Assembly: GCF_004010195.1 (NCBI RefSeq)
Contig: NC_057719.1
Coordinates: forward strand, 16,915,177 to 16,979,176
DNA from: Chiloscyllium plagiosum
Taxonomy: Eukaryota
Direction: 5' to 3'
DNA length: 64,000 nt
Part shown: positions 1 through 64,000 of the stretch, one piece after another
Layout of the letters: each line of letters starts with the position of its first letter
Position numbering within the stretch: position 1 is the stretch's first letter
The notes under the pieces: model-generated
Seen by the model: the letters and a program-made list of their open reading frames with translations, nothing else
The model's database searches: none
What the model was told of the DNA's origin: nothing
Program-made: the position numbers and the translations under genes

Positions 1-135
1 GGAGCTGAACTCATCCAGGCAAATGGGGAGTATTCCATCACACTCCTGACCTGTGCCTTGTAAGTGTCGGACAGACTTTGGGGAATCAAAAAGTCACTCA
101 CCTCCTAGCGTCAAAATTGCTCTTTGTTGCCACAA
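1..135 (-). mobile_element. Fragment of a CR1/L2-group LINE (family 'B', RT C-terminal region)
   Basis: Similar to 31725-31860 (gagtattccatcacactc..ccttgtaagtg..ggacagactttggga), part of the LINE-B copy whose minus strand reads QDKAAH(L/W)IG. Confidence 0.6.
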
Positions 136-699
136 ACTGGCACTTACTGTATGAAACAGTGAGCAAAGTGCCATGGCATTACAGCACCTGTGAGCATGTA
201 TCGCAGCATTAATCAGCACCTTCAGATAAAGAGGGAAGAACGTGGGGCAAACGTTCTGTGAAAACGTAGAAGTGAGTGTTGAGTTTGTACACAAGTGTGA
301 AACACAGGCATCCAGTACCTAAGGAAAATAAACACAAAGAGTAGAATAGTTGTTCACAGATTGTGCCAATACAATGCAGTAATTAGACTCTCTAAACTCA
401 GTCGTCAACAGGAAATGAGCAGTAGGGCTCTGCACATTTAAAATCCAATGCTGCACATTGAGTTTCTATGGAAACGTAACACACTCTTTTACAGAGTGTT
501 TAATTTCTTACAGACGGCAGAGAGAGTCTGCTCATTTATGTTAGCGCTTCTTAATGGTCAAAATGATTGACCTTTGAGAAGGTATGCTAAGAATCTGTGT
601 TAATGTGACCATTATTCCTTTAATAAATTATAAACTAATTATGGTAGTGACAAATACAATTGATCTCATAGAAAAGCTGAAGTATATGTGATTAATGAA

Positions 700-1012
700 G
701 CAATGGCTGTACACAACATTGGTGAGGCCACTTTTAGAATACCGTCTCCAATTCTGGTCACCCTTCTATAGGAAAAATGTTGTTAAACTTGAGAGGGTGC
801 AGAAAAGATTTACACAGATGTTGCCAGGACTGGAGGTGTTTTGTTATAGGGAGAGGCTGAATAGGCTGGGGCTACTTTCCCTGGAGTGTTGGAGGCTGTG
901 GTGACTTTATAGAGGTTTATAAAATCATGAGGGGCATGGATAGGGTGAAAAGCCAAGGTCTTTATCCCCAGGGTAGGGGAATCTAAAACTAAAAGGCATA
1001 GGTTAAGGTGAG
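700..1012 (+). mobile_element. CR1-type LINE (HER1-like) ORF2 3' fragment
   Basis: ORF 695-904 reads LYTTLVRPLLEY..QFWSP..KLERVQKRFT.MLPG, typical CR1 post-RT C-terminus; broken at about 1012 by a second CR1. Confidence 0.85.
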
Positions 1013-1857
1013 AGAGTGGTGGTAGATGGTAAATATTCAGCCTGGGGCCCAGTTACAAGTGGAGTTCCGCAGGGATCAGTTCTGGGTCCTCTGCTGTTTG
1101 TAATTTTTATTAATGACTTGGAAGAGGGAGTCGAAGGGTGGGTCAGTAAATTTGCAGATGATACGAAGATTGGTGGAGTCGTGGATAGTGAGGAGGGCTA
1201 TTGTCGGCTGCAAAGAGACTTCGATATGATGCAGAGCTGGGCTGAGGAATGGCAGATGGAGTTCAACCCTGTCAAGTGTGAGGTTGTCCATTTTGGAAGG
1301 ACAAATAAGAATGTGGAATACAGGGTTAACGGTAGGGTTCTTAGTAAGGTGGAGGAGCAGAGGGATCATGGGGTCTATGTTCATAGATCTTTGAAAGTTG
1401 CCACTCAGGTGGATAGAGCTTGTAAGAGGACCTATGGTGTATTAGCGTTCATTAGCAGTGGGATTGAATTCAAGAGTCATGAAGTGATGTTGCAGCTATA
1501 AAGGACCTTGGTTAGGCCACATTTTGAGTACTGTGTGCAGTTCTGGTTGCCTCACTTTAGGGAAGATGTGGAAGCTTTGGAGAGAGTGCAGAGAAGATTT
1601 ACCAGGATGTTGCCTGGAATGGAGAATAGGTCGTACGAGGATAGGTTGAGAGTGCTAGGCCTTTTCTCTTTGGAACGGCGAAGGATGAGGGGTGACTTGA
1701 TAGAGGTTTATAAGATGATCAGAGGAATAGATGATCAGAGTAGACACTCAAACTTTTTTTCCCGGGTACAACAGAGTGCTTAAGCTAGGACAGATGTTCG
1801 GCACAACATCGTGGGCCAAAGGGCCTGTTCTGTGCTGTATTGTTCTATGTTCTATGT
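1013..1857 (+). mobile_element. CR1-type LINE, 5'-truncated, RT domain to 3' tail
   Basis: SGVPQGSVLGPLLF..FADDTK RT motifs (ORF 1016-1501), C-terminal ORF 1508-1783, tail ending gttctatgttctatg; internal deletion near 1780. Confidence 0.9.
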
Positions 1858-1859
1858 AC

Positions 1860-2300
1860 TGAGATAGAGTAAAAAGGGTTGTTTTGCATGCTATACAGGC
1901 AGATTGTACCATACAAAGTGCATCAGGGTAACTGAACAGAGTGCAGAATACAGTCGTACAGCTGCAGAGACGGTGCAGAGAGAGATCAGAATTAACATTT
2001 GAGAGGTCCGTTCAAAAGTCTGATAACATCAAGAAGAAGCTGTTCTTGAATCTGTTCAAACTTTTATATCCTCTGCCTAATAGAACAGGCTGAAAGAGAG
2101 TATAACCAGAGTGGAAGGGCTCTTTGATGATAATTGTTTACCTGAGGCAGTGGAAAGTATAGATGGAGTCAATGGATGGAAAGCTGGTTTGGTGATGGAC
2201 GACGTGTGTTGTTTCTTGCGGTCTTGGGAAGACCAGTTGCCATACCATGCCGTGATACATCCAGAAAGGATGCTTTCTGCAGTGCATCTATAAAAACATT
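1860..2300 (-). mobile_element. LINE 3' end, probably Rex1/Babar-like
   Basis: Minus strand contains ttcaagaacagcttcttc (FKNSFF); homologous to the + copy at 23340-23562. Clade assignment is from recall. Confidence 0.55.
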
Positions 2301-3435
2301 GGTAAAAATCCTTGTTCTTGCATTGGAAGGAATTCTGAGAAGGTCAACTCACTTGATTTCTGGTGGTGTTACAAGTAGTTGGGATGAGGAGTTGGCTTCC
2401 CTCTTGGTTGGTTGCAAGAATTTATTTCTGTCATAGAGAGCACACTTAAAACATGGGTCAATGAAAAATGAAGGAGCCAATTACCAAGTTTTCTTGAACG
2501 AAAGAAAGAGAAGTGTTAACCTTACTTAGTCTGAGGAAAAAAAAACACAGCACAGTTAGGGAGATTAAAAGGGACAATGTGTTGTGCAGACTTGGAGAAT
2601 AAAGGTTAAGCAGCAACAAAATCTGTCATTAACTTTGAGTTCTAAATGAACAGTTATATTCCAGATTTGATTTTTCCCTGGATGCTATATTTTAAGATAA
2701 TGAATAAAACAGACTGCAAGAGAGAGTTCCAGCTCTTATTGTCACAGATTCATTTTCCTCCCTCAGTTCTGCACTCAAAAGCAGCTGTTGAAATGTTGTT
2801 CACTGTGTATTCCAGAGTCTAGTTGTATTACCTTTTCAAGCTTAGTAACCAGTAGATGACCTTTCATTTTCCAAATGTGAACTTGTCATGCAAGCATGAA
2901 TTAAAACAGGACATGCAAGTATCTGACAGTTTCTGGCTATAATGTTGTTAGATGAAGATGTTCATTTCAATGGAGACGGCTTTATTTACTCCACATGGAA
3001 TCATGTAGCTTCCCTCAGTCTGTGGTCATCTGATCATTGAAGCCATTTTGGTGCATGCATCTTCCTTTCTGAAAAAAACATTTTAGACCATGAAACGTCT
3101 CTGGACTAGCAGTAGGGTAATGGAAGTTCAAATTTAATAGTCCATAATTACTACTGATATAACATTCTTCTTATGAGGAGAGCTTGAGCCTGTTCTCATT
3201 GGCATTTCGGAGAATGAGAGACAGTCTTATTGACATTTGTAAGGTTCTTAAAGGGACTTAGTAGAATGGATGTTGAGAGAATATTTTCCCTTGTGGGAAT
3301 CTAGAACTTGGGGGACATAGTTTCAGATGGATTCTCCCATTTGTGATAAATGAGGAATTTCTCACTGAGGAATGTTTATCTTTTGAATTTCCTTTCCACA
3401 GATGAGGTGGTCTAAACGAATTAGTTATCTACCAG

Positions 3436-3438
<3 letters not shown>

Positions 3439-3485
<47 letters not shown>

Positions 3486-3515
3486 NNNNGTGTGTGTGTG
3501 AGTGTGTGTGTGTGT
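3439..3515. repeat. (GT)n microsatellite with a 4-nt gap
   Basis: Directly visible. Confidence 0.95.
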
Positions 3516-5341
3516 ATGTACGTACACACACGTACGTACATAGGATGTCCCCACGGGGGCGGATGTATCAGCCGAGCATTTCTTGCATGCTGGATAGGAT
3601 TGAGGGGTCAAGCACCATACTCCTATTATTGTGGTCATATAGTTAGGTAATTCTTCTCAACAACTGCCAGTTAATTTATTGTCTAATAGCATTATGATTT
3701 TCTGTTGTTTAGAGTTTGTGCATGTTTTGGTTGATTAAAGTACAGTATGCATCGCCAAAGAAAGGAGAACTTGTTAAATATGCATTCCCTGCTCCATGAG
3801 TCTGCAATAGCAGTGCTGGACATATGCAGTATGTGGCTCACTTTTCTCTGGCTGTAAAGTGTACCTTGAGGTCAACATCTACAGCATCCCTATTACACCA
3901 ATGTGCATTTACCTATTTCTCTCCTGAATGTTATCACCTGTTTGGATGAAATTAGCTGTTACACTCCAGAAACATGGGGTGTTATCAAATTCTTCCTCTT
4001 CGACGCTAACTCTATTACCTCTGCAGTCGATACAAAAGCCATTTGGGGTGACTGTAGTTTAGTTTTCATGTTCAGTGAGGATCAGAGACGGGGGTGGGGG
4101 ATGGGGGGGGGGGGGGAGGTGGTCAAGTAACCCCAGACTTGGTTTTACAAGCACTGCATGCCTTTTCCAGATGTTTTATGACTGTGAACAGAAATTTATT
4201 GCATCTAAGATACCATTACTTTATTCAGCAAAGCATAGGATTGTCTTCAGAGAAACTGCTTAAATTAGACTGAATAAATGTTTCACTGCAAAGTTTAGGG
4301 GCAAATGAATCTAGCTCATATGTGTATTAATTTTTTCTCAACTCACTTAAACTTGTATGCATGCAATCGTGGCTGACAGAAGAATCAGGTTTGTTTTGCT
4401 TTTTTGTCAGTCATTTAGGAGTCATTGTTGGTTGTATTTCAAAAGCATCTTGTTATTAACACTCCCATTCTGTGAAGAAAGCAGAATGTAAGCTTTCTTA
4501 CACACTAAAGCACAGCAAAGCTAGCATCTAATTAGCAGTTTTTTTGTGATTTCTAGTTTGGCCAAAACGGCTTTATCTGTGCTGGTATTTCTTGTATAAT
4601 TGATTTGCGGTGCAGCTATTTAAACCTCCTGTTCCAACCCTCCCCCCCCCCAACCCCCCTCCCTACAACTGTACTCCTGATGCCAGCCAATATACTATTG
4701 AGAGAAATGATGAATTACCCCAACTTCTGATGCTAATGCATCAAGGAAGAAATTGCACGCTACATAGAGTGCCACTGACAGTAGCACTGCATCAGAGCGC
4801 AGTGCGAGGAAAGGCTCCCAGTCCATAAAAAAAAAAAATCCGTCTCCCAGGCCCCTGCCAGTGTCAACAAGTGAACATTTTGGAAAAGAGGTGACATTCG
4901 GTAGGCTGATGAAGGACTTGTTGGCAGCAGATTGCGTTACTGTCACAGGCCCTAAGTTTTATTTTGTATTGCTGGTGGGTTCTGCTTGCAGGAGTTGATG
5001 GAGCAGATTTATGACAGCTGCTGGGCACAACAAATTAAGTTGACAGTGATGTATGGGAGCATTATGGCATGATGATCCTGCCGTAGCTCGGCTGGACTCC
5101 TCTTGCTTCATTTGGCTCTTGTTAGTATCTGTTAGGCTGCTAAGTAATAACATTCTGCTGACTGACTTGTGTGTTTTTTTTTTTCCCTTTTTTCCCTTCC
5201 CATTCTCTTGTTTTATGCCTCTTTTCCCTCCTCTGTCTCACTGTCTCTTTTTCTGAATCCCTCTCTTTCTCTCCTCCTTCCCCCTCTCCCCACGTCCCCC
5301 CACATTGCAACATTTCCCTATTTCAACATTTTGTGTTCCAG

Positions 5342-5400
5342 ACCCATCCGAATGCTAGTAAACTGCCCTTGAAGGAATCCTTCACCTTTGATGACTACAG
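5342..5400 (+). CDS. SETD3: SETD3 internal coding exon (59 nt; THPNASKLPLKESFTFDDYR)
   Basis: Matches recalled human THPHANKLPLKDSFTYEDYR; polypyrimidine-rich upstream, ttccag acceptor, AG|gttcgt donor; phase 0 to 2. Confidence 0.93.
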
Positions 5401-6809
5401 GTTCGTATGTAATGAAAATGTTGAAAGAAGAATTTGAAAAAGGAAATTTCTATTTTCTTTGCCTAGCAATTTGAAATACTGTTGTCAAATGTGATCTGCA
5501 GCTTATGCATTAAGTTGGTCCTTCATTTTAATAATGGGAACCCCAACATATTTGCAGTCCATCTCCTTTAAGATATAAAATGTACTGACTTAAATGCTCT
5601 GAGATTGAGGAAGTGAACTGTTGCAGTTTTCAAAAAAAAATCCCAAAGTACTTTATCCAAGTACAGCTTCTTATTCAATGTAGTGAGAAATATTTCTAAG
5701 ATTTGACAGTTTAGTGAAGACACATCTGTGCAAGGAGACATATTCATTTGGTCTTATTTGTCACTAAAGTTTCATCTCTCAAACTCCAGCTTCCACTGCT
5801 CCACTCAGTGGTTTTGTAACTAACAGAAAAAGTGTTCAAAATGAGTAAATAGGTGCACGCTTTTATTTATTATCCATATAAATTTTCTGTTACAATTCTC
5901 ACAGTAGGACATTAATCTTTAATTCCTCGACATTCCAAGACAGTCCTGAAGTTTATGCAACAATAGTTCCTCTCCGGAATATTGATTGAGTTCAAACTTT
6001 TAATGCACTTTGTTGTGGTTGAATGTTTCATGAATACCTGATGGCTAAACATCTAAAATAAAAACTGAGTTTATCATAGACGATGTATGCACTGATGATG
6101 AGGGAGCTTTTCTTTATTGAACACCGATCAAACAAGATGAGAACAATTGTACCCATGGGATTTCCAAGACTGAGAAAGGTTTCAACTAATGCCATATTGA
6201 ACTTTGACTTCTCATCTGAGTACAACTATTTCTTTTTGAGTTTATCCTTCACGTCTCTCTTAGCACGTGTCTGATATGTTTGTAGTGCAGACATCTTCCA
6301 AAGTTGGTACTCCAGGTGGCTTTCTTTGCACGTAAGACAACTATGAGCAGGAGTCAAACAGCAAAATACTATCTGCTGTATGTGCTGCTAAACCAAGTCT
6401 GCACCTCACCATTCTCTTTAAGTATAGGGATCTACAGCAGCTGCTTGGTTTAGTGTAGTAAAGGAAAACTGTTTCCTGGTTCAACTCAAACAGACTTTCA
6501 ACTAGTAGTTAATTGTAAGTTAGCAAACTTTAATATGATGGACATTGTTATGTAGATTATGAAGAGGACTTCAATACTCAGACATCTGTGAGATTCTAAG
6601 CTACCCTCCAGACCATATGAAATCATATTTGTGGGTGTAATTTTTGCAATCCTCAGTATCAACCCTTTTAGACCATACACATCTCCTCCCAGCACCCCTC
6701 CCTTAGTATTTTCCTCATTTAGTTTTATACATTTGTGTGTAGAATTATATTTGCCATTATCCCATCTTTCTCCAGCAACACTATTTCTGCCAATTAAGTA
6801 TGTTAATGG

Positions 6810-6965
6810 ATTTCACCACCACATACAAGATCTTCAATGTCTTTGAAGATCTTAGGCCACCACATTTCTGATCAAGGTCTGGTTCTGCACTTGGTGATCC
6901 CCAGGTGTCCCTGGTACAATTTCTCCAGGACATCTTCCCAAAATGAAGCTGGAATAACAAGTCAT
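6810..6965 (-). mobile_element. Decayed Ty3/Gypsy LTR-retrotransposon integrase zinc-binding (H2C2) fragment
   Basis: Hand translation of the minus strand: *LVIPASFWEDVLEKLYQGHLGITKCRTRP*SEMWWPKIFKDIEDLV, fitting the Gypsy pattern LVIP...LH.GH.G..K...AR...WWP....DIE; has stops. Confidence 0.7.
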
Positions 6966-7370
6966 TCAAAATCGTAAAATGCTGATCAACTCTGCCAAGG
7001 TTGATCTTCTCCGGATTCGTTGCTTCTGGAATTCTGCTTCACTCTCTCAATCTGAATGGCTTTCTCTGGAATCAGGTCCTCTTTTGATTGTACTAAATCT
7101 GACAAAGATGTATCAGCAGTGTCAACAATAATAGGATTATTTATTTCCCTTACTGAAAATGATGTTATTTTGCAGTGAAAGCAGTACTGCTGGAGCTTTT
7201 TCCATCATTTTGTGGCCAAGTAGAGGATGCTTTCCCTTCAAGCTATGCCGTCTCTTTGTAGCTTCAAGCCCACTGTTCCTGCCCTTAATAAATTATTCCT
7301 GTTTCTCTAACAACCTTACTGAATGAATCTCGCTGACTACAGCTTTTAATCAAAAACATTCTCATTTTAA

Positions 7371-7610
7371 ATAAAAACCAAAAGAACTACAGATGCTGAA
7401 ACAAAAACAGAAATTACTAGAAAAGCTCAGCAAATCTGGCAGCACCTATTGAGAGAAGTCAAGAATTAACATTTCGGGATCCAGTGACTCTTCCTCAAAA
7501 CCTTCCTCAGAGTTTTGAAGAAGACTCACTGCACCCAAAATGTTAATTCTTGATTTCTCTCCACATATGCTGCCAGATCTGCTAAGCTTTTCCAGCAATT
7601 TCTCTTTTTG
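7371..7610. mobile_element. Old Penelope-derived inverted-repeat insertion
   Basis: Diverged inverted arms (about 7400-7500 and 7510-7610); flanked by attctcattttaa (7358-7370) and attcccattttaa (7611-7623). Confidence 0.7.
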
Positions 7611-8499
7611 ATTCCCATTTTAAGCATTGGGTTTTACTAAATGAACTGGGCAGAAAACAACTTCAGCGGCAGATGAATCCAGCTTCTTAAACTTTCTGTG
7701 GCTCTAATAATGATTTCTGTCTTTCACACTTTCTCTGGATTATTCCAGCTCCCACAGTTTAATTAAATGTTTTGTACCGTTAATGTGGCTTCAGTGAAGG
7801 ACCTCCTGTTTTTTCATGTCTTACTAAAAGCTCCTAACATTTTTCTTCTCTTAGACCAGTGGTACTTAGGCTTCTAATCTGCCCCTTTGTGACTTTCTAA
7901 TTCTGGCTTTGCAGTGTCCCTAGTTCTGCGACCTTGGGTAAATTCCTTTTTTATAGTCCTTGATTACCCTTGCTGTAGTCATGCCTCATGGTGCCTGTTC
8001 CTATTGCAGCAATGCTCAATTTGAGCTGTCAGTACTGTACATACTTTTCATTTTCATAGCCTGTAATACTGCATAGTTTTATTTAAAAATTCTTCACTCC
8101 CCAAAGATTTTAACTTTTATTCACAGAGTATTTGACATCCATTTGTTCTCCAACTGAACTTGGGATTTCTTACATAGACCATCGCCGGGTGATGTAGTCT
8201 GTACCTGCCATGGGGTCAGTCATTCTCCTTCTCCCCTCCAGGGTGTGCTTCACCTTACTGCTGCAGCATCTCTCTTATCTGGTCTGTAATGCTTTTACCA
8301 TTGTCTGTAGATTCTTCCATGTTGAATCTTGCCATGTGTTATTTTTCTGTAAGGTCTGCACCTCACCATATGGTAGTTTGGCAACAACTGTTGTTGCAAA
8401 GTGGAGGAAGAATGGATTTCAGTTCAGTTCTGTGAAGGTCTGACTTTTATTTAAGGCCAGAATGTCATGTTGAACAGTGAGTTCCAAACAGCATCAGCA

Positions 8500-9000
8500 C
8501 ATGGAAAATAGGAGCAGGAGTAGGCCATTTGGCCGTTCATGCCTGCTGTGCCATTCATATGCTCATTACTGATCATCCAACTTAGTAGCCTATTACCGCT
8601 TTGATCTCTTTGAACTGCAACTCATTCCTTCTTGAAAACAGTCAATTCTTTGACCCTAACTGCTTTCTGTGACATAAAATTCCACAGGCTCACTACTCCC
8701 TGGGTGTATCAGTCCTAGAAATCCTACCCCATATCTTTAGACTGTGACCCCTGGTCCTGGCCTGCCCCGGTCATACGGAACATCCTTCCTGTCCAGTCCT
8801 GCTGGAATTTGTTTTTTAGGTTTCTATGAGAACCCTGCTCATTCTTCTAAACTTCCAGTGAGTATATTCCTAACTGATTCAGTCTCTCTTCATGTGTCAA
8901 CCCTGCCATCACAAGAATCAGGCTGTTAAACCTTCATTGCACTTTCTCAATGGCCAGAACAGCCTTCCTCAGATAAGAAGACCAAAACTGCACACAATAT
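8500..9000 (-). mobile_element. Old CR1 3' fragment
   Basis: ataggagcaggagtaggccatt.. 3' UTR signature and agaccaaaactgcacacaata (reverse complement of YCVQFWS). Confidence 0.75.
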
Positions 9001-10138
9001 GTACATCATGCAAGTCATGTGATTTTAACTAAATTAGCAGAAAGCTACCTGGGGAGATAAATGCAAGGGTGTTAGCTGACTTAGTTTCACAGCCAGTAGA
9101 GAAAAACAGTGAGAGGGGACCAAAAATAGGTTTTTACATGGCAAGAGTAGGCCTTATTGCCTTATTCCACATACACCTGCCCCACCCACAAGTCTGCTGT
9201 ACCATTCTGTGAGATTGTGGCTGATCATGTACCTTACTTTGCTGCACCAACAACTCTATGTCATTTGATTCCTTGAGTTTTTCCTTAATCCTTTGATGAG
9301 TTGTGGATATTACTAGCTCGGCCAGTATATATTGCTTGTCCCCAGCTGCTCTGGACAGCATGGTCCGGGTCTCCCAGCAAGGTTTCCAAAATCTGTCTAT
9401 TTCTGTCTTAAGTATATTCAACAGCTGAGTATGTACAGCCCTCTGGCATTTCAGAATTCCAAGGATTCACAGCCCTTTGAGTCCAGGAACTCTCCTCTCA
9501 TCTTAAGGTACTTCCAATCATTGATTTATAGGAAAAATTAGTGAGTACTACTTAAATGCTTTAAGTTCCACCCCAATCACAGAAGGAAGTTCCATATTAG
9601 AGATGTGCAGCTAATCGGAGAGTGAGCCACTCTATAGTTCCAGCAGTATCAGCCAGGAGGCATGGCTATTGCTGGGACGACAAATATTTCCCCATGCTGA
9701 GGAGCCCTGGGGGGTACGTCTCGGTTAAAGATCCTCAGCAAAGAGTGGAAAAGAGTTATATGTGAAGGACCTTCAGTGAGCCCAGGATACCCACAAATTC
9801 CCTCCATACTCCCAAGCCCCTTGCCCGCACAGTTAAATATTCGAGACCTTTCTTCATGGCATAGGTTTCCATAGCATAGCTGTGTAAAATTCTTGTCTGA
9901 GGCCCTGTGTGGCCTCCAATTAGACTACAATATCTGATACTTCTCCCTATGTGATTTCAGGTAATATGGCAGGGTGGAAATATGAGCAAGATAATAATGG
10001 ATGTTACACTCACCCCTCCTTCCCGATCTTTCGAATTTGCTGGCAAGGGGGTATAAAGTTCATGCCCATATCCTTATACTTAAGAATATGTACTTGCTTT
10101 CCAATTCCATAACTACGCCATTTTTGGTTTCATTGCAG

Positions 10139-10253
10139 ATGGGCTGTCTCTTCTGTCATGACACGCCAGAACCAAATTCCAACTGAAGACGGTTCCCGGG
10201 TCACTTTGGCTCTTATACCTCTGTGGGATATGTGTAACCACACCAATGGCTTG
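10139..10253 (+). CDS. SETD3: SETD3 coding exon, SET domain (115 nt; WAVSSVMTRQNQIPTEDGSRVTLALIPLWDMCNHTNGL)
   Basis: Essentially identical to recalled vertebrate SETD3, with the NH SAM-binding motif; ttgcag acceptor, gtgagt donor; phase 2 to 0. Confidence 0.97.
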
Positions 10254-10819
10254 GTGAGTGAAAGCCTACAGGTTTTTTTTGGCAGGTTCTAAAGTTCACT
10301 CTCAATTGAGCAACTGCCGTTATATTTCTGTAGCTTCCAGGAAGTAACCCAATGACAAAGCAGCTCAGGCATTGACTTTTCAAAATAACAGTAAGTGGTG
10401 GCCTGCCTGTTAGATCCTCAGTTATCAAATGTCCATTGCCACAAACTTTCCCACAGCCACATCCAGCGATGCGAATGTTTAGCTATCTCACCTGTGAAGT
10501 TTTTTTTATGAATATTGTCTTTTCTTGGATTCAGTATGGTCCACTGAAGAACAAAAGGATAACATCTTAAAATTAGAACAAAGATATTCATTAGGGATAA
10601 AGATGTCAAGAGTTATAGGTGTAAGGCAGACAAATGGAATTGAGATTCAGATCAACCATGCTAGACTAGGCTCAAGTGACTGAATGGCATACTCTTGTAT
10701 CAGCTGATACCTCAAAATTGGCCAACTGGTTCTGATCTGTCAGGTAAGAAAGGTCAGTGCAGATAAACTATCACTGAATTACTTCTGACCTGCCAGTCAT
10801 CTTTTCAGTCATAGGCTAC

Positions 10820-11566
10820 TACACAACTTTGGAGCAGGTACAACTTGAATCCCGGCCTCCTTGTTCAGAAGTAAGAACACTACCACTGAATAACAACAAC
10901 CTTCCAGAAGGCCTGCGTTCATGTTCCACCTGCTCCAAAGGTGTGTCATAATGTCTCTGAACAAGTTAATTAAAAAATATCTATCAGGGAATAGCTTCAG
11001 GCGCCCTTGTTGTGGAGTGGTAGTGTCTCTAGCTTTGAGCTAGTAGACTTGGTTTCAAATCTCTCCTGCTTCAGTGGTCTGTAGTAATGATCAGAAAATA
11101 TCTGTCAATGAAGAGCTACAAAGTGTTTTATGGCGCATAAGCACTGACCCTACCTCTGAGCCAGGAGGACTGGGTTCAAGTGTCACCTGCTCCAAAGGTG
11201 CATTGTCACATGATTAGGTTAGATTCCCTACAGTGTGGAAACAGGCCCTTCGGCCCAACAAATCCACACTGACCCTCCGAAGAGTAACCCACCCAGACCC
11301 ATTTCCCTCTGACTAATGCATCTAACACTATGGGCAATTTAGCGTGGCCAATTCACCTGACCTGCACATCTTTGGACTGTGGGAGGAAACCAGAATACCC
11401 AGAGGAAACCCATGCAGACACAGGGAGAATGTGCACACTCCACACAGACAGTCGCCCGCGGCTGGAATCGAACCTGGGACCCTGGTGCTGTGAGGCAACA
11501 GTGCTAACCACTGAGCCACCGTGCCGCCCTAAACATCTCTGAACCTGTTGCTTAGGAAAATATCTA
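10820..11566. repeat. Cluster of about 120-140 bp tRNA-like SINE units (1 inverted + 3 direct; last one split by an HE1 SINE)
   Basis: Recurring gtggtagtgt..ctctgagccaggagg.ctgggttcaag...cacctgctcc...ctgaaca..aaaatatct. Confidence 0.7.
11213..11530 (-). mobile_element. HE1-like V-SINE, full length
   Basis: Minus strand: ggcggcacggtggctcagtggttagcactg (A box), ggttcgattcc (B box), V-domain gggtttcctc..ggtttcctcccacagtccaaagatgtgcagg, CR1-like tail. Confidence 0.9.
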
Positions 11567-11980
11567 GGCAGATTTTGGATTAATCAGTAGAGAAATTATC
11601 ACTGGTAAGCATGTGCAAACCCCCCCCCCCAAAAAAAGAAACAATTGACTCGGGATACCTTTAAAATCCAAGTTATCTGACCATTTACATAATAGTGAAA
11701 AATAGTTTCCTGACGCTCTTTTTCTGTATAGAGAAAAGAGACTCATTGTGATTGGATGATAAATGGTTAATGAAAACACGAGAGTGCAAAAATTGCATGG
11801 AAATTTTGTTTTTAGAATGTGTAAACTGTGATTTTGTGTCACCTTTACCAAAAGGCAAAGGGAGAAGAAATTCCATCTTTGCTTTAAGCTGCTGCTTTAC
11901 ACAAACTGCTTTTCTTCAGACCCAAGGCCATGTAGCATCCGGATTGCATGCCTGTCTCACCTTAATTTTTTTTAATATAG

Positions 11981-12055
11981 ATTACAACTGGTTACAATCT
12001 GGAGGATGATCGGTGTGAATGTGTCGCTTTGCAGGATTATAAAGCTGAAGATCAG
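11981..12055 (+). CDS. SETD3: SETD3 coding exon (75 nt; ITTGYNLEDDRCECVALQDYKAEDQ)
   Basis: Matches recalled human ITTGYNLEDDRCECVALQDFRAGEQ; atatag acceptor, CAG|gtgatc donor; phase 0 to 0. Confidence 0.96.
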
Positions 12056-12121
12056 GTGATCAAAGTTTTATTTTCATGCTTCAAGAAGGTTTTGTAAGCA
12101 TCAACAGTTTCATTATTGTAG

Positions 12122-12412
12122 TTTAGATTACTTAGTGTGGAAACAGGCCCTTTGGCTCAACAAGTCCACACTGACCCTCCGAGGAGCACCCAGACCCATT
12201 CCCCTACATTTACCCCCCTCACCCAACACTATATGGGCAATTTAGCATGGCCAATTCACCTAACCTGCACATCTTTGGACTGTGGGAGGAAACCGGAGCA
12301 CCCACGCAGACACTGGGAGAATGTGCAAACTCCACACAGTCAGTTGCCTGAGGTGGGAATTGAACCTGGGTCTCTGGCGCTGTGAGGTAGCCACTGTGCC
12401 ACCGTGCTGCCC
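12122..12412 (-). mobile_element. HE1-like V-SINE
   Basis: Homologous to 11213-11530. Confidence 0.88.
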
Positions 12413-12429
12413 GTTAGTAGTACTTGCTT

Positions 12430-13170
12430 CTTAAATAGAACAAGGAAAACAGTAATTTCAGTGAAATCGTATTACCTACCTGGTTCTGAGATCGTTACCT
12501 TTGAGGTCTTGGTTTTAACTTCCAATTTTTCTGCTTTTAAGTCCTCATGCCTTTTCTTAATTTATATTTTTGACACCGATGTACATCATAACTGCTAACT
12601 GTTCATCCTCCCACTCCGGGATGTTCTGTCTTTACTCCAATACATCATTGACCGTAGCGCTCCGGAGGCAAAATACCATTCTGGAGTCTCATTTTCAGCC
12701 ACAAAAACATCTGCCTATTTCCCTGTATTGAAATTGCCTATTAGAATAGCATTCTCACACTTGTCCTTATCTCCCGTGCGATAGAGTCAAACGTGGTTCA
12801 ACAAATTTGGCTGTTGTTATTTTCCACTGACGCCCCCCCCCCCACCAAAAACGGTATCCAAAGCAATATATCTGTTTTGTAGGGAAATAGCCAGGAGAAT
12901 TTCCTGCACTAGCTGCTTAATCTGTTTTCTCTGCCTAGTGGTCATCCATTCATTTCCTCCTCACCTAGACAGTCTTTGCCTGCAGTGTAACCACCTCCCT
13001 GCACATGTTATCCATGATACTCCTAGCCTTGTGCCTGCTCCACAATGTCCAAAGCTGACACCTGAGCTTCTGGGAGCTGTGGGTGAAGATCATTGTGGTG
13101 CTGGATACTAAAACTGTGACAACTTCTCACATAACATAGGAGGAACACTCCACAGTCTTGACTTCTCTTT
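12430..13170 (-). mobile_element. Decayed CR1 ORF1 (zinc-finger-like start and SGNH esterase region)
   Basis: Minus strand reads VECSSYVM*EV near 13110-13160 and GRCFCG*K*DSRMVFCLRSATVNDVLE..EWEDEQLAVMMYIG near 12570-12720, resembling CR1 ORF1 esterase. Confidence 0.65.
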
Positions 13171-13200
13171 CCATGACTAACCCCTTTAAATTAAACCCTT

Positions 13201-13356
13201 CAAAGTTTGTGAAAAGATTTGTAGCTCGGGTGCTCGTTGTTGTGGTTCTGTTCGCCGAGCTGGGAATTTGTGTTGCAGATGTTTCGTCCCCTGTCTAGGT
13301 GACATCCTCAGTGCTTGGGAGCCTCCTGTGAAGCGCTTCTGTGATCTTTCCTCCGG
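13201..13356 (-). mobile_element. Penelope-like 3' fragment (family 3) with hammerhead motif
   Basis: Minus strand 13275-13314: gca CTGAGGA t gtcacct agac aggggac GAAA ca tc tgc. Confidence 0.65.
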
Positions 13357-14369
13357 ATTAATCCTTAGGTTGCTGTGAAAATCAAATAGTATTAATTACT
13401 CTCGGGCCCTTCTTCTCTGGATCTCTGCAGCATCCCCTTGCAAACTATAAAGCCATGATAAAGGCCTTGGAAACTAAGCAATAAACATACTCATGCAATC
13501 AATTGCTCCCTTATGCCCCACGTTACTTGTTGACACTGTTCTCATAATACCCCACAGCTCTGTTGACTGCATGTTGTATTGTCTCCAACACCTTAAAAAA
13601 AAGAGTCACACCCCAAGTCCCATAGTAGGATAACTGAGTCTTTGGGTTTTTAAAATATAAGGATTTAGCCAGTTCCTTTGAACTTGCTGCTAATTTTAAT
13701 CCTATTCATGACTTCATCCAATTTTTCAGGTTGTTTAGGCATTCTTGATTGTGTTTTTGATTTTCTTTAAGACTGCTTTACCATTTACAATTTTTCTCCA
13801 ATGCATAAAGAGGATGTGAAAGTAAATTGGGACTAAAGCTGGATAATGACAAACCCAGATGCTTTTCAAGGTCATTGAAATATGTCAAATTGTAAATTGG
13901 GGCAGAGCAAGAGTTGGGGGACGTGGGGGGGGAACCGCAGGCTGACTTTGGTGTACTTTGCTAAATTAACTGTAAAGAATCCTGTAAAGTATTAGTAAAA
14001 CTTACAACTCCTTAAGAATTGGTTAGTTTGCTAACTCATGAGTATTGCAAGCTGATAAACTCCAGTGCATTGACGCAAAGAAAACTTGAATTGGATTTAT
14101 AGCATGTCATCTGTCACTTCCTATTTAGGTGATTGGTTTCATTGATTTAGTATTTTTTTATGTATTTCTTTGGAATTTGTTAACCACCTTTTGGTTTGGA
14201 ATTTGTGAATCCTCAGCAAATTTCTGCTCATAAGGTTAGAACAATTATGTTCATATACAAATGCTGAATGTAATTATATTGCCTTCCTATGCCATTTTTA
14301 CGCAAGTGTGAATCTGTTTGTTTTAAATTTTAAAATAGCGTGCAAAGGAATTTAGTACAAGCTCATTAA

Positions 14370-14830
14370 AGAAAAGAAAGAACTTGCAATTATATCTCAT
14401 GACCTAGGATGTCTGATGCAATTTAGAGCCCAATGAAGTACGTTTGAAATGTATGTCTAAGAAATAAATGGTGAAATTTTAACTCATTCAAAACCCATCA
14501 TTACTTAGACAGTTAAGAATGACCATCGACACTATTGTAGAAAACATGGCAAAGCCTCATAAACTTCAATGAAATAAACTACCACATCATCCAATTTGGG
14601 TATGAAAACACAAAATGCTGGAAATACTCATCAGTTCAGGCAGTATCAGTGTCGAAAGAAAAGACTTCATATTTCAAATTGTCACCTTTCAGCAGAATTC
14701 TGTTTTAAGTGTTGGCAAAGGGATAAATATTGACCAGAACACAAACGAGAATTCTCCTGTTCTTCTTTGAATAATGTCATTTAATTCCAACTAAATGGGC
14801 AGATGTTCTACATTGCTTTATATTTGTATG
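14370..14830 (-). mobile_element. Decayed Deu-domain SINE with a short PLE fragment inserted near 14605-14700
   Basis: aaagaacttgcaatta..catgacctaggatgtc..ccaatgaagtac is the reverse complement of the tail seen at 43540-43625. Confidence 0.5.
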
Positions 14831-15739
14831 TTGTAAAAAAAAATGCACTTTGAGACAATTTATCCAAAATTATTCCTCCTATGATTTCATTTGAAAGATT
14901 AAAGGTTTTCGGGTCCCCAAGTGAGACTGGGAATTGAGTTTATGAGCAGGTATTAGCATGTAGCACAGTTCACTTCCTCACATGCTGTCTTTCCTTCTTA
15001 CGCCTCACTGTTCTTTTTACACTCACTTTTTGTCAAACTACTTCATTACACACTCTGTCTCTCACTCACTTACAGTCTCATTCGCTCTCTCTCTCTCTCT
15101 CTCTTTCTCACACACGCGCACACACACACACCTATCACGTTTGCGGGGAGAAGGAGCCATTTTTACAGCCATGTCAAACTCACCAGAGAGCAGAATCCAG
15201 CAGTCTCTGACAGAGCTATCCAGGGCATGAGGCAGGCAAGAAGAAAGGAGGCACATTGACTCTGGCTCATCGTAATGGGCCAATAATGGCTGTTGTTCGG
15301 AATAATGGCAGTCACTGCAGATGAATCTGTCCATGGGGATGGTCTGCATCAGATTGGCAGCAGTGGGCACTGAGTATCTCAAGATTGACAAGGTACTTGG
15401 CCCCACGTTTAGCACTTCTGAATCCTATTACACTTCACAGCCATTATTACAGGGTTGGGGGTCGGAATCCCCAAATTTCATCAGCAAACCGAATTGGAGA
15501 TCATGACCCACTGCTCAGGAAGCCTTGCTTTCAGAGCATCAAACTTCCGAATCCTCTTATTTCGAGGATTTCATTTTTATGGTCAGACTGAGATTCCTAT
15601 CATTTGCTTTTCTTGAAAATCTGGATGACCTTGACTGTCTAGCACTTGATCCTGGCTCCTGTGACATCAATCTGGGATGCTCAGTGCAACAGGTTGAAAA
15701 TACCCATGACACTGACACAAATTATATGGCATTATAAGC

Positions 15740-16545
15740 AGTTAAAATGGAAGCTAAAATTATAGATATTAATAGACCAACTGAATGTGGTAAACTGAGG
15801 CAAATGGATTTCGCTGTTGACAAATGTGACAACTTCGACTTTGGACCTTAAAGGAGAGAACAGATACTTTTTTGAATGACTAAAGGTTAGTAGTAGTGGA
15901 AGTCCAAAGGATGGATATCCATGTGTATAGTTTATTAAAATTGTCTCCAACAGCTAAGAACATAGTCAAAAAGGCTAATGGATGTCAGCCTTCATATCTA
16001 AAGAACTAGAGTACTGGAAATAGGAGTCATGTTTTAGCTTCACGAAACAATAGTTAGACTCTCTGGAAAATTCTGAGCAATTCTGGGCATCAGACCCTGG
16101 AAAATTTGTAGAGATGGGAAGTAGGATAGATTTACCAGAGCGATAGCCAGGATTCCAAGGATTAAATTATATAGAAAACTATGCAAACTAGGATTATAAT
16201 CCAGAAACATAAAATGTTAAAGGATAATTTACAGAAAGTTTTTTTCAGGTATGGAGAAGAGCAGATAGAGGACATAGGGTGAAACTATTTCTGCTGCTAA
16301 AGAGTATGGTTTAAAACTTAGAGACTGATCTTCAGGAGTAATATTAGAAAACACTTGGTGATTGGTGCTCAAGTGATCAAATATTACTTTTAAAACTAAG
16401 ATGGATAGAATTTTGCTATCCAAAGGTATTAACAAACATCCAGAAATAGCAGGCACACTGAGTTCAGTCATAAATCAGACATCGTCCTTCTGAATGGCAG
16501 AACAGGCTTGAGAGACTAAATGACCAACGCCTGTTCCTTTGTTTC
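15740..16545 (+). mobile_element. Heavily decayed CR1 3' portion
   Basis: Residual motifs in CR1 order (qmdf..dkc, gcaattctgggca, gatttaccag, gagatggataga, 3' UTR ending gcctgttcct). Confidence 0.6.
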
Positions 16546-16759
16546 ACATAGGAAATCCCTGAATAGCTTCGAAAATTACACTGACAAACTAAGCTGATAC
16601 TGCCAGGACTCAATCCTCTTAGAGGAGGCATTCTCAGTACTCTGTTAAAGTATACATCTGCAAAAAGCAGGATCATTAGCAACTGTGACTTAAGAGGGTT
16701 TACAGTTACTTTCCTGGTCAATTTGTGTTGATTTAATATTTTATATTTGAATCTTTCAG

Positions 16760-16926
16760 ATCTATATTTTCTATGGAACTCGTTCCAATGCTGAGTTTGT
16801 GATACATAATGGATTTTTCTTTGATAATAATTCGCACGACAGAGTGAAAATAAAGCTGGGAGTGAGTAAAAGTGACCGTCTTTATGCTATGAAAGCAGAA
16901 GTTTTAGCTCGTGCTGGCATACCAAC
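16760..16926 (+). CDS. SETD3: SETD3 coding exon (167 nt; IYIFYGTRSNAEFVIHNGFFFDNNSHDRVKIKLGVSKSDRLYAMKAEVLARAGIPT)
   Basis: Near-identical to recalled human sequence including the IFYG tyrosine; tttcag acceptor, gtaagt donor; phase 0 to 2. Confidence 0.97.
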
Positions 16927-17544
16927 GTAAGTATTTTGAATTTTCATCCATTTCACTTCCCATTCCAAGGCCAATTGCCAACAAGTGAATTCTGCCATTT
17001 CTTCAGGAATTAATGAACAGATATTATTAATCAGCATTTGGTTGTCCAGAACACAGGTATTGGTGGAAAAATGGCACATATTGTTAAAAGTTTTTCAACT
17101 TGCACTCAACAAGGCATTTGCAATGGAAAAGGAATTTTTCTTGTATTGTTTAAAAAGGGAGTGTTGATTGGTTCACAGGTGGATTGCCGTGAAGAATGCA
17201 CCATTAACATGATGGCTACCATTTTTTAAAATTTAAATCAGCATTTTGACCCTGATAGGGCAATATCTTGATCAAAGAAATGGACCAGAGAATGGTTGCC
17301 CAAATGAATGAGAAAATGGTTGCCTACTTTGTCAAGTTTAACACATGTAAAGTGTGTCTATATTCTTTCTGCCTGCGAAGAGCAGGGTCTTGTCTCTTAA
17401 TATATACAAGATTGTCAATTGGGCATGCAGCATGGTGACCTTGCATCTGCTAGAAGCTACATATAGCAATACGCAGGGCCTTTGTTCTTTGCAGACAGAA
17501 AGAACGTGTGCACGCATCCACCTGTTTCAACTTACCAAAATAGA

Positions 17545-18143
17545 TGACAGCTATTGGAAAGACGTTACGAAACTTGAAACGGTTCAGAAAAAATTTACAA
17601 GGATGTTGCCAGAAGGATCTAACCTATAGGGAAAGGTTGAATAGGCTAGGGCTGTTTTCCCTGGAGCATTGGAGGCTGAGGAGTGACCTTATAGATATTT
17701 ATAAAATCATGAGTGGCATGGATAGGATAAATAGACAAAATCTTTTCCCTGGGTTGGGGGAATCTAAAACTAGAGGGCATTGGTTTAGGGTGAGAGGGGA
17801 AAGATACAAAAGAGACCTTAGAGGCAATGTTTTCACGCAGAGGGTGGTATGTGTCTGGAATGAGCTGCCAGAGGAAATGGTGGAGGCTGGTACAATTGCA
17901 ACATTTAACAGGCATCTGGATGGGTATATGAATAGGAAGGGTTTGGAAGGATGTGGGCCGGGTGCTGGCAGCGGAGACTAGATTGGGTTGGGATATCTGG
18001 TCGGCATGGACAAGTTGGACCAAAGGGTCTGTTTCCGTACTGTACATAGAGTCAAAGAGATGTACAGCACAGAAACAGACCCTTGGTCCAACCTGTCCAC
18101 GCCGACCAGATATCCCAACCCAATCTAGTTCAACTCTATGACT
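17545..18143 (+). mobile_element. CR1/HER1 3' fragment with an inverted 3'-UTR copy in its tail
   Basis: ORF 17544-17981 (LGLFSLE.WRLR.DLI..YKIM..WNELP); 18060-18130 is the reverse complement of 17977-18047. Confidence 0.88.
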
Positions 18144-19139
18144 TTTTTTTTCTGGTCAAGGCATTGGTTTATTCCCCAGGGCAATCAGAGTCAACCTACC
18201 AAGGTTAAATTTAGACAGAGTTTGACACTTAACTATGAGTCATCATTTAACTGGTGCACTTTCTATGGCAATACCGCTTCTAATGAGAAACCACTTACCA
18301 ACCAATCATCACTCTTTTCTCACACAAGATAAAATGTTATTTTCCCCTTTTATTGTTATTCATGCAACTCCTTATGTTATACCCCATACACAACGCAAAG
18401 TAATTCAGATAAAGACTTGTTTTAATGCTACATTTTTGAGTTTTCCCTTTTAATGAAGTACCCTGTCTTTCAGGACTTAAGGCCCTCACTAAATGTGGCC
18501 TGTGAGGTTCTTTCCATTGTTTTTTCTTAAATGGAAAAAGGCCGGTGCATCTGTGATTTCTGGAAAGTATTCAGCTAGGGGTAGGCTTCTCAACCAGTAG
18601 CTAACTCATAGAATTGTTTCCTTCACCTTTAATTGTGGCAGCCACAAACAAAGAGGAAATAATTGTGGTTGCATCTCGACATGATAAAATATGTTTGGCC
18701 AGAATAGGTGTGAGAGAACATATCCTTTATTGTTATTTTGGTATTCTTTGAACAGGTGACATGAAATTCTGTTAACAAAAGTGCCAAAACATGTAGATTG
18801 AAGGGACAAAACTATTTTCCATTTAAAACTTAAGATAATAAGCTGCAGTGTATCAACTAAATTGACTTGAAGCTTTGACATGGTAAATGTAGTTTTTTTG
18901 TAGGTTGACATTTAGAATATAGTTTCTACTTCCCTGAAAATTCCTACTCTTTCTTCACCCAACTCTAGACTCAGTCTGTGCCCCTCTGTCAGTGTGAAAT
19001 AGTCAAGCTATTCAAACAGTACTAAAATAGTAATGAAGGGTGCAGCCCCCTCACCCAATCCGAGCCCAACAACATATTTTATCACGTTCAGAGGCAACCA
19101 CAATTATCTCCTCTTGGTCCGTGGCTGCTACAATTAAAG

Positions 19140-19266
19140 TCAAAATGTGTGGCTTATGCCCAAAACGTCGATCCTCCTGATCCTTGGATGCTACCTGACC
19201 CGCTGTGCTTTTCCAGCGCCACATTTCCCGACTCTGAGGACTGCAGATGCTGGAGATCACTTTCTC
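19140..19266 (+). mobile_element. Short Penelope-derived insertion (family 1)
   Basis: ggcttatgcccaaaacgtcgat..ggatgctacctgacc; 15-bp direct repeat ctgctacaattaaag at 19125-19139 and 19267-19281. Confidence 0.8.
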
Positions 19267-19944
19267 CTGCTACAATTAAAGAACAAATGGGAGCAGTTCA
19301 ATGAGTTTACTATTGATTGAAATTCTCACTCACTAGCTGCATATTATCCAGAAATGATCCCTAAAGCCTTTTAAGAACTATTAGTCAGCAAAAGGTGTGT
19401 TGCATTTAGCACAACAAGAATTCTGTTCTAAGAATTTAGCAGAACACGTTTTCTTTGACAGAACTGTTCATTTGTTAAATACATTGCAACTTCGGTGTAG
19501 AAATCTAATGTACCATCACCTCAGTTTATAATGCTAATTAACAGTGAGAGCATATAAAGTGCCCTCTGCTACCCTACTCACATTCACAAACATTTTGAAT
19601 GGCTTATGAAGACAGCATGATAAAGATAGAATTGAAAGAGCGACTTAAGTGGAATCAATCATGTCTTTTCTCACCAGAGTCACATTGTTTAAAGTATCAG
19701 TGAGATAATCAAATGTAAAATAAAATGTTTTGAAAGGTGTTTTGACTTAGATGACAGTATTTTTAAGTGCTTTAAAAATAGCTGCTCAAAAATTAATTTC
19801 TGAGACTTGTTGCAGTTGAAAGCAGGTGAAAGTTTATTAACCAATTGACTTCAAATCAACACAGGGACATGAAGACTCCCCTCTCCAGAAATTTCAGCAC
19901 CACCTAAAATGGGTACGCAACATAAGAGTGTAGACAAGTTATAC

Positions 19945-20460
19945 AGTTCCTGTGGTGCAATGATAGTGTCCCTACCTATGAGCCAGGAAACCCAGGGTTC
20001 AAGTCCCATCAGTTCCAGAAGAGTGTCATAGCACATAAGAATAGGTTAATTAAAAACATGTCTGCTGACAAGTATTAGTGTTTTTTGACATAATGGTGGT
20101 GTCTTCACCTCTGATCTAGGAAGCCCAGGATTAAATTCCACTTGCTCTATTGGTGTGTAAATAACATGTTTGAATAGGTCAATTAGAAAATATCAGTAGA
20201 CAGCTTTTGGGGCCCAGATTCAAAACTCACCTAGTCAAAGGGTGTGTTATAACCTCTCTGACCAGGTTGTTTAGAAAATATATCAAATCTAATTGGTTTG
20301 ATGCTGTCTTTTCATGGGTGCAAAATATGCTGCATATGCTTAATGGTACAAGTGGATTAGGTAGTTTTCCTAGCTCTAAGCCAGAAGGCCAAGGTTCAAG
20401 TCCCACCTGCTCCAGAGATATGTCATAACATCTCTGAACAGGTTAGTCAGGTAATATCTG
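19945..20460 (+). repeat. Four direct copies of the tRNA-like SINE unit
   Basis: Units near 19950, 20090, 20210 (partial) and 20360 with a gggttcaagtccca-type B box and ..aca..tgaacaggtt..aaaatatc end. Confidence 0.72.
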
Positions 20461-20466
20461 TGTACA

Positions 20467-20684
20467 GTTGAAACTTTATTGCTGGAACCGCACAGCAGGT
20501 CAGGCAGCATCCAGGGAACAGGAGATTCGACGTTTCGGGCACAGGCCCTTCTTCAGGAAGAAGGGCCTGTGCCCGAAACGTCGAATCTCCTGTTCCCTGG
20601 ATGCTGCCTGACCTGCTGTGCGGTTCCAGCAATAAAGTTTCAACTTTGATCTCCAGCATCTGCAGACCTCACTTTCTCCTCGAA
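20467..20684. mobile_element. Young Penelope-derived palindromic insertion (family 1) with hammerhead motif
   Basis: Perfect inverted repeat 20466-20554 / 20557-20645; 14-bp TSD aatatctgtgtaca at 20453-20466 and 20685-20698. Confidence 0.9.
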
Positions 20685-21405
20685 AATATCTGTGTACAAA
20701 ACAGCTGTCAAATTTAAAGCTACTATAATTAGTGTAGTGTAGCCATAAACAATTTCTTTTCCACCTTAGTTCATGACCATTATCCTTGAATGCTGAGAAC
20801 TTCATATATGATACTTTCTACTTGGTTTAACTAAGTCTTTGACAGACCTTTTCCATCACCCAACTGAAAATAGATGCATGGAACAGAGAAGGAAGAGTGA
20901 GCAGCACTCTTCGTGGAAAAAGGAAGCAACTTTTAAAAGGTTAATGATCAGTAATCGTGAAGATAGTTTCACACGTTTTGTGCTGCCTGAGCAGGACATA
21001 CATGCTGGAAGATCAGGAAATCGACTATTCATTATCCACTCCATTCAAGTTAACATTTGTTAATACAGATGGGTAAAAACTTATTCGAACTGATGCATGA
21101 TCCTCCTTATCTAATGGTCCCACGTACAATTGGTGCACATTTATTGGGAATCATAAGGGTTGAAACTGATCTATCATTGGTGCTGCTTAATCAGAATAGG
21201 TTGTTATCAAGGAATCTTTTCATCTGTGGCCACTTGCTGTTCATTTTATTCTATCAGCTTAAAACTATTATTTAAAAATTGCTGGGTAATTTCCTGATTT
21301 TAGTTGTGTAATGACAATTCCGCTTCAATGCGGTTACATGCTTGTTGAAGCTCTTGTTGAGATCATTCTGACAGACTGACTCCAGTGTATATGTGTTTCT
21401 GTTAG

Positions 21406-21491
21406 GTCCAGTGTATTTGCCTTGCACTGCGGTGAACCTCCTATTTCGGCCCAGCTGTTGGCTTTCCTCCGTGTCTTCTGCATGAGTGAAG
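21406..21491 (+). CDS. SETD3: SETD3 coding exon (86 nt; SSVFALHCGEPPISAQLLAFLRVFCMSE)
   Basis: Matches recalled human SSVFALHFTEPPISAQLLAFLRVFCMTE; tgttag acceptor, AAG|gtgaaa donor; phase 2 to 1. Confidence 0.96.
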
Positions 21492-23339
21492 GTGAAACTT
21501 TTTCCCCATTTTTTTTTTTGTTTTTCGAAGGGGGTGGATATTAATTAAAAAGATTGTGGGTCAGTAATCCCAAAGGGCTAAAATTACTCCTTTGAACTGC
21601 AAGAGAAGAACCTCAGCTGTTTATTACAAAGCCCTAAAGGGAGATCATTCATGAGAAGTTATTTGTGACTATCTATACCAATTACTAGGTTTTGGATTTG
21701 CTGCTGATGCATGGCTTTGTGGACATTGGCCAGCATGCAATCTGCTGTGGATGTATAATGATGTTCTTGCTCACTTCTGTCTCCTCTTCCACATAATTTA
21801 TTCCAGTCATCAATGACTGTATCTTTTGCTATTTCTCAGACTGTCCTAAGTAATACTAGGTCAGCATTAGGGATGGCAAACGCTTTTATTTATTGCCTTT
21901 ACTGTAATTGTTAAAAGGCTACCTTGATTTGTCACTTCGGTGTATTGAGAACTGCGATTAATATTGTCATTTTTCCTGCAAATGTTATCTCTTTATCACC
22001 CCATCCCCAAATAAAAAGCTTTCTAGAGATTTATGCAATCCAGTCTTGTGCACCTTGATTGTTCTTTGTTTTTGACATATTGTGAGCTTTTCCTGTAAAG
22101 TTAGGCACATTAAATTTCATTGGTGAAAAGTTCTCTCTGTAATGCTTACCCCCAATGTTTCTCTTAAGATAAGTAACAATATTTATTGCATAAGTAAGGG
22201 AAGAAGTCTTTTTAAGTATTGAGCCATGATGTTCTGGACTTACTGTATGAGGCAGATTTGATAGGTCTTTTCTGGCTTGTCTGTTTGTTTTTTACTATCA
22301 AAGTGATTTGTTATTTTATGCTGTTTTTAGGCCAGTAAGCATCAGAAAGCAAGCACTTGTGTCCAAATTTATATGTCATTAACTGGTTATTCAATTCACC
22401 CCTACTTTACTGTAAGGTGATTCCATGTAGCTAGATTTTCTCAAACTTTGTCAAAGTGTCGTCTTCCACCCACTAAAGCCATGTCACCTTCTCAATTGCT
22501 TGCACAATTGGAGTTAAAGGGCATTTCTTTTCGACATGGTATTTGATGCATTTTCCAGCAATTTATGTTGGATTGTTGATGTAGAGATTTAATAACATAC
22601 ATGGTACATCATGTGAATTCAATCAGCATTCATGTAAGAGTACATACCACACTGATGATAAATGTTATGTCAATTAAACTGACAAAGATAATTAAAAGGT
22701 TGCTGTATTACAAGATCGCAGGACAAACTTGTTGATCAAATGAAAATAAAAAATGTTCTCTGCAGTATTGCTTTGCGATTTTAAAAGCAAATTTAATGAA
22801 GGAAGTGACTTTGCTGTGAAAATGTTTATTTTTTATAATGGTGTGCTTGCTATGAAAATAACTTTTTTTGTTTCTTTTGATAGACAAAGGTTAAAAGGTT
22901 ATTTAGCAGAGATACCAAAATAGTGTATAGGTAATGAATTGTTTTTGCAGCTTTGAGTTAGCTTCTCTGTATAAGCCTTCTTTTCTGCTGGAGCATGACA
23001 GCAGAACCGTGGAGGGCTCCAGCAAATGGTGGAATAATGTTCACTGCGTACTCCTTGGACCACCAGCATGTTGGTTGTTTATTCATGATTTTAAATAGGA
23101 CCTACTTAATAATTGTTTTCTCATGTTAGTGAGACAAATCATAATAGTCAAAAGTTGGAATTGTACAGTGAGCATGATTGTCAGTCATGTTGACTAACCA
23201 CTTTTCTGGATCACTTAACCAGGATATTTAATTAGTTAAATTTGTATCGTCATAAAGATCGGATCTTCATAACTTTCTTGGAGCAAACCATTCCTTATGC
23301 TTTTTCTGGGATCTTGCTATGTTCAAATTGCACAATGTA

Positions 23340-23562
23340 GTACAGTTCAAGAACAGCTTCTTCACCACTATCATTAATCTTATGAATGGACCTCTCAAAT
23401 TTTAAATTTAATGTTGATCTTGCTCTCCATGCACCTCTGTAGCCATAACATTGTATTCTTCCTTCTGTTCTGTTACCATAATGGTATGACATGTCTGTAG
23501 TGCAAGCAAAGCAAAACTTTTCATGTACCTAGATACGTATGACAATAATAAATCAAATCAAA
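23340..23562 (+). mobile_element. Rex1/Babar-like LINE 3' end
   Basis: ttcaagaacagcttcttc then tail caataataaatcaaatcaaa; homologous to 1860-2060. Confidence 0.6.
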
Positions 23563-23614
23563 TACTTCAAAAGTGCCTTATTTGCTGAGAAGTTAAGTAA
23601 GACCTCTTGAGGAA

Positions 23615-23765
23615 TTTTTATTTGTGGGTTTTGGGTGTCACTGGGTGGGCCAGCATTTACTGCCCATCTGTAATTACCCTGGAGAAGGTGGTGTAGACTA
23701 TCTTCTTGAACAGCTGCACTTTGTTTTTGGAATATAGGGACACCAACGGTGTTGTTAGGAACCTC
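23615..23765 (-). mobile_element. LINE family B 3' tail
   Basis: Reverse complement of the 53890-54040 tail (gcagc.gttcaagaag..caccaccttctc..ggcaataaatgc). Confidence 0.65.
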
Positions 23766-25399
23766 CAAACTGTGAAAGGTGCTGTATGAAAAAAGTATTT
23801 CAATGACAGAGTGAAAGTGTATTATTTATCTGTTCTGTGTACAGATTATATTTATTTGTGTTAAATTTTATGCAGCCACATGCTCATTTTGGACAACTTG
23901 CTCTGCCATTCCTCTTATTCCATTAACCCTTCCAAGTTGGTATCCTCAACAATTACTACCATTTTGTACACTGATTCTCAATCTTCCATTTAATTAAATG
24001 AAAAGCTGTGTTGGTATCAGAACTCGGGCATCCCACTCATTGCTGTCTTCCAACCCAGCAGCCAATGTAATTCCATTAAGAAATGCTCACAAGTTTTTAT
24101 CCTCCATCTAGTTTTTATATTCAAAACTGGACTTTGACTAATATCTGATCAGGAGGCACATTTTCCAATCATTTTTGGAGATCTAAGGATTCCCCTTTGT
24201 TCCCATTTGCTATTTCCTTAAAGAAGCTGAGAAAACTGGACAAGCAGGATTTTCCTTCTCCTGAATCCATGTTGGTTACCATACATGAGAAAAGGATTAA
24301 ATCATTCAGTCCCTCAAACTTTTGTTACCATTCGATTGGATGAAAATTCATCTGTACCTCAGCTCTATTTATCTTTTGTTCTTTCTCCTTTGAGGTCATT
24401 ATCCAACAGAAATCCATCACTCTACATTTTAAAACTTTCAATTGACTCAACGTCCACAAAAATTGGATTTTAGATTTCTTCTGTCCTGAGCGAATAAGAA
24501 CATCATGGCTTCATGCCCAAGTAACCCAGCTCAATTTTAACATTCTGCCCTGTGGTCCTGGATTCTCCCACCAGAGGGAATAATTTATTTATATATACTG
24601 TAATGGATCTTTACATCATTTTAAGAAGGTAGCAACTTGTCTCTTAATTAAACTCTAAGTCATGCTATCATTCTGGGAGTCCGATTGGAAATTTAAACTG
24701 TTTGAAAATCAGAGATTAGCTAAATTCTAATGATTTTCTAGTCCGTCTTCTTAAGTCACAATTAGATTTAAATTAGAATACTTGAGAAAGCTACAAGATT
24801 CAACAGAACATGCTGGAAATTGATACTGCCTGCATTTCTGCATTCCTATGTATGAAGTGCAACCTTCGCAAACTCAGATTTGCTAATGTATGACGATTAA
24901 TTAATCAACACATTTCAAGGAGATAAATTGATTTCACATGTATGGCTAAACAAGGTCTTATTTCCTGATTACATGATGTTCTGTGTCAATCTCATTAGGG
25001 TGGATTGCAATGTGATCCCTAGAGGTACAGCAGGCCTGTTCCAATATAATGACATACTTTTTTCATTATTTTTAACCATTTCATTGTGTTTAACGAAGTC
25101 AAAGGTCACAACTTCAGGGCACCCTGAAATACCTTTGAACAGTAGTTATCCCTTATCAAAGGAAAGATATAAGCATTGGAGGCAGGCAAAAAAGGCTCAG
25201 TAGGTTGATTCTGGATTGGGAGGGATGGTCTCATGGAGAACCTGAGTAGGTTGAATGTACTCATTGGCATTTAGAAGAAGGAATGGATACCATATTGAAG
25301 CATATAAGATTCTTAAGTGCTTGACAGATTAGATGTGGAAAGGTTGTGGGAACGTCTAGGTCAGAACCGTAAATTAGAGTAAGGGATCACCTAGTTATC

Positions 25400-28270
25400 C
25401 GGCATGCAAACAGATTCTTCGGTCCAACCCAACTATGCCGACTAGGTATCCTAAAATGATCTAATCCCATTTGCCCATATCCCTGTAAACCCTTCCAATT
25501 CATGTACCCAACCAAATGCCTTTTAAATGTTATAATTGTAACTAATTCCAGAGGCTGCTCATTCCATATACGTACCACCCTATGTGTGATAAAGTTTCCC
25601 CCAGGTCCCTTTTAAATCTTTCTTCTCTCACCTTAAACTTATCCTCCTCTAGTTTTGGACTCCCCTACCCTGGAAAACAGGCCTTGGCTATTCACCCTTA
25701 CATGTTCCTCATGATTTTATAAACCACAATAACATCATCCCTCAGCCTCCCATGCCACAGGGAAAAAAGCACCAGCCTATTCAGCCTTTCCCTGTAGCTC
25801 AAACCCTCCAATCCTTATAAATCTTTTCTGAACCATTTCAAGTTTAACAACGTCCTTCCTAAAGCAGAGAGACCAGAACTGAATGCAGTATTCTAAATGT
25901 AGCCTCACCAATGTCCTGTACAGCTGTAACACAGAGTCATCAAGATGTACAGCATGGAAACAGACCCTTCGGTCCGACCTGTCCATGCCGATCAGGTATC
26001 CCAATCAAATCTAGTCCCACCTGCCAGCACCCGGCTCATACCCCTCCAAACCCTTCCTATTCATGTACCCATCCAAATGCCTCTTAAATGTTGCAATTGT
26101 ACCAGCCTCCACTACATCCTCTGGCAGCTCATTCCATACACGTACCACCCTCTGCGTGAAAAAGTTGCCCCTTAGGTCTCTTTTATATCTTTCCCCTCTC
26201 ACCCTAGACCTATGCCGTCTAGTTCTGGACTCCCCGACCCCAGGGAAAAGACTTTGTCTATTTATCCTATCCATATAGAACATAGAATAGGCCCTTCAGC
26301 ACAGCACAGAACAGGCCCTTCAGCCCACGATGTTGTGCCGACCACTGATCCTCATGTATGCACCCTCAAATTTCTGTGACCATATGCATGTCCAGTAGTC
26401 TCTTAAATGTCCCCAATGACCATGCTTCCACAACTGCTGCTGGCATCGCATTCCATGCTCTCACAACTCTGTGTAAAGAACCCGCCTCTGACATCCCTCT
26501 ATACTTTCCTCCAACCAGCATAAAACTATGACCCCTCATATTAGTCATTTCTGCCCTGGGAAATAGTCTCTGGCTATCGACTCTATTTATGCCTCTCATT
26601 ATCTTGTATACCTCAATTAGGTCCCCTCTCCTCCTCCTTTTCTCCAATGAAAAAAGTCCGAGCTCAGTCAACCTCTCTTCATAAGATAAGCCCTCCAGTC
26701 CAGGCAGCATCCTGGTAAACCTCCTCTGAACCCTCTCCAAAGCATCCACATCTTTCCTATAACAGGGCGACCAGAACTGGACGCAGTATTCCAAGTGCAG
26801 TCTAACCAAAGTTTTATANNNNNNNNNNNNNNNNNNNNNNNNNNNNNNNNNNNNNNNNNNNNNNNNNNNNNNNNNNNNNNNNNNNNNNNNNNNNNNNNNN
26901 NNNNNNNNNNNNNNNNNNNNNNNNNNNNNNNNNNNNNNNNNNNNNNNNNNNNNNNNNNNNNNNNNNNNNNNNNNNNNNNNNNNNNNNNNNNNNNNNNNNN
27001 NNNNNNNNNNNNNNNNNNNNNNNNNNNNNNNNNNNNNNNNNNNNNNNNNNNNNNNNNNNNNNNNNNNNNNNNNNNNNNNNNNNNNNNNNNNNNNNNNNNN
27101 NNNNNNNNNNNNNNNNNNNNNNNNNNNNNNNNNNNNNNNNNNNNNNNNNNNNNNNNNNNNNNNNNNNNNNNNNNNNNNNNNNNNNNNNNNNNNNNNNNNN
27201 NNNNNNNNNNNNNNNNNNNNNNNNNNNNNNNNNNNNNNNNNNNNNNNNNNNNNNNNNNNNNNNNNNNNNNNNNNNNNNNNNNNNNNNNNNNNNNNNNNNN
27301 NNNNNNNNNNNNNNNNNNNNNNNNNNNNNNNNNNNNNNNNNNNNNNNNNNNNNNNNNNNNNNNNNNNNNNNNNNNNNNNNNNNNNNNNNNNNNNNNNNNN
27401 NNNNNNNNNNNNNNNNNNNNNNNNNNNNNNNNNNNNNNNNNNNNNNNNNNNNNNNNNNNNNNNNNNNNNCTCATCCAAGTCATTAATAAAAACTACAAAC
27501 AGTAGAGGCCCAAGGACTGAGCCTGTGGAACACCACTCACCACAGACTTCCAGGCAGAATACTTTCCTTCTACTACCACTCGCTGTCTTCTGTTGGCCAG
27601 CCAATTCTGTATCCAGACAGCTAAGTTCCCCTGTATCCCATTCCTCCTAACCTTCTGAATGAGCCTACCATGGGGAACCTTATCAAATGTAACCTTATTT
27701 GCATTTCATCTTCGATAAATCTTTAAGTACTAGCATGCGCCTCATAATTTTCTAAACCTCTATAAGGTCACCCCCTCCGCCTCCGCGCTCCAGGGGAAAA
27801 CAGCCCCAGCCTGTTCAGCCTCTCCCTATAGCTTAGATCCTCCAACCCTGGCAACATCCTTGTAAATCTTTTCTGAACCCTTTCAAGTTTCACAACATCT
27901 TTCCAATAGCAAGGAGACCAGAATTGCACGCAATATTCCAACAGTATGATGTCCAAACTCCTAAACGCAGTGCACTTATCAATGAACGTAAACATCCAAA
28001 CACATTTTTCACCACTGTGTCTACATGTGACTCCACTTCCAAGGAAATATGAACCTGCACCCACTAGATCTCTTTTTTTGGCAACATTCAACCAGGCTGT
28101 ACCATTAACTTTGTAAGTTCTGCTCTGATATGCCTTATCAAAATGCAAAACTCCACATTTATCTAAATTAAATTCCATCGGCCCATCTGACCAAGGTATT
28201 GTTGTAATCTGAGATATTGAGATATTTCAGTGTCCGTCATGTCACCAATTTTGGTGTCATCTGAAAACTT
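25400..28270 (-). mobile_element. Stack of three CR1 copies (about 25400-25930; 25932-26275 resuming near 27735-28270; 26276-27690 inserted in the second), spanning an assembly gap
   Basis: Three separate CR1 3' ends on the minus strand (about 25410, 25935, 26278); ORFs 26011-26283, 26366-27604 and 27768-28178 have CR1 motifs. Confidence 0.85.
26819..27469. other. Assembly gap (N run) inside a CR1
   Basis: Directly visible. Confidence 1.
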
Positions 28271-28279
28271 GAATGGTGG

Positions 28280-28900
28280 AGCTCACTCAATGTTCTAAAT
28301 GTAAAGGACAGAGTGGGGCCCACAAGGAACAAGCAGGGTAAGCTTTTCACTGAAGCAAAAGGTATGGCAGAGGTACTAAGTGAGTACTTTGCTTCTGTCT
28401 TTACCAAATTAGAAATTGGTGACAATGGCCCAGTAAATATGAGCAACTGAGCTGTATGGTTATGGATAAAAAGGGATGCTAAAAAGGCTAGCACGACTCA
28501 AGGTGAAGAAGTTGCCAGACACAGATGGATCCCATCTAGATTGCTGAGAGAAGTTAAGGACCAAGTTGCAAAGCCATTGACAGAGATTTTCCAGGCCTGT
28601 CTGAACACAGGATTAATCACAGAGGACTGGAAGATTGCAAATGGGCAAAGAGTATTCCAGGAAACTACAGACCTGTCAGCTTGATGTCAATAGTGGGAAA
28701 GCTGATGGAGGCCATTTACATGATACACTTAAAGAAAAATAAGTTAATATTCAACAGTCAACATCCTTTCTCAAGGGAAAGACTGTTTGACAAATTTGGT
28801 TGAGTTCTTTGACAAGGTGACACAGACGGTGTTTGAGGGAAATGCAGTGAATGCAATATATTTGGACTTTCTGAAAGCATTTGATACTTAGTTATTCCTT
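28280..28900 (+). mobile_element. Old CR1 ORF2 fragment (pre-RT / RT N-terminus)
   Basis: gaggactggaagattgcaaat (EDWKIAN), ccaggaaactacagacctgtcagcttg (PGNYRPVSL), ttggacttt..aaagcatttgat (LDF.KAFD). Confidence 0.8.
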
Positions 28901-30302
28901 CTTGAAACAATATTGTCAGTACATAAGCTAAGTGAAAATAGAAAATGCCAGAAATGCCCTGTAAATTGGTTAGCTTTTGCAAGATAAAGAAGGGCAAATA
29001 TTTGGTTGGAATGTTATGATCTCCGCTAATGTTATTACTTACAAATCAGATCCCAGAATAAAATCTGGATTGATAAATCAGATTTTTTTTTATTATTATG
29101 GTGGTCTTTTGCTGAAATATAAACACACAAGGCTACAGATTTGTTTTAACAATAAACTTCTGCTTTTTTACACAAAAGAAAAACAAATGAAAATAGACAA
29201 AGCCAAGCTATCTAAATATAACATATTTTGGATATTTCAAAACACACGGCAAAATATCTAATCCCCAAAACTAGTTCTTTACAGTTCCTCAAAACAATTT
29301 CTCCATTACATCTGTAGATTTTGATTTTAACTTTTTTTCTCAGTTCTTGCCCTGTGAGCACTTTTCCCTGGAATATTCGCACAACTAAGATCTCGGGCCT
29401 TTGCAGTCTTCCAATGAGCTACAGAGTTCTAACCAAACACTGCTGGTCTGGAAATTTCACAAACCAATCTCTTTTGCTGAGATAATGTATTCCCTACCTG
29501 CTCTGAACAATCATTTTTCTAGAAGAAACAATACTTTCATCTGATTCCAGTCAAGATATTTTCAAACTACCGAAAATCTTTCCAAGATCCAGATTTTTCT
29601 AATTAAAAATAACAGTTTGATTATTCTAAATAAAAGCGAGCTAATTTCTTTCTGTGTTTTCTCTATCCTATCATATACCCCATCAATGAACTTTCTTGAT
29701 CACTCCAAGAGGCCTTGTAGTGACATGCTCCCTGACACATACTGTTTTAAAATCTTTTTTCTTCACAAAAATAGAGCAACACTCAAATACCACTAGTTCC
29801 AAATCCAAACTTTTCAAAATGATATATTAACATAAAAATCGCAGACCTATCATCTCTGGACACCTTTGGATTTATAAGTGACTCAGTAAAAGTGGGTTTA
29901 CAAGTTTATATAACATCCTTTTTTAAAAAAGCAAATGAAACAGTTCAGAATTTGTGTCCTAAAAATACTATTCGCCTGAAGCTGATAATACGGTGATGGA
30001 GGAGAAAATCTGAGAGGAGGTCAGCACAAAGTAGCCTGAGAATATGCTTGTAGCCATTAACATGCAGCTCAGAAATATGAGCTTGCCTGTCTTGTCAGGT
30101 GGGCAACTGAGTGTTCATTGAAGCACACAGAAGGAAGTGGGGAGAAACATTTAAAGAACAAAGCAGGGGATCAAAGAGTGTAAACTGCTGCTTTCTTTTC
30201 AAATTGTAATTGGCTGAAGTTACCTCTGTACTGAAATCAGGCCCGAGGGTCTTTGAAATATCAAATTTTGAATGCACTTAATTATAATCTATGTAATTAC
30301 AG

Positions 30303-30463
30303 ATGAATTGAAAGAACATCTTGTGGGAGAACATGCAATCGATAAGATCTTTACCTTGGGAAACTCTGATTTCCCTGTAAGCTGGGATAATGAAATCAAA
30401 CTGTGGACCTTCCTTGAAACTAGAGCTGCACTCCTCTTAAAAACATATAAAACTACTACTGAG
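30303..30463 (+). CDS. SETD3: SETD3 coding exon (161 nt; DELKEHLVGEHAIDKIFTLGNSDFPVSWDNEIKLWTFLETRAALLLKTYKTTTE)
   Basis: Rubisco-LSMT substrate-binding-like domain; ttacag acceptor, GAG|gtaagg donor; phase 1 to 0; within ORF 30272-30532. Confidence 0.97.
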
Positions 30464-31290
30464 GTAAGGTCTCTATGTCTTATTTTGTTAAGTTTAAAAA
30501 TATTTAGAATAGAGAACTTGCAAGTGACCTAGACAGCCTTAGTGATTTTAATTTGGTATTTAGCCTAGCATGTATAAACAGAAACTCAGAAATGTATCTT
30601 ATCAGATTTATTGATTTTTTTTCCAAAAAGGATGGACTCTATATGAAGCTGAATAGAAATAGAATTATAAAATGACACTGATGGTAAAGCCTTTAAAAGA
30701 GGCTTGTATTGTGAATGAAAAGTGCAAAAGGGCATTGTCAGGAGCAGCAATAGGAAAGCCTAAAAATCCTTGTGAAGCTAAAGAACAGGACTGCCTGCAA
30801 GTGTTGACAGAGCTAAGCAATTCCACACCCAGGGGATTAGATCAAAGCTCTGCAGTCCTGCCACATCTTATTGTGATTGGCAGTGGACAACTAAATAACT
30901 CACTGGTGGAGGAACCTCAACAAAAATCTCTGCTCTCAATAATGGGGGAGCCTTGCACAGTAGTGCAAAAGTGAGGCTGAAGCATTGCAACAACATGGAG
31001 TGTTTTGTGGATGATCCATTTCGGCATCCTCCCGGACGTCCCCAGCATCCCAGATGCCAGTCTTCAGTCAATTTGATTCACTCCAGGTGATGTCAAGAAG
31101 TGGCTGGATTCACTGGATACTGCAACGGTAGTGATTCTAACACTGATAACGTTCCTGAAATAGTGCAGATGTTTTCTGCTTCGGAACATAACATTCCTTG
31201 ATCCAAGCTGTTCCCATACAGTGACAAAACTGGCATCTACTTCACAAGGTGGAAACTTGCCCAGATATGTGCTGTACATAAAAAGCAGGA

Positions 31291-32295
31291 TTTTTTTTTT
31301 ACTTATTCACTCATGGGCATGGGTGCTGCTGGCTAGCTGGCATTTATTGCCTGCCTTTGAGAAGCTGTTGGTGAGTTGCTTTCTTGAATCACTGCAATCC
31401 CAATGCTGACCCACAATGCCTTTGCCTTTGGTAGGGAGTTCCAGGATTTGATTCAGCAACAATGAAGGAATGGCGATGTATTCCCAAGTCAGGATGGTGA
31501 GTGACTTAGAGGGGAACTCGCAAGTGGTGGTGTCCTATGTATCTGCTGCTCTTGTCATTCTAGACGGAAGTGGTCGTGGGTTTAGACAGTGCTGTCAAAG
31601 GATCTTTGGTAAATTTCTGCAGTGCATCTCATAGATACAAACAATATTGCTACTGATTGTCGGTGGAGAAGAAAGTGGATCCTCGTGGATGTGGTGCCAA
31701 TCCAGTGGGCTGCTTTGTCCTGGATGGAGTTAAGTTTCTTGAGTGTTGATGGACCTGTGCCCAACCAGGCAAGTGGGAGTACTCCATCACACTCTGCCTT
31801 GTAAGTGGTGGACAGACTTTGGGAGGTGTGTTACTCACCACAGTATTCCTAGCCTCTGACCTGCTCATGTAGCCATGGTGTTTATGTGGCAAGTCCAGTT
31901 GAGTTTCTGGTCAATTCGCAAGGTAGTGATGGTAACATTATTCAATGTCAAGGGAAGGTGGTTCGATTGTCTCTCATTGGAGATGGTCATTACCTGTCAT
32001 TAATGTGGTTACCTCCCACTTGTCAGCCCAAGTTCAGATCTTGTTGCATTTGAACAACTACTTCTACAGTATCTGATAAGTTGCAAATGGTGCTGAACAT
32101 TGTACAATCATCAGCGAACATCCCCACTTTTGACCTCAATGGAGGGAAGGTCATTGATGAAGCAGCTGAAGGTGGTTAGCCCTAGGACACTACTCTGAGG
32201 GACTCCTGCAGAGATGCCCTGGAGCTGAGATGACTGATCTCCCAATCAAAACCATCTTCCCATGTGCCAAACATGATTCCAATCAGCGGAGAGTG
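31291..32295 (-). mobile_element. LINE family B 3' portion, antisense, with poly(A) tail
   Basis: Poly-T at 31291-31300; ORF 31582-31764 LKKLNSIQDKAAHWIG. Confidence 0.78.
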
Positions 32296-32319
32296 TAATT
32301 TCAATAATATCTAACCCAG

Positions 32320-32593
32320 CCAATTACTGCCCCATCTGCAGAGACTAGGACCTGAGGGACGACCTTTTAGAATGAAGATAAGAAAGTTTTTCAGCCAGAG
32401 AGTGGTGAATCTATGGAATTCATTGCCACAGAAGGTTGTGGACGCCAGGTCATTCAGTATGTTTACGACTGAGATAGATAGGTTCCTAGGGGTCAAGGGT
32501 TATGGGGAGAAAGCGGGAGAACAGGGTTGAGAAACTTAATAGCTGTGATGGGCTGAATGGCCTAACTGCTGCTCCTATGTCTTATGGTCTTAT
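32320..32593 (+). mobile_element. CR1 3' fragment
   Basis: FSQRVVNLWNSLP coding and tail ctcctatgtcttatggtcttat. Confidence 0.8.
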
Positions 32594-34246
32594 CGGCCTA
32601 CCCTTGACCATCAGACAAGTGATGTAAGATTTGTCAACAGTGCTCTTCTGCTCAGTTTGTGTTCCGCCGGGATCACTTAGCTCCTGACTTCACTAAGCAC
32701 TAATTCAAACATGGACAAAAGAGCTGAATTCCAAAGGTGAGGTGAGAGTGACTGCCCTTCACTTCAAGGCTACATTTAACTGAGTGTGGTGTTAAGGAGT
32801 CCTAAGAAAATTGTTGATGGTATTCATGGAAAATTTTCATATGTTGAAGTCATTCCTGGCATGTAGGAAGGTGGTTGTGGTTGTTGGAGGTCAGTCATCT
32901 TAGCTTCAGGACATCTCTGCAGGGGCTCCTCAGGGTAGTGTCCTTGGCCAAACCCTCTTCAGCTGCTTCATCAATGAGCTTCCCTCATCATTAGGTCAGA
33001 AATGGAAATTTTCTTCAATGACTGCACAATGTTCAGCATCATTTGCAACTCTTCAGATACTTGAGCAGTCCATGCCAAAATGCCACAAAAGTGCCAGGCG
33101 ATGAACATCAACAAAAGAGAATCTTGACATTCAATGGCACCACTATTACTGAGTTTCCACTATCAATATCATGGGGGTTACCATCGACCAGAAACTAAAC
33201 CACTCTGGCCATTTAAGTATTATGCCGACAAGAGCAGGTCACAGGTTAGGAACACTGCAGCAAACTACCCACCTCCTGATTCCCCAAAGCATGTCCACCA
33301 TATTCAAGACTCAAGTCAAGAGTTTGATGGAATGCCCTCACTTGCCTGGATTTGTGCAGCTCCAACAACACTCAAGAAGCTTGACCCTATGCAGGACAAA
33401 ACAGCCCCATGATTGACACCACACACACAAACTTTCACTCCCTCAATCATGGTGCAGCAGTGTGCACTACCTATAAGGCAGATTGCAGAAATTCATTAAA
33501 GCTCCTTAGACAGTCTGTTCTAAACTCACAATGACTGCTATCCAGAAGGATAAAGGCAGCAGCTACATTGGAACACCACCACTTGCAAGTTCCCCTCCGC
33601 GTCACACACCATTCTGACTTGAAAATCTATCGCCATTCTTTCAGTGTCGCTGGGTCAAAATCCTGAAACTTCCTTCTCAATGGCTGACCAAAAGCAAATG
33701 GATTGCAAAAGTTTAATAAGGTAACTCCTCACAGCTTTCCCAAGGCCAGCTAGGGATTGGAAGTAATTGCTCTCCCAGCCAGCAACATCTGTATCCCGTG
33801 AATGAATTTTAAAAAATTAATCCCACTCCCTTGCACATTTCCCACAGTACTGCAAGTTTTCCAATCAAGTATTAATTCCCCTTTGAAAATTACTGATGAA
33901 TCTGCTTCCACCAACCACCCTTTTCCTTAAACCTCTCTCCCTCTCTGTCCTGTTAATGAGTCATACTTGTTAAGCAAGCTTTAGTCCTTTTTCTTAATGT
34001 GTGGCTCAGTATCAAATTTTGTTTGATTATCAATCCAGTGAAACACTTTGGAACTTTTTGCAACTTTAAAGGTACCCTATGAACGCACACTCATATTTAA
34101 ACTCTTCCTTAAGATAAATTGCTTTTTAACCGTTTTTACTCTGAGAAGAACATCTTTTCTGGTCACTATGTAACCAAATGTCTGAATCTTGTACACATTA
34201 AGTCAACATTCTCCACTTCCTTTTCTCTCCCAACCTCTGCTTTTAG

Positions 34247-34720
34247 GATGATAGATCACTGCTTGAAACGCCAGAACTGTCCTACCACATCAAGATGGCC
34301 ATCCAACTCCGCACAGCAGAGAAGGAAATCTTGGAAAAAGCCGTGCAAAGTGCTGCCACAAAAAGAGAGCACTTTACAGAACTCCTGGACAAAGGTGCAC
34401 CACTTCCCAAATATGAGGAAAGTAACATTGCCATGCTAGAGAACACTGCCACAGACTCCAAAATTCCAATGGTGCTGAGAAATTTAAACATTGACGATGA
34501 AGGAGAGCAGGACTTGAATTTAACAGAAGCCCTGGGGGAGGCGATTGTAGAAGAGGGAAGCATTGTGAATGGAGAGAGCACTTTTCCCATTGATACTAAT
34601 CCCAAAGGTCATGAAAACCCTGAACAAGAAGACCATGCCAAAGAGACTGGAGATGCCATCAAGACTATATCAGAAAAGAATGAGCACATTAAAACAGAAG
34701 AAATTGGAGAACAATCATGA
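34247..34720 (+). CDS. SETD3: SETD3 last coding exon (DDRSLLETPELSYHIKMAIQLRTAEKEILEKAV...EEIGEQS*)
   Basis: Long pyrimidine tract then ttttag acceptor, in frame with ORF 34295-34720; MAI.LR..EKEILEKAV and APLPKYEESN match recalled SETD3; TGA at 34718-34720. Confidence 0.96.
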   Translation, partial: DDRSLLETPELSYHIKMAIQLRTAEKEILEKAVQSAATKREHFTELLDKGAPLPKYEESNIAMLENTATDSKIPMVLRNLNIDDEGEQDLNLTEALGEAIVEEGSIVNGESTFPIDTNPKGHENPEQEDHAKETGDAIKTISEKNEHIKTEEIGEQS

Positions 34721-36032
34721 AATATATTGAAAACAGATACTTGTCTTTAGTTGAAGTGGAAATGGGAACTCTGAACATTTCTGTAGCTGAAAGTGCAGCA
34801 CATTTGATCATGTTCTTTTAAGGTGAGACAAGTTGTAGCTGAAGTGGTCTTGTCAAGGGAGCTTACTTTCTGTTAAAATTTCAGTTTGTTTAAAATAAGT
34901 GGTCTTAAAGTAGCTTCCAGCTTAAATTTACCTAGTCTCGTTGTTGGATTTGGATACTGGGAAAACTGTCAGCCAGTTTAAATGAAATTTTCAGCACCAA
35001 AAGTCAGTCAATTAAGACTTGTTTTATTTAGTTCAAAATACGGAATGAAATCTAACAGTAAACAGTGGTGTAAAGTAGTTCTTCTTTATTTAATAACATG
35101 TGAATGTTGTTTGGTACGCAAATTTTGTTTTTAAAAATTTGTGCTTTTCGACACAATATTCATTTTGTTTCTACATATAAAGAATTTCCACAGGAGTGCA
35201 GACTCATATGCACTCAAACGCATCCACAGTGACCACAAACCAGTTGCCCCTTGTTGACTATTATAATCAGGTGGTTACTATTTCTAGTTTTTGTTTTTTA
35301 TTGGTGCAAAGAATATCAAGTGGTGAGTGAGTAACCAACTGGTATGTCATAGACTGAATGTCACGGTTCCATATGTCTGCTCCAGACACGTTGTAAGCAT
35401 TATACGTAACCACAAGATGGGGGTTGATGTAGAATTCTGAAGTATGACTTCCAGTGAGGCTCAACTTTCTGACTGGGCAAACTGAAGTGCCAAGCCTTTT
35501 AAAACCACAGCATAGAAACTCATAAATCCTTAGAAGCTCCAAAGTCTTTGATGTTGATTGGTTCATACATTTGGCACCAGTGTCATCTGTAAACAGTTAA
35601 GGAAATCTAGACTAATATTTTCTGTTTGAGCCTATGATAACTTAAACTGGTGTGGTCCTTAGTTCCCATGAGAATGTTAGTGCTATTTGTTTGGATCCCT
35701 CAACCAAAGACATATCCCATCTGTAAAAGTCTGTGGGCAGATGGCTACCAGAGCTGGGCTTTCTTCCACTTTGAAAAATGGGATTCTGCGATTGCTAAGG
35801 TTTAATGACCTTCATAAATTGATGATCCAGCGTAATCGTAATGAAGAGGCCTATGTCCCTTTTTTTTCCACCACATCTCTCTGCCCAAGTGATTGGTGAC
35901 GTAACCTCAAACCTAATCAAAGCCATCCATATTCTTACTTTTAGACTCAAGTTGTCACTCTGATTAAATATGGGATGAACTTATCCTATTTTGCTGGTTT
36001 AAAATGAATTAATAGTATAGTGATTATTATTA

Positions 36033-36670
36033 AATAAATTTGTTCTCTTTCACATATGGAGTAAACAGCATGGTTTGAATTAAAGTGTAGGTACACTTCA
36101 ATATTGACTCCTGACATAGATAATAATAGTTGCATCCATAAGCATTTGAAAATTTGCTAATTCCCCCGCCCCCTCTCTCTCCCCACCTCCCTCTCCAACC
36201 CCAAATTTCAACCCAACCCCTAATAACTGAAAATTGCCATCATATGGTACTGGACACAGCTTGATGTGGACCTTTTTTTTTCCCCAATTGTACTACTTCA
36301 GCTTTGAATCTGAAGTTCAGATTCAGTTAATGTTATGATTGAACTGTCTTAGAATGTTGTGGGCTGAGTAATTCTGAGCTGTTGCTTTGAATTAGTGCCC
36401 ATCCAGCTAATATAAATCCAGCTTTATAAATTCAAACCTGTTCAATTTAAGTTATAGGATAATTCAGTAATTTTTCGAGAACTAATTTCTCAACTGAGTT
36501 TGTTTTTGTAAAAATTATTGCCTAAATTCTTTTAATGCAAGAATAAACTGATATAAATGGAGTAGATTTCTAATCTGTTTTTGAAGAAAAAACACCAAAG
36601 TGAAAATTCGTGGCTCAAATCAATCCCATATAAAAGGGCAGTAGTAGATTTGATGATTTGATGCAATAAA
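36033..36670 (+). promoter_or_regulatory. Candidate SETD3 polyadenylation signals (AATAAA at 36033, 36542, 36665)
   Basis: First canonical hexamers I found after the stop, in a stretch with no recognisable repeats; which is used is unknown. Confidence 0.35.
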
Positions 36671-37871
36671 CTTTGCATCTTTTTAAGGCACGAAACATAA
36701 TTACCCCTTAAATTATGAGTTTAAAATTTATTTCTATTATGGTGACTAATATAGTGTGGAGAACTTATGCTGATCTGTATTGAGAATTAGGAGAACCATA
36801 TTTGAGAAAATGGAGTACCCATTGTCATGAAAAGGGCTAACTACTTTGTCCATATTCTAGTCTGTTTATAATTTGCATAACTTGTTCCATTTGAAGGAAT
36901 ACAGGTGAGTTTTGTAAATTTAGCAGCTTCTGTACTATTCACTTTAATAATTTACCCACTGTATTATCTATTTAACTCTTTGAAGACTGAATGGCAAATT
37001 TTTATTTTGAATGATTCTCTTTTCTTAGTTTTTGATTTGTAAGAGGAGTCTTCTTTAACATCTTCACCTATATCAGAAAACCAATTCACTAATTATTGAT
37101 ACTTTTTCCTCCAAATTTTGGACAGTGTGAGAAGCACTCTATGTTTTATATGATTCTTTAAAGAAATTGTAATTGTCTGCACTATTTATGTAAATTTTAG
37201 ACCAGATGCTTCTACAACCTTGAATACATTAAAGAGGATCAATGAATGTAAAACCGTGAAGAAAAGGCCACTGTTCTTCATGAAATGTGTTATTTTCCCT
37301 AGAAAGTTCAGGTTGCATTTCCTCTTGAACATGATTACTTTGATGAAATTAAAGTAGCTCACCTTCTAAAGATAATGACTGAGACATACTTTATTTTTAA
37401 GGGAATCTACTTTCCATATGCTTTTATTTGTTTGCAAATGTTTAACTCTGATATCTGGCTCCTCTCCACTGTGTTGAAAGAAACCTTTTGCTCAGAATTG
37501 TAGACCACAACAGAAAAGGGGGGGGAAATGAACATTGCTTCAAATAACATGACTATTTTATGTTGGTGTGTTTGTAATCTGATTCAAAAGGAAAATCTCA
37601 ATGATGGGGCACTGCTCCTCTGAGGCTACAATGCATTATTACAGTGGAGTGTTGGCATGTTACCTATTAACTTGAATAAGCAGCTTCCTTGCAAGTGGGT
37701 GACTGCTTGAAGTAAGGTGTGTCGCAATTACCTGAAGCCATTCTTAAGAAGACCAAGGAAAGTAGTCACGTGCCAAGTCAGCTGCATCTAAGCAAAGCTT
37801 ACCTCACAAGAACCTTACCTTAACTTACCTCAACTAGGACCACCTAGTTGTGCAGCATGGAGCTCTGTGAA

Positions 37872-38921
37872 ACATAGAAAATAGGTGGAGGAGTAGGACA
37901 CTAAGCCCATTGGGCCCACTCTGCCTTTTAACATGATCATGTTAAAACTATACTCCCAGTCTGTCTACACATTCCTTGACACCATTTGCCTTTAGAAATC
38001 AGTGTACAGGTATTTCTTTCATAAATCTAGTTGATGCTTAACCATTACAGCCTTCTGCGTAAGAAAATTCCACAAGTTCACCATCCTTTGACTGAAAAAC
38101 CTTTGCCTCATCTCCATTGGAAATATATTGCTAAATGAGACGGTGACTCCTGGATCTCCTAGCCTGGAGAAACATTTTCCCTGCATCCAGTATGTCCAAC
38201 ACTGTTCGAATTTTTTTGATGATTCAATGAAATCCCTTCTCAATCTTCTAAACTCCAGTGATTACAGGTCGAGTCAACCAATATCTCCTCATATGATAAA
38301 CTTGTCATCCCAGGAATCAATCTGGTGAATCTTGGCTATACTTCCCTCAATATCTAGCTTTCCTTAGGTAAGGAGATCCAAACCTCAGTTAAAAATCACA
38401 CAACACCAGGTTATAGTCCAACAGGTTTAATTGGAAGTACACTAGCTTTCGGAGCGACGCTCCTTCATCAGGTGATTGTGGAGGGCTCGATCGTAACACA
38501 GAATTTATAGCAAAAATTTGCAGTGTGATGTAACTGAAATTATACATTGAAGAATTGATTGTCTGTTAAGCCTTTCATCTGTTAGAATACAGTGATAGTT
38601 TCACTTCTTTCATGTGTAAATCACAAAACCCTTTTTTTAAAAGTTGCATTCTCGGGTTAGCTGTTAACAATGGTGATAGCTAGACAATATGTTGAAGGTG
38701 TTAGCCCCCTGTGTTCTCTGTCTATGACCTGATGTTTAGATTGATTCCAATCTAAAAAGTGAGATAACAGAGTTTTACATAAATATATTGCTAAATGAGC
38801 AGTTTTTGAGCTCAGAGTTCTACATGAATGTATGTGGTTTTTGAGCAAAGTGCAATGTAACTCTGAAAGTACCAAAAAAAATTCACCACACAAAATATAT
38901 GTGTGCATGTGGGTCCTTGTC

Positions 38922-38953
<32 letters not shown>

Positions 38954-39310
38954 GTGCAATGGTGATCGCCTGTAATGTGACATGAACCCAAGGTCCCGGT
39001 TGAAGCCCTCCCTATGGTGATTTCACCCAGGCTACATCAAGCTCCTGTACTCAAACCCTCTTGCATTATAAACCAACAGATCTTTTGTCTTACGAGCAGC
39101 ATGCTGCCCCTACATGTTTTATTTCAGTAACCAATATGCAAGATCATCCAGGTCCCTTTGTACATGACATTTCTAAATCTATCACTAATTAGATAATATT
39201 GCCATTCTGTTTTTTTTCCAACTGATGTGGACATTTTCACACTTATCCACATTATACTGTCTTGGCCACTCATAAGCCTTCTAAAATAACTTGTCTAAAT
39301 CTCCCTGAAA
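37872..39310 (-). mobile_element. Old CR1 3' portion split by a Penelope fragment
   Basis: acatagaaaataggtggaggagtagg tail; ORF 38019-38243 FFSQRMVNLWN. Confidence 0.7.
38390..39017 (-). mobile_element. Penelope-like element 3' end (family 2): ORF C-terminus, (CA)n and hammerhead motif
   Basis: Minus strand 38960-39017 reads HREGFNRDLGFMSHY, like the end of PLE GIY-YIG ORFs; hammerhead motif at 38440-38474. Confidence 0.8.
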
Positions 39311-39760
39311 CTTTTAAAGGAGTATACACGTAACAAAGTGATGGGTAAATCCTAAGTGTTCCAATGTGCAGAAACATCAGTGCTTGAATTGAATTAAATT
39401 GAATTGAATTGAATTTATTGTCACATGTACCGAGCACAGTGAAAATATTTGTCTTGCGAGCAATACAGACAGATCACATAGTTAAGTAGCATAGATAAGT
39501 AATAATAGGTAAACAGTAACAAAAACAAAAACACAGGTACAGGCGAATGTTAAGAGTTTGTGAGTCCATTTAGTATTCTAACAACAATAGGATAGAAACT
39601 GTTTTGAAACCGGCTTTACATCTGCCACAAGACTTAAATATAAAATAGGAACTGAGTCACAAAGTTGTCAGGTCTCTTGGTGCACTTATTGATTAAAGGT
39701 TGTAGTTGGATCTTCAGGCCCTAACCAATCCTTGTATAGGTTTACCAGGATCTCACTTGA

Positions 39761-40120
39761 TTAGGTTAGATTCCCTACAGTGTGGAAACAGGCCCTTCGG
39801 CCCAACAAGTCCACACTGACCCTCCAAAGAGCAAGCCACCCCCCTCTGACTAATGCACCTAATACCATAGGCAATTTAACATGGCCAATTCACCTGACCT
39901 GCACATCTTTGGACTGTGGGAGGAAACCGGAGCACCCGGAGGAAACCCACGCAGACACTGGGAGATGAAGGGCTTTTGCCCGAAACGTCGATTTCTCTGC
40001 TCCTCGGATGCTGCCTGAACTGCTTTGCTTTTCCAGCATCTGCAGTCATTGTTTTTCCCTACGGGGAGAATGTGCAAACTCCACACAGACAGTCACCTGA
40101 GGCTGGAATTGAACCTGGGA
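39761..40120 (-). mobile_element. HE1-like V-SINE interrupted by a PLE fragment (39964-40062)
   Basis: SINE sequence stops at gacactggga and resumes at ggggagaatgtgcaaactcc; insert begins gatgaagggcttttgcccgaaacgtcg. Confidence 0.85.
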
Positions 40121-40122
40121 CG

Positions 40123-40345
40123 ACACACTCTCCCAGTGTCTGCGTGGGCTTCCTCCGGGTGCTCCGGTTTCCTCCTACAGTCCAGAGGTGTGCAGGTCAG
40201 TGAATTGGCCATGTTAAATTGCCCATAGTGTTCGGTGCATTCGATAGAGGGGGGTGGGTTGCTCTTCAGAGGGTCGGTGTGGACTTGTTGGGCTGAAGGG
40301 CCTGTTTCCACGCTGTAGAGAATCTAACCCAACCAAACCTAATCA
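40123..40345 (+). mobile_element. HE1-like V-SINE 3' half, inverted partner of the preceding copy
   Basis: gtgtctgcgtgggcttcctccgggtgctccgg..aagggcctgtttccac. Confidence 0.85.
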
Positions 40346-40757
40346 AGTGAGATCCTGGTAATGCCTAGATCTATACGTCAGTTGATTACTCCAAAAACAA
40401 AGAGTATTGCATATGCTGGAAATCAGAAATAAAAACTGAAGCTGCAGGAAATTCTCAGTAGATCAGGCAGCATCTGCTGAAGAGAAGCTGAATTCTGGTT
40501 AATTACTTTATCTGAACATTGGCCCAATTTGTTGGATATGGAGAGAGACATCTGATGCTGCCTGACCTGCCATGCTTTTCCAGCACCACACTCCCGTCAC
40601 CTTCATACTAAAACCAATTTCATCAAATGTAACAAGCGAACAAACTTAAGTTGTTTTCAATCCGTTATTAAGAAAACATGATCTGCTTCTTACTGTCTCT
40701 CCAAAGCAGTCTGAAGCTCTTATTAAAGGACAACTGAGTGATTACTGGTACAAGGCT

Positions 40758-41173
40758 AGGCAAAAGTGAGGACTGCAGATGCTGGAAACCAGAGTTTAGA
40801 TCAGTGTGGTGCTGGAAAAGCACAGCAGGTCAGGCAGCATCCGAGGAGCAGGAAAATCAACATTTTGGGCAAAAGCCCTTCATCAGGAATAGAGGCAGGG
40901 AGCCTCCAGGGTGGAGAGATAAGGGTGGTGGTGGTGGTGGGGGGTGGTGGGGCGCGGGGCTGAAGAGAATGGGGAGAAGGTAGCAAAGAGTACAATAGGT
41001 GAATGGGGGTAGGGATGGAGGTGATAGATCAGAGAGGAGGGTGGAAACGGATAGGTGGGAAGGGAGATTGGCAGGTAGTACAGGTCATGAGGACAGTCCT
41101 TCCCTGCCTCCATTCCTGATGAAGGGCTTTTGCCTGAAACATCAATTTTCCTGCTCCTCGGATGCTGCCTGAC
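40758..41173. mobile_element. Penelope-derived insertion (family 1) with inverted terminal segment
   Basis: About 40828-40901 inverted against about 41100-41175; 13-bp TSD ctggtacaaggct at 40745-40757 and 41174-41186. Confidence 0.85.
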
Positions 41174-42119
41174 CTGGTACAAGGCTGTAGACAGATGGAT
41201 GCAAAGACATTGCAGAGTATGGCCCACTTGTGCAATAAAAACCCTAGACTTCTCATATCTAAGACTTGAGGTAATAGAAGTAAATTGAAGAAAACATGCA
41301 AGTTCCTTTATTATTTTTTGTTATTTCCTGCAATCTTTAAATTTAATATTTACTTTAAAATATCAGACAATAAATATCACTTTTAAAAAAAAATCAATCA
41401 ACTACTTATCACCAACAAATGTTAAATATATATGAGCCGCTTTCACTACCAAAAGACAAACTTCCCAGATCTTTCCCCAAAGCTGACTACAGTATATCCT
41501 TTTGACTGTTATTTATTCCCAAAAATTGTGATATAAACTTATTAGTTAGAAAAGTCTATCTCATTTCACTGATTATAGTAAAATTATTTTTCTCATCTGA
41601 TCATATCCTTGACAGCAATACAAACCTTCTGCAATATGTACAACTACCAGTGCATTTTGGAGTCATCATTGTAAGTGAAACACTTTGAAACTTTCTGGAG
41701 ATGTTACATAAATGCAAGTCCTCTATTTTCAGTCCATACCGAGTGCAGTATTCTTAATTATTGAAATTTGTTTGTGCAAGTTTGGTGAGCCCACTGGCTG
41801 ATGCTTAGCATTTCACCTTTAATAATTTTGCAATAAGTGAATGAATGGTCTTTAGTTCACATAGAAGTAAGCAAAACCTTGAGCACAATTTAGGAGTGGT
41901 TAGCATTCTGGCGCCCCCAGCAGGGAGTGCACAGTAAAAGAAATATATAAATTTTTATTTCCCTGCAACATGCTCTTGATGATGTCACTCCTTGCTATCA
42001 GTGCTGTGTTATGAGAGCACCCCTTTTGTATGAAAATTGTTTTGAAGGGAAACTTTCAAAATGAAATAAATGCAATTTTAGTGAAACTTTTCCAGGTCAT
42101 GCCAATAAATTCACCAAAA

Positions 42120-42330
42120 CAAGGATGAAGTCGCCATAATCCTCCAAGGCCATAGGGTTGCTCGCGCATTAGAGATTGATGGCTGATGGTGGTTTAATCT
42201 GAGGGTCACCATGCCTCAGGCAAGAGGAGAGGTTGAGAAGGAGAGTTATTTCAGCCAGTGTGGGAATTGAACCTGCACTGTTGGCATCACTCTGCAAACC
42301 AGCCAACTGAGCTGACCAACTGCCTGCCAA
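42120..42330 (-). mobile_element. tRNA-derived SINE
   Basis: Minus strand starts ggcagttggtcagctcagttgg (A-box-like) with ggttcaattcc (B box). Confidence 0.6.
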
Positions 42331-43251
42331 AATAATACAGTTATTATTGAATACACAAAGTCTGAATACATTGAAATATTGCACTACTTCTGATCCTAAA
42401 CAGGCAGAGTTGTGTAGCCTTCAACAAAAGCAGGGGTGGTTGTTCTGGCCGGTAGACTGTGCTCTGTAATCTGTATTTTCAGGATTGTCTTTGTAAGCGC
42501 TGTCCCAAATAAACATTCTGTTGACACAGCATTGCTGACGAAACTTTAAAAGTAGAATAAAATTATTCTTACTTCATATCTTTAAGGGCCTGCAGCCTCC
42601 CAATATGTTAAAGCATGAGCTCCTTTTGGATATGGCTGTTCTTCAAGATAATTTCAGCTGTAGGATTTATCTTTACTATAATACATTAAAGCCTGAAAAA
42701 TGAGGGAATATACAGACTTTTTTTTATCAGGATGTGATTACCGCTGTTTTAAACACTGTACCACTGTATTGTGGTAATGACTGATTCCAGCTTTGTTGAA
42801 GAATTTGTGAAATGGGGACAGTAGCCATGTTTGAGTTGGCCACTTGAGAATCTTAACAGTTCAGCTCATTTCCAGAGAACAGAATTAGCCGACCTCACTT
42901 TTTGTACTTGCTGCTGATATTTGCATTTGCTTTTGGTCCTATTGTAATCCCTAGTGGAGAGCAGGAGAAAACTGAGTGATTACTGAGCTTCATTATATAA
43001 CCAGGCATACCTGTGTTTCAATTTGACTTGTAAGGTTTTCTATATTTTTTATATGGTTCCTCTGTTATCTAGACTGACCAGGTGCCAGTGAATTGCAAAA
43101 GGAGAATTTGTCCCTCTAAAATTCAACTTCTCATCACTCTGAAAAAGGTTCAAAAGAGAGAATATTCACAATCCGAAACAGACCAAGTGTCAACCAGAAT
43201 CAAAAATGTATTAAGTAATACCACGTACGTTTAAGAGATGCTTCTAATCAT

Positions 43252-43625
43252 GGTGTCAGCTATTGCTCAGTGGTAGCACAATGTCATCTCAGCTTAAGAA
43301 GACTCTAGGTCAAGTTTCACTCCAGCCAGAACTAGCCAGTGTCCGCACTGAGAGAATGCTGACAGAGGTACTGTTTCTGAGATGAGAGATTAAAAGGGAA
43401 AATTGCCGTTGTCGAAGAACAGAGAAGTTGTCAAGGTCCTGTCCAGACTAAAACAAATGAACTGGTCATTTATCCTGTTGCTCTTTGTGGGAGCTTGCTG
43501 TGCACAAATTGGCTGCTGTGTTTCCTTACATCACAACAATTACTACTTTTCAAAAAGCATTTAATTGTCTGAAGTGCTTTGGAACGTCCGGAGGTTATGA
43601 AAGGTACTAATTAAATAGAATTTCT
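43252..43625 (+). mobile_element. Deu-domain SINE (SacSINE1/AmnSINE-like)
   Basis: tRNA-like head gctcagtggtagcac; core tttgtgggagcttgctgtgcacaaattggctgctgtgtttcc; tail gtgctttggaacgtcc.gaggttatgaaagg. Confidence 0.72.
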
Positions 43626-45984
43626 CTATTTCCTTCCTTCCTACCCTCTGCATTTATAATAGGACAGGGAAAAAAAAGCACTTCTTCAAATAGATCTGAA
43701 TTTTCAAAAGCTCATCATTGTACCATTGAGCTGAAACAGCTCAGGTTCAGAGTTAAATCCTCCTGGATGCTTGAAGACTATAGATGTGGAAAAAACAAAT
43801 TATTAAATAGTTTTCTCCTTTTTCCAGGTAAGTGAGTTTAATTACTCTATGTTCCAGAAATAACGACCTTCCGAAAAAATCTGAACATTCTACATTCTGT
43901 TCCATATGCTCCAAGGAGTTAGTAGAATCCAACTGCACCTCTGCACAAGGTACAAGACTATCTGGACTGCGTCCACTTCAGTCAAAACCCCATCATCCTG
44001 CAGTCTGTAATACTTGGTATTAAGTGTATACAGCCATTCTAACAGGCTCAAAAGATGGTTTTGCAAAGACAAAGAAAGCTAAATGTGTGCTACCAATCTC
44101 AAAATTATTATAAACCTCTGCAGCAAAGTAAATCACTGAATAGATTAACATCAACTAGACAGGAGCCATTTGCTTCTGGTAGTGGTTCTTTGTGTAAACG
44201 TATCACCATGGAGCCCAATACTGACTTTGGTTTAGACCCTGCTTTGATTTAATTACCTGACTTTGCCAAAAGGCAGGGGAGTGGCTGCTACACTTGGCCT
44301 CAATGACCACTGGGACGAGGAATTAAAAAAAATACATTATCTGGGCATCCTATTTCTGATAGCAGGGGTAACTTGATGGCTAAAAAGTGAAAATGTGTGA
44401 ATGGCAATTGCGATGAGGGATTTGTTCAGTAATGAAGTTCCCCACATCAAATTATGCTTTTGAGTGCACATGTAAAGAGGCTAAGATTGGGGTGGCAGCA
44501 AGCTATACCCAGAGTGGGGACTTCTGATTGTCAGTGAGACAGTGGCAGCAGCAGAGTTGAGATTCCTGGTTGCAGTTGCAGTAGGCCTGGAGTAGGGACT
44601 CCTAGTTATCAGCAAGGCGGTGCAGCAGAGTTGGGTACTCATGGTTGTTGGGCAAGTGTGGGTTCAGCTTGGAACTCAGTGATGGTGGTGGCATTGGTGA
44701 GGTGGGCCCAGCAGTGAAGAGATGACACCTAAAGAGTGGCAACGCCTACATGGTGAGTCCAGCATAGGTGGCAATGATGCATTGGTGGCACTGGTGAGCT
44801 GACTCAGGATTCATGGTGGAGGCGGTGAAATGAAGATAGACTCTCAGTTATATCTTTTTTATTCTTAAACTATTCAAAATGGCACATGATTGTGGCAACA
44901 GTTGAAGTTTCTCACTGTATTGACTTATTCACTGTAAAACACAAATGACAATAAATCATTCAATTTAGTTCACATGCAATGTATTGGGCGACTATATTTA
45001 TTGAACTGTAACCTAGGTGTGTCATCACCTTTCAGAGGTAACAGGAAATAGGTGGGGGTGCTGGTCAAAAATAAATGAGTCACTTACTCCCACTCGCAAT
45101 GCACGGAATCCAACTTCCTGTAGAAGCTGACATGTTGAGCTTGTGTGTTGAGAAGGTGTGAATTGACAACCAGGTGGAAGAACAGCATGGCATCTTCCTG
45201 AATAATGCAAAAAGCCTTTTCTTAATCCATTGACATTGTTTTTTGTTGCGAAGTATGCAATCTAATACACGTGTTTTGTCAGATTATATTTGATTGAATG
45301 CATGTTAAGTTCCACCTCTAGACCTCCAAAGCAAGCTTTAAGGCCAAAATGTGAGGTGACATGTTCTGTGTTTTTATCAGTACCACACTATTTCTGACTG
45401 TTAGGTTCTCCATCAAAGTTGGCTTCCCTCCCTTGAATGAAATAATGCTGTTCCACTCTGCACCTTGCCCTTTTGGGAAACAGGAATTTACTGCACGTGG
45501 AATTTGCAAGGCAAGCTTGTTTATTTTTGTTAAATTACATCACCATTCTTAGAAATTCTTGATTATATTTCGAATAGACTATAATGCTGGTTACCCAAAG
45601 TTCTCCAAGGGAAATGTGGAATTTGCAATTTTTACTTTTAATGTTTCTTCTGCTGAGAACTTTCCAACTTCACTGTCTTTGTGGAAGGATTAATGTTAAT
45701 AAAAATAAAATAACGTCACATGTGAGAGGTTCGTGAATCATTGCATTACAAGCATAAGAGCTAGAAGCAGGAGTAAGCAATTCGGCCTTTCCATCCTGTT
45801 CCCTCATTTAATACCATCATGTCTGATCTCCTCTCAGCCTCAACTCCACTACGCTGAAGGCTCCCCATAACCCTTCAAGTGTTACTAACTAACAAGCTCT
45901 CGAACTCCTCCTTAAATTTTCTGAATGTCCCTTTTGAGAGAAGTAATTTCTACTTGCCCAGTTTAAAATCTGTTACCCCTTATC

Positions 45985-46360
45985 TAAAGAAAAAAAAACT
46001 GCAGATGCTGGAATCCAAAGTAGACAAGCAGGGGGCTGGAAGAACATAGCAAGCCAGGCAGCATCAGGAGGTGGAATAGTCGACATTTTGGGTTTAACCC
46101 TTCTTCAGGAATAGAAGTTGGGGGCGGGGAGCTGCAGATAAAGGGTGGAAGGGTTCTGGGTGGGGAGAGGGGTGGAGTGGTGAGGCAGTGATAGGTGAAC
46201 ACAGGTAAATACAACCTGGAAGGTTGATAGGAGAAATGAATCCGGTTGGTAGCTGGAAGGAAGGGTCATTCGAAGGGATGGAAGGGAGAAGGCAGGGCTA
46301 AAAGGGGAGTCAGGGGATGGGTGGGAAGGTTATTTGAAATTGGAGAATTTAATGTTGAGT
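45985..46360 (-). mobile_element. Penelope-like 3' end inserted in an old CR1 (about 45750-46520)
   Basis: Minus strand ends an ORF with LNIKFSNFK* (46329-46360), then pyrimidine-rich UTR and ttcctgaagaagggttaaacccaaaatgtcg decayed hammerhead. Confidence 0.75.
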
Positions 46361-46840
46361 TTTTCACACTCTAGGCTTATGTAAAAATGTGACCTGATAT
46401 TAGATTGCCCCACAAGAGGAAATATCCACTGCATTTATTTTGTCAATCCCTTTCAGCATCTTATACACCTCAATTAGAGCTCCCCTCATTCTTTTAAACT
46501 CTAGAGTATATAATAATTCTAGAGAATTATTGAAGGACCACATTCAGGAAATCCACTGCAAAGCTGGTAGCAATGTCTGGGTGAGAAATAGGCACTTCAG
46601 AGCTGTCCTCTTAATGAGAATGTCACAAAGATGTTTGAATTAACTACCCCTTAGTGTCCAACATCAATATTCCAACACTTCAGAAGCATTCCTGCGTTCA
46701 TAAGCTTCAGTCTACAGAAATACAAATAATAGTGTATCCCATTAACAAACTAAGTTCAAAGCAATTCTGATTTTATCCATTGACTTCCTAGAAACTGCAA
46801 TATGAGTAACATTAGAATCAATCACCACATTCTCTGATTG

Positions 46841-46954
46841 ATTTGGAGATGCTGGTGTTAGACTGGGGTGTACAAAGTTTAAAAATTACACACCAGGTTA
46901 TAGTCCAACAGGGCACTAGCTTTCGGAGCGCCGCTCCTTCATCAGTTCGTTGTG
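46841..46954 (-). mobile_element. Short Penelope-derived insertion (family 2)
   Basis: Homologous to 38390-38475; 12-bp TSD attctctgattg at 46829-46840 and 46955-46966; hammerhead motif 46914-46947. Confidence 0.82.
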
Positions 46955-47014
46955 ATTCTCTGATTGGTGTGTCAGTTCTCTGATTGGTATGTGTTGGCTT
47001 TGGGAAAATCGAAA

Positions 47015-47370
47015 CAATGGAATATCGGAGCAGGAGTAGATCATTCAGCCCATCAGGCCTGCTTCACCATTCAGTGAGATCATGACTGATCTGTGGCCTA
47101 ACTACATATGCCTGCCTTTGACCCATATCCCTCAATACATCTGCTTAACAAAAGATATCTATCTCCGATTTTAAATTAATAAGTAATCCAACATCCACTG
47201 CCATTTGTGAAAGTGAGTCCCAAAGATCTACCAGCCTTTGTTTGTAGAAGCTCTTCCTAACATCTTCCCTGAACAGTCTGGTCCTAACTCTCAGACTAAG
47301 CACCCTAGTTCTGGAATCCCCAACCAGTGGAAATAGTTTATCTAGTCTGTCTTTTCCTGTTAGTCCATTG
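47015..47370 (-). mobile_element. CR1 3' fragment
   Basis: ORF 47145-47450 LFPLVGDSRTR...FYKQRLVDLWDSL..KSEID. Confidence 0.8.
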
Positions 47371-49244
47371 TAATTGTACTCTGTTCCCACACTAGAGTAA
47401 ATTATGAAAACTATAATTCTCTGGTCATTATACTTGCAGAAAGTCAACACACTTTAAAATCTAATCAGGTGAAGCATTATATGAACATGAATTGACTCTC
47501 TCAATGTTCTGAAGTATTTATATTTTACAGAAAGTCAAGCTGATAAGTTTTTGATCAAGTACAAACCAGGATCTCAATAGGAATGAGGTACGTATAAAGA
47601 AAGACTTGAGAAGGACCTGACAAAAGCTATGATAGATTATTTTCATTCGTCATGAGAGGAGGGAAGTATGAGATAATCATAGAAACAATTAAAAGCTCAG
47701 TGCAGAAAATTCTGTATGCACATGTTTAGAATGTAGAGTCTGTAAACATTTTTTTAAAAGGAAAATTGATTGAATGATTGAAAAAGAACTATAATCTCTG
47801 GGGAATGGGGCAAATCAGCTGAGATGAAGTGGCTCATGAAACAAGACCTGATTGGTGAATTTTCTGTCTTTATTTTGTAATTTTTTTTAGCAGACTGATT
47901 TGTCAACCTCTGCTATAGAAATGAATCTCCCATGAGACATAGCCATTGGTTGATCAGTGCCACTAAGTGAACTTGGAACATGTCTTTCATCAGTTGTATT
48001 ATTGAAACAAAGAAGCATTATGCCAATACTGTATGTTCTTGTCCAACTATGAGCTGGCCAGTAAATATCTGTTTGCTATAGGTGAGGAAACCAGAATCCC
48101 CTGTAACTATCTCTTAACAATTGAGTTATTGCTTGTTTCATTTTCCAAAGCTTACTTGATAGGGCCTCTAAATCTAAATGGAATAGTGGTTAATGTTGAC
48201 TACTTAATTGATAACCTGTATTTGTATTGACTGCCTTCTGCATCCTCACAGAAGTGAGTGAAGCTAGATGAGATGTTGATTTTATTTTGGGAAAAAAGAA
48301 TGCACCTGAAGCAATTTATCACAAGATCACCATTAAGGTACCAAATGTGCTCATTTTCCCCAATTTTTGCTGCAAAGACTAGCTGAAAAAATCGAAATGT
48401 TAGTTTTACATCTTCCACCCAATTTGTTATGATGCATGTTACAGCTATAAACATGGGAGAATTTGAGAATACAGTTAATAATCATCCAAGTCCCCTTAAA
48501 TGGATAGTAACTGCAAGCATGCCAGCAATAATTAGCAGCAAATGGCCCAGTATTCTCATTTAAAAGGAATTGATCTCATCTCTGCATCCCCTTCCAAAAT
48601 GACTACTAATTCAGCAGAAATATTTTTGTACATACTGGTTACCAAAATAGATTGGTTGTAGTTTACTGTGACAAACAAATGTTCAAATAATATCTTTTTT
48701 TTAAATATGAGACACCAGACCATTTGATATGCCTTGCATCTCTACGGTTTACTTTGGGCAGCAGCTAGAAGGTCTCTTTGGATTTCATTGGCTACATTTT
48801 TGGTTCAGACTGTCTGAATATGTTAGACTCACAAGTTCAATCAGGTAGCTTCATTTTTTATAATGTGCTGCCAGGCTAAGTTGTTGAAGAGTTCAGAGGG
48901 TCACATTTGCTCACGGGCTGTTTAGCAATATGAGCAATGATGCCACCCAGGGGGAGAGATACTGCAATGTTACAAGCTGATTTGATACGAATATAGCTGC
49001 ATTGAGTTGGATGGAGAAATTGCAATTGACGTTATGAGGTAATTTTAGAATTGGCACAGTTAAGATGATAACCATAGGGACTTTCTCAATGAATTTCAAG
49101 TTCCAATAGTTCGACTTTCACGCCTTTGTTCTTTAGCCACTTTCTCCTGCACATCCAACCCCGACTCAATTCACCTTGACCTCTCCCTCTTGAATCCTTC
49201 TGCAAATTTCCTTTACCTTTCTACAAGGCATTTTTCAACCTACT

Positions 49245-50216
49245 TTTTGTCATTTACATGAATGATTTGGATGCGAGCATAAGAGGTACAGTTAGTAAGT
49301 TTGCAGATGACACCAAAATTGGAGGTGTAGTGGACAGCGAAGAGGGTTACCTCAAATTACAACAGGATCTGGACCAGATGGACCAATGGGCTGAGAAGTG
49401 GCAGATGGAGTTTAATTCAGATAAATGCAAGGTGCTGCATTTTGGGAAAGCAAATCTTAGCAGGACTTATACACTTAATGGTAAGGTCCTAGGGAGTGTT
49501 GCTGAACAAAGTGACATTGGAGTGCAGGTTCATAGCTCCTTGAAAGTGGAGTCAAGGGTAGATAGGATAGTGAAGAAGGCATTTGGTATGCTTTCCTTTA
49601 TTGGTCAGAGTATGGAGTACAGGAGTTGAGAGATCATGTTGCGGCTGTACAGGACATTGGTTAGGCCACTGTTGGAATATTGCGTGCAATTCTGGTCTCC
49701 TTCCTATCGGAAAGACGGTGTGAAACTTGAAAGGGTTCAGAAAAGATTTACAAGGATGTTGCCAGGCTTGGAGGATTTGAGCTATAGGAAGAGGCTGAAC
49801 ATGCTGGGCTGTTTTCCCTGGAGCATCGGAGGCTGAGGGGTGACCTTATAGAGGTTTACAAAATTATGAGAGGCTTGGATAGGGTAAATAGGCAAAGCCT
49901 TTTCCCTGGGGTCGAGGAGTCCAGAACTAGAGGGCATAGGTTTAGGGTGAGAGGGAAAAGATATAAAAGAGACCTACAGGGCAACTCTTTCACACAGAGG
50001 GTGGAACGTGTATGGAATGAGCTGCCAAAGGAAGTGGTGGAGGCTGGTACAATTGCAACATTTATGAGGCATTTGGATGGTTATATGAATAGGAAAGGTT
50101 TGGAGGGATATGGGCTGGGTGCTAGCAGTTGGGACTAGATTGGGTTGGGATATCTGGTCGGTATGGACAGGTTGGACCGAAGGGTCTGTTTCCATGCTGT
50201 ACATCTCTATGACTCT
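49245..50216 (+). mobile_element. CR1/HER1 LINE, 5'-truncated, fairly young
   Basis: ORFs 49258-50138 (SKFADDTKIGG..WQMEFN..LVRPLLEYCVQFWSP..WNELP); tail ctctatgactct. Confidence 0.92.
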
Positions 50217-52959
50217 TTAATGCTGATTTTCATGACTTCAGACTTGAACAACTGAAGAAAAAAATGACTTTAGTGAATGGGGAATGCTTGGCTTGGCCTT
50301 TTGGAATGTTGGGTAAGTGGGAAAGAAGATTGGCACTTGAAACATTGGTCAGATTGTACCCATGGGGCAGTCTGCACCCATGTTATTTTCCTGTTTTCTT
50401 AGCTTATTTTCATTTTCTATACTACCTGCCTTGTTTCCAAGCCACCATAGCTAAAAGCATGTTTGCTTTGTCCCATTAGTTTGTTTCATTATGCCTCCTA
50501 TTTTCAAATTTAGTAATTCTTAAACCATTAAGCTGTCCTGTTTTCTTCCATGACCCTGTATATGCAGTTGTGTGTGTTTCTCCTGCTTTTCATTCTATTC
50601 TTCTTCAAATTCTGCTTTTATTGTTACTGTTCCAGTTCTGACTGAGTCTGTACAGCTGAAGCATTAATGGGTGATTACAGCTGATGACTGACCTGCTCCC
50701 AGCACCTGCAGATTTTTTGTTTTGCTTTTTGCACTCAGATGAGAGGACAGTGTCCTCACTATCTGATCGGTTCAGATTGCTGACCTGAAAATCTGGATGA
50801 ACTGGAGTTGGAAAACACAATCTCAATTCTGAGCAGGCTCAAGCACACACCTTGAAAATGACCACTATTTGACACTAATTAGTAAGCTCATTCACTGTGG
50901 TCTTCAAGATAGATGGTGCAGAAGATCACATGGGCTTCAGTAATATGTGCTGATCTGAGTTTGAGGTTAAGGAGCATTTACTGGGTCAGTTTTACTTCAA
51001 TTCTACTTCAATCTGAATCTGAGTTAGAAAATCTTTCTCCTTGTTGGTCCTGGCTAACAGCCTTTATTAATAAGCATCAGAATCCTACACATGGAAGAGG
51101 GGAGAAACAAACAAAACATTGCTCTTTTGAGAATTTAAAACTACATTTTTGGAAATAGCATATTTTACCTCCTAAGCTGATCTTCAACCCTGCGTTAAAA
51201 GGGTCAGCACTTAGAAAGTGAATTTGCTATTCATTCAGCATATGCACCTTAGGCATGCACTGTGTGCAAAGATTTAACCCTCCTGTTCTGAACACCTTCA
51301 ATTTTAAGTCCATGGTGCATATGGATGCTGAATGACCTTCACATTTATACTACTGCATCCAATGTAACTCAAGCATCAACCGAATATAAACTACTTTTTT
51401 ACATATTCAAAAGCTCGCACATTTCTGACTTAAGGTTGTATAAGTTCCATGTACTGAAAAGAAATAAAATGGCATTTAATGAATATGTTTAATGGGTCAC
51501 TGTTTCTCTGTTAATGATGGAGAATGTGGTGGGCCAGTTAATGTGCCTACCTCCCAGTTGGATGGTTGTGTTGTTCTAGTCCCAGGACTGTCCACAGCTC
51601 AGTTTTGCCTGTGACTACTTGGCAGTGAATTTTGCTGGTGGTAAGTGATGAAGTGCACCACAATGGTGGAACAATGCCTCTGAGAAAAGAGGGGAAAAAA
51701 AACATGGCCTAGTTGGCTCACACTACTGCAAGCACATCTCTTGTCAACGACTTGCAGAGCAGCACTGACATCTGTCAAGAAATAGTCTGAGCTCTGTTTT
51801 CTTCCAGTCCTCCTGGCTGAGAGAAGCTAAATTATGCCGAATGACTTGGAAATACATATGTATGTATTGAGCTCAGAGAATAGGACTGTTCTCACAGGAT
51901 TGAGTTTGAGTGGACCTGAACCTCTGACACTTGTATTATTGCAGTACGAACAATATCTATGCAAGCCCTATTATCAATGCAGTATTCAGTTATTCTTCTA
52001 CACCTCTCTCTGTATAACCTTTACTGTGATAATTCAATGGTGTCACAAAAGCTTTTCTGCCAATGCACTATCCATCTGAGTAGCCTAACAGCGAAATCGT
52101 ACGGGGTCTCGAACATATTTTCATAGTCTCCAAATGAAGTTTGCATAATAATATCAAATCTGAATATTCATTTGTATAGTACTGTGTTGGTATTGAATGA
52201 GTCTGCAGTTTTTTTTTATATATACAGCCTGAAGGATCTCCATTAATGTAATTAGGTTTCTTTTCCACTTCCGATTTTTTTGTCTTCCTCTGCCTTGTGT
52301 ACTGCTCCTGGGCACCTTCCTCATCATGTTTGAATCAAATTGGCACGTAATGATTTTATTTGGCCTATACAAATCCCTGAACACCAGCAAAATGGCCTCC
52401 TCAGTTGCTGAGTTTGTGGTGATTAGCCTGCCACATATTCTGTAGAAGAGCCAGTATACAATATTGATATACAATTGGTAATATACAATGTTTATGTCGC
52501 TCCAAGAATAAATAAGGGATATGTACTGAGACCCAGTGTTTATGGTTGGGAGTACAGTGGTCTTGAGCTGTCCTGAAACTGTTTAGTGAGAATGACTCTC
52601 GCTGTGGTAGTTCAAAGCTTGCCACTCAATAAATGGGGTTTGTTTAAAGGAATTTGGGATTTCGTGTGTTTTCCATTCCTTGATCCATTGGATGCCAGCT
52701 GGTAGATTTAGCTTCTGGATGGTTGTTCTGAAAGGAACTGATAGATGGAAGGTGGGCAAATGGGTGAGTTGAGCAGGTCAACGTAGAATAGTTAAGTAGT
52801 ATGCACCATAGATGGTTTCAGCCAGCTCATAGGTATCTATCAGTCAACAGTTCGGTGGAAAGTAATATTTATGAAGACAGGAAGCCAGGGGAGCACAATG
52901 GATCAACATTCTCATTCAAATCAAGTCTCTTTACAGAGGAAAACAGTCCTGCTGGCAAG

Positions 52960-54895
52960 CTGAATTCCAAATCCCAGGACCTGATCAGGTGTAGTTCAGA
53001 AATTTGAGGGAAGTTAGGGAAGTGATTGCTGGGTCTCTTGTTGAGATTTTTGTATCATCAATAGCTATGGGTAAGATGCCAGATGACTGGAGGGTGACGA
53101 ATGTGGTGCCATTATTTTAAAAAATGTAGTAAGGAAATGCCAGGAAACTAAAGACTACTGAACATAACATCAGTGGTGAGTAAGTTGTTGGACAGGATTT
53201 GAGGGACTGGAGTTACATGTATTTGGAAGGCCAAGGGCTGATTAGTTATAGTCAACATAGCTTTGTGCATGGGAAATCATGCCTCACTAAATTGATTGAC
53301 CTTTTGAAGAAATGACAAAGCAGATTGATGAAGACGGAGAGGTGGACATTTCAGCAAGGCATTCAACAATGTTCTGCATGGTGGGCTGATTGGCAAGGTT
53401 AGATCCCATAGAATACAAGAAGACTAAAATAGCTATTTGGATACAAAATTGGCTTGGAGGTAGGAAGCACAGAGTGATGCTGAAGGATTGTTTTTCGGAC
53501 TGGAGGCCTGTGAACAGCAGTGTGCTGCAAGGTTTGGTGCAGGGTTCACTGTTTTGTGTCATAAATATAAATGATTTGGATGTGAATATAGGAGGAATGG
53601 TTGATACCATCCAGGACAAAGCAGCCCACTTGATTGGTATTGAATCCACAAACATCCACTCCCTACACTACCGACGCTCAGTAGCAGCAATGTGTACAAG
53701 ATTCTCTGTAGAAATTCACCAAAGATCTTCAGACAGCACCTTCCAAATGCATGACCAACCATCTAGAAGGACAAGAGCAACAGTATTTTTGGGAACACCA
53801 CCACCTTCAGGTTCCCCTCCAAGCCACTCACCATCCTGACTTGGAAATATGTTGCCGTTCCTTCATTGTTGCTGGGTCCAAATCCTGGAATTCCCTCCCT
53901 AATGGCATTGTGGATCAGCCCACAGCGGGTGGAGTGCAGCCGTTCAAGAAGGCAGCTCACCACCAACTTCTCAAGGTCAATTGGATGGCAATAAATGCGA
54001 GCCAGCCCAGTGACACCCACATCCCACTAAAAAAATGAATACGTTTTTTAAAATAAATGGACCAGTGGACCAGGGGGGTGGCAGATGGAGTTTAATTTAG
54101 ATAAATGTGAGATGTAGTATTTTGGTAAGACAAATCAGGGTAAGACTTATATAGTTAATGGTAAGGTCCTGGGCAGTATGTCCGAACAAAAAGATCTTAG
54201 GTTCAACTTCATAGTTTCTTGAAGGTGGAATCACAGGTAGACAGGGTAGTGAAGAAGGCATTAGGTGTGCTTAAGTTTATTGGTCAATGCATTGAATCTA
54301 AGAGTTGGGATGTCATGTTGCTGCTATTTGGCAAATTGATTAGGCCACTTTTGGAATACTACATTCAATTCTGGTCTCCTTGCTATAGGAAAGATATTGT
54401 TAAACATACGAATTTGAAATCAGAAAAGATTTCAAAAGGAATTTGACAGGTTTGAGATTTAGGGAGAGGCTGAATTGGCTTGGACTATTTTTCCTGGAGC
54501 ATCAGGGACTGAGGGATGACATTAAACAGGTTTATAAGATCGTGAGGTTTATGTATAGGGTGAATGGCCAAGGTCTTTTTTTCCCCAACGTAGGAAAGTC
54601 CAAAATTAGAGGGTATAGGTTTAAAGTGAGAGGGGAAAGATTTAAAAGGGACCTGAGGGGCAACCTTTTCACGCAGAGGCTGTGCATGTATGGAATGACC
54701 TGCCAGAGGAAGTGGTGCAAACTGGTAAAATTACATTATTTAAAAGGCACCTGGATGGGTATATGAATAGGAACAGTTCAGAGGGCTATGTACTGAAGGC
54801 TAGCAAATGGGAACTAGATTAATTTTGGATATCTGGTCAGCATGGCCAAGTTGCACCGACGAGTCTGTTTCTGTGTTGTACAATTCTTATGAAAA
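52960..54895 (+). mobile_element. CR1 LINE RT region to 3' end, interrupted by LINE family B
   Basis: WIQNWLGGRK.RV, INDLDVNIGGMV before the break at about 53601; resumes at about 54060 with WQMEFN. Confidence 0.85.
53602..54040 (+). mobile_element. LINE family B 3' end
   Basis: DTIQDKAAHLIG..SKSWNSLP coding and tail cacccacatcccactaaaaaaa. Confidence 0.78.
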
Positions 54896-54939
54896 TGATT
54901 CAATGAAATTTTTTGATCCCAGAGGTTAACATAGGCCAG

Positions 54940-55739
54940 GAGAAAGTGAGGACTGCAGATGCTGGAGTACCAGAGTTGAAAAATGTGGTGCTGGAAAAAC
55001 ACAGCAGGCCAGGCAGCATCCGAGGAGCAGGAGAATCGACGTTTTGGGCATAAGCCCTTCTTCAGGAATGAGGATGGTGTGCCAAGCGGGCTGAGATAAA
55101 AGGTAAGGGGGAGGNNNNNNNNNNNNNNNNNNNNNNNNNNNNNNNNNNNNNNNNNNNNNNNNNNNNNNNNNNNNNNNNNNNNNNNNNNNNNNNNNNNNNN
55201 NNNNNNNNNNNNNNNNNNNNNNNNNNNNNNNNNNNNNNNNNNNNNNNNNNNNNNNNNNNNNNNNNNNNNNNNNNNNNNNNNNNNNNNNNNNNNNNNNNNN
55301 NNNNNNNNNNNNNNNNNNNNNNNNNNNNNNNNNNNNNNNNNNNNNNNNNNNNNNNNNNNNNNNNNNNNNNNNNNNNNNNNNNNNNNNNNNNNNNNNNNNN
55401 NNNNNNNNNNNNNNNNNNNNNNNNNNNNNNNNNNNNNNNNNNNNNNNNNNNNNNNNNNNNNNNNNNNNNNNNNNNNNNNNNNNNNNNNNNNNNNNNNNNN
55501 NNNNNNNNNNNNNNNNNNNNNNNNNNNNNNNNNNNNNNNNNNNNNNNNNNNNNNNTCCTTCCACCTATCGCATTCCCAGCGCCCTCCCCCAAATTCCCTC
55601 CCCCCTATTTTTTATCTCAGCCCACTTGGCACATCAGCCTCATTCCTGAAGAAGGACTTACGCCCGAAACGTCGATTCTCCTGCTCCTCGGATGCTGCCT
55701 GGCCTGCTGTGTTTTTCCAGCACCACATTTTTCAACTCT
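54940..55739. mobile_element. Penelope-derived inverted insertion (family 1) spanning a gap
   Basis: About 54972-55114 inverted against about 55597-55740; TSD gttaacataggccag (54925-54939) and gttaacaaaggccag (55740-55754). Confidence 0.82.
55115..55555. other. Assembly gap (N run)
   Basis: Directly visible. Confidence 1.
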
Positions 55740-58049
55740 GTTAACAAAGGCCAGCCTATTTTGGTCCTTTTTTGGTATCCAATGTCATCCAGAGTATTTT
55801 ACTACCCAGTAGGCTTGCTTCAAATATTTTCAGTGGAAGTACTGATCTTGTTGGGATATGGTGACAACTCCTGGTTATCAATAGGAGGTTTCCTTAATCA
55901 CGTTGAGGATTCTCACTCAACAGTTCCTGCCTTCATGGGTTACTGGGCCAGTAATCTGGACTGAGTTTGGTTTGTCTTGAATACGTTCACTAATTTCCAT
56001 AAAGTCTATTGGTGTGCCAGTTTCAACAAATGTATCTCTGCAAATTGTCAAAATGTCTTTTATGGAATTGAGACTTGGCATGAAATTTTAAAGCTCGTAG
56101 GTTTGTGTGAAGTATATGTGTAAAGTAAGAGCACATCCCTTTGTCAGAAAGAAAAGTATCAATCTGTAATTGGCAACTTTTCTTGCAACCAGCACCATGC
56201 CACTGGCATTTAGTGATTAACTGTTATACGGGTGAGTTTTATCAATTGAATAATACTAAACTCTTTTACATTCGATATTAAAATGTGATAGATTTTAGAG
56301 TGAAAATAAACAGATCAGATCATTTCTGTAAATATCAATCACTGCTTAATCCATTAAAGAAGATTTCTTGCACAACTGAATTTGCTGCAGATGAACTAAT
56401 GTTGGACAAAATTATCCAAGTAAATGTTATTAGATGTTGAGTCTGTCTGTCACATAGCATGACAATGCAGATGGGTCTCAGTTGCTTAACACCAAGTCCA
56501 GAATAGCCTATGCTGTGTGTTAACTACAGGATTTTAACTGTTGTGCATCTATTTCTGTCAATGATTTCAGCTTGGAGACAATTTCCAATTATCATGATGC
56601 TAGTTTCATTCATTTGAATATAGGGAAGTTAATGTCTTGAGTTATGCTTGTATAGTATCAATGTGATTCTATATGGCTCATGCACGTTTGCTAATAGACT
56701 GCGGAAATTCAGAGAAAATTACAACTGACTATACCCTTTGGCATGAAAGGGTACAGAACACATGCACTGTTTATATCTGCTAAAACATAATATTAGCCCA
56801 TACTGCAATGTCCAGACAGACTTCTTAACAAGAATGAACAAAAGCAGAAATTGCTGGAAAATCTCAGCAGGTCTGTCAGCAATCCGTGGAGACAAATTGG
56901 AGTTAACATTTCAGGCCCAGTGACCCTTCTTGAGAACTAGGAAGTTCTAAATAAGAAGTACCTGGCATGGACTCCCAGTAAAGTTCACCTTGAATGGAAT
57001 CTGTGTTTTGTTGATTTTCTGATTTATATAGTTCTGTTTTGATGCATGCAAACTGGTACTTGAGTTTATTTTGCTCATCATGTCTTTGTCAGAACCAGCA
57101 CTCCAAACAAAGTGCCGTGCAGTATTCACACTGGCTTTTTGATTTTCCAAGATGTGGAATGTAAATATTGCACAACATGACAATGCCCATTTTACATGCT
57201 ACATCTACACTGCACAGAATCACTGAACTGTTCTACAGGAAGCACCATAGTGGCAGTCAGACCAGAACATGTCTGTTGCGGCAACTTTGTGTGGTTGTTC
57301 ATGTGACAAGTTGTGACTAATTTGTGTGGTTACAAAAATCTTCCAGTTTCTACTTTGAATTCATAAATGGGAACAAAATTGTCACTGTGGATGTATGTGA
57401 AGGAAAACTGCAGCACCGGAAGGGGATGCTTGCTTTTGAAAAGGGGCATTGAGCAATTTGAGGGCAAGCAGCAGAAAAAAGAAACCTCGAAAGTTAATGG
57501 ATTGTTGTAAGTTGCGAACTGATTCACTGAGACAAGGGACTCTATCCAATCTGATCTATGGATGACTCTAGTACCACATGTTGTCACCCAGTTATTTTTA
57601 AAAAGTGTGACAACATTCAACAATAATAGGTAACTCAGACATACTACCATCAAGTAAAAGAGTCTTAACTCACTAGCCAAGCATTAGCCTAATGTAATCA
57701 TGCTTAAAAACTCACATCTATCAGTTGATAATGCAGATTACTGCATGATCATCTCTAAGCACATTCTCTCCCACCAAGAATGAATGAATTGATTTAGCTT
57801 TATTGTCACATGAACTGAAATGAGTACAGTGAAAAGTTTACAAGTCACCATTTACAGCACCATCTTAGGTACAATTCTACCTAGATTATAGCTTCTTCAG
57901 TTGCAAGATTAGTTATAGTGAAACAATATCAACAACACGCGTCACCATCTGAGATACAGAGTACCTAGGTACAATCCTTAGTTACAAAATAGAAGAAAAA
58001 AGTTACATTACAGCTATACACAGTATTTACCATAAGTCAGAAAATCAAG

Positions 58050-58408
58050 AATCATGAGGGGCATGGATAGGGAAAATAGACAAGGTCTTTTCCCTGGGGC
58101 GGGGGAGTCCAAAACTAGAGGACATAGGTTTAGGTGAGAGGGGAAAGGTTTAAAAGAGATCTAAGGGGCAACATTTTCACACAAAGGGTGGTGTGTGTAT
58201 GAAATGAGCTGCCAGAGGAAGTAGTGGAGGCTGATACAATTATAACATTTAATAGGCATCTTGGTGGGTATATGAATAAAAAGGTTTAGAGGGATACGGG
58301 CCAAGTGCTGGCAAATGGAATTAGATTAATTTAGGATATCTGGTCGGCATGGACAAGTTGGACCGATGGGTCTGTTTCCATGCTGTACATGTCTATGACT
58401 ATGACTCT
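58050..58408 (+). mobile_element. CR1/HER1 3' fragment
   Basis: Homologous to 49865-50216; tail ctatgactatgactct. Confidence 0.88.
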
Positions 58409-59989
58409 GTAACAAACATTAGTGTTTCTCCAAGACCTATTCACTCCAGACCAGTGCCATGGAGGATTGGCAAAGGAGAACAGGTTCAGATATTCACTGT
58501 TGAATGGGCAACTTCAAATGGACTCCAGACACAATATGAAATCTCACGATTTCAAACAAAACCAGAGCAAGGAAACTGCCTCCTGATTATGATGTACCAC
58601 CATTCTTTCCCTGTTCCTAACTAATGATTCCATACTCCTGTTGAAAACAATCTTAAGATCAATTGAAGGAAGTAAGGCCACTGAGTATATTCTTCAGTGC
58701 AAGGGCTTTAGTATATTCACCATCAAAAGTCACAGAATCACAGCGTTGTTACAGCACAGAAAGAGGCCATTCAGCCTATCATGCTTGCACCCATTCGGTT
58801 ACCTAGCTTCCTGCCTTTTCCGAGATCCTTGCATGCCATTTTTACCAAAATAATCATCTAATGGCCATCAATTGAATCGACCCTGTAAAAGTTTCTTTTT
58901 CTCAAACTTTACTGCTGATTAGGTCTGCATCAGGACATATGGGAGCCAGCATGAGGAAATAATTATCTCGATCTTGACCAGTTGCCGATACCTGTGTCCA
59001 TGACAGCATTGGTATACAAGAGCACAGCAACATAATCTCGGCTCCACCAGCAAGACATCTTGTGTGGTACGGCTTATCTCAAAGCCCAAAACAGGACACT
59101 CATGACTCATCTATCAGGTGCAGAAAATATAATGTATTACTGTAAAGCCACATTTTGTTAAAATTTTTCATTTTATCCTCAGGACATTTCACAAGAATAC
59201 AAATTCCAGGTGAAAATCAAAAAACTGCATGAAATAGTGGCACTGGTTGTTGGCAAATGTAAATTAACTGGTAGAGTTGCTACCATGGAGGAAACTCCAA
59301 GTAATGCTGATTGACAGTAAACAGTCAGGATTTGTTGAATTTTCACCAATTTTAAATTTTAAACTCAGCAGGTTGACTCTGACTAGGCATGGCATTGTCC
59401 TGAGTAATGATCCAGTGAATGGATGTTTTGGAGATAGTGAGGACTACAGATGCTAGAAAGTCACAGTTGATAATGTGGAACTGGAAAAAGCACAGCAGCT
59501 TCAGAGAAGCAAGAGAGTCAACATTTCGGGACCAGCTCCACACTTTATCAACAGTGAATGGCTGTCACCTATTTTGTTGAATTGAAACACTTACAGTACG
59601 TATCCATGTTTATTTTGTCTGTAAATAACCTGACTGGTTTAAAATCCCATTTACAACAGCATCTAGAAGACATCTAGGTTTGAAATCACAAGCACCAGTC
59701 TCATACATGCCAGTCACCTCCCAATGACCTTCAGGAGCATCACCATTCTGAATCTCACACCATCAATGACATAGGTCCCACCGTAAATTAGACCAACTAT
59801 TTTTACATTGTGTCTACAAAAGCACAAGGCAGAGGCCACTTACTATTGGTCTTCTTGACTTTTTCCACCCTCTGTAGCTCTGATCAGGGTTGTAATGGAA
59901 TCCTCACCAATTTTTCTAATGAGTGCAGCTGCAACTACACTCAGGAAACTCCACATCACCCAGGAAAGAGTAATTCATTTATTGGTGAC

Positions 59990-60560
59990 TGGGTGGCACG
60001 GTAGCTCAGTGGTTAGCACTGCTGCCTCACAACACCAGGGACCTGGGTTCATTTCCAGCCTCGAGTGACTACTGAAAAATCTCAGCAGGTCTGCCCAGTT
60101 GCCCCATTGCCGATACCTGTGTCCATGACAACATTGGTATACAAGAGCACAGCAACATAATCTCGGCTCCACCACCACATCTTGTGTGGTATGGCTTATC
60201 TCAAAGCCCAAAACAGTATACTCATGACTCATCTACCAGGTGCAGAAAATATAATGTATTACTGTAAAGCCACATTTTGTTAAAAGTTTTCATTTTATCC
60301 TCATCAGGACATTTCACAAGAATGTCTGCATGGGTTTCCACTAGTTGTTCCAGTTTCCTCCCACAATCCAAAGGTGTGCAGATTAGATGAATTGGCCATG
60401 CTAAATTGCCCATAGTGTTCGGGGCTGTATAGGTTAGATGCATTAGTCAAGGGGAAAATGTAGAGTAATGGGGAATGGGTTTGGGTGGGATACTCTTTGG
60501 AGGGTCAATGTGGACTTGTAAGGCCGAAGGGCTTGTTTCCACATTGTAGGGATTCTAATT
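59990..60560 (+). mobile_element. HE1-like V-SINE split by a locally templated insertion
   Basis: Head 59990-60070, body and tail 60324-60560; between them a copy of 58982-59198. Confidence 0.85.
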
Positions 60561-63299
60561 CTTATTCTATTCTTACTATTTGATTCAATACGTGCCACCA
60601 GTGATAAATATATACTCTCTGTGGGATCACCCATGAGGCTACTCCACAATATTTTCTACTCCTATTATTTCTACCAGCAAGAAGGACAATAACAGTATTG
60701 TCATAGGAATGTCAACACATCCACCTCACTGATTTGGATCTACATCACCGCTTCTACACCATAACTGAATTAATTTGTCGGATTTTGCCAGAATTTTCTG
60801 ACTAACATTGTGGAATCAAAATCAGAACAAGGCCTGTTGTATTCCAAGAACAAGCTTCATGATATTCCTTCTTCAGGGTAACTAGCGAGAGGCAATAAAT
60901 CCAGTAATGTCAATATTATCCACTTACAAAGAGCACAATCCCAGAGCTGGGGGATTGCCAGTATGTTGGTGTGATTGGCCTTTGAAGTATATTTGTACTT
61001 TCATTCAGTAAGCACTCTGCAAGGTGGTAAAGTGAACATTATGTAGCGCTCTATAGGAATATGGACTGTATTTCATCTCCTCCAACCTCACCATTCAACA
61101 TTACTTTTAATAATTCCATTCCAGTCATTAAATTATTGACATAAGATTCCTGTGGATCAAAGGACCTGTATGAACATCAGTAAACGGAGACTATGGGCTG
61201 AAGCATTCGGGGGTAAGGTGGATCAAGGCAATTGTCCTGTGCTCCGTATGTTACAAGGCCCCACTGGGGCATTGGCACCTGGTGCCATAAGCAGGCTAGG
61301 GTGATCTCTGAATAGGTGAGAGTGGCCTCATGTGACCTTTCGTTTTGTTCCTGGATTCACTTGAAGGCAGGAGGATGGATTTTCAGAATGCAGCTGGTAC
61401 AACACTGACCATGATGGTTGAACTTCATAATAATTATACAGAAGGAAATAAAAGGGAAATATGCAAGAGGCAGTGGGTGAATGGTAATGACAGTAAATCA
61501 CACTTTCATTCATGAGTGCAAAGAAAAGCCAGAGAGCTGAAAGCTAGAGACTAGATAAGTGTGCACAGTGTAATTCACCCTCTGGGAAGTGGGGCCCTGT
61601 ACAGTGTGATTTGCCCAGGCCCTATACTCCTCCTCGAGACATCTCTAGCTAGAAGAGTTTGAAGTACAAATTTGCTGAACTCAAATGTATATTTGTGCAG
61701 GAACAGAGGGACTTTAAGCTGCCAGAAACATGTACCTAACACAGTTGCCAGGGAGTCAGGTGTGACGTTCTCAGTGGATGTGAGTCCATGGCACTGACAC
61801 CAGTCGGGCAATTTCTTTCAGAGAAGCCATGAGGACAGATGGTGCCGGAAATTATAGAAATGTCACAGTAGTGCAGCGGGAGAGTGTTCTCTTCAGGTTC
61901 AGCATATTGTTCAAGCAGTGTAGACTGCATGGAACTTGCACTGTCTCCAACCTAGAAAGGTAATGACCCTGCCAGCCTGTGAAAAGTAGAAAATAGTCAA
62001 TATCCCGAATACTTTCATCTTTGCCTTGATGGCAAATTTGTGATTCATTCACTCATGAAATTACGAGGCTGAATAGTTTATATTAATTCACGCTTTTAAC
62101 TGTATATTCTGACTTTGTTGTCCTACAATTTTATACATTTCATTAAATCGCTCAAAGTTTTTTTTTTGTTTCTTGAACTAGCAAGGCCAGCCTCCCATTT
62201 GGTTCATTAATATTTAGTCAGATAGCGTGGGAGGAGGCTAATGTGGAACAGAAATACCAGTGTGAACTAGCTGTGCCAAATGGCCAGTTTTTGAGTTTAA
62301 ATTTCTGTCATTCAAAAATCATATTTAACTGAGTCCTCCAGATTATGTAGCAAAACCATTCAATCTTCGCAGTTTTTCCTGTGAGTTCGGTCTCAGAGTG
62401 AGAATGTCACCACTGAGCCAGGTTTGACACTGAAAGAGAAATCAGGTGAGTCTATCTCTGCAGGCATGCAGTTCAACTTGATAGATTCATTGCACTCAGA
62501 GCGTCAATCGCGCCCAGAGGCAGGCCCAGGAAAATTTCTCTATACACCGTTGTAAATATTGACATGTTAAACTAAAATCTTCAGCCAGTTTTCACCTTGC
62601 ACCTCTTCTTAGTTGCCATATAACACCTGCCTCAGATGGCCAGGTTATAGTGTCATCTGGGACAACTAGGTGTTAAGTGATTACTGTAAACTCGCAAGTC
62701 AGAGGTTGTGCGCAGAAAGCCACTTTAACTCATTAAACATCATTAAATTTTAAATACCAATTTAACACTTTCTATGTGGGTCTTTTTTTAAAAAAAAGTC
62801 ATCATATTAAGGATTGTTATAAGATATTTATGGTGCAGAAAATGGAACTTGCTATATTACTCAATTCTTAACGATCTGGGTATCTGCTGATAAATATATC
62901 TTGCCAGTGGATATTTTGATTGCATCAGCTGAGAACTTTTAGTTCCGCATTTGAATACTACAAGCCATCTCCTTTGTATTCCTGTGAATTCCTGCTACTT
63001 TTAAATTGTAATTCTGGTTAAAAGCTAAGTTTTTACCATTTGTGTAGCTTCGCATGGATAAAACAAAAACTACCATCATCCTCCAGTCAGTGGTCTAAAA
63101 TTAGATTGCAGGATCTGGTTTGGTACGTTGGAAATCCCTTAAGAAGTATCAAACTCAACACTGAAAAGGATCCACAGAAATGAAACACTCTTTATGAAAA
63201 TTGCTAATATTGGTTGTCTGAGAAAATGATGAAGATTTGCCCCATGTCTATCATTATTTATAAAGAGAGGACAGAATTTAATATGTACACATGAACGTC

Positions 63300-64000
63300 T
63301 GCATTATGAACAGGTGTTGGCTTGACCACGCTCCACCATTCAATAAGGTCATGTCTGATCAGATTCTAACCTCAACTCCACATTCACACCTACCCTTATT
63401 GACCTTTCACCCCCTCATTTACCAAAAACCTATTCACCTTTGCTTCAAAAAGACTCTGCTTCTATCACATTTTGAGGAAGAGAATCCAAAGATTTACAGA
63501 CCACTAAGAGAAAAAAAAGTCATTTAATCTCCATCTTAACAAACCAACACCTTGTTTTTGCAAGTTCCAATGTGCTACAGCAAGGAACCGTAATGACCTC
63601 CTCAGGAGACAGACACGTGCTGCAACCGACAGGGTACCCTTCATTGTTCAGTATTTCCCAGAAGCCGAAAAACTACACCATGTTCTTCGTGACCTGCAAC
63701 ACGTAATCATATTCTATTAGATTTCCTTATTCTTGGTGCATCTGAATGCTAGTCTTTTGCAATTCATATTCTCGGACACCCAGATCCCTCTGTACCTCAG
63801 AGATTTACAAGTTCTCCTAATTTAAATAATATACTTTCCTCTTCATTCTTCCTATCAAAAATGGACAACTTTACATTTTCACACATCATACTCCATTTGC
63901 TGGAATTTTTCCTGCTCAGCTAACCTATCAATACCTCTCTGTGACCTCATTTTAACAACTTACTTCCCCAGCTATCTTTAATGACAATACCTTTGGTCCC
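63300..64000 (-). mobile_element. Old CR1 3' portion running off the window
   Basis: ctccaccattcaataaggtcatgtctgatc tail signature; tcatactccatttgc near 63890. Confidence 0.6.

Follow-up and report, generated by a model that had tools for sequence, protein, structure and literature searches.

Penelope-like element ends with minimal hammerhead motifs at the SETD3 locus of Chiloscyllium plagiosum and a possible twin-primed origin of their short and inverted copies

Dimer cleavage of minimal hammerhead ribozymes is reportedly the subject of a paper by Lunse et al. The closest described motifs are the minimal hammerheads of Penelope-like elements, PLEs (Cervera and De la Pena 2014, PMC4209133), and the motifs studied here share with them, as far as the accessible text of that paper goes, the core without helix III, the extra base between positions 9 and 10.1, the G10.1-C11.1 pair, the palindromic 15.2-16.2 positions, the pseudo-LTR (pLTR) location, the predominance of single and truncated copies, and dual opposite-strand motifs 100-700 bp apart. 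Our motifs belong to this published class of PLE hammerheads and are not a novel motif class. The same accessible text names PLEs of teleosts, coelacanth, frog and reptiles, not of cartilaginous fish, and reports neither mapped ends nor signs of cleavage in vivo.

EN+ PLE insertion units, as they appear in the available portions of PMC8557442, PMC3846280 and PMC8969392, have in common with the present families the head-to-head inversion, the tail on one arm (30-40 bp), TSDs, an inverted 5'-truncated pLTR, partial tandems and the Neptune and Poseidon domain order. In those portions the inversion is attributed to self-priming (PMC3846280) or the cycle is left undefined (PMC8557442), and the families described here differ from the printed units in being mostly 100-220 bp long, with 5' ends at the hammerhead edge and both centre polarities. 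The in vitro work on the Anolis Poseidon element PAc (Frangieh et al. 2024, PMC11167929) described, in its accessible sections, two RT start sites with extension of both strands, insertion without need of hammerhead cleavage and an absence of RNA reads that stop at the cut site. Our system would share with it a tail delimited by two internal RT start sites, extension of both target strands and a predicted dimer; inverted arms and 5' run-off are not derived in those sections, and our families 1 and 2 are putatively Neptune-type, unlike the Poseidon PAc.

Non-LTR retrozymes (Li, Clavereau, Pollet 2026, bioRxiv 10.64898/2026.07.22.740005) are tandems according to the available part of the preprint, whereas the copies studied here are monomers or hairpins; units of 224 bp and 320 bp elsewhere in the genome fit the definition and are visibly derived from PLE pLTR plus 5' body. 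The U6/LINE-1 chimeras formed via RtcB ligation (Moldovan et al. 2019, PMC6789731, accessible text) resemble the chimeras reported below in a U6 ending in five T and a 5'-OH partner RNA, while the present chimeras have a PLE as partner and an invariant junction at the predicted scissile bond.

We analysed a window of 64,000 nucleotides that includes SETD3 (Table 1). The three main motifs of the first-pass annotation match letter for letter, and a strict hammerhead descriptor run over the whole window returned exactly these three (100 shuffles: mean 0.03, maximum 1). With stem II of at least 3 bp, the descriptor gave 324 matches in 328 fetched loci, which were chosen for carrying these repeats, and 0, 0, 0, 1 and 0 matches in five shuffles. 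An Rfam scan of the window (E up to 5) left the hammerhead model unmatched, with 10 weak unrelated matches; Rfam has no model of the minimal motifs.

Table 1. Positions of PLE insertions, hammerhead motifs and the host gene in the window
Feature	Position	Strand	Remarks
Family-1 (putatively Neptune-type PLE) fold-back, 218 bp	20467..20684		In SETD3 intron; 89-bp perfect arms
Minimal hammerhead, family 1	20526..20559	-	Sequestered within 89-bp hairpin
Family-3 (putatively Poseidon-type PLE) 5'-truncated 3' end	13199..13356	-	SETD3 intron, antisense
Minimal hammerhead, family 3	13275..13314	-	Helix III palindrome lost (ACAT for ACGT)
Family-2 (putatively Neptune-type PLE) 5'-truncated 3' end, ~630 bp, tail-less	38387..39019	-	
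Minimal hammerhead, family 2	38440..38474	-	Single monomer
Family-2 short solo copy, 115 bp, tailed, 11-bp TSD	46840..46954	-	Stem I broken
Older family-1 head-to-head insertion	54938..55739		Remnants 55035-55069 (-), 55642-55678 (+)
Older family-1-related head-to-head insertion	40758..41173		Remnants 40886 (-), 41112-41146 (+); 13-bp TSD
Older family-1 stub, TSD-flanked	19140..19268	+	Truncated inside hammerhead; SETD3 intron
Family-1-related stub	39964..40065	+	Truncated inside hammerhead core; nested in another repeat
SETD3 coding region (host gene)	10113..34717	+	
SETD3 exon-bearing open stretches	10113-10289, 11981-12094, 16751-16927	+	
SETD3 exon-bearing open stretches, continued	21380-21541, 30272-30529, 34247-34717	+	

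The three main copies carry the conserved core CUGANGA ... GAAA ... UH with stems I and II, the extra base after A9, the G10.1-C11.1 pair and the palindromic remnant of helix III, the last of these absent from the window copy of family 3. The four relatives that had been listed beside them as examples of the layout are degenerate and fail in the conserved core or stems: GAAA has become AAAA with loss of G12 at 55035, stem I is broken and ACAT stands in place of the palindrome at 41112, stem II has a mismatch at 55642, and stem I is broken at 46914. G12 has decayed in 4 of the 8 older family-1-type remnants in the window. Stem II of family 3 contains an A.G mismatch, and the palindrome is ACGT in family 3 generally, the ACAT of the window copy being its decayed form (ACGT 22 and ACAT 8 for the two commonest variants). 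The 'ttc' context given for stem I of family 1 is a product of the inversion junction, the element's own stem I being AUUC/GAAU. For family 3 and its relatives, with only 6 related rows, 88% of the cells are paired, double changes occur in 2/10 pairs and the covariation of 0.353 was reached in 1 of 500 shuffles. Across families, stem I has double changes in 3/3 pairs, with the family-2 alignment register off and one pair mis-set; inside family 1 the stem is constant and the loop variable.

The suggested PLE origin was borne out, all three families connecting to PLE reading frames (GIY-YIG or RT) via genomic relatives, and each motif sits in the pLTR of an autonomous PLE. The family-1 ORF that ends in the pLTR has a Pfam GIY-YIG match above the cut-off; Pfam gave nothing useful for 5 of the 6 ORF pieces, and the Pfam-based assignment covers family 1 only, with families 2 and 3 assigned by similarity to family 1. 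The family-2 ORF, whose final codons occur in the window copy, is 31% identical to the family-1 ORF over 211 aa (E 5e-25). The family-3 ORF terminates inside the hammerhead and shows 32% identity to family 1 over 56 aa (E 1e-5); a DKG-bearing RT piece adjoins family-3 sequence in locus L310, and the RT motifs GVAMG and YIDD were found in loci holding family-1 ends. By eye, a Cys-rich RT-EN linker is present in families 1 and 2 and absent in family 3, a Zn-finger-like linker at this place being a trait of the Neptune clade, and in families 1 and 2 an ATG lies ~32 nt past the tail. As in EN+ PLEs, the pLTR is contiguous with an RT and C-terminal GIY-YIG ORF, and the insertions have a 30-40-bp tail at one end, an inverted 5' arm and a TSD. 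An unbroken full-length copy was not recovered: assembly gaps interrupt the long loci, among them L312, a candidate of 4 kb. At the level of sequence comparison, the PLE origin of the motifs and their predicted minimal type I hammerhead layout are supported.

The family-1 fold-back at 20467 consists of a tail-less arm, a 2-nt loop (20555-20556), a tailed arm and a tail of ~36 bp, flanked by a 14-bp TSD (20453-20466 and 20685-20698), and the genome holds 266 exact matches of its junction. The relatives at 55035 and 55642, listed separately in the first-pass annotation, belong to a single inverted insertion as its two arms, of which one is tailed and the other tail-less, and this insertion has an assembly gap inside and a 13-bp TSD with 1 mismatch; that at 41112 is the inverted arm of the insertion starting at about 40758, whose 40886 arm has lost G12. 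The long family-2 copy, which lies downstream of the final SETD3 coding stretch, begins within the closing codons of the endonuclease ORF, the solo family-2 copy begins 9 nt ahead of the hammerhead core, and the family-3 copy keeps the last ORF codons, with the stop codon inside hammerhead stem II. The description of the copies as TSD-flanked holds for the insertions starting at 20467, 40758, 46840 and 54938 and not for two others, since the long family-2 copy has no clear TSD and family 3 an imperfect one only (both by eye), and the long family-2 copy, at ~630 bp, does not qualify as a 'mini-element'. The first-pass annotation had offered two options, a retrozyme-like family or 5'-truncated 3' ends, neither of which covers every copy: the copy of family 3 and the long one of family 2 are 5'-truncated 3' ends, and for family 1 and the short family-2 copy a derivation from the 5' leader of the element RNA is the better reading.

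The three hammerhead families are very abundant in the genome, and family 1 has 22,164 exact arm matches. We mapped the ends of the first 100 family-1 arms among the matches listed (22,164 in total): 54 of the 100 5' ends fall at -6..+2 from C3, a 9-nt stretch at the hammerhead 5' edge, with 6.0 ends per nt in this peak, 0.55 downstream and 0.09 upstream, and the maximum (-4/-3) falls on the 5' edge of stem I. Template jumps within tandem arrays (L281, L288, L295, L298, L313, L315) likewise depart from positions -3 to -7. Unpaired arms belong to the 5' peak in 25 of 46 cases, again among the matches listed. Ribozyme cleavage as the source of the stub 5' ends was rejected, a single 5' end in 100 lying within 1 nt of the cut site among the matches listed. 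Two discrete 3' ends ~36 nt apart define the tail, and exactly one arm is tailed in 27/27 family-1 inverted pairs among the matches listed (p about 6e-9 if the arms are independent). For family 2, 5' ends lie at -12..+4 in 16/30, 3' ends are bimodal and 5/5 pairs are one-tailed. A 5' pile-up was not found in family 3 (1/30 ends at -12..+4), and, because its search pattern overlaps the tail-less end, only tailed arms were sampled, so that this family is silent on tail asymmetry.

All 31 hairpins examined have a TSD of 13-17 bp, and the polarity of their 2-nt loop (flip/flop) is 17:13, with 1 unclassified, in a gapped assembly where assembly itself could invert the middle of a perfect palindrome or carry a variant over into the opposite arm. 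Two hairpins that differ in their junctions have a rare variant in both arms, and two further hairpins have it in one arm only. Because both polarities and a continuum of other junctions occur, we rejected the idea that the fold-back at 20467 is a MITE or belongs to a fixed palindromic family that is copied as a unit. Some long fold-backs, which have a flank in common and keep one junction and one polarity, were re-copied as units, so not every hairpin was made anew. RNA reads from one 2026 poly-A single-cell run (1,113 on both strands, 93% continuing into unrelated sequence) had no start or end pile-up on either strand; this result, from a run whose species match is not established, speaks neither for nor against a start site or cleavage. 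A second run gave zero reads, and none of the listed records containing the sequence is annotated as RNA.

We propose, with a probability of roughly 0.6, that the motifs lie in the pLTRs of three PLE families, that the window copies are by-products and that the stubs and hairpins come from twin-primed cDNAs. The fuller version, in which tens of thousands of stubs record a PLE cycle with an RNA start at the hammerhead 5' edge, dimer-primed opposite-strand cDNAs at both tail ends, run-off and joining to give the inverted ends, and cutting by the weak hammerhead in the germ line, to which the U6 fusions at the scissile bond would testify, we hold at even odds. The element RNA would start immediately 5' of the hammerhead, at what is probably a transcription start, and the RT-endonuclease would nick both DNA strands ~14 bp apart. 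Two cDNAs would be primed within the 5' leader, at internal start sites that lie ~90 and 127 nt into the RNA and just before the ATG of the ORF, and each would run off the 5' end of the RNA. A single cDNA may give a solo stub, and two cDNAs joined end to end a head-to-head hairpin, with either strand potentially setting the centre (flip/flop). The template would be mostly uncleaved RNA; the ribozyme, acting as a dimer and/or helped by protein, probably cuts a minority of the transcripts, whether full-length or tandem, and would leave 5'-OH ends that may sometimes be ligated to U6. Ordinary 5'-truncated 3' ends would account for the copy of family 3 and the long one of family 2.

We detected U6 joined exactly after the predicted scissile bond in 4/4 matches, with 31 offsets allowed. 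Rfam confirms U6 in 2/4; there are only these 4 chimeras, all from an older family-1-related subfamily, and one only has a clear TSD. The U6-PLE chimeras are indirect evidence that the hammerhead likely cuts in living cells. The twin-priming pattern predicts an RNA start at -4 to -6, 5'-OH ends after GUC and hairpins that depend on two nicks. These copy ends are relevant to the origin of PLE inverted repeats and tails (PMC8557442, PMC3846280) and on in vivo cleavage by metazoan minimal hammerheads (PMC4209133, PMC11167929), as these subjects are treated in the accessible parts of the papers; in the literature searched, mostly the main text of open-access papers, we found nothing on tail or inversion origin or in vivo cleavage for these families.

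The inverted arms could also arise by self-priming (snap-back), the cDNA or antisense template folding at a junction palindrome and being copied into the inverted arm, with the tail set by endonuclease resolution. This was proposed for Adineta PLEs from junction palindromes (PMC3846280, available portion), and here the recurrent junction falls on an imperfect palindrome of the hammerhead core, with 1 mirrored substitution among the 31 hairpins. However, a cDNA begun at the tail-less site has no tail sequence to be copied, and a single snap-back would hence yield one polarity only, yet both occur (17:13); moreover, the 25 of 46 unpaired arms (among the matches listed) stop at the same place without a fold-back, and many junctions have untemplated letters and no palindrome. 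We consider snap-back unlikely.

It also appears improbable that the short copies form a self-propagating non-autonomous (SINE- or retrozyme-like) family derived from short master loci, with its unit defined by ribozyme cleavage. Tandem hammerhead-bearing units do occur elsewhere in the genome: 8 dispersed loci share one 224-bp junction, and a second unit, of ~320 bp, is also recurrent. The long fold-backs recurring with fixed junction, polarity and shared flank point the same way, as do vertebrate retrozymes described as PLE derivatives, one chondrichthyan included (bioRxiv 10.64898/2026.07.22.740005, available part). Against it, only 374 exact matches extend past the tail versus 22,164 arm matches, the stubs end at the hammerhead 5' edge and at the cut site in 1/100 (among the matches listed), and the window copies, monomers or hairpins, are not tandem units each with a hammerhead. 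The retrozyme-like reading thus fails for the solo and inverted copies in the window but stands for family-1 derivatives elsewhere in the genome, whose master loci may well supply part of the template RNA; the stubs are not thereby mobile themselves.

Quite improbable is the proposal that the 5' pile-up reflects RT drop-off at a folded or protein-bound hammerhead in the 3' pLTR, all copies being plain 5'-truncated 3' ends. The position of the family-1 peak (-4/-3) at the 5' edge of stem I agrees with it, and a test for a cap-derived G gave mixed bases, the one before A being C in 3, G in 2 and A in 1 of 6 solo copies with extra letters; one clean case of TSD plus G was seen, and many arms include templated C or more. 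However, family 2 has its sharp edge at -12..-8, whereas its stem I begins at -3, and family 3, with an equivalent hammerhead, has no pile-up. RT usually stalls on entering a structure, not after leaving it, which also counts against drop-off.

The host gene is recognised by the stretch 16751-16927, which matches solved SETD3 (E 2e-32). Among the copies named by the first-pass annotation, intronic location applies to those at 13275 and 20526 only, both antisense; 'ribozyme-bearing' is overstated as regards function, the window copies being antisense to SETD3, hairpin-buried or mutated. The motif at 38440 is the only intact, non-buried one among the window motifs checked. For the family-1 fold-back, the predicted hairpin has -196.9 versus -147.0 kcal/mol for the hammerhead-constrained fold. 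SETD3 introns do contain two copies, but that these are functional ribozymes acting on SETD3 RNA is hardly credible and was rejected, both being antisense, with the SETD3 (+) strand core at 20526 interrupted by the junction, the 89-bp hairpin of either strand ~50 kcal/mol more stable than the hammerhead fold, the family-3 palindrome lost and older copies decaying at G12. The window copies are likely inert insertion by-products, unable to cut the SETD3 transcript, because the intronic pair is antisense, family 1 is held in its hairpin, family 3 lacks its palindrome and the relatives are degenerate. By implication, such a genome contains perfect 90-bp hairpins by the thousand, some of them intronic, which may be a source of double-stranded RNA.

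The three window motifs are real, belong to a known class and are probably inert in this window; the ends of the copies of these families give a testable mechanistic signal. The first-pass annotation placed the three main hammerheads correctly, and a strict descriptor returned 3 hits in the window versus a mean of 0.03 over 100 shuffles. The four relatives that it also named are all degenerate. The family-1 window copy was found to be a 218-bp fold-back (a head-to-head pair of arms) with 89-bp perfect arms and a 14-bp target-site duplication.

Window features and genome loci (L-numbers, loci fetched for these repeats)
Feature	Position or loci	Observation
Family-1 motif	20526-20559 (-)	
Family-2 motif	38440-38474 (-)	
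Family-3 motif	13275-13314 (-)	
Relative	55035	G12 lost; arm of same insertion as 55642
Relative	55642	stem II mismatched; arm of same insertion as 55035
Relative	41112	stem I broken; inverted arm of another insertion
Relative	46914	stem I broken
Old family-1-like stub	46000-46115 (-)	G12 lost
Old family-1-like stub	40554-40595	
Fourth family	56895-56945 (-)	decayed hammerhead, stem II different
Fourth-family-related stubs	near 7567, 14616, 40443	
Dispersed repeat	11206-11428, 12108-12331, 39753-40336, 60323-60558	presumably SINE-like
Inverted pair of dispersed repeat	39757-40336	contains 39964 family-1-related stub
LINE RT 3' fragments	705-1755, 17551-18057, 25700-28200, 49400-50236, 54078-54887, 58050-58400	main repeat class of window; CR1/L2-like, we assume
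SETD3 exon-bearing stretches (+)	10113 to 34717	
Tandem hammerhead units (family-1 pLTR + 5' body)	L313 (G000:C8:24157000-24159500), L315, L316-L319, L276/277, L300/301	194, 224, 320 bp
U6 chimeras	L358-L361	family-1-related older subfamily, fused at predicted hammerhead cut
Single-polarity long fold-backs	L321-L324; L086/L158/L325/L327; L326/L328	4/4; 4/4; 2/2
Family-1 fold-backs with one upstream flank in common	L086, L158, L320, L324, L325, L327, L328	three junction types (435, 440, 492 bp); flank >200 bp in L320

The proposed link to Penelope-like element (PLE) reading frames was found for all three families. Longer family-1 relatives continue into an ORF with the RT C-terminus, a Cys-rich linker and a GIY-YIG domain above the Pfam cut-off, and loci with family-1 ends contain RT core motifs. 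The family-2 ORF is 31% identical to that of family 1 over 211 aa, and the family-2 window copy (38387-39019) starts within its last codons. The family-3 ORF reaches its stop codon inside stem II of the hammerhead, and locus L310 has an adjacent RT fragment with DKG. Judging by the linker, seen by eye rather than placed on a tree, families 1 and 2 are probably Neptune and family 3 Poseidon. Exact 30-mers, which tally arms and overlook diverged copies, occur 22,164 (family 1), 30,571 (family 2) and 4,991 (family 3) times in the genome. Published work already describes the motif class and its place in pseudo-LTRs (pLTRs) (PMC4209133), and likewise the inverted arm and one-sided tail (PMC8557442, PMC3846280, PMC8969392); families 1-3 add new members to a kind of element already known. 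A young family-1 hairpin sits in the arm of a family-2 fold-back in L002, making nested PLE stubs.

SETD3 is on the + strand, with one exon-bearing stretch confirmed by a match to solved SETD3. The suggested intronic location of some copies holds, among those named, only for 13275 and 20526. A ribozyme role in SETD3 RNA processing is very unlikely, because both intronic motifs are on the - strand, opposite SETD3, the family-1 core is interrupted on the SETD3 strand by the inversion junction (the 2-nt loop sits inside it), the hairpin is ~50 kcal/mol more stable than the hammerhead-constrained fold, and the family-3 copy has lost the helix III palindrome.

Family-1 ends were mapped from the first 100 listed matches, all on one contig, to a 30-mer located close to the 3' end. 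Among these, 3' ends form two groups ~36 nt apart, corresponding to the known tail, and 54/100 of the 5' ends lie at -6..+2 from hammerhead C3 (6.0 per nt in the peak versus 0.55 downstream and 0.09 upstream); these 54 include 25 of the 46 unpaired arms. The whole-genome tally points the same way, with 5,205 matches immediately upstream of the hammerhead versus 22,164 downstream. Among the arms listed, family 2 has a 5' pile-up in 16/30, with the edge at -12..-8, and family 3 has none (1/30). The family-1 ATG is ~32 nt past the tail (read from L275), so the RNA's 5' leader would comprise hammerhead and tail. We infer that this RNA starts at the hammerhead's 5' edge, which we take to resemble an initiator consensus. 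A check for a cap-derived G, on six solo copies with extra letters, gave C in 3, G in 2 and A in 1 as the base preceding the A. Drosophila Penelope has an internal promoter within the pLTR (PMC2377424).

Exactly one arm is tailed in 27/27 inverted family-1 pairs (p ~6e-9 under independence) among the matches listed, and in 5/5 inverted family-2 pairs among the arms listed. The window's family-1 junction occurs 266 times in the genome, amid a continuum of other junctions. Relative to the tail, the 2-nt loop has one direction in 17 and the other in 13 of 31 hairpins (1 unclassified). Two cDNAs, primed at two start sites, would anneal at the imperfect palindrome in the hammerhead core, which can account for both polarities; an anole PLE extends both strands and has two start sites bounding the tail (PMC11167929). 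Assembler flipping of the hairpin centre could also give two polarities, but 9/10 substitutions in these hairpins are one-sided and longer recurrent fold-backs hold a single polarity. A single snap-back cannot produce both polarities, because cDNA begun at the tail-less site offers no template for the tail. The longer fold-backs seem to have been copied again as whole units, most of them with a common upstream flank; one master locus seems to have been re-copied along with neighbouring DNA.

Only 1/100 of the listed family-1 5' ends coincides with the cut site to within 1 nt. Searching for a U6 3' end (the query being what we take to be its motif) within 30 nt of the family-1 motif, we detected the U6 T run joined, in 4/4 matches, to the base that directly follows the predicted cut; the structures and flanks of these matches differ. 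Rfam confirms U6 in two; the other two retain only a short U6 end. Hammerhead cleavage leaves a 5'-OH end. RtcB ligates U6 to 5'-OH RNAs (PMC6789731). The four loci, of an older related subfamily, are indirect evidence of germ-line cleavage, with most templates uncleaved. Our literature search, conducted outside Repbase, Dfam, subscription journals and supplements, found no earlier report of 5' run-off, two-polarity junction or U6 junctions. An inverted PLE arm is present in L359 and L360, and L361 has a duplicated U6 plus another on the opposite strand.

The retrozyme-like option proposed for the window copies was not borne out, no tandem unit lying within the window. Elsewhere, 374 family-1 matches extend beyond the tail into body sequence of the element. 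Of 30 inspected, the majority are short tandem arrays in which hammerhead and tail are followed by 40-150 nt of body and then by a jump to within the pLTR. These units, which match the non-LTR retrozyme definition of bioRxiv 10.64898/2026.07.22.740005, are places where a cis dimer could form and candidates for cis-dimer cleavage. In the first 100 matches listed, the 224-bp junction recurs at no fewer than 8 dispersed loci, and a second recurrent unit is ~320 bp.
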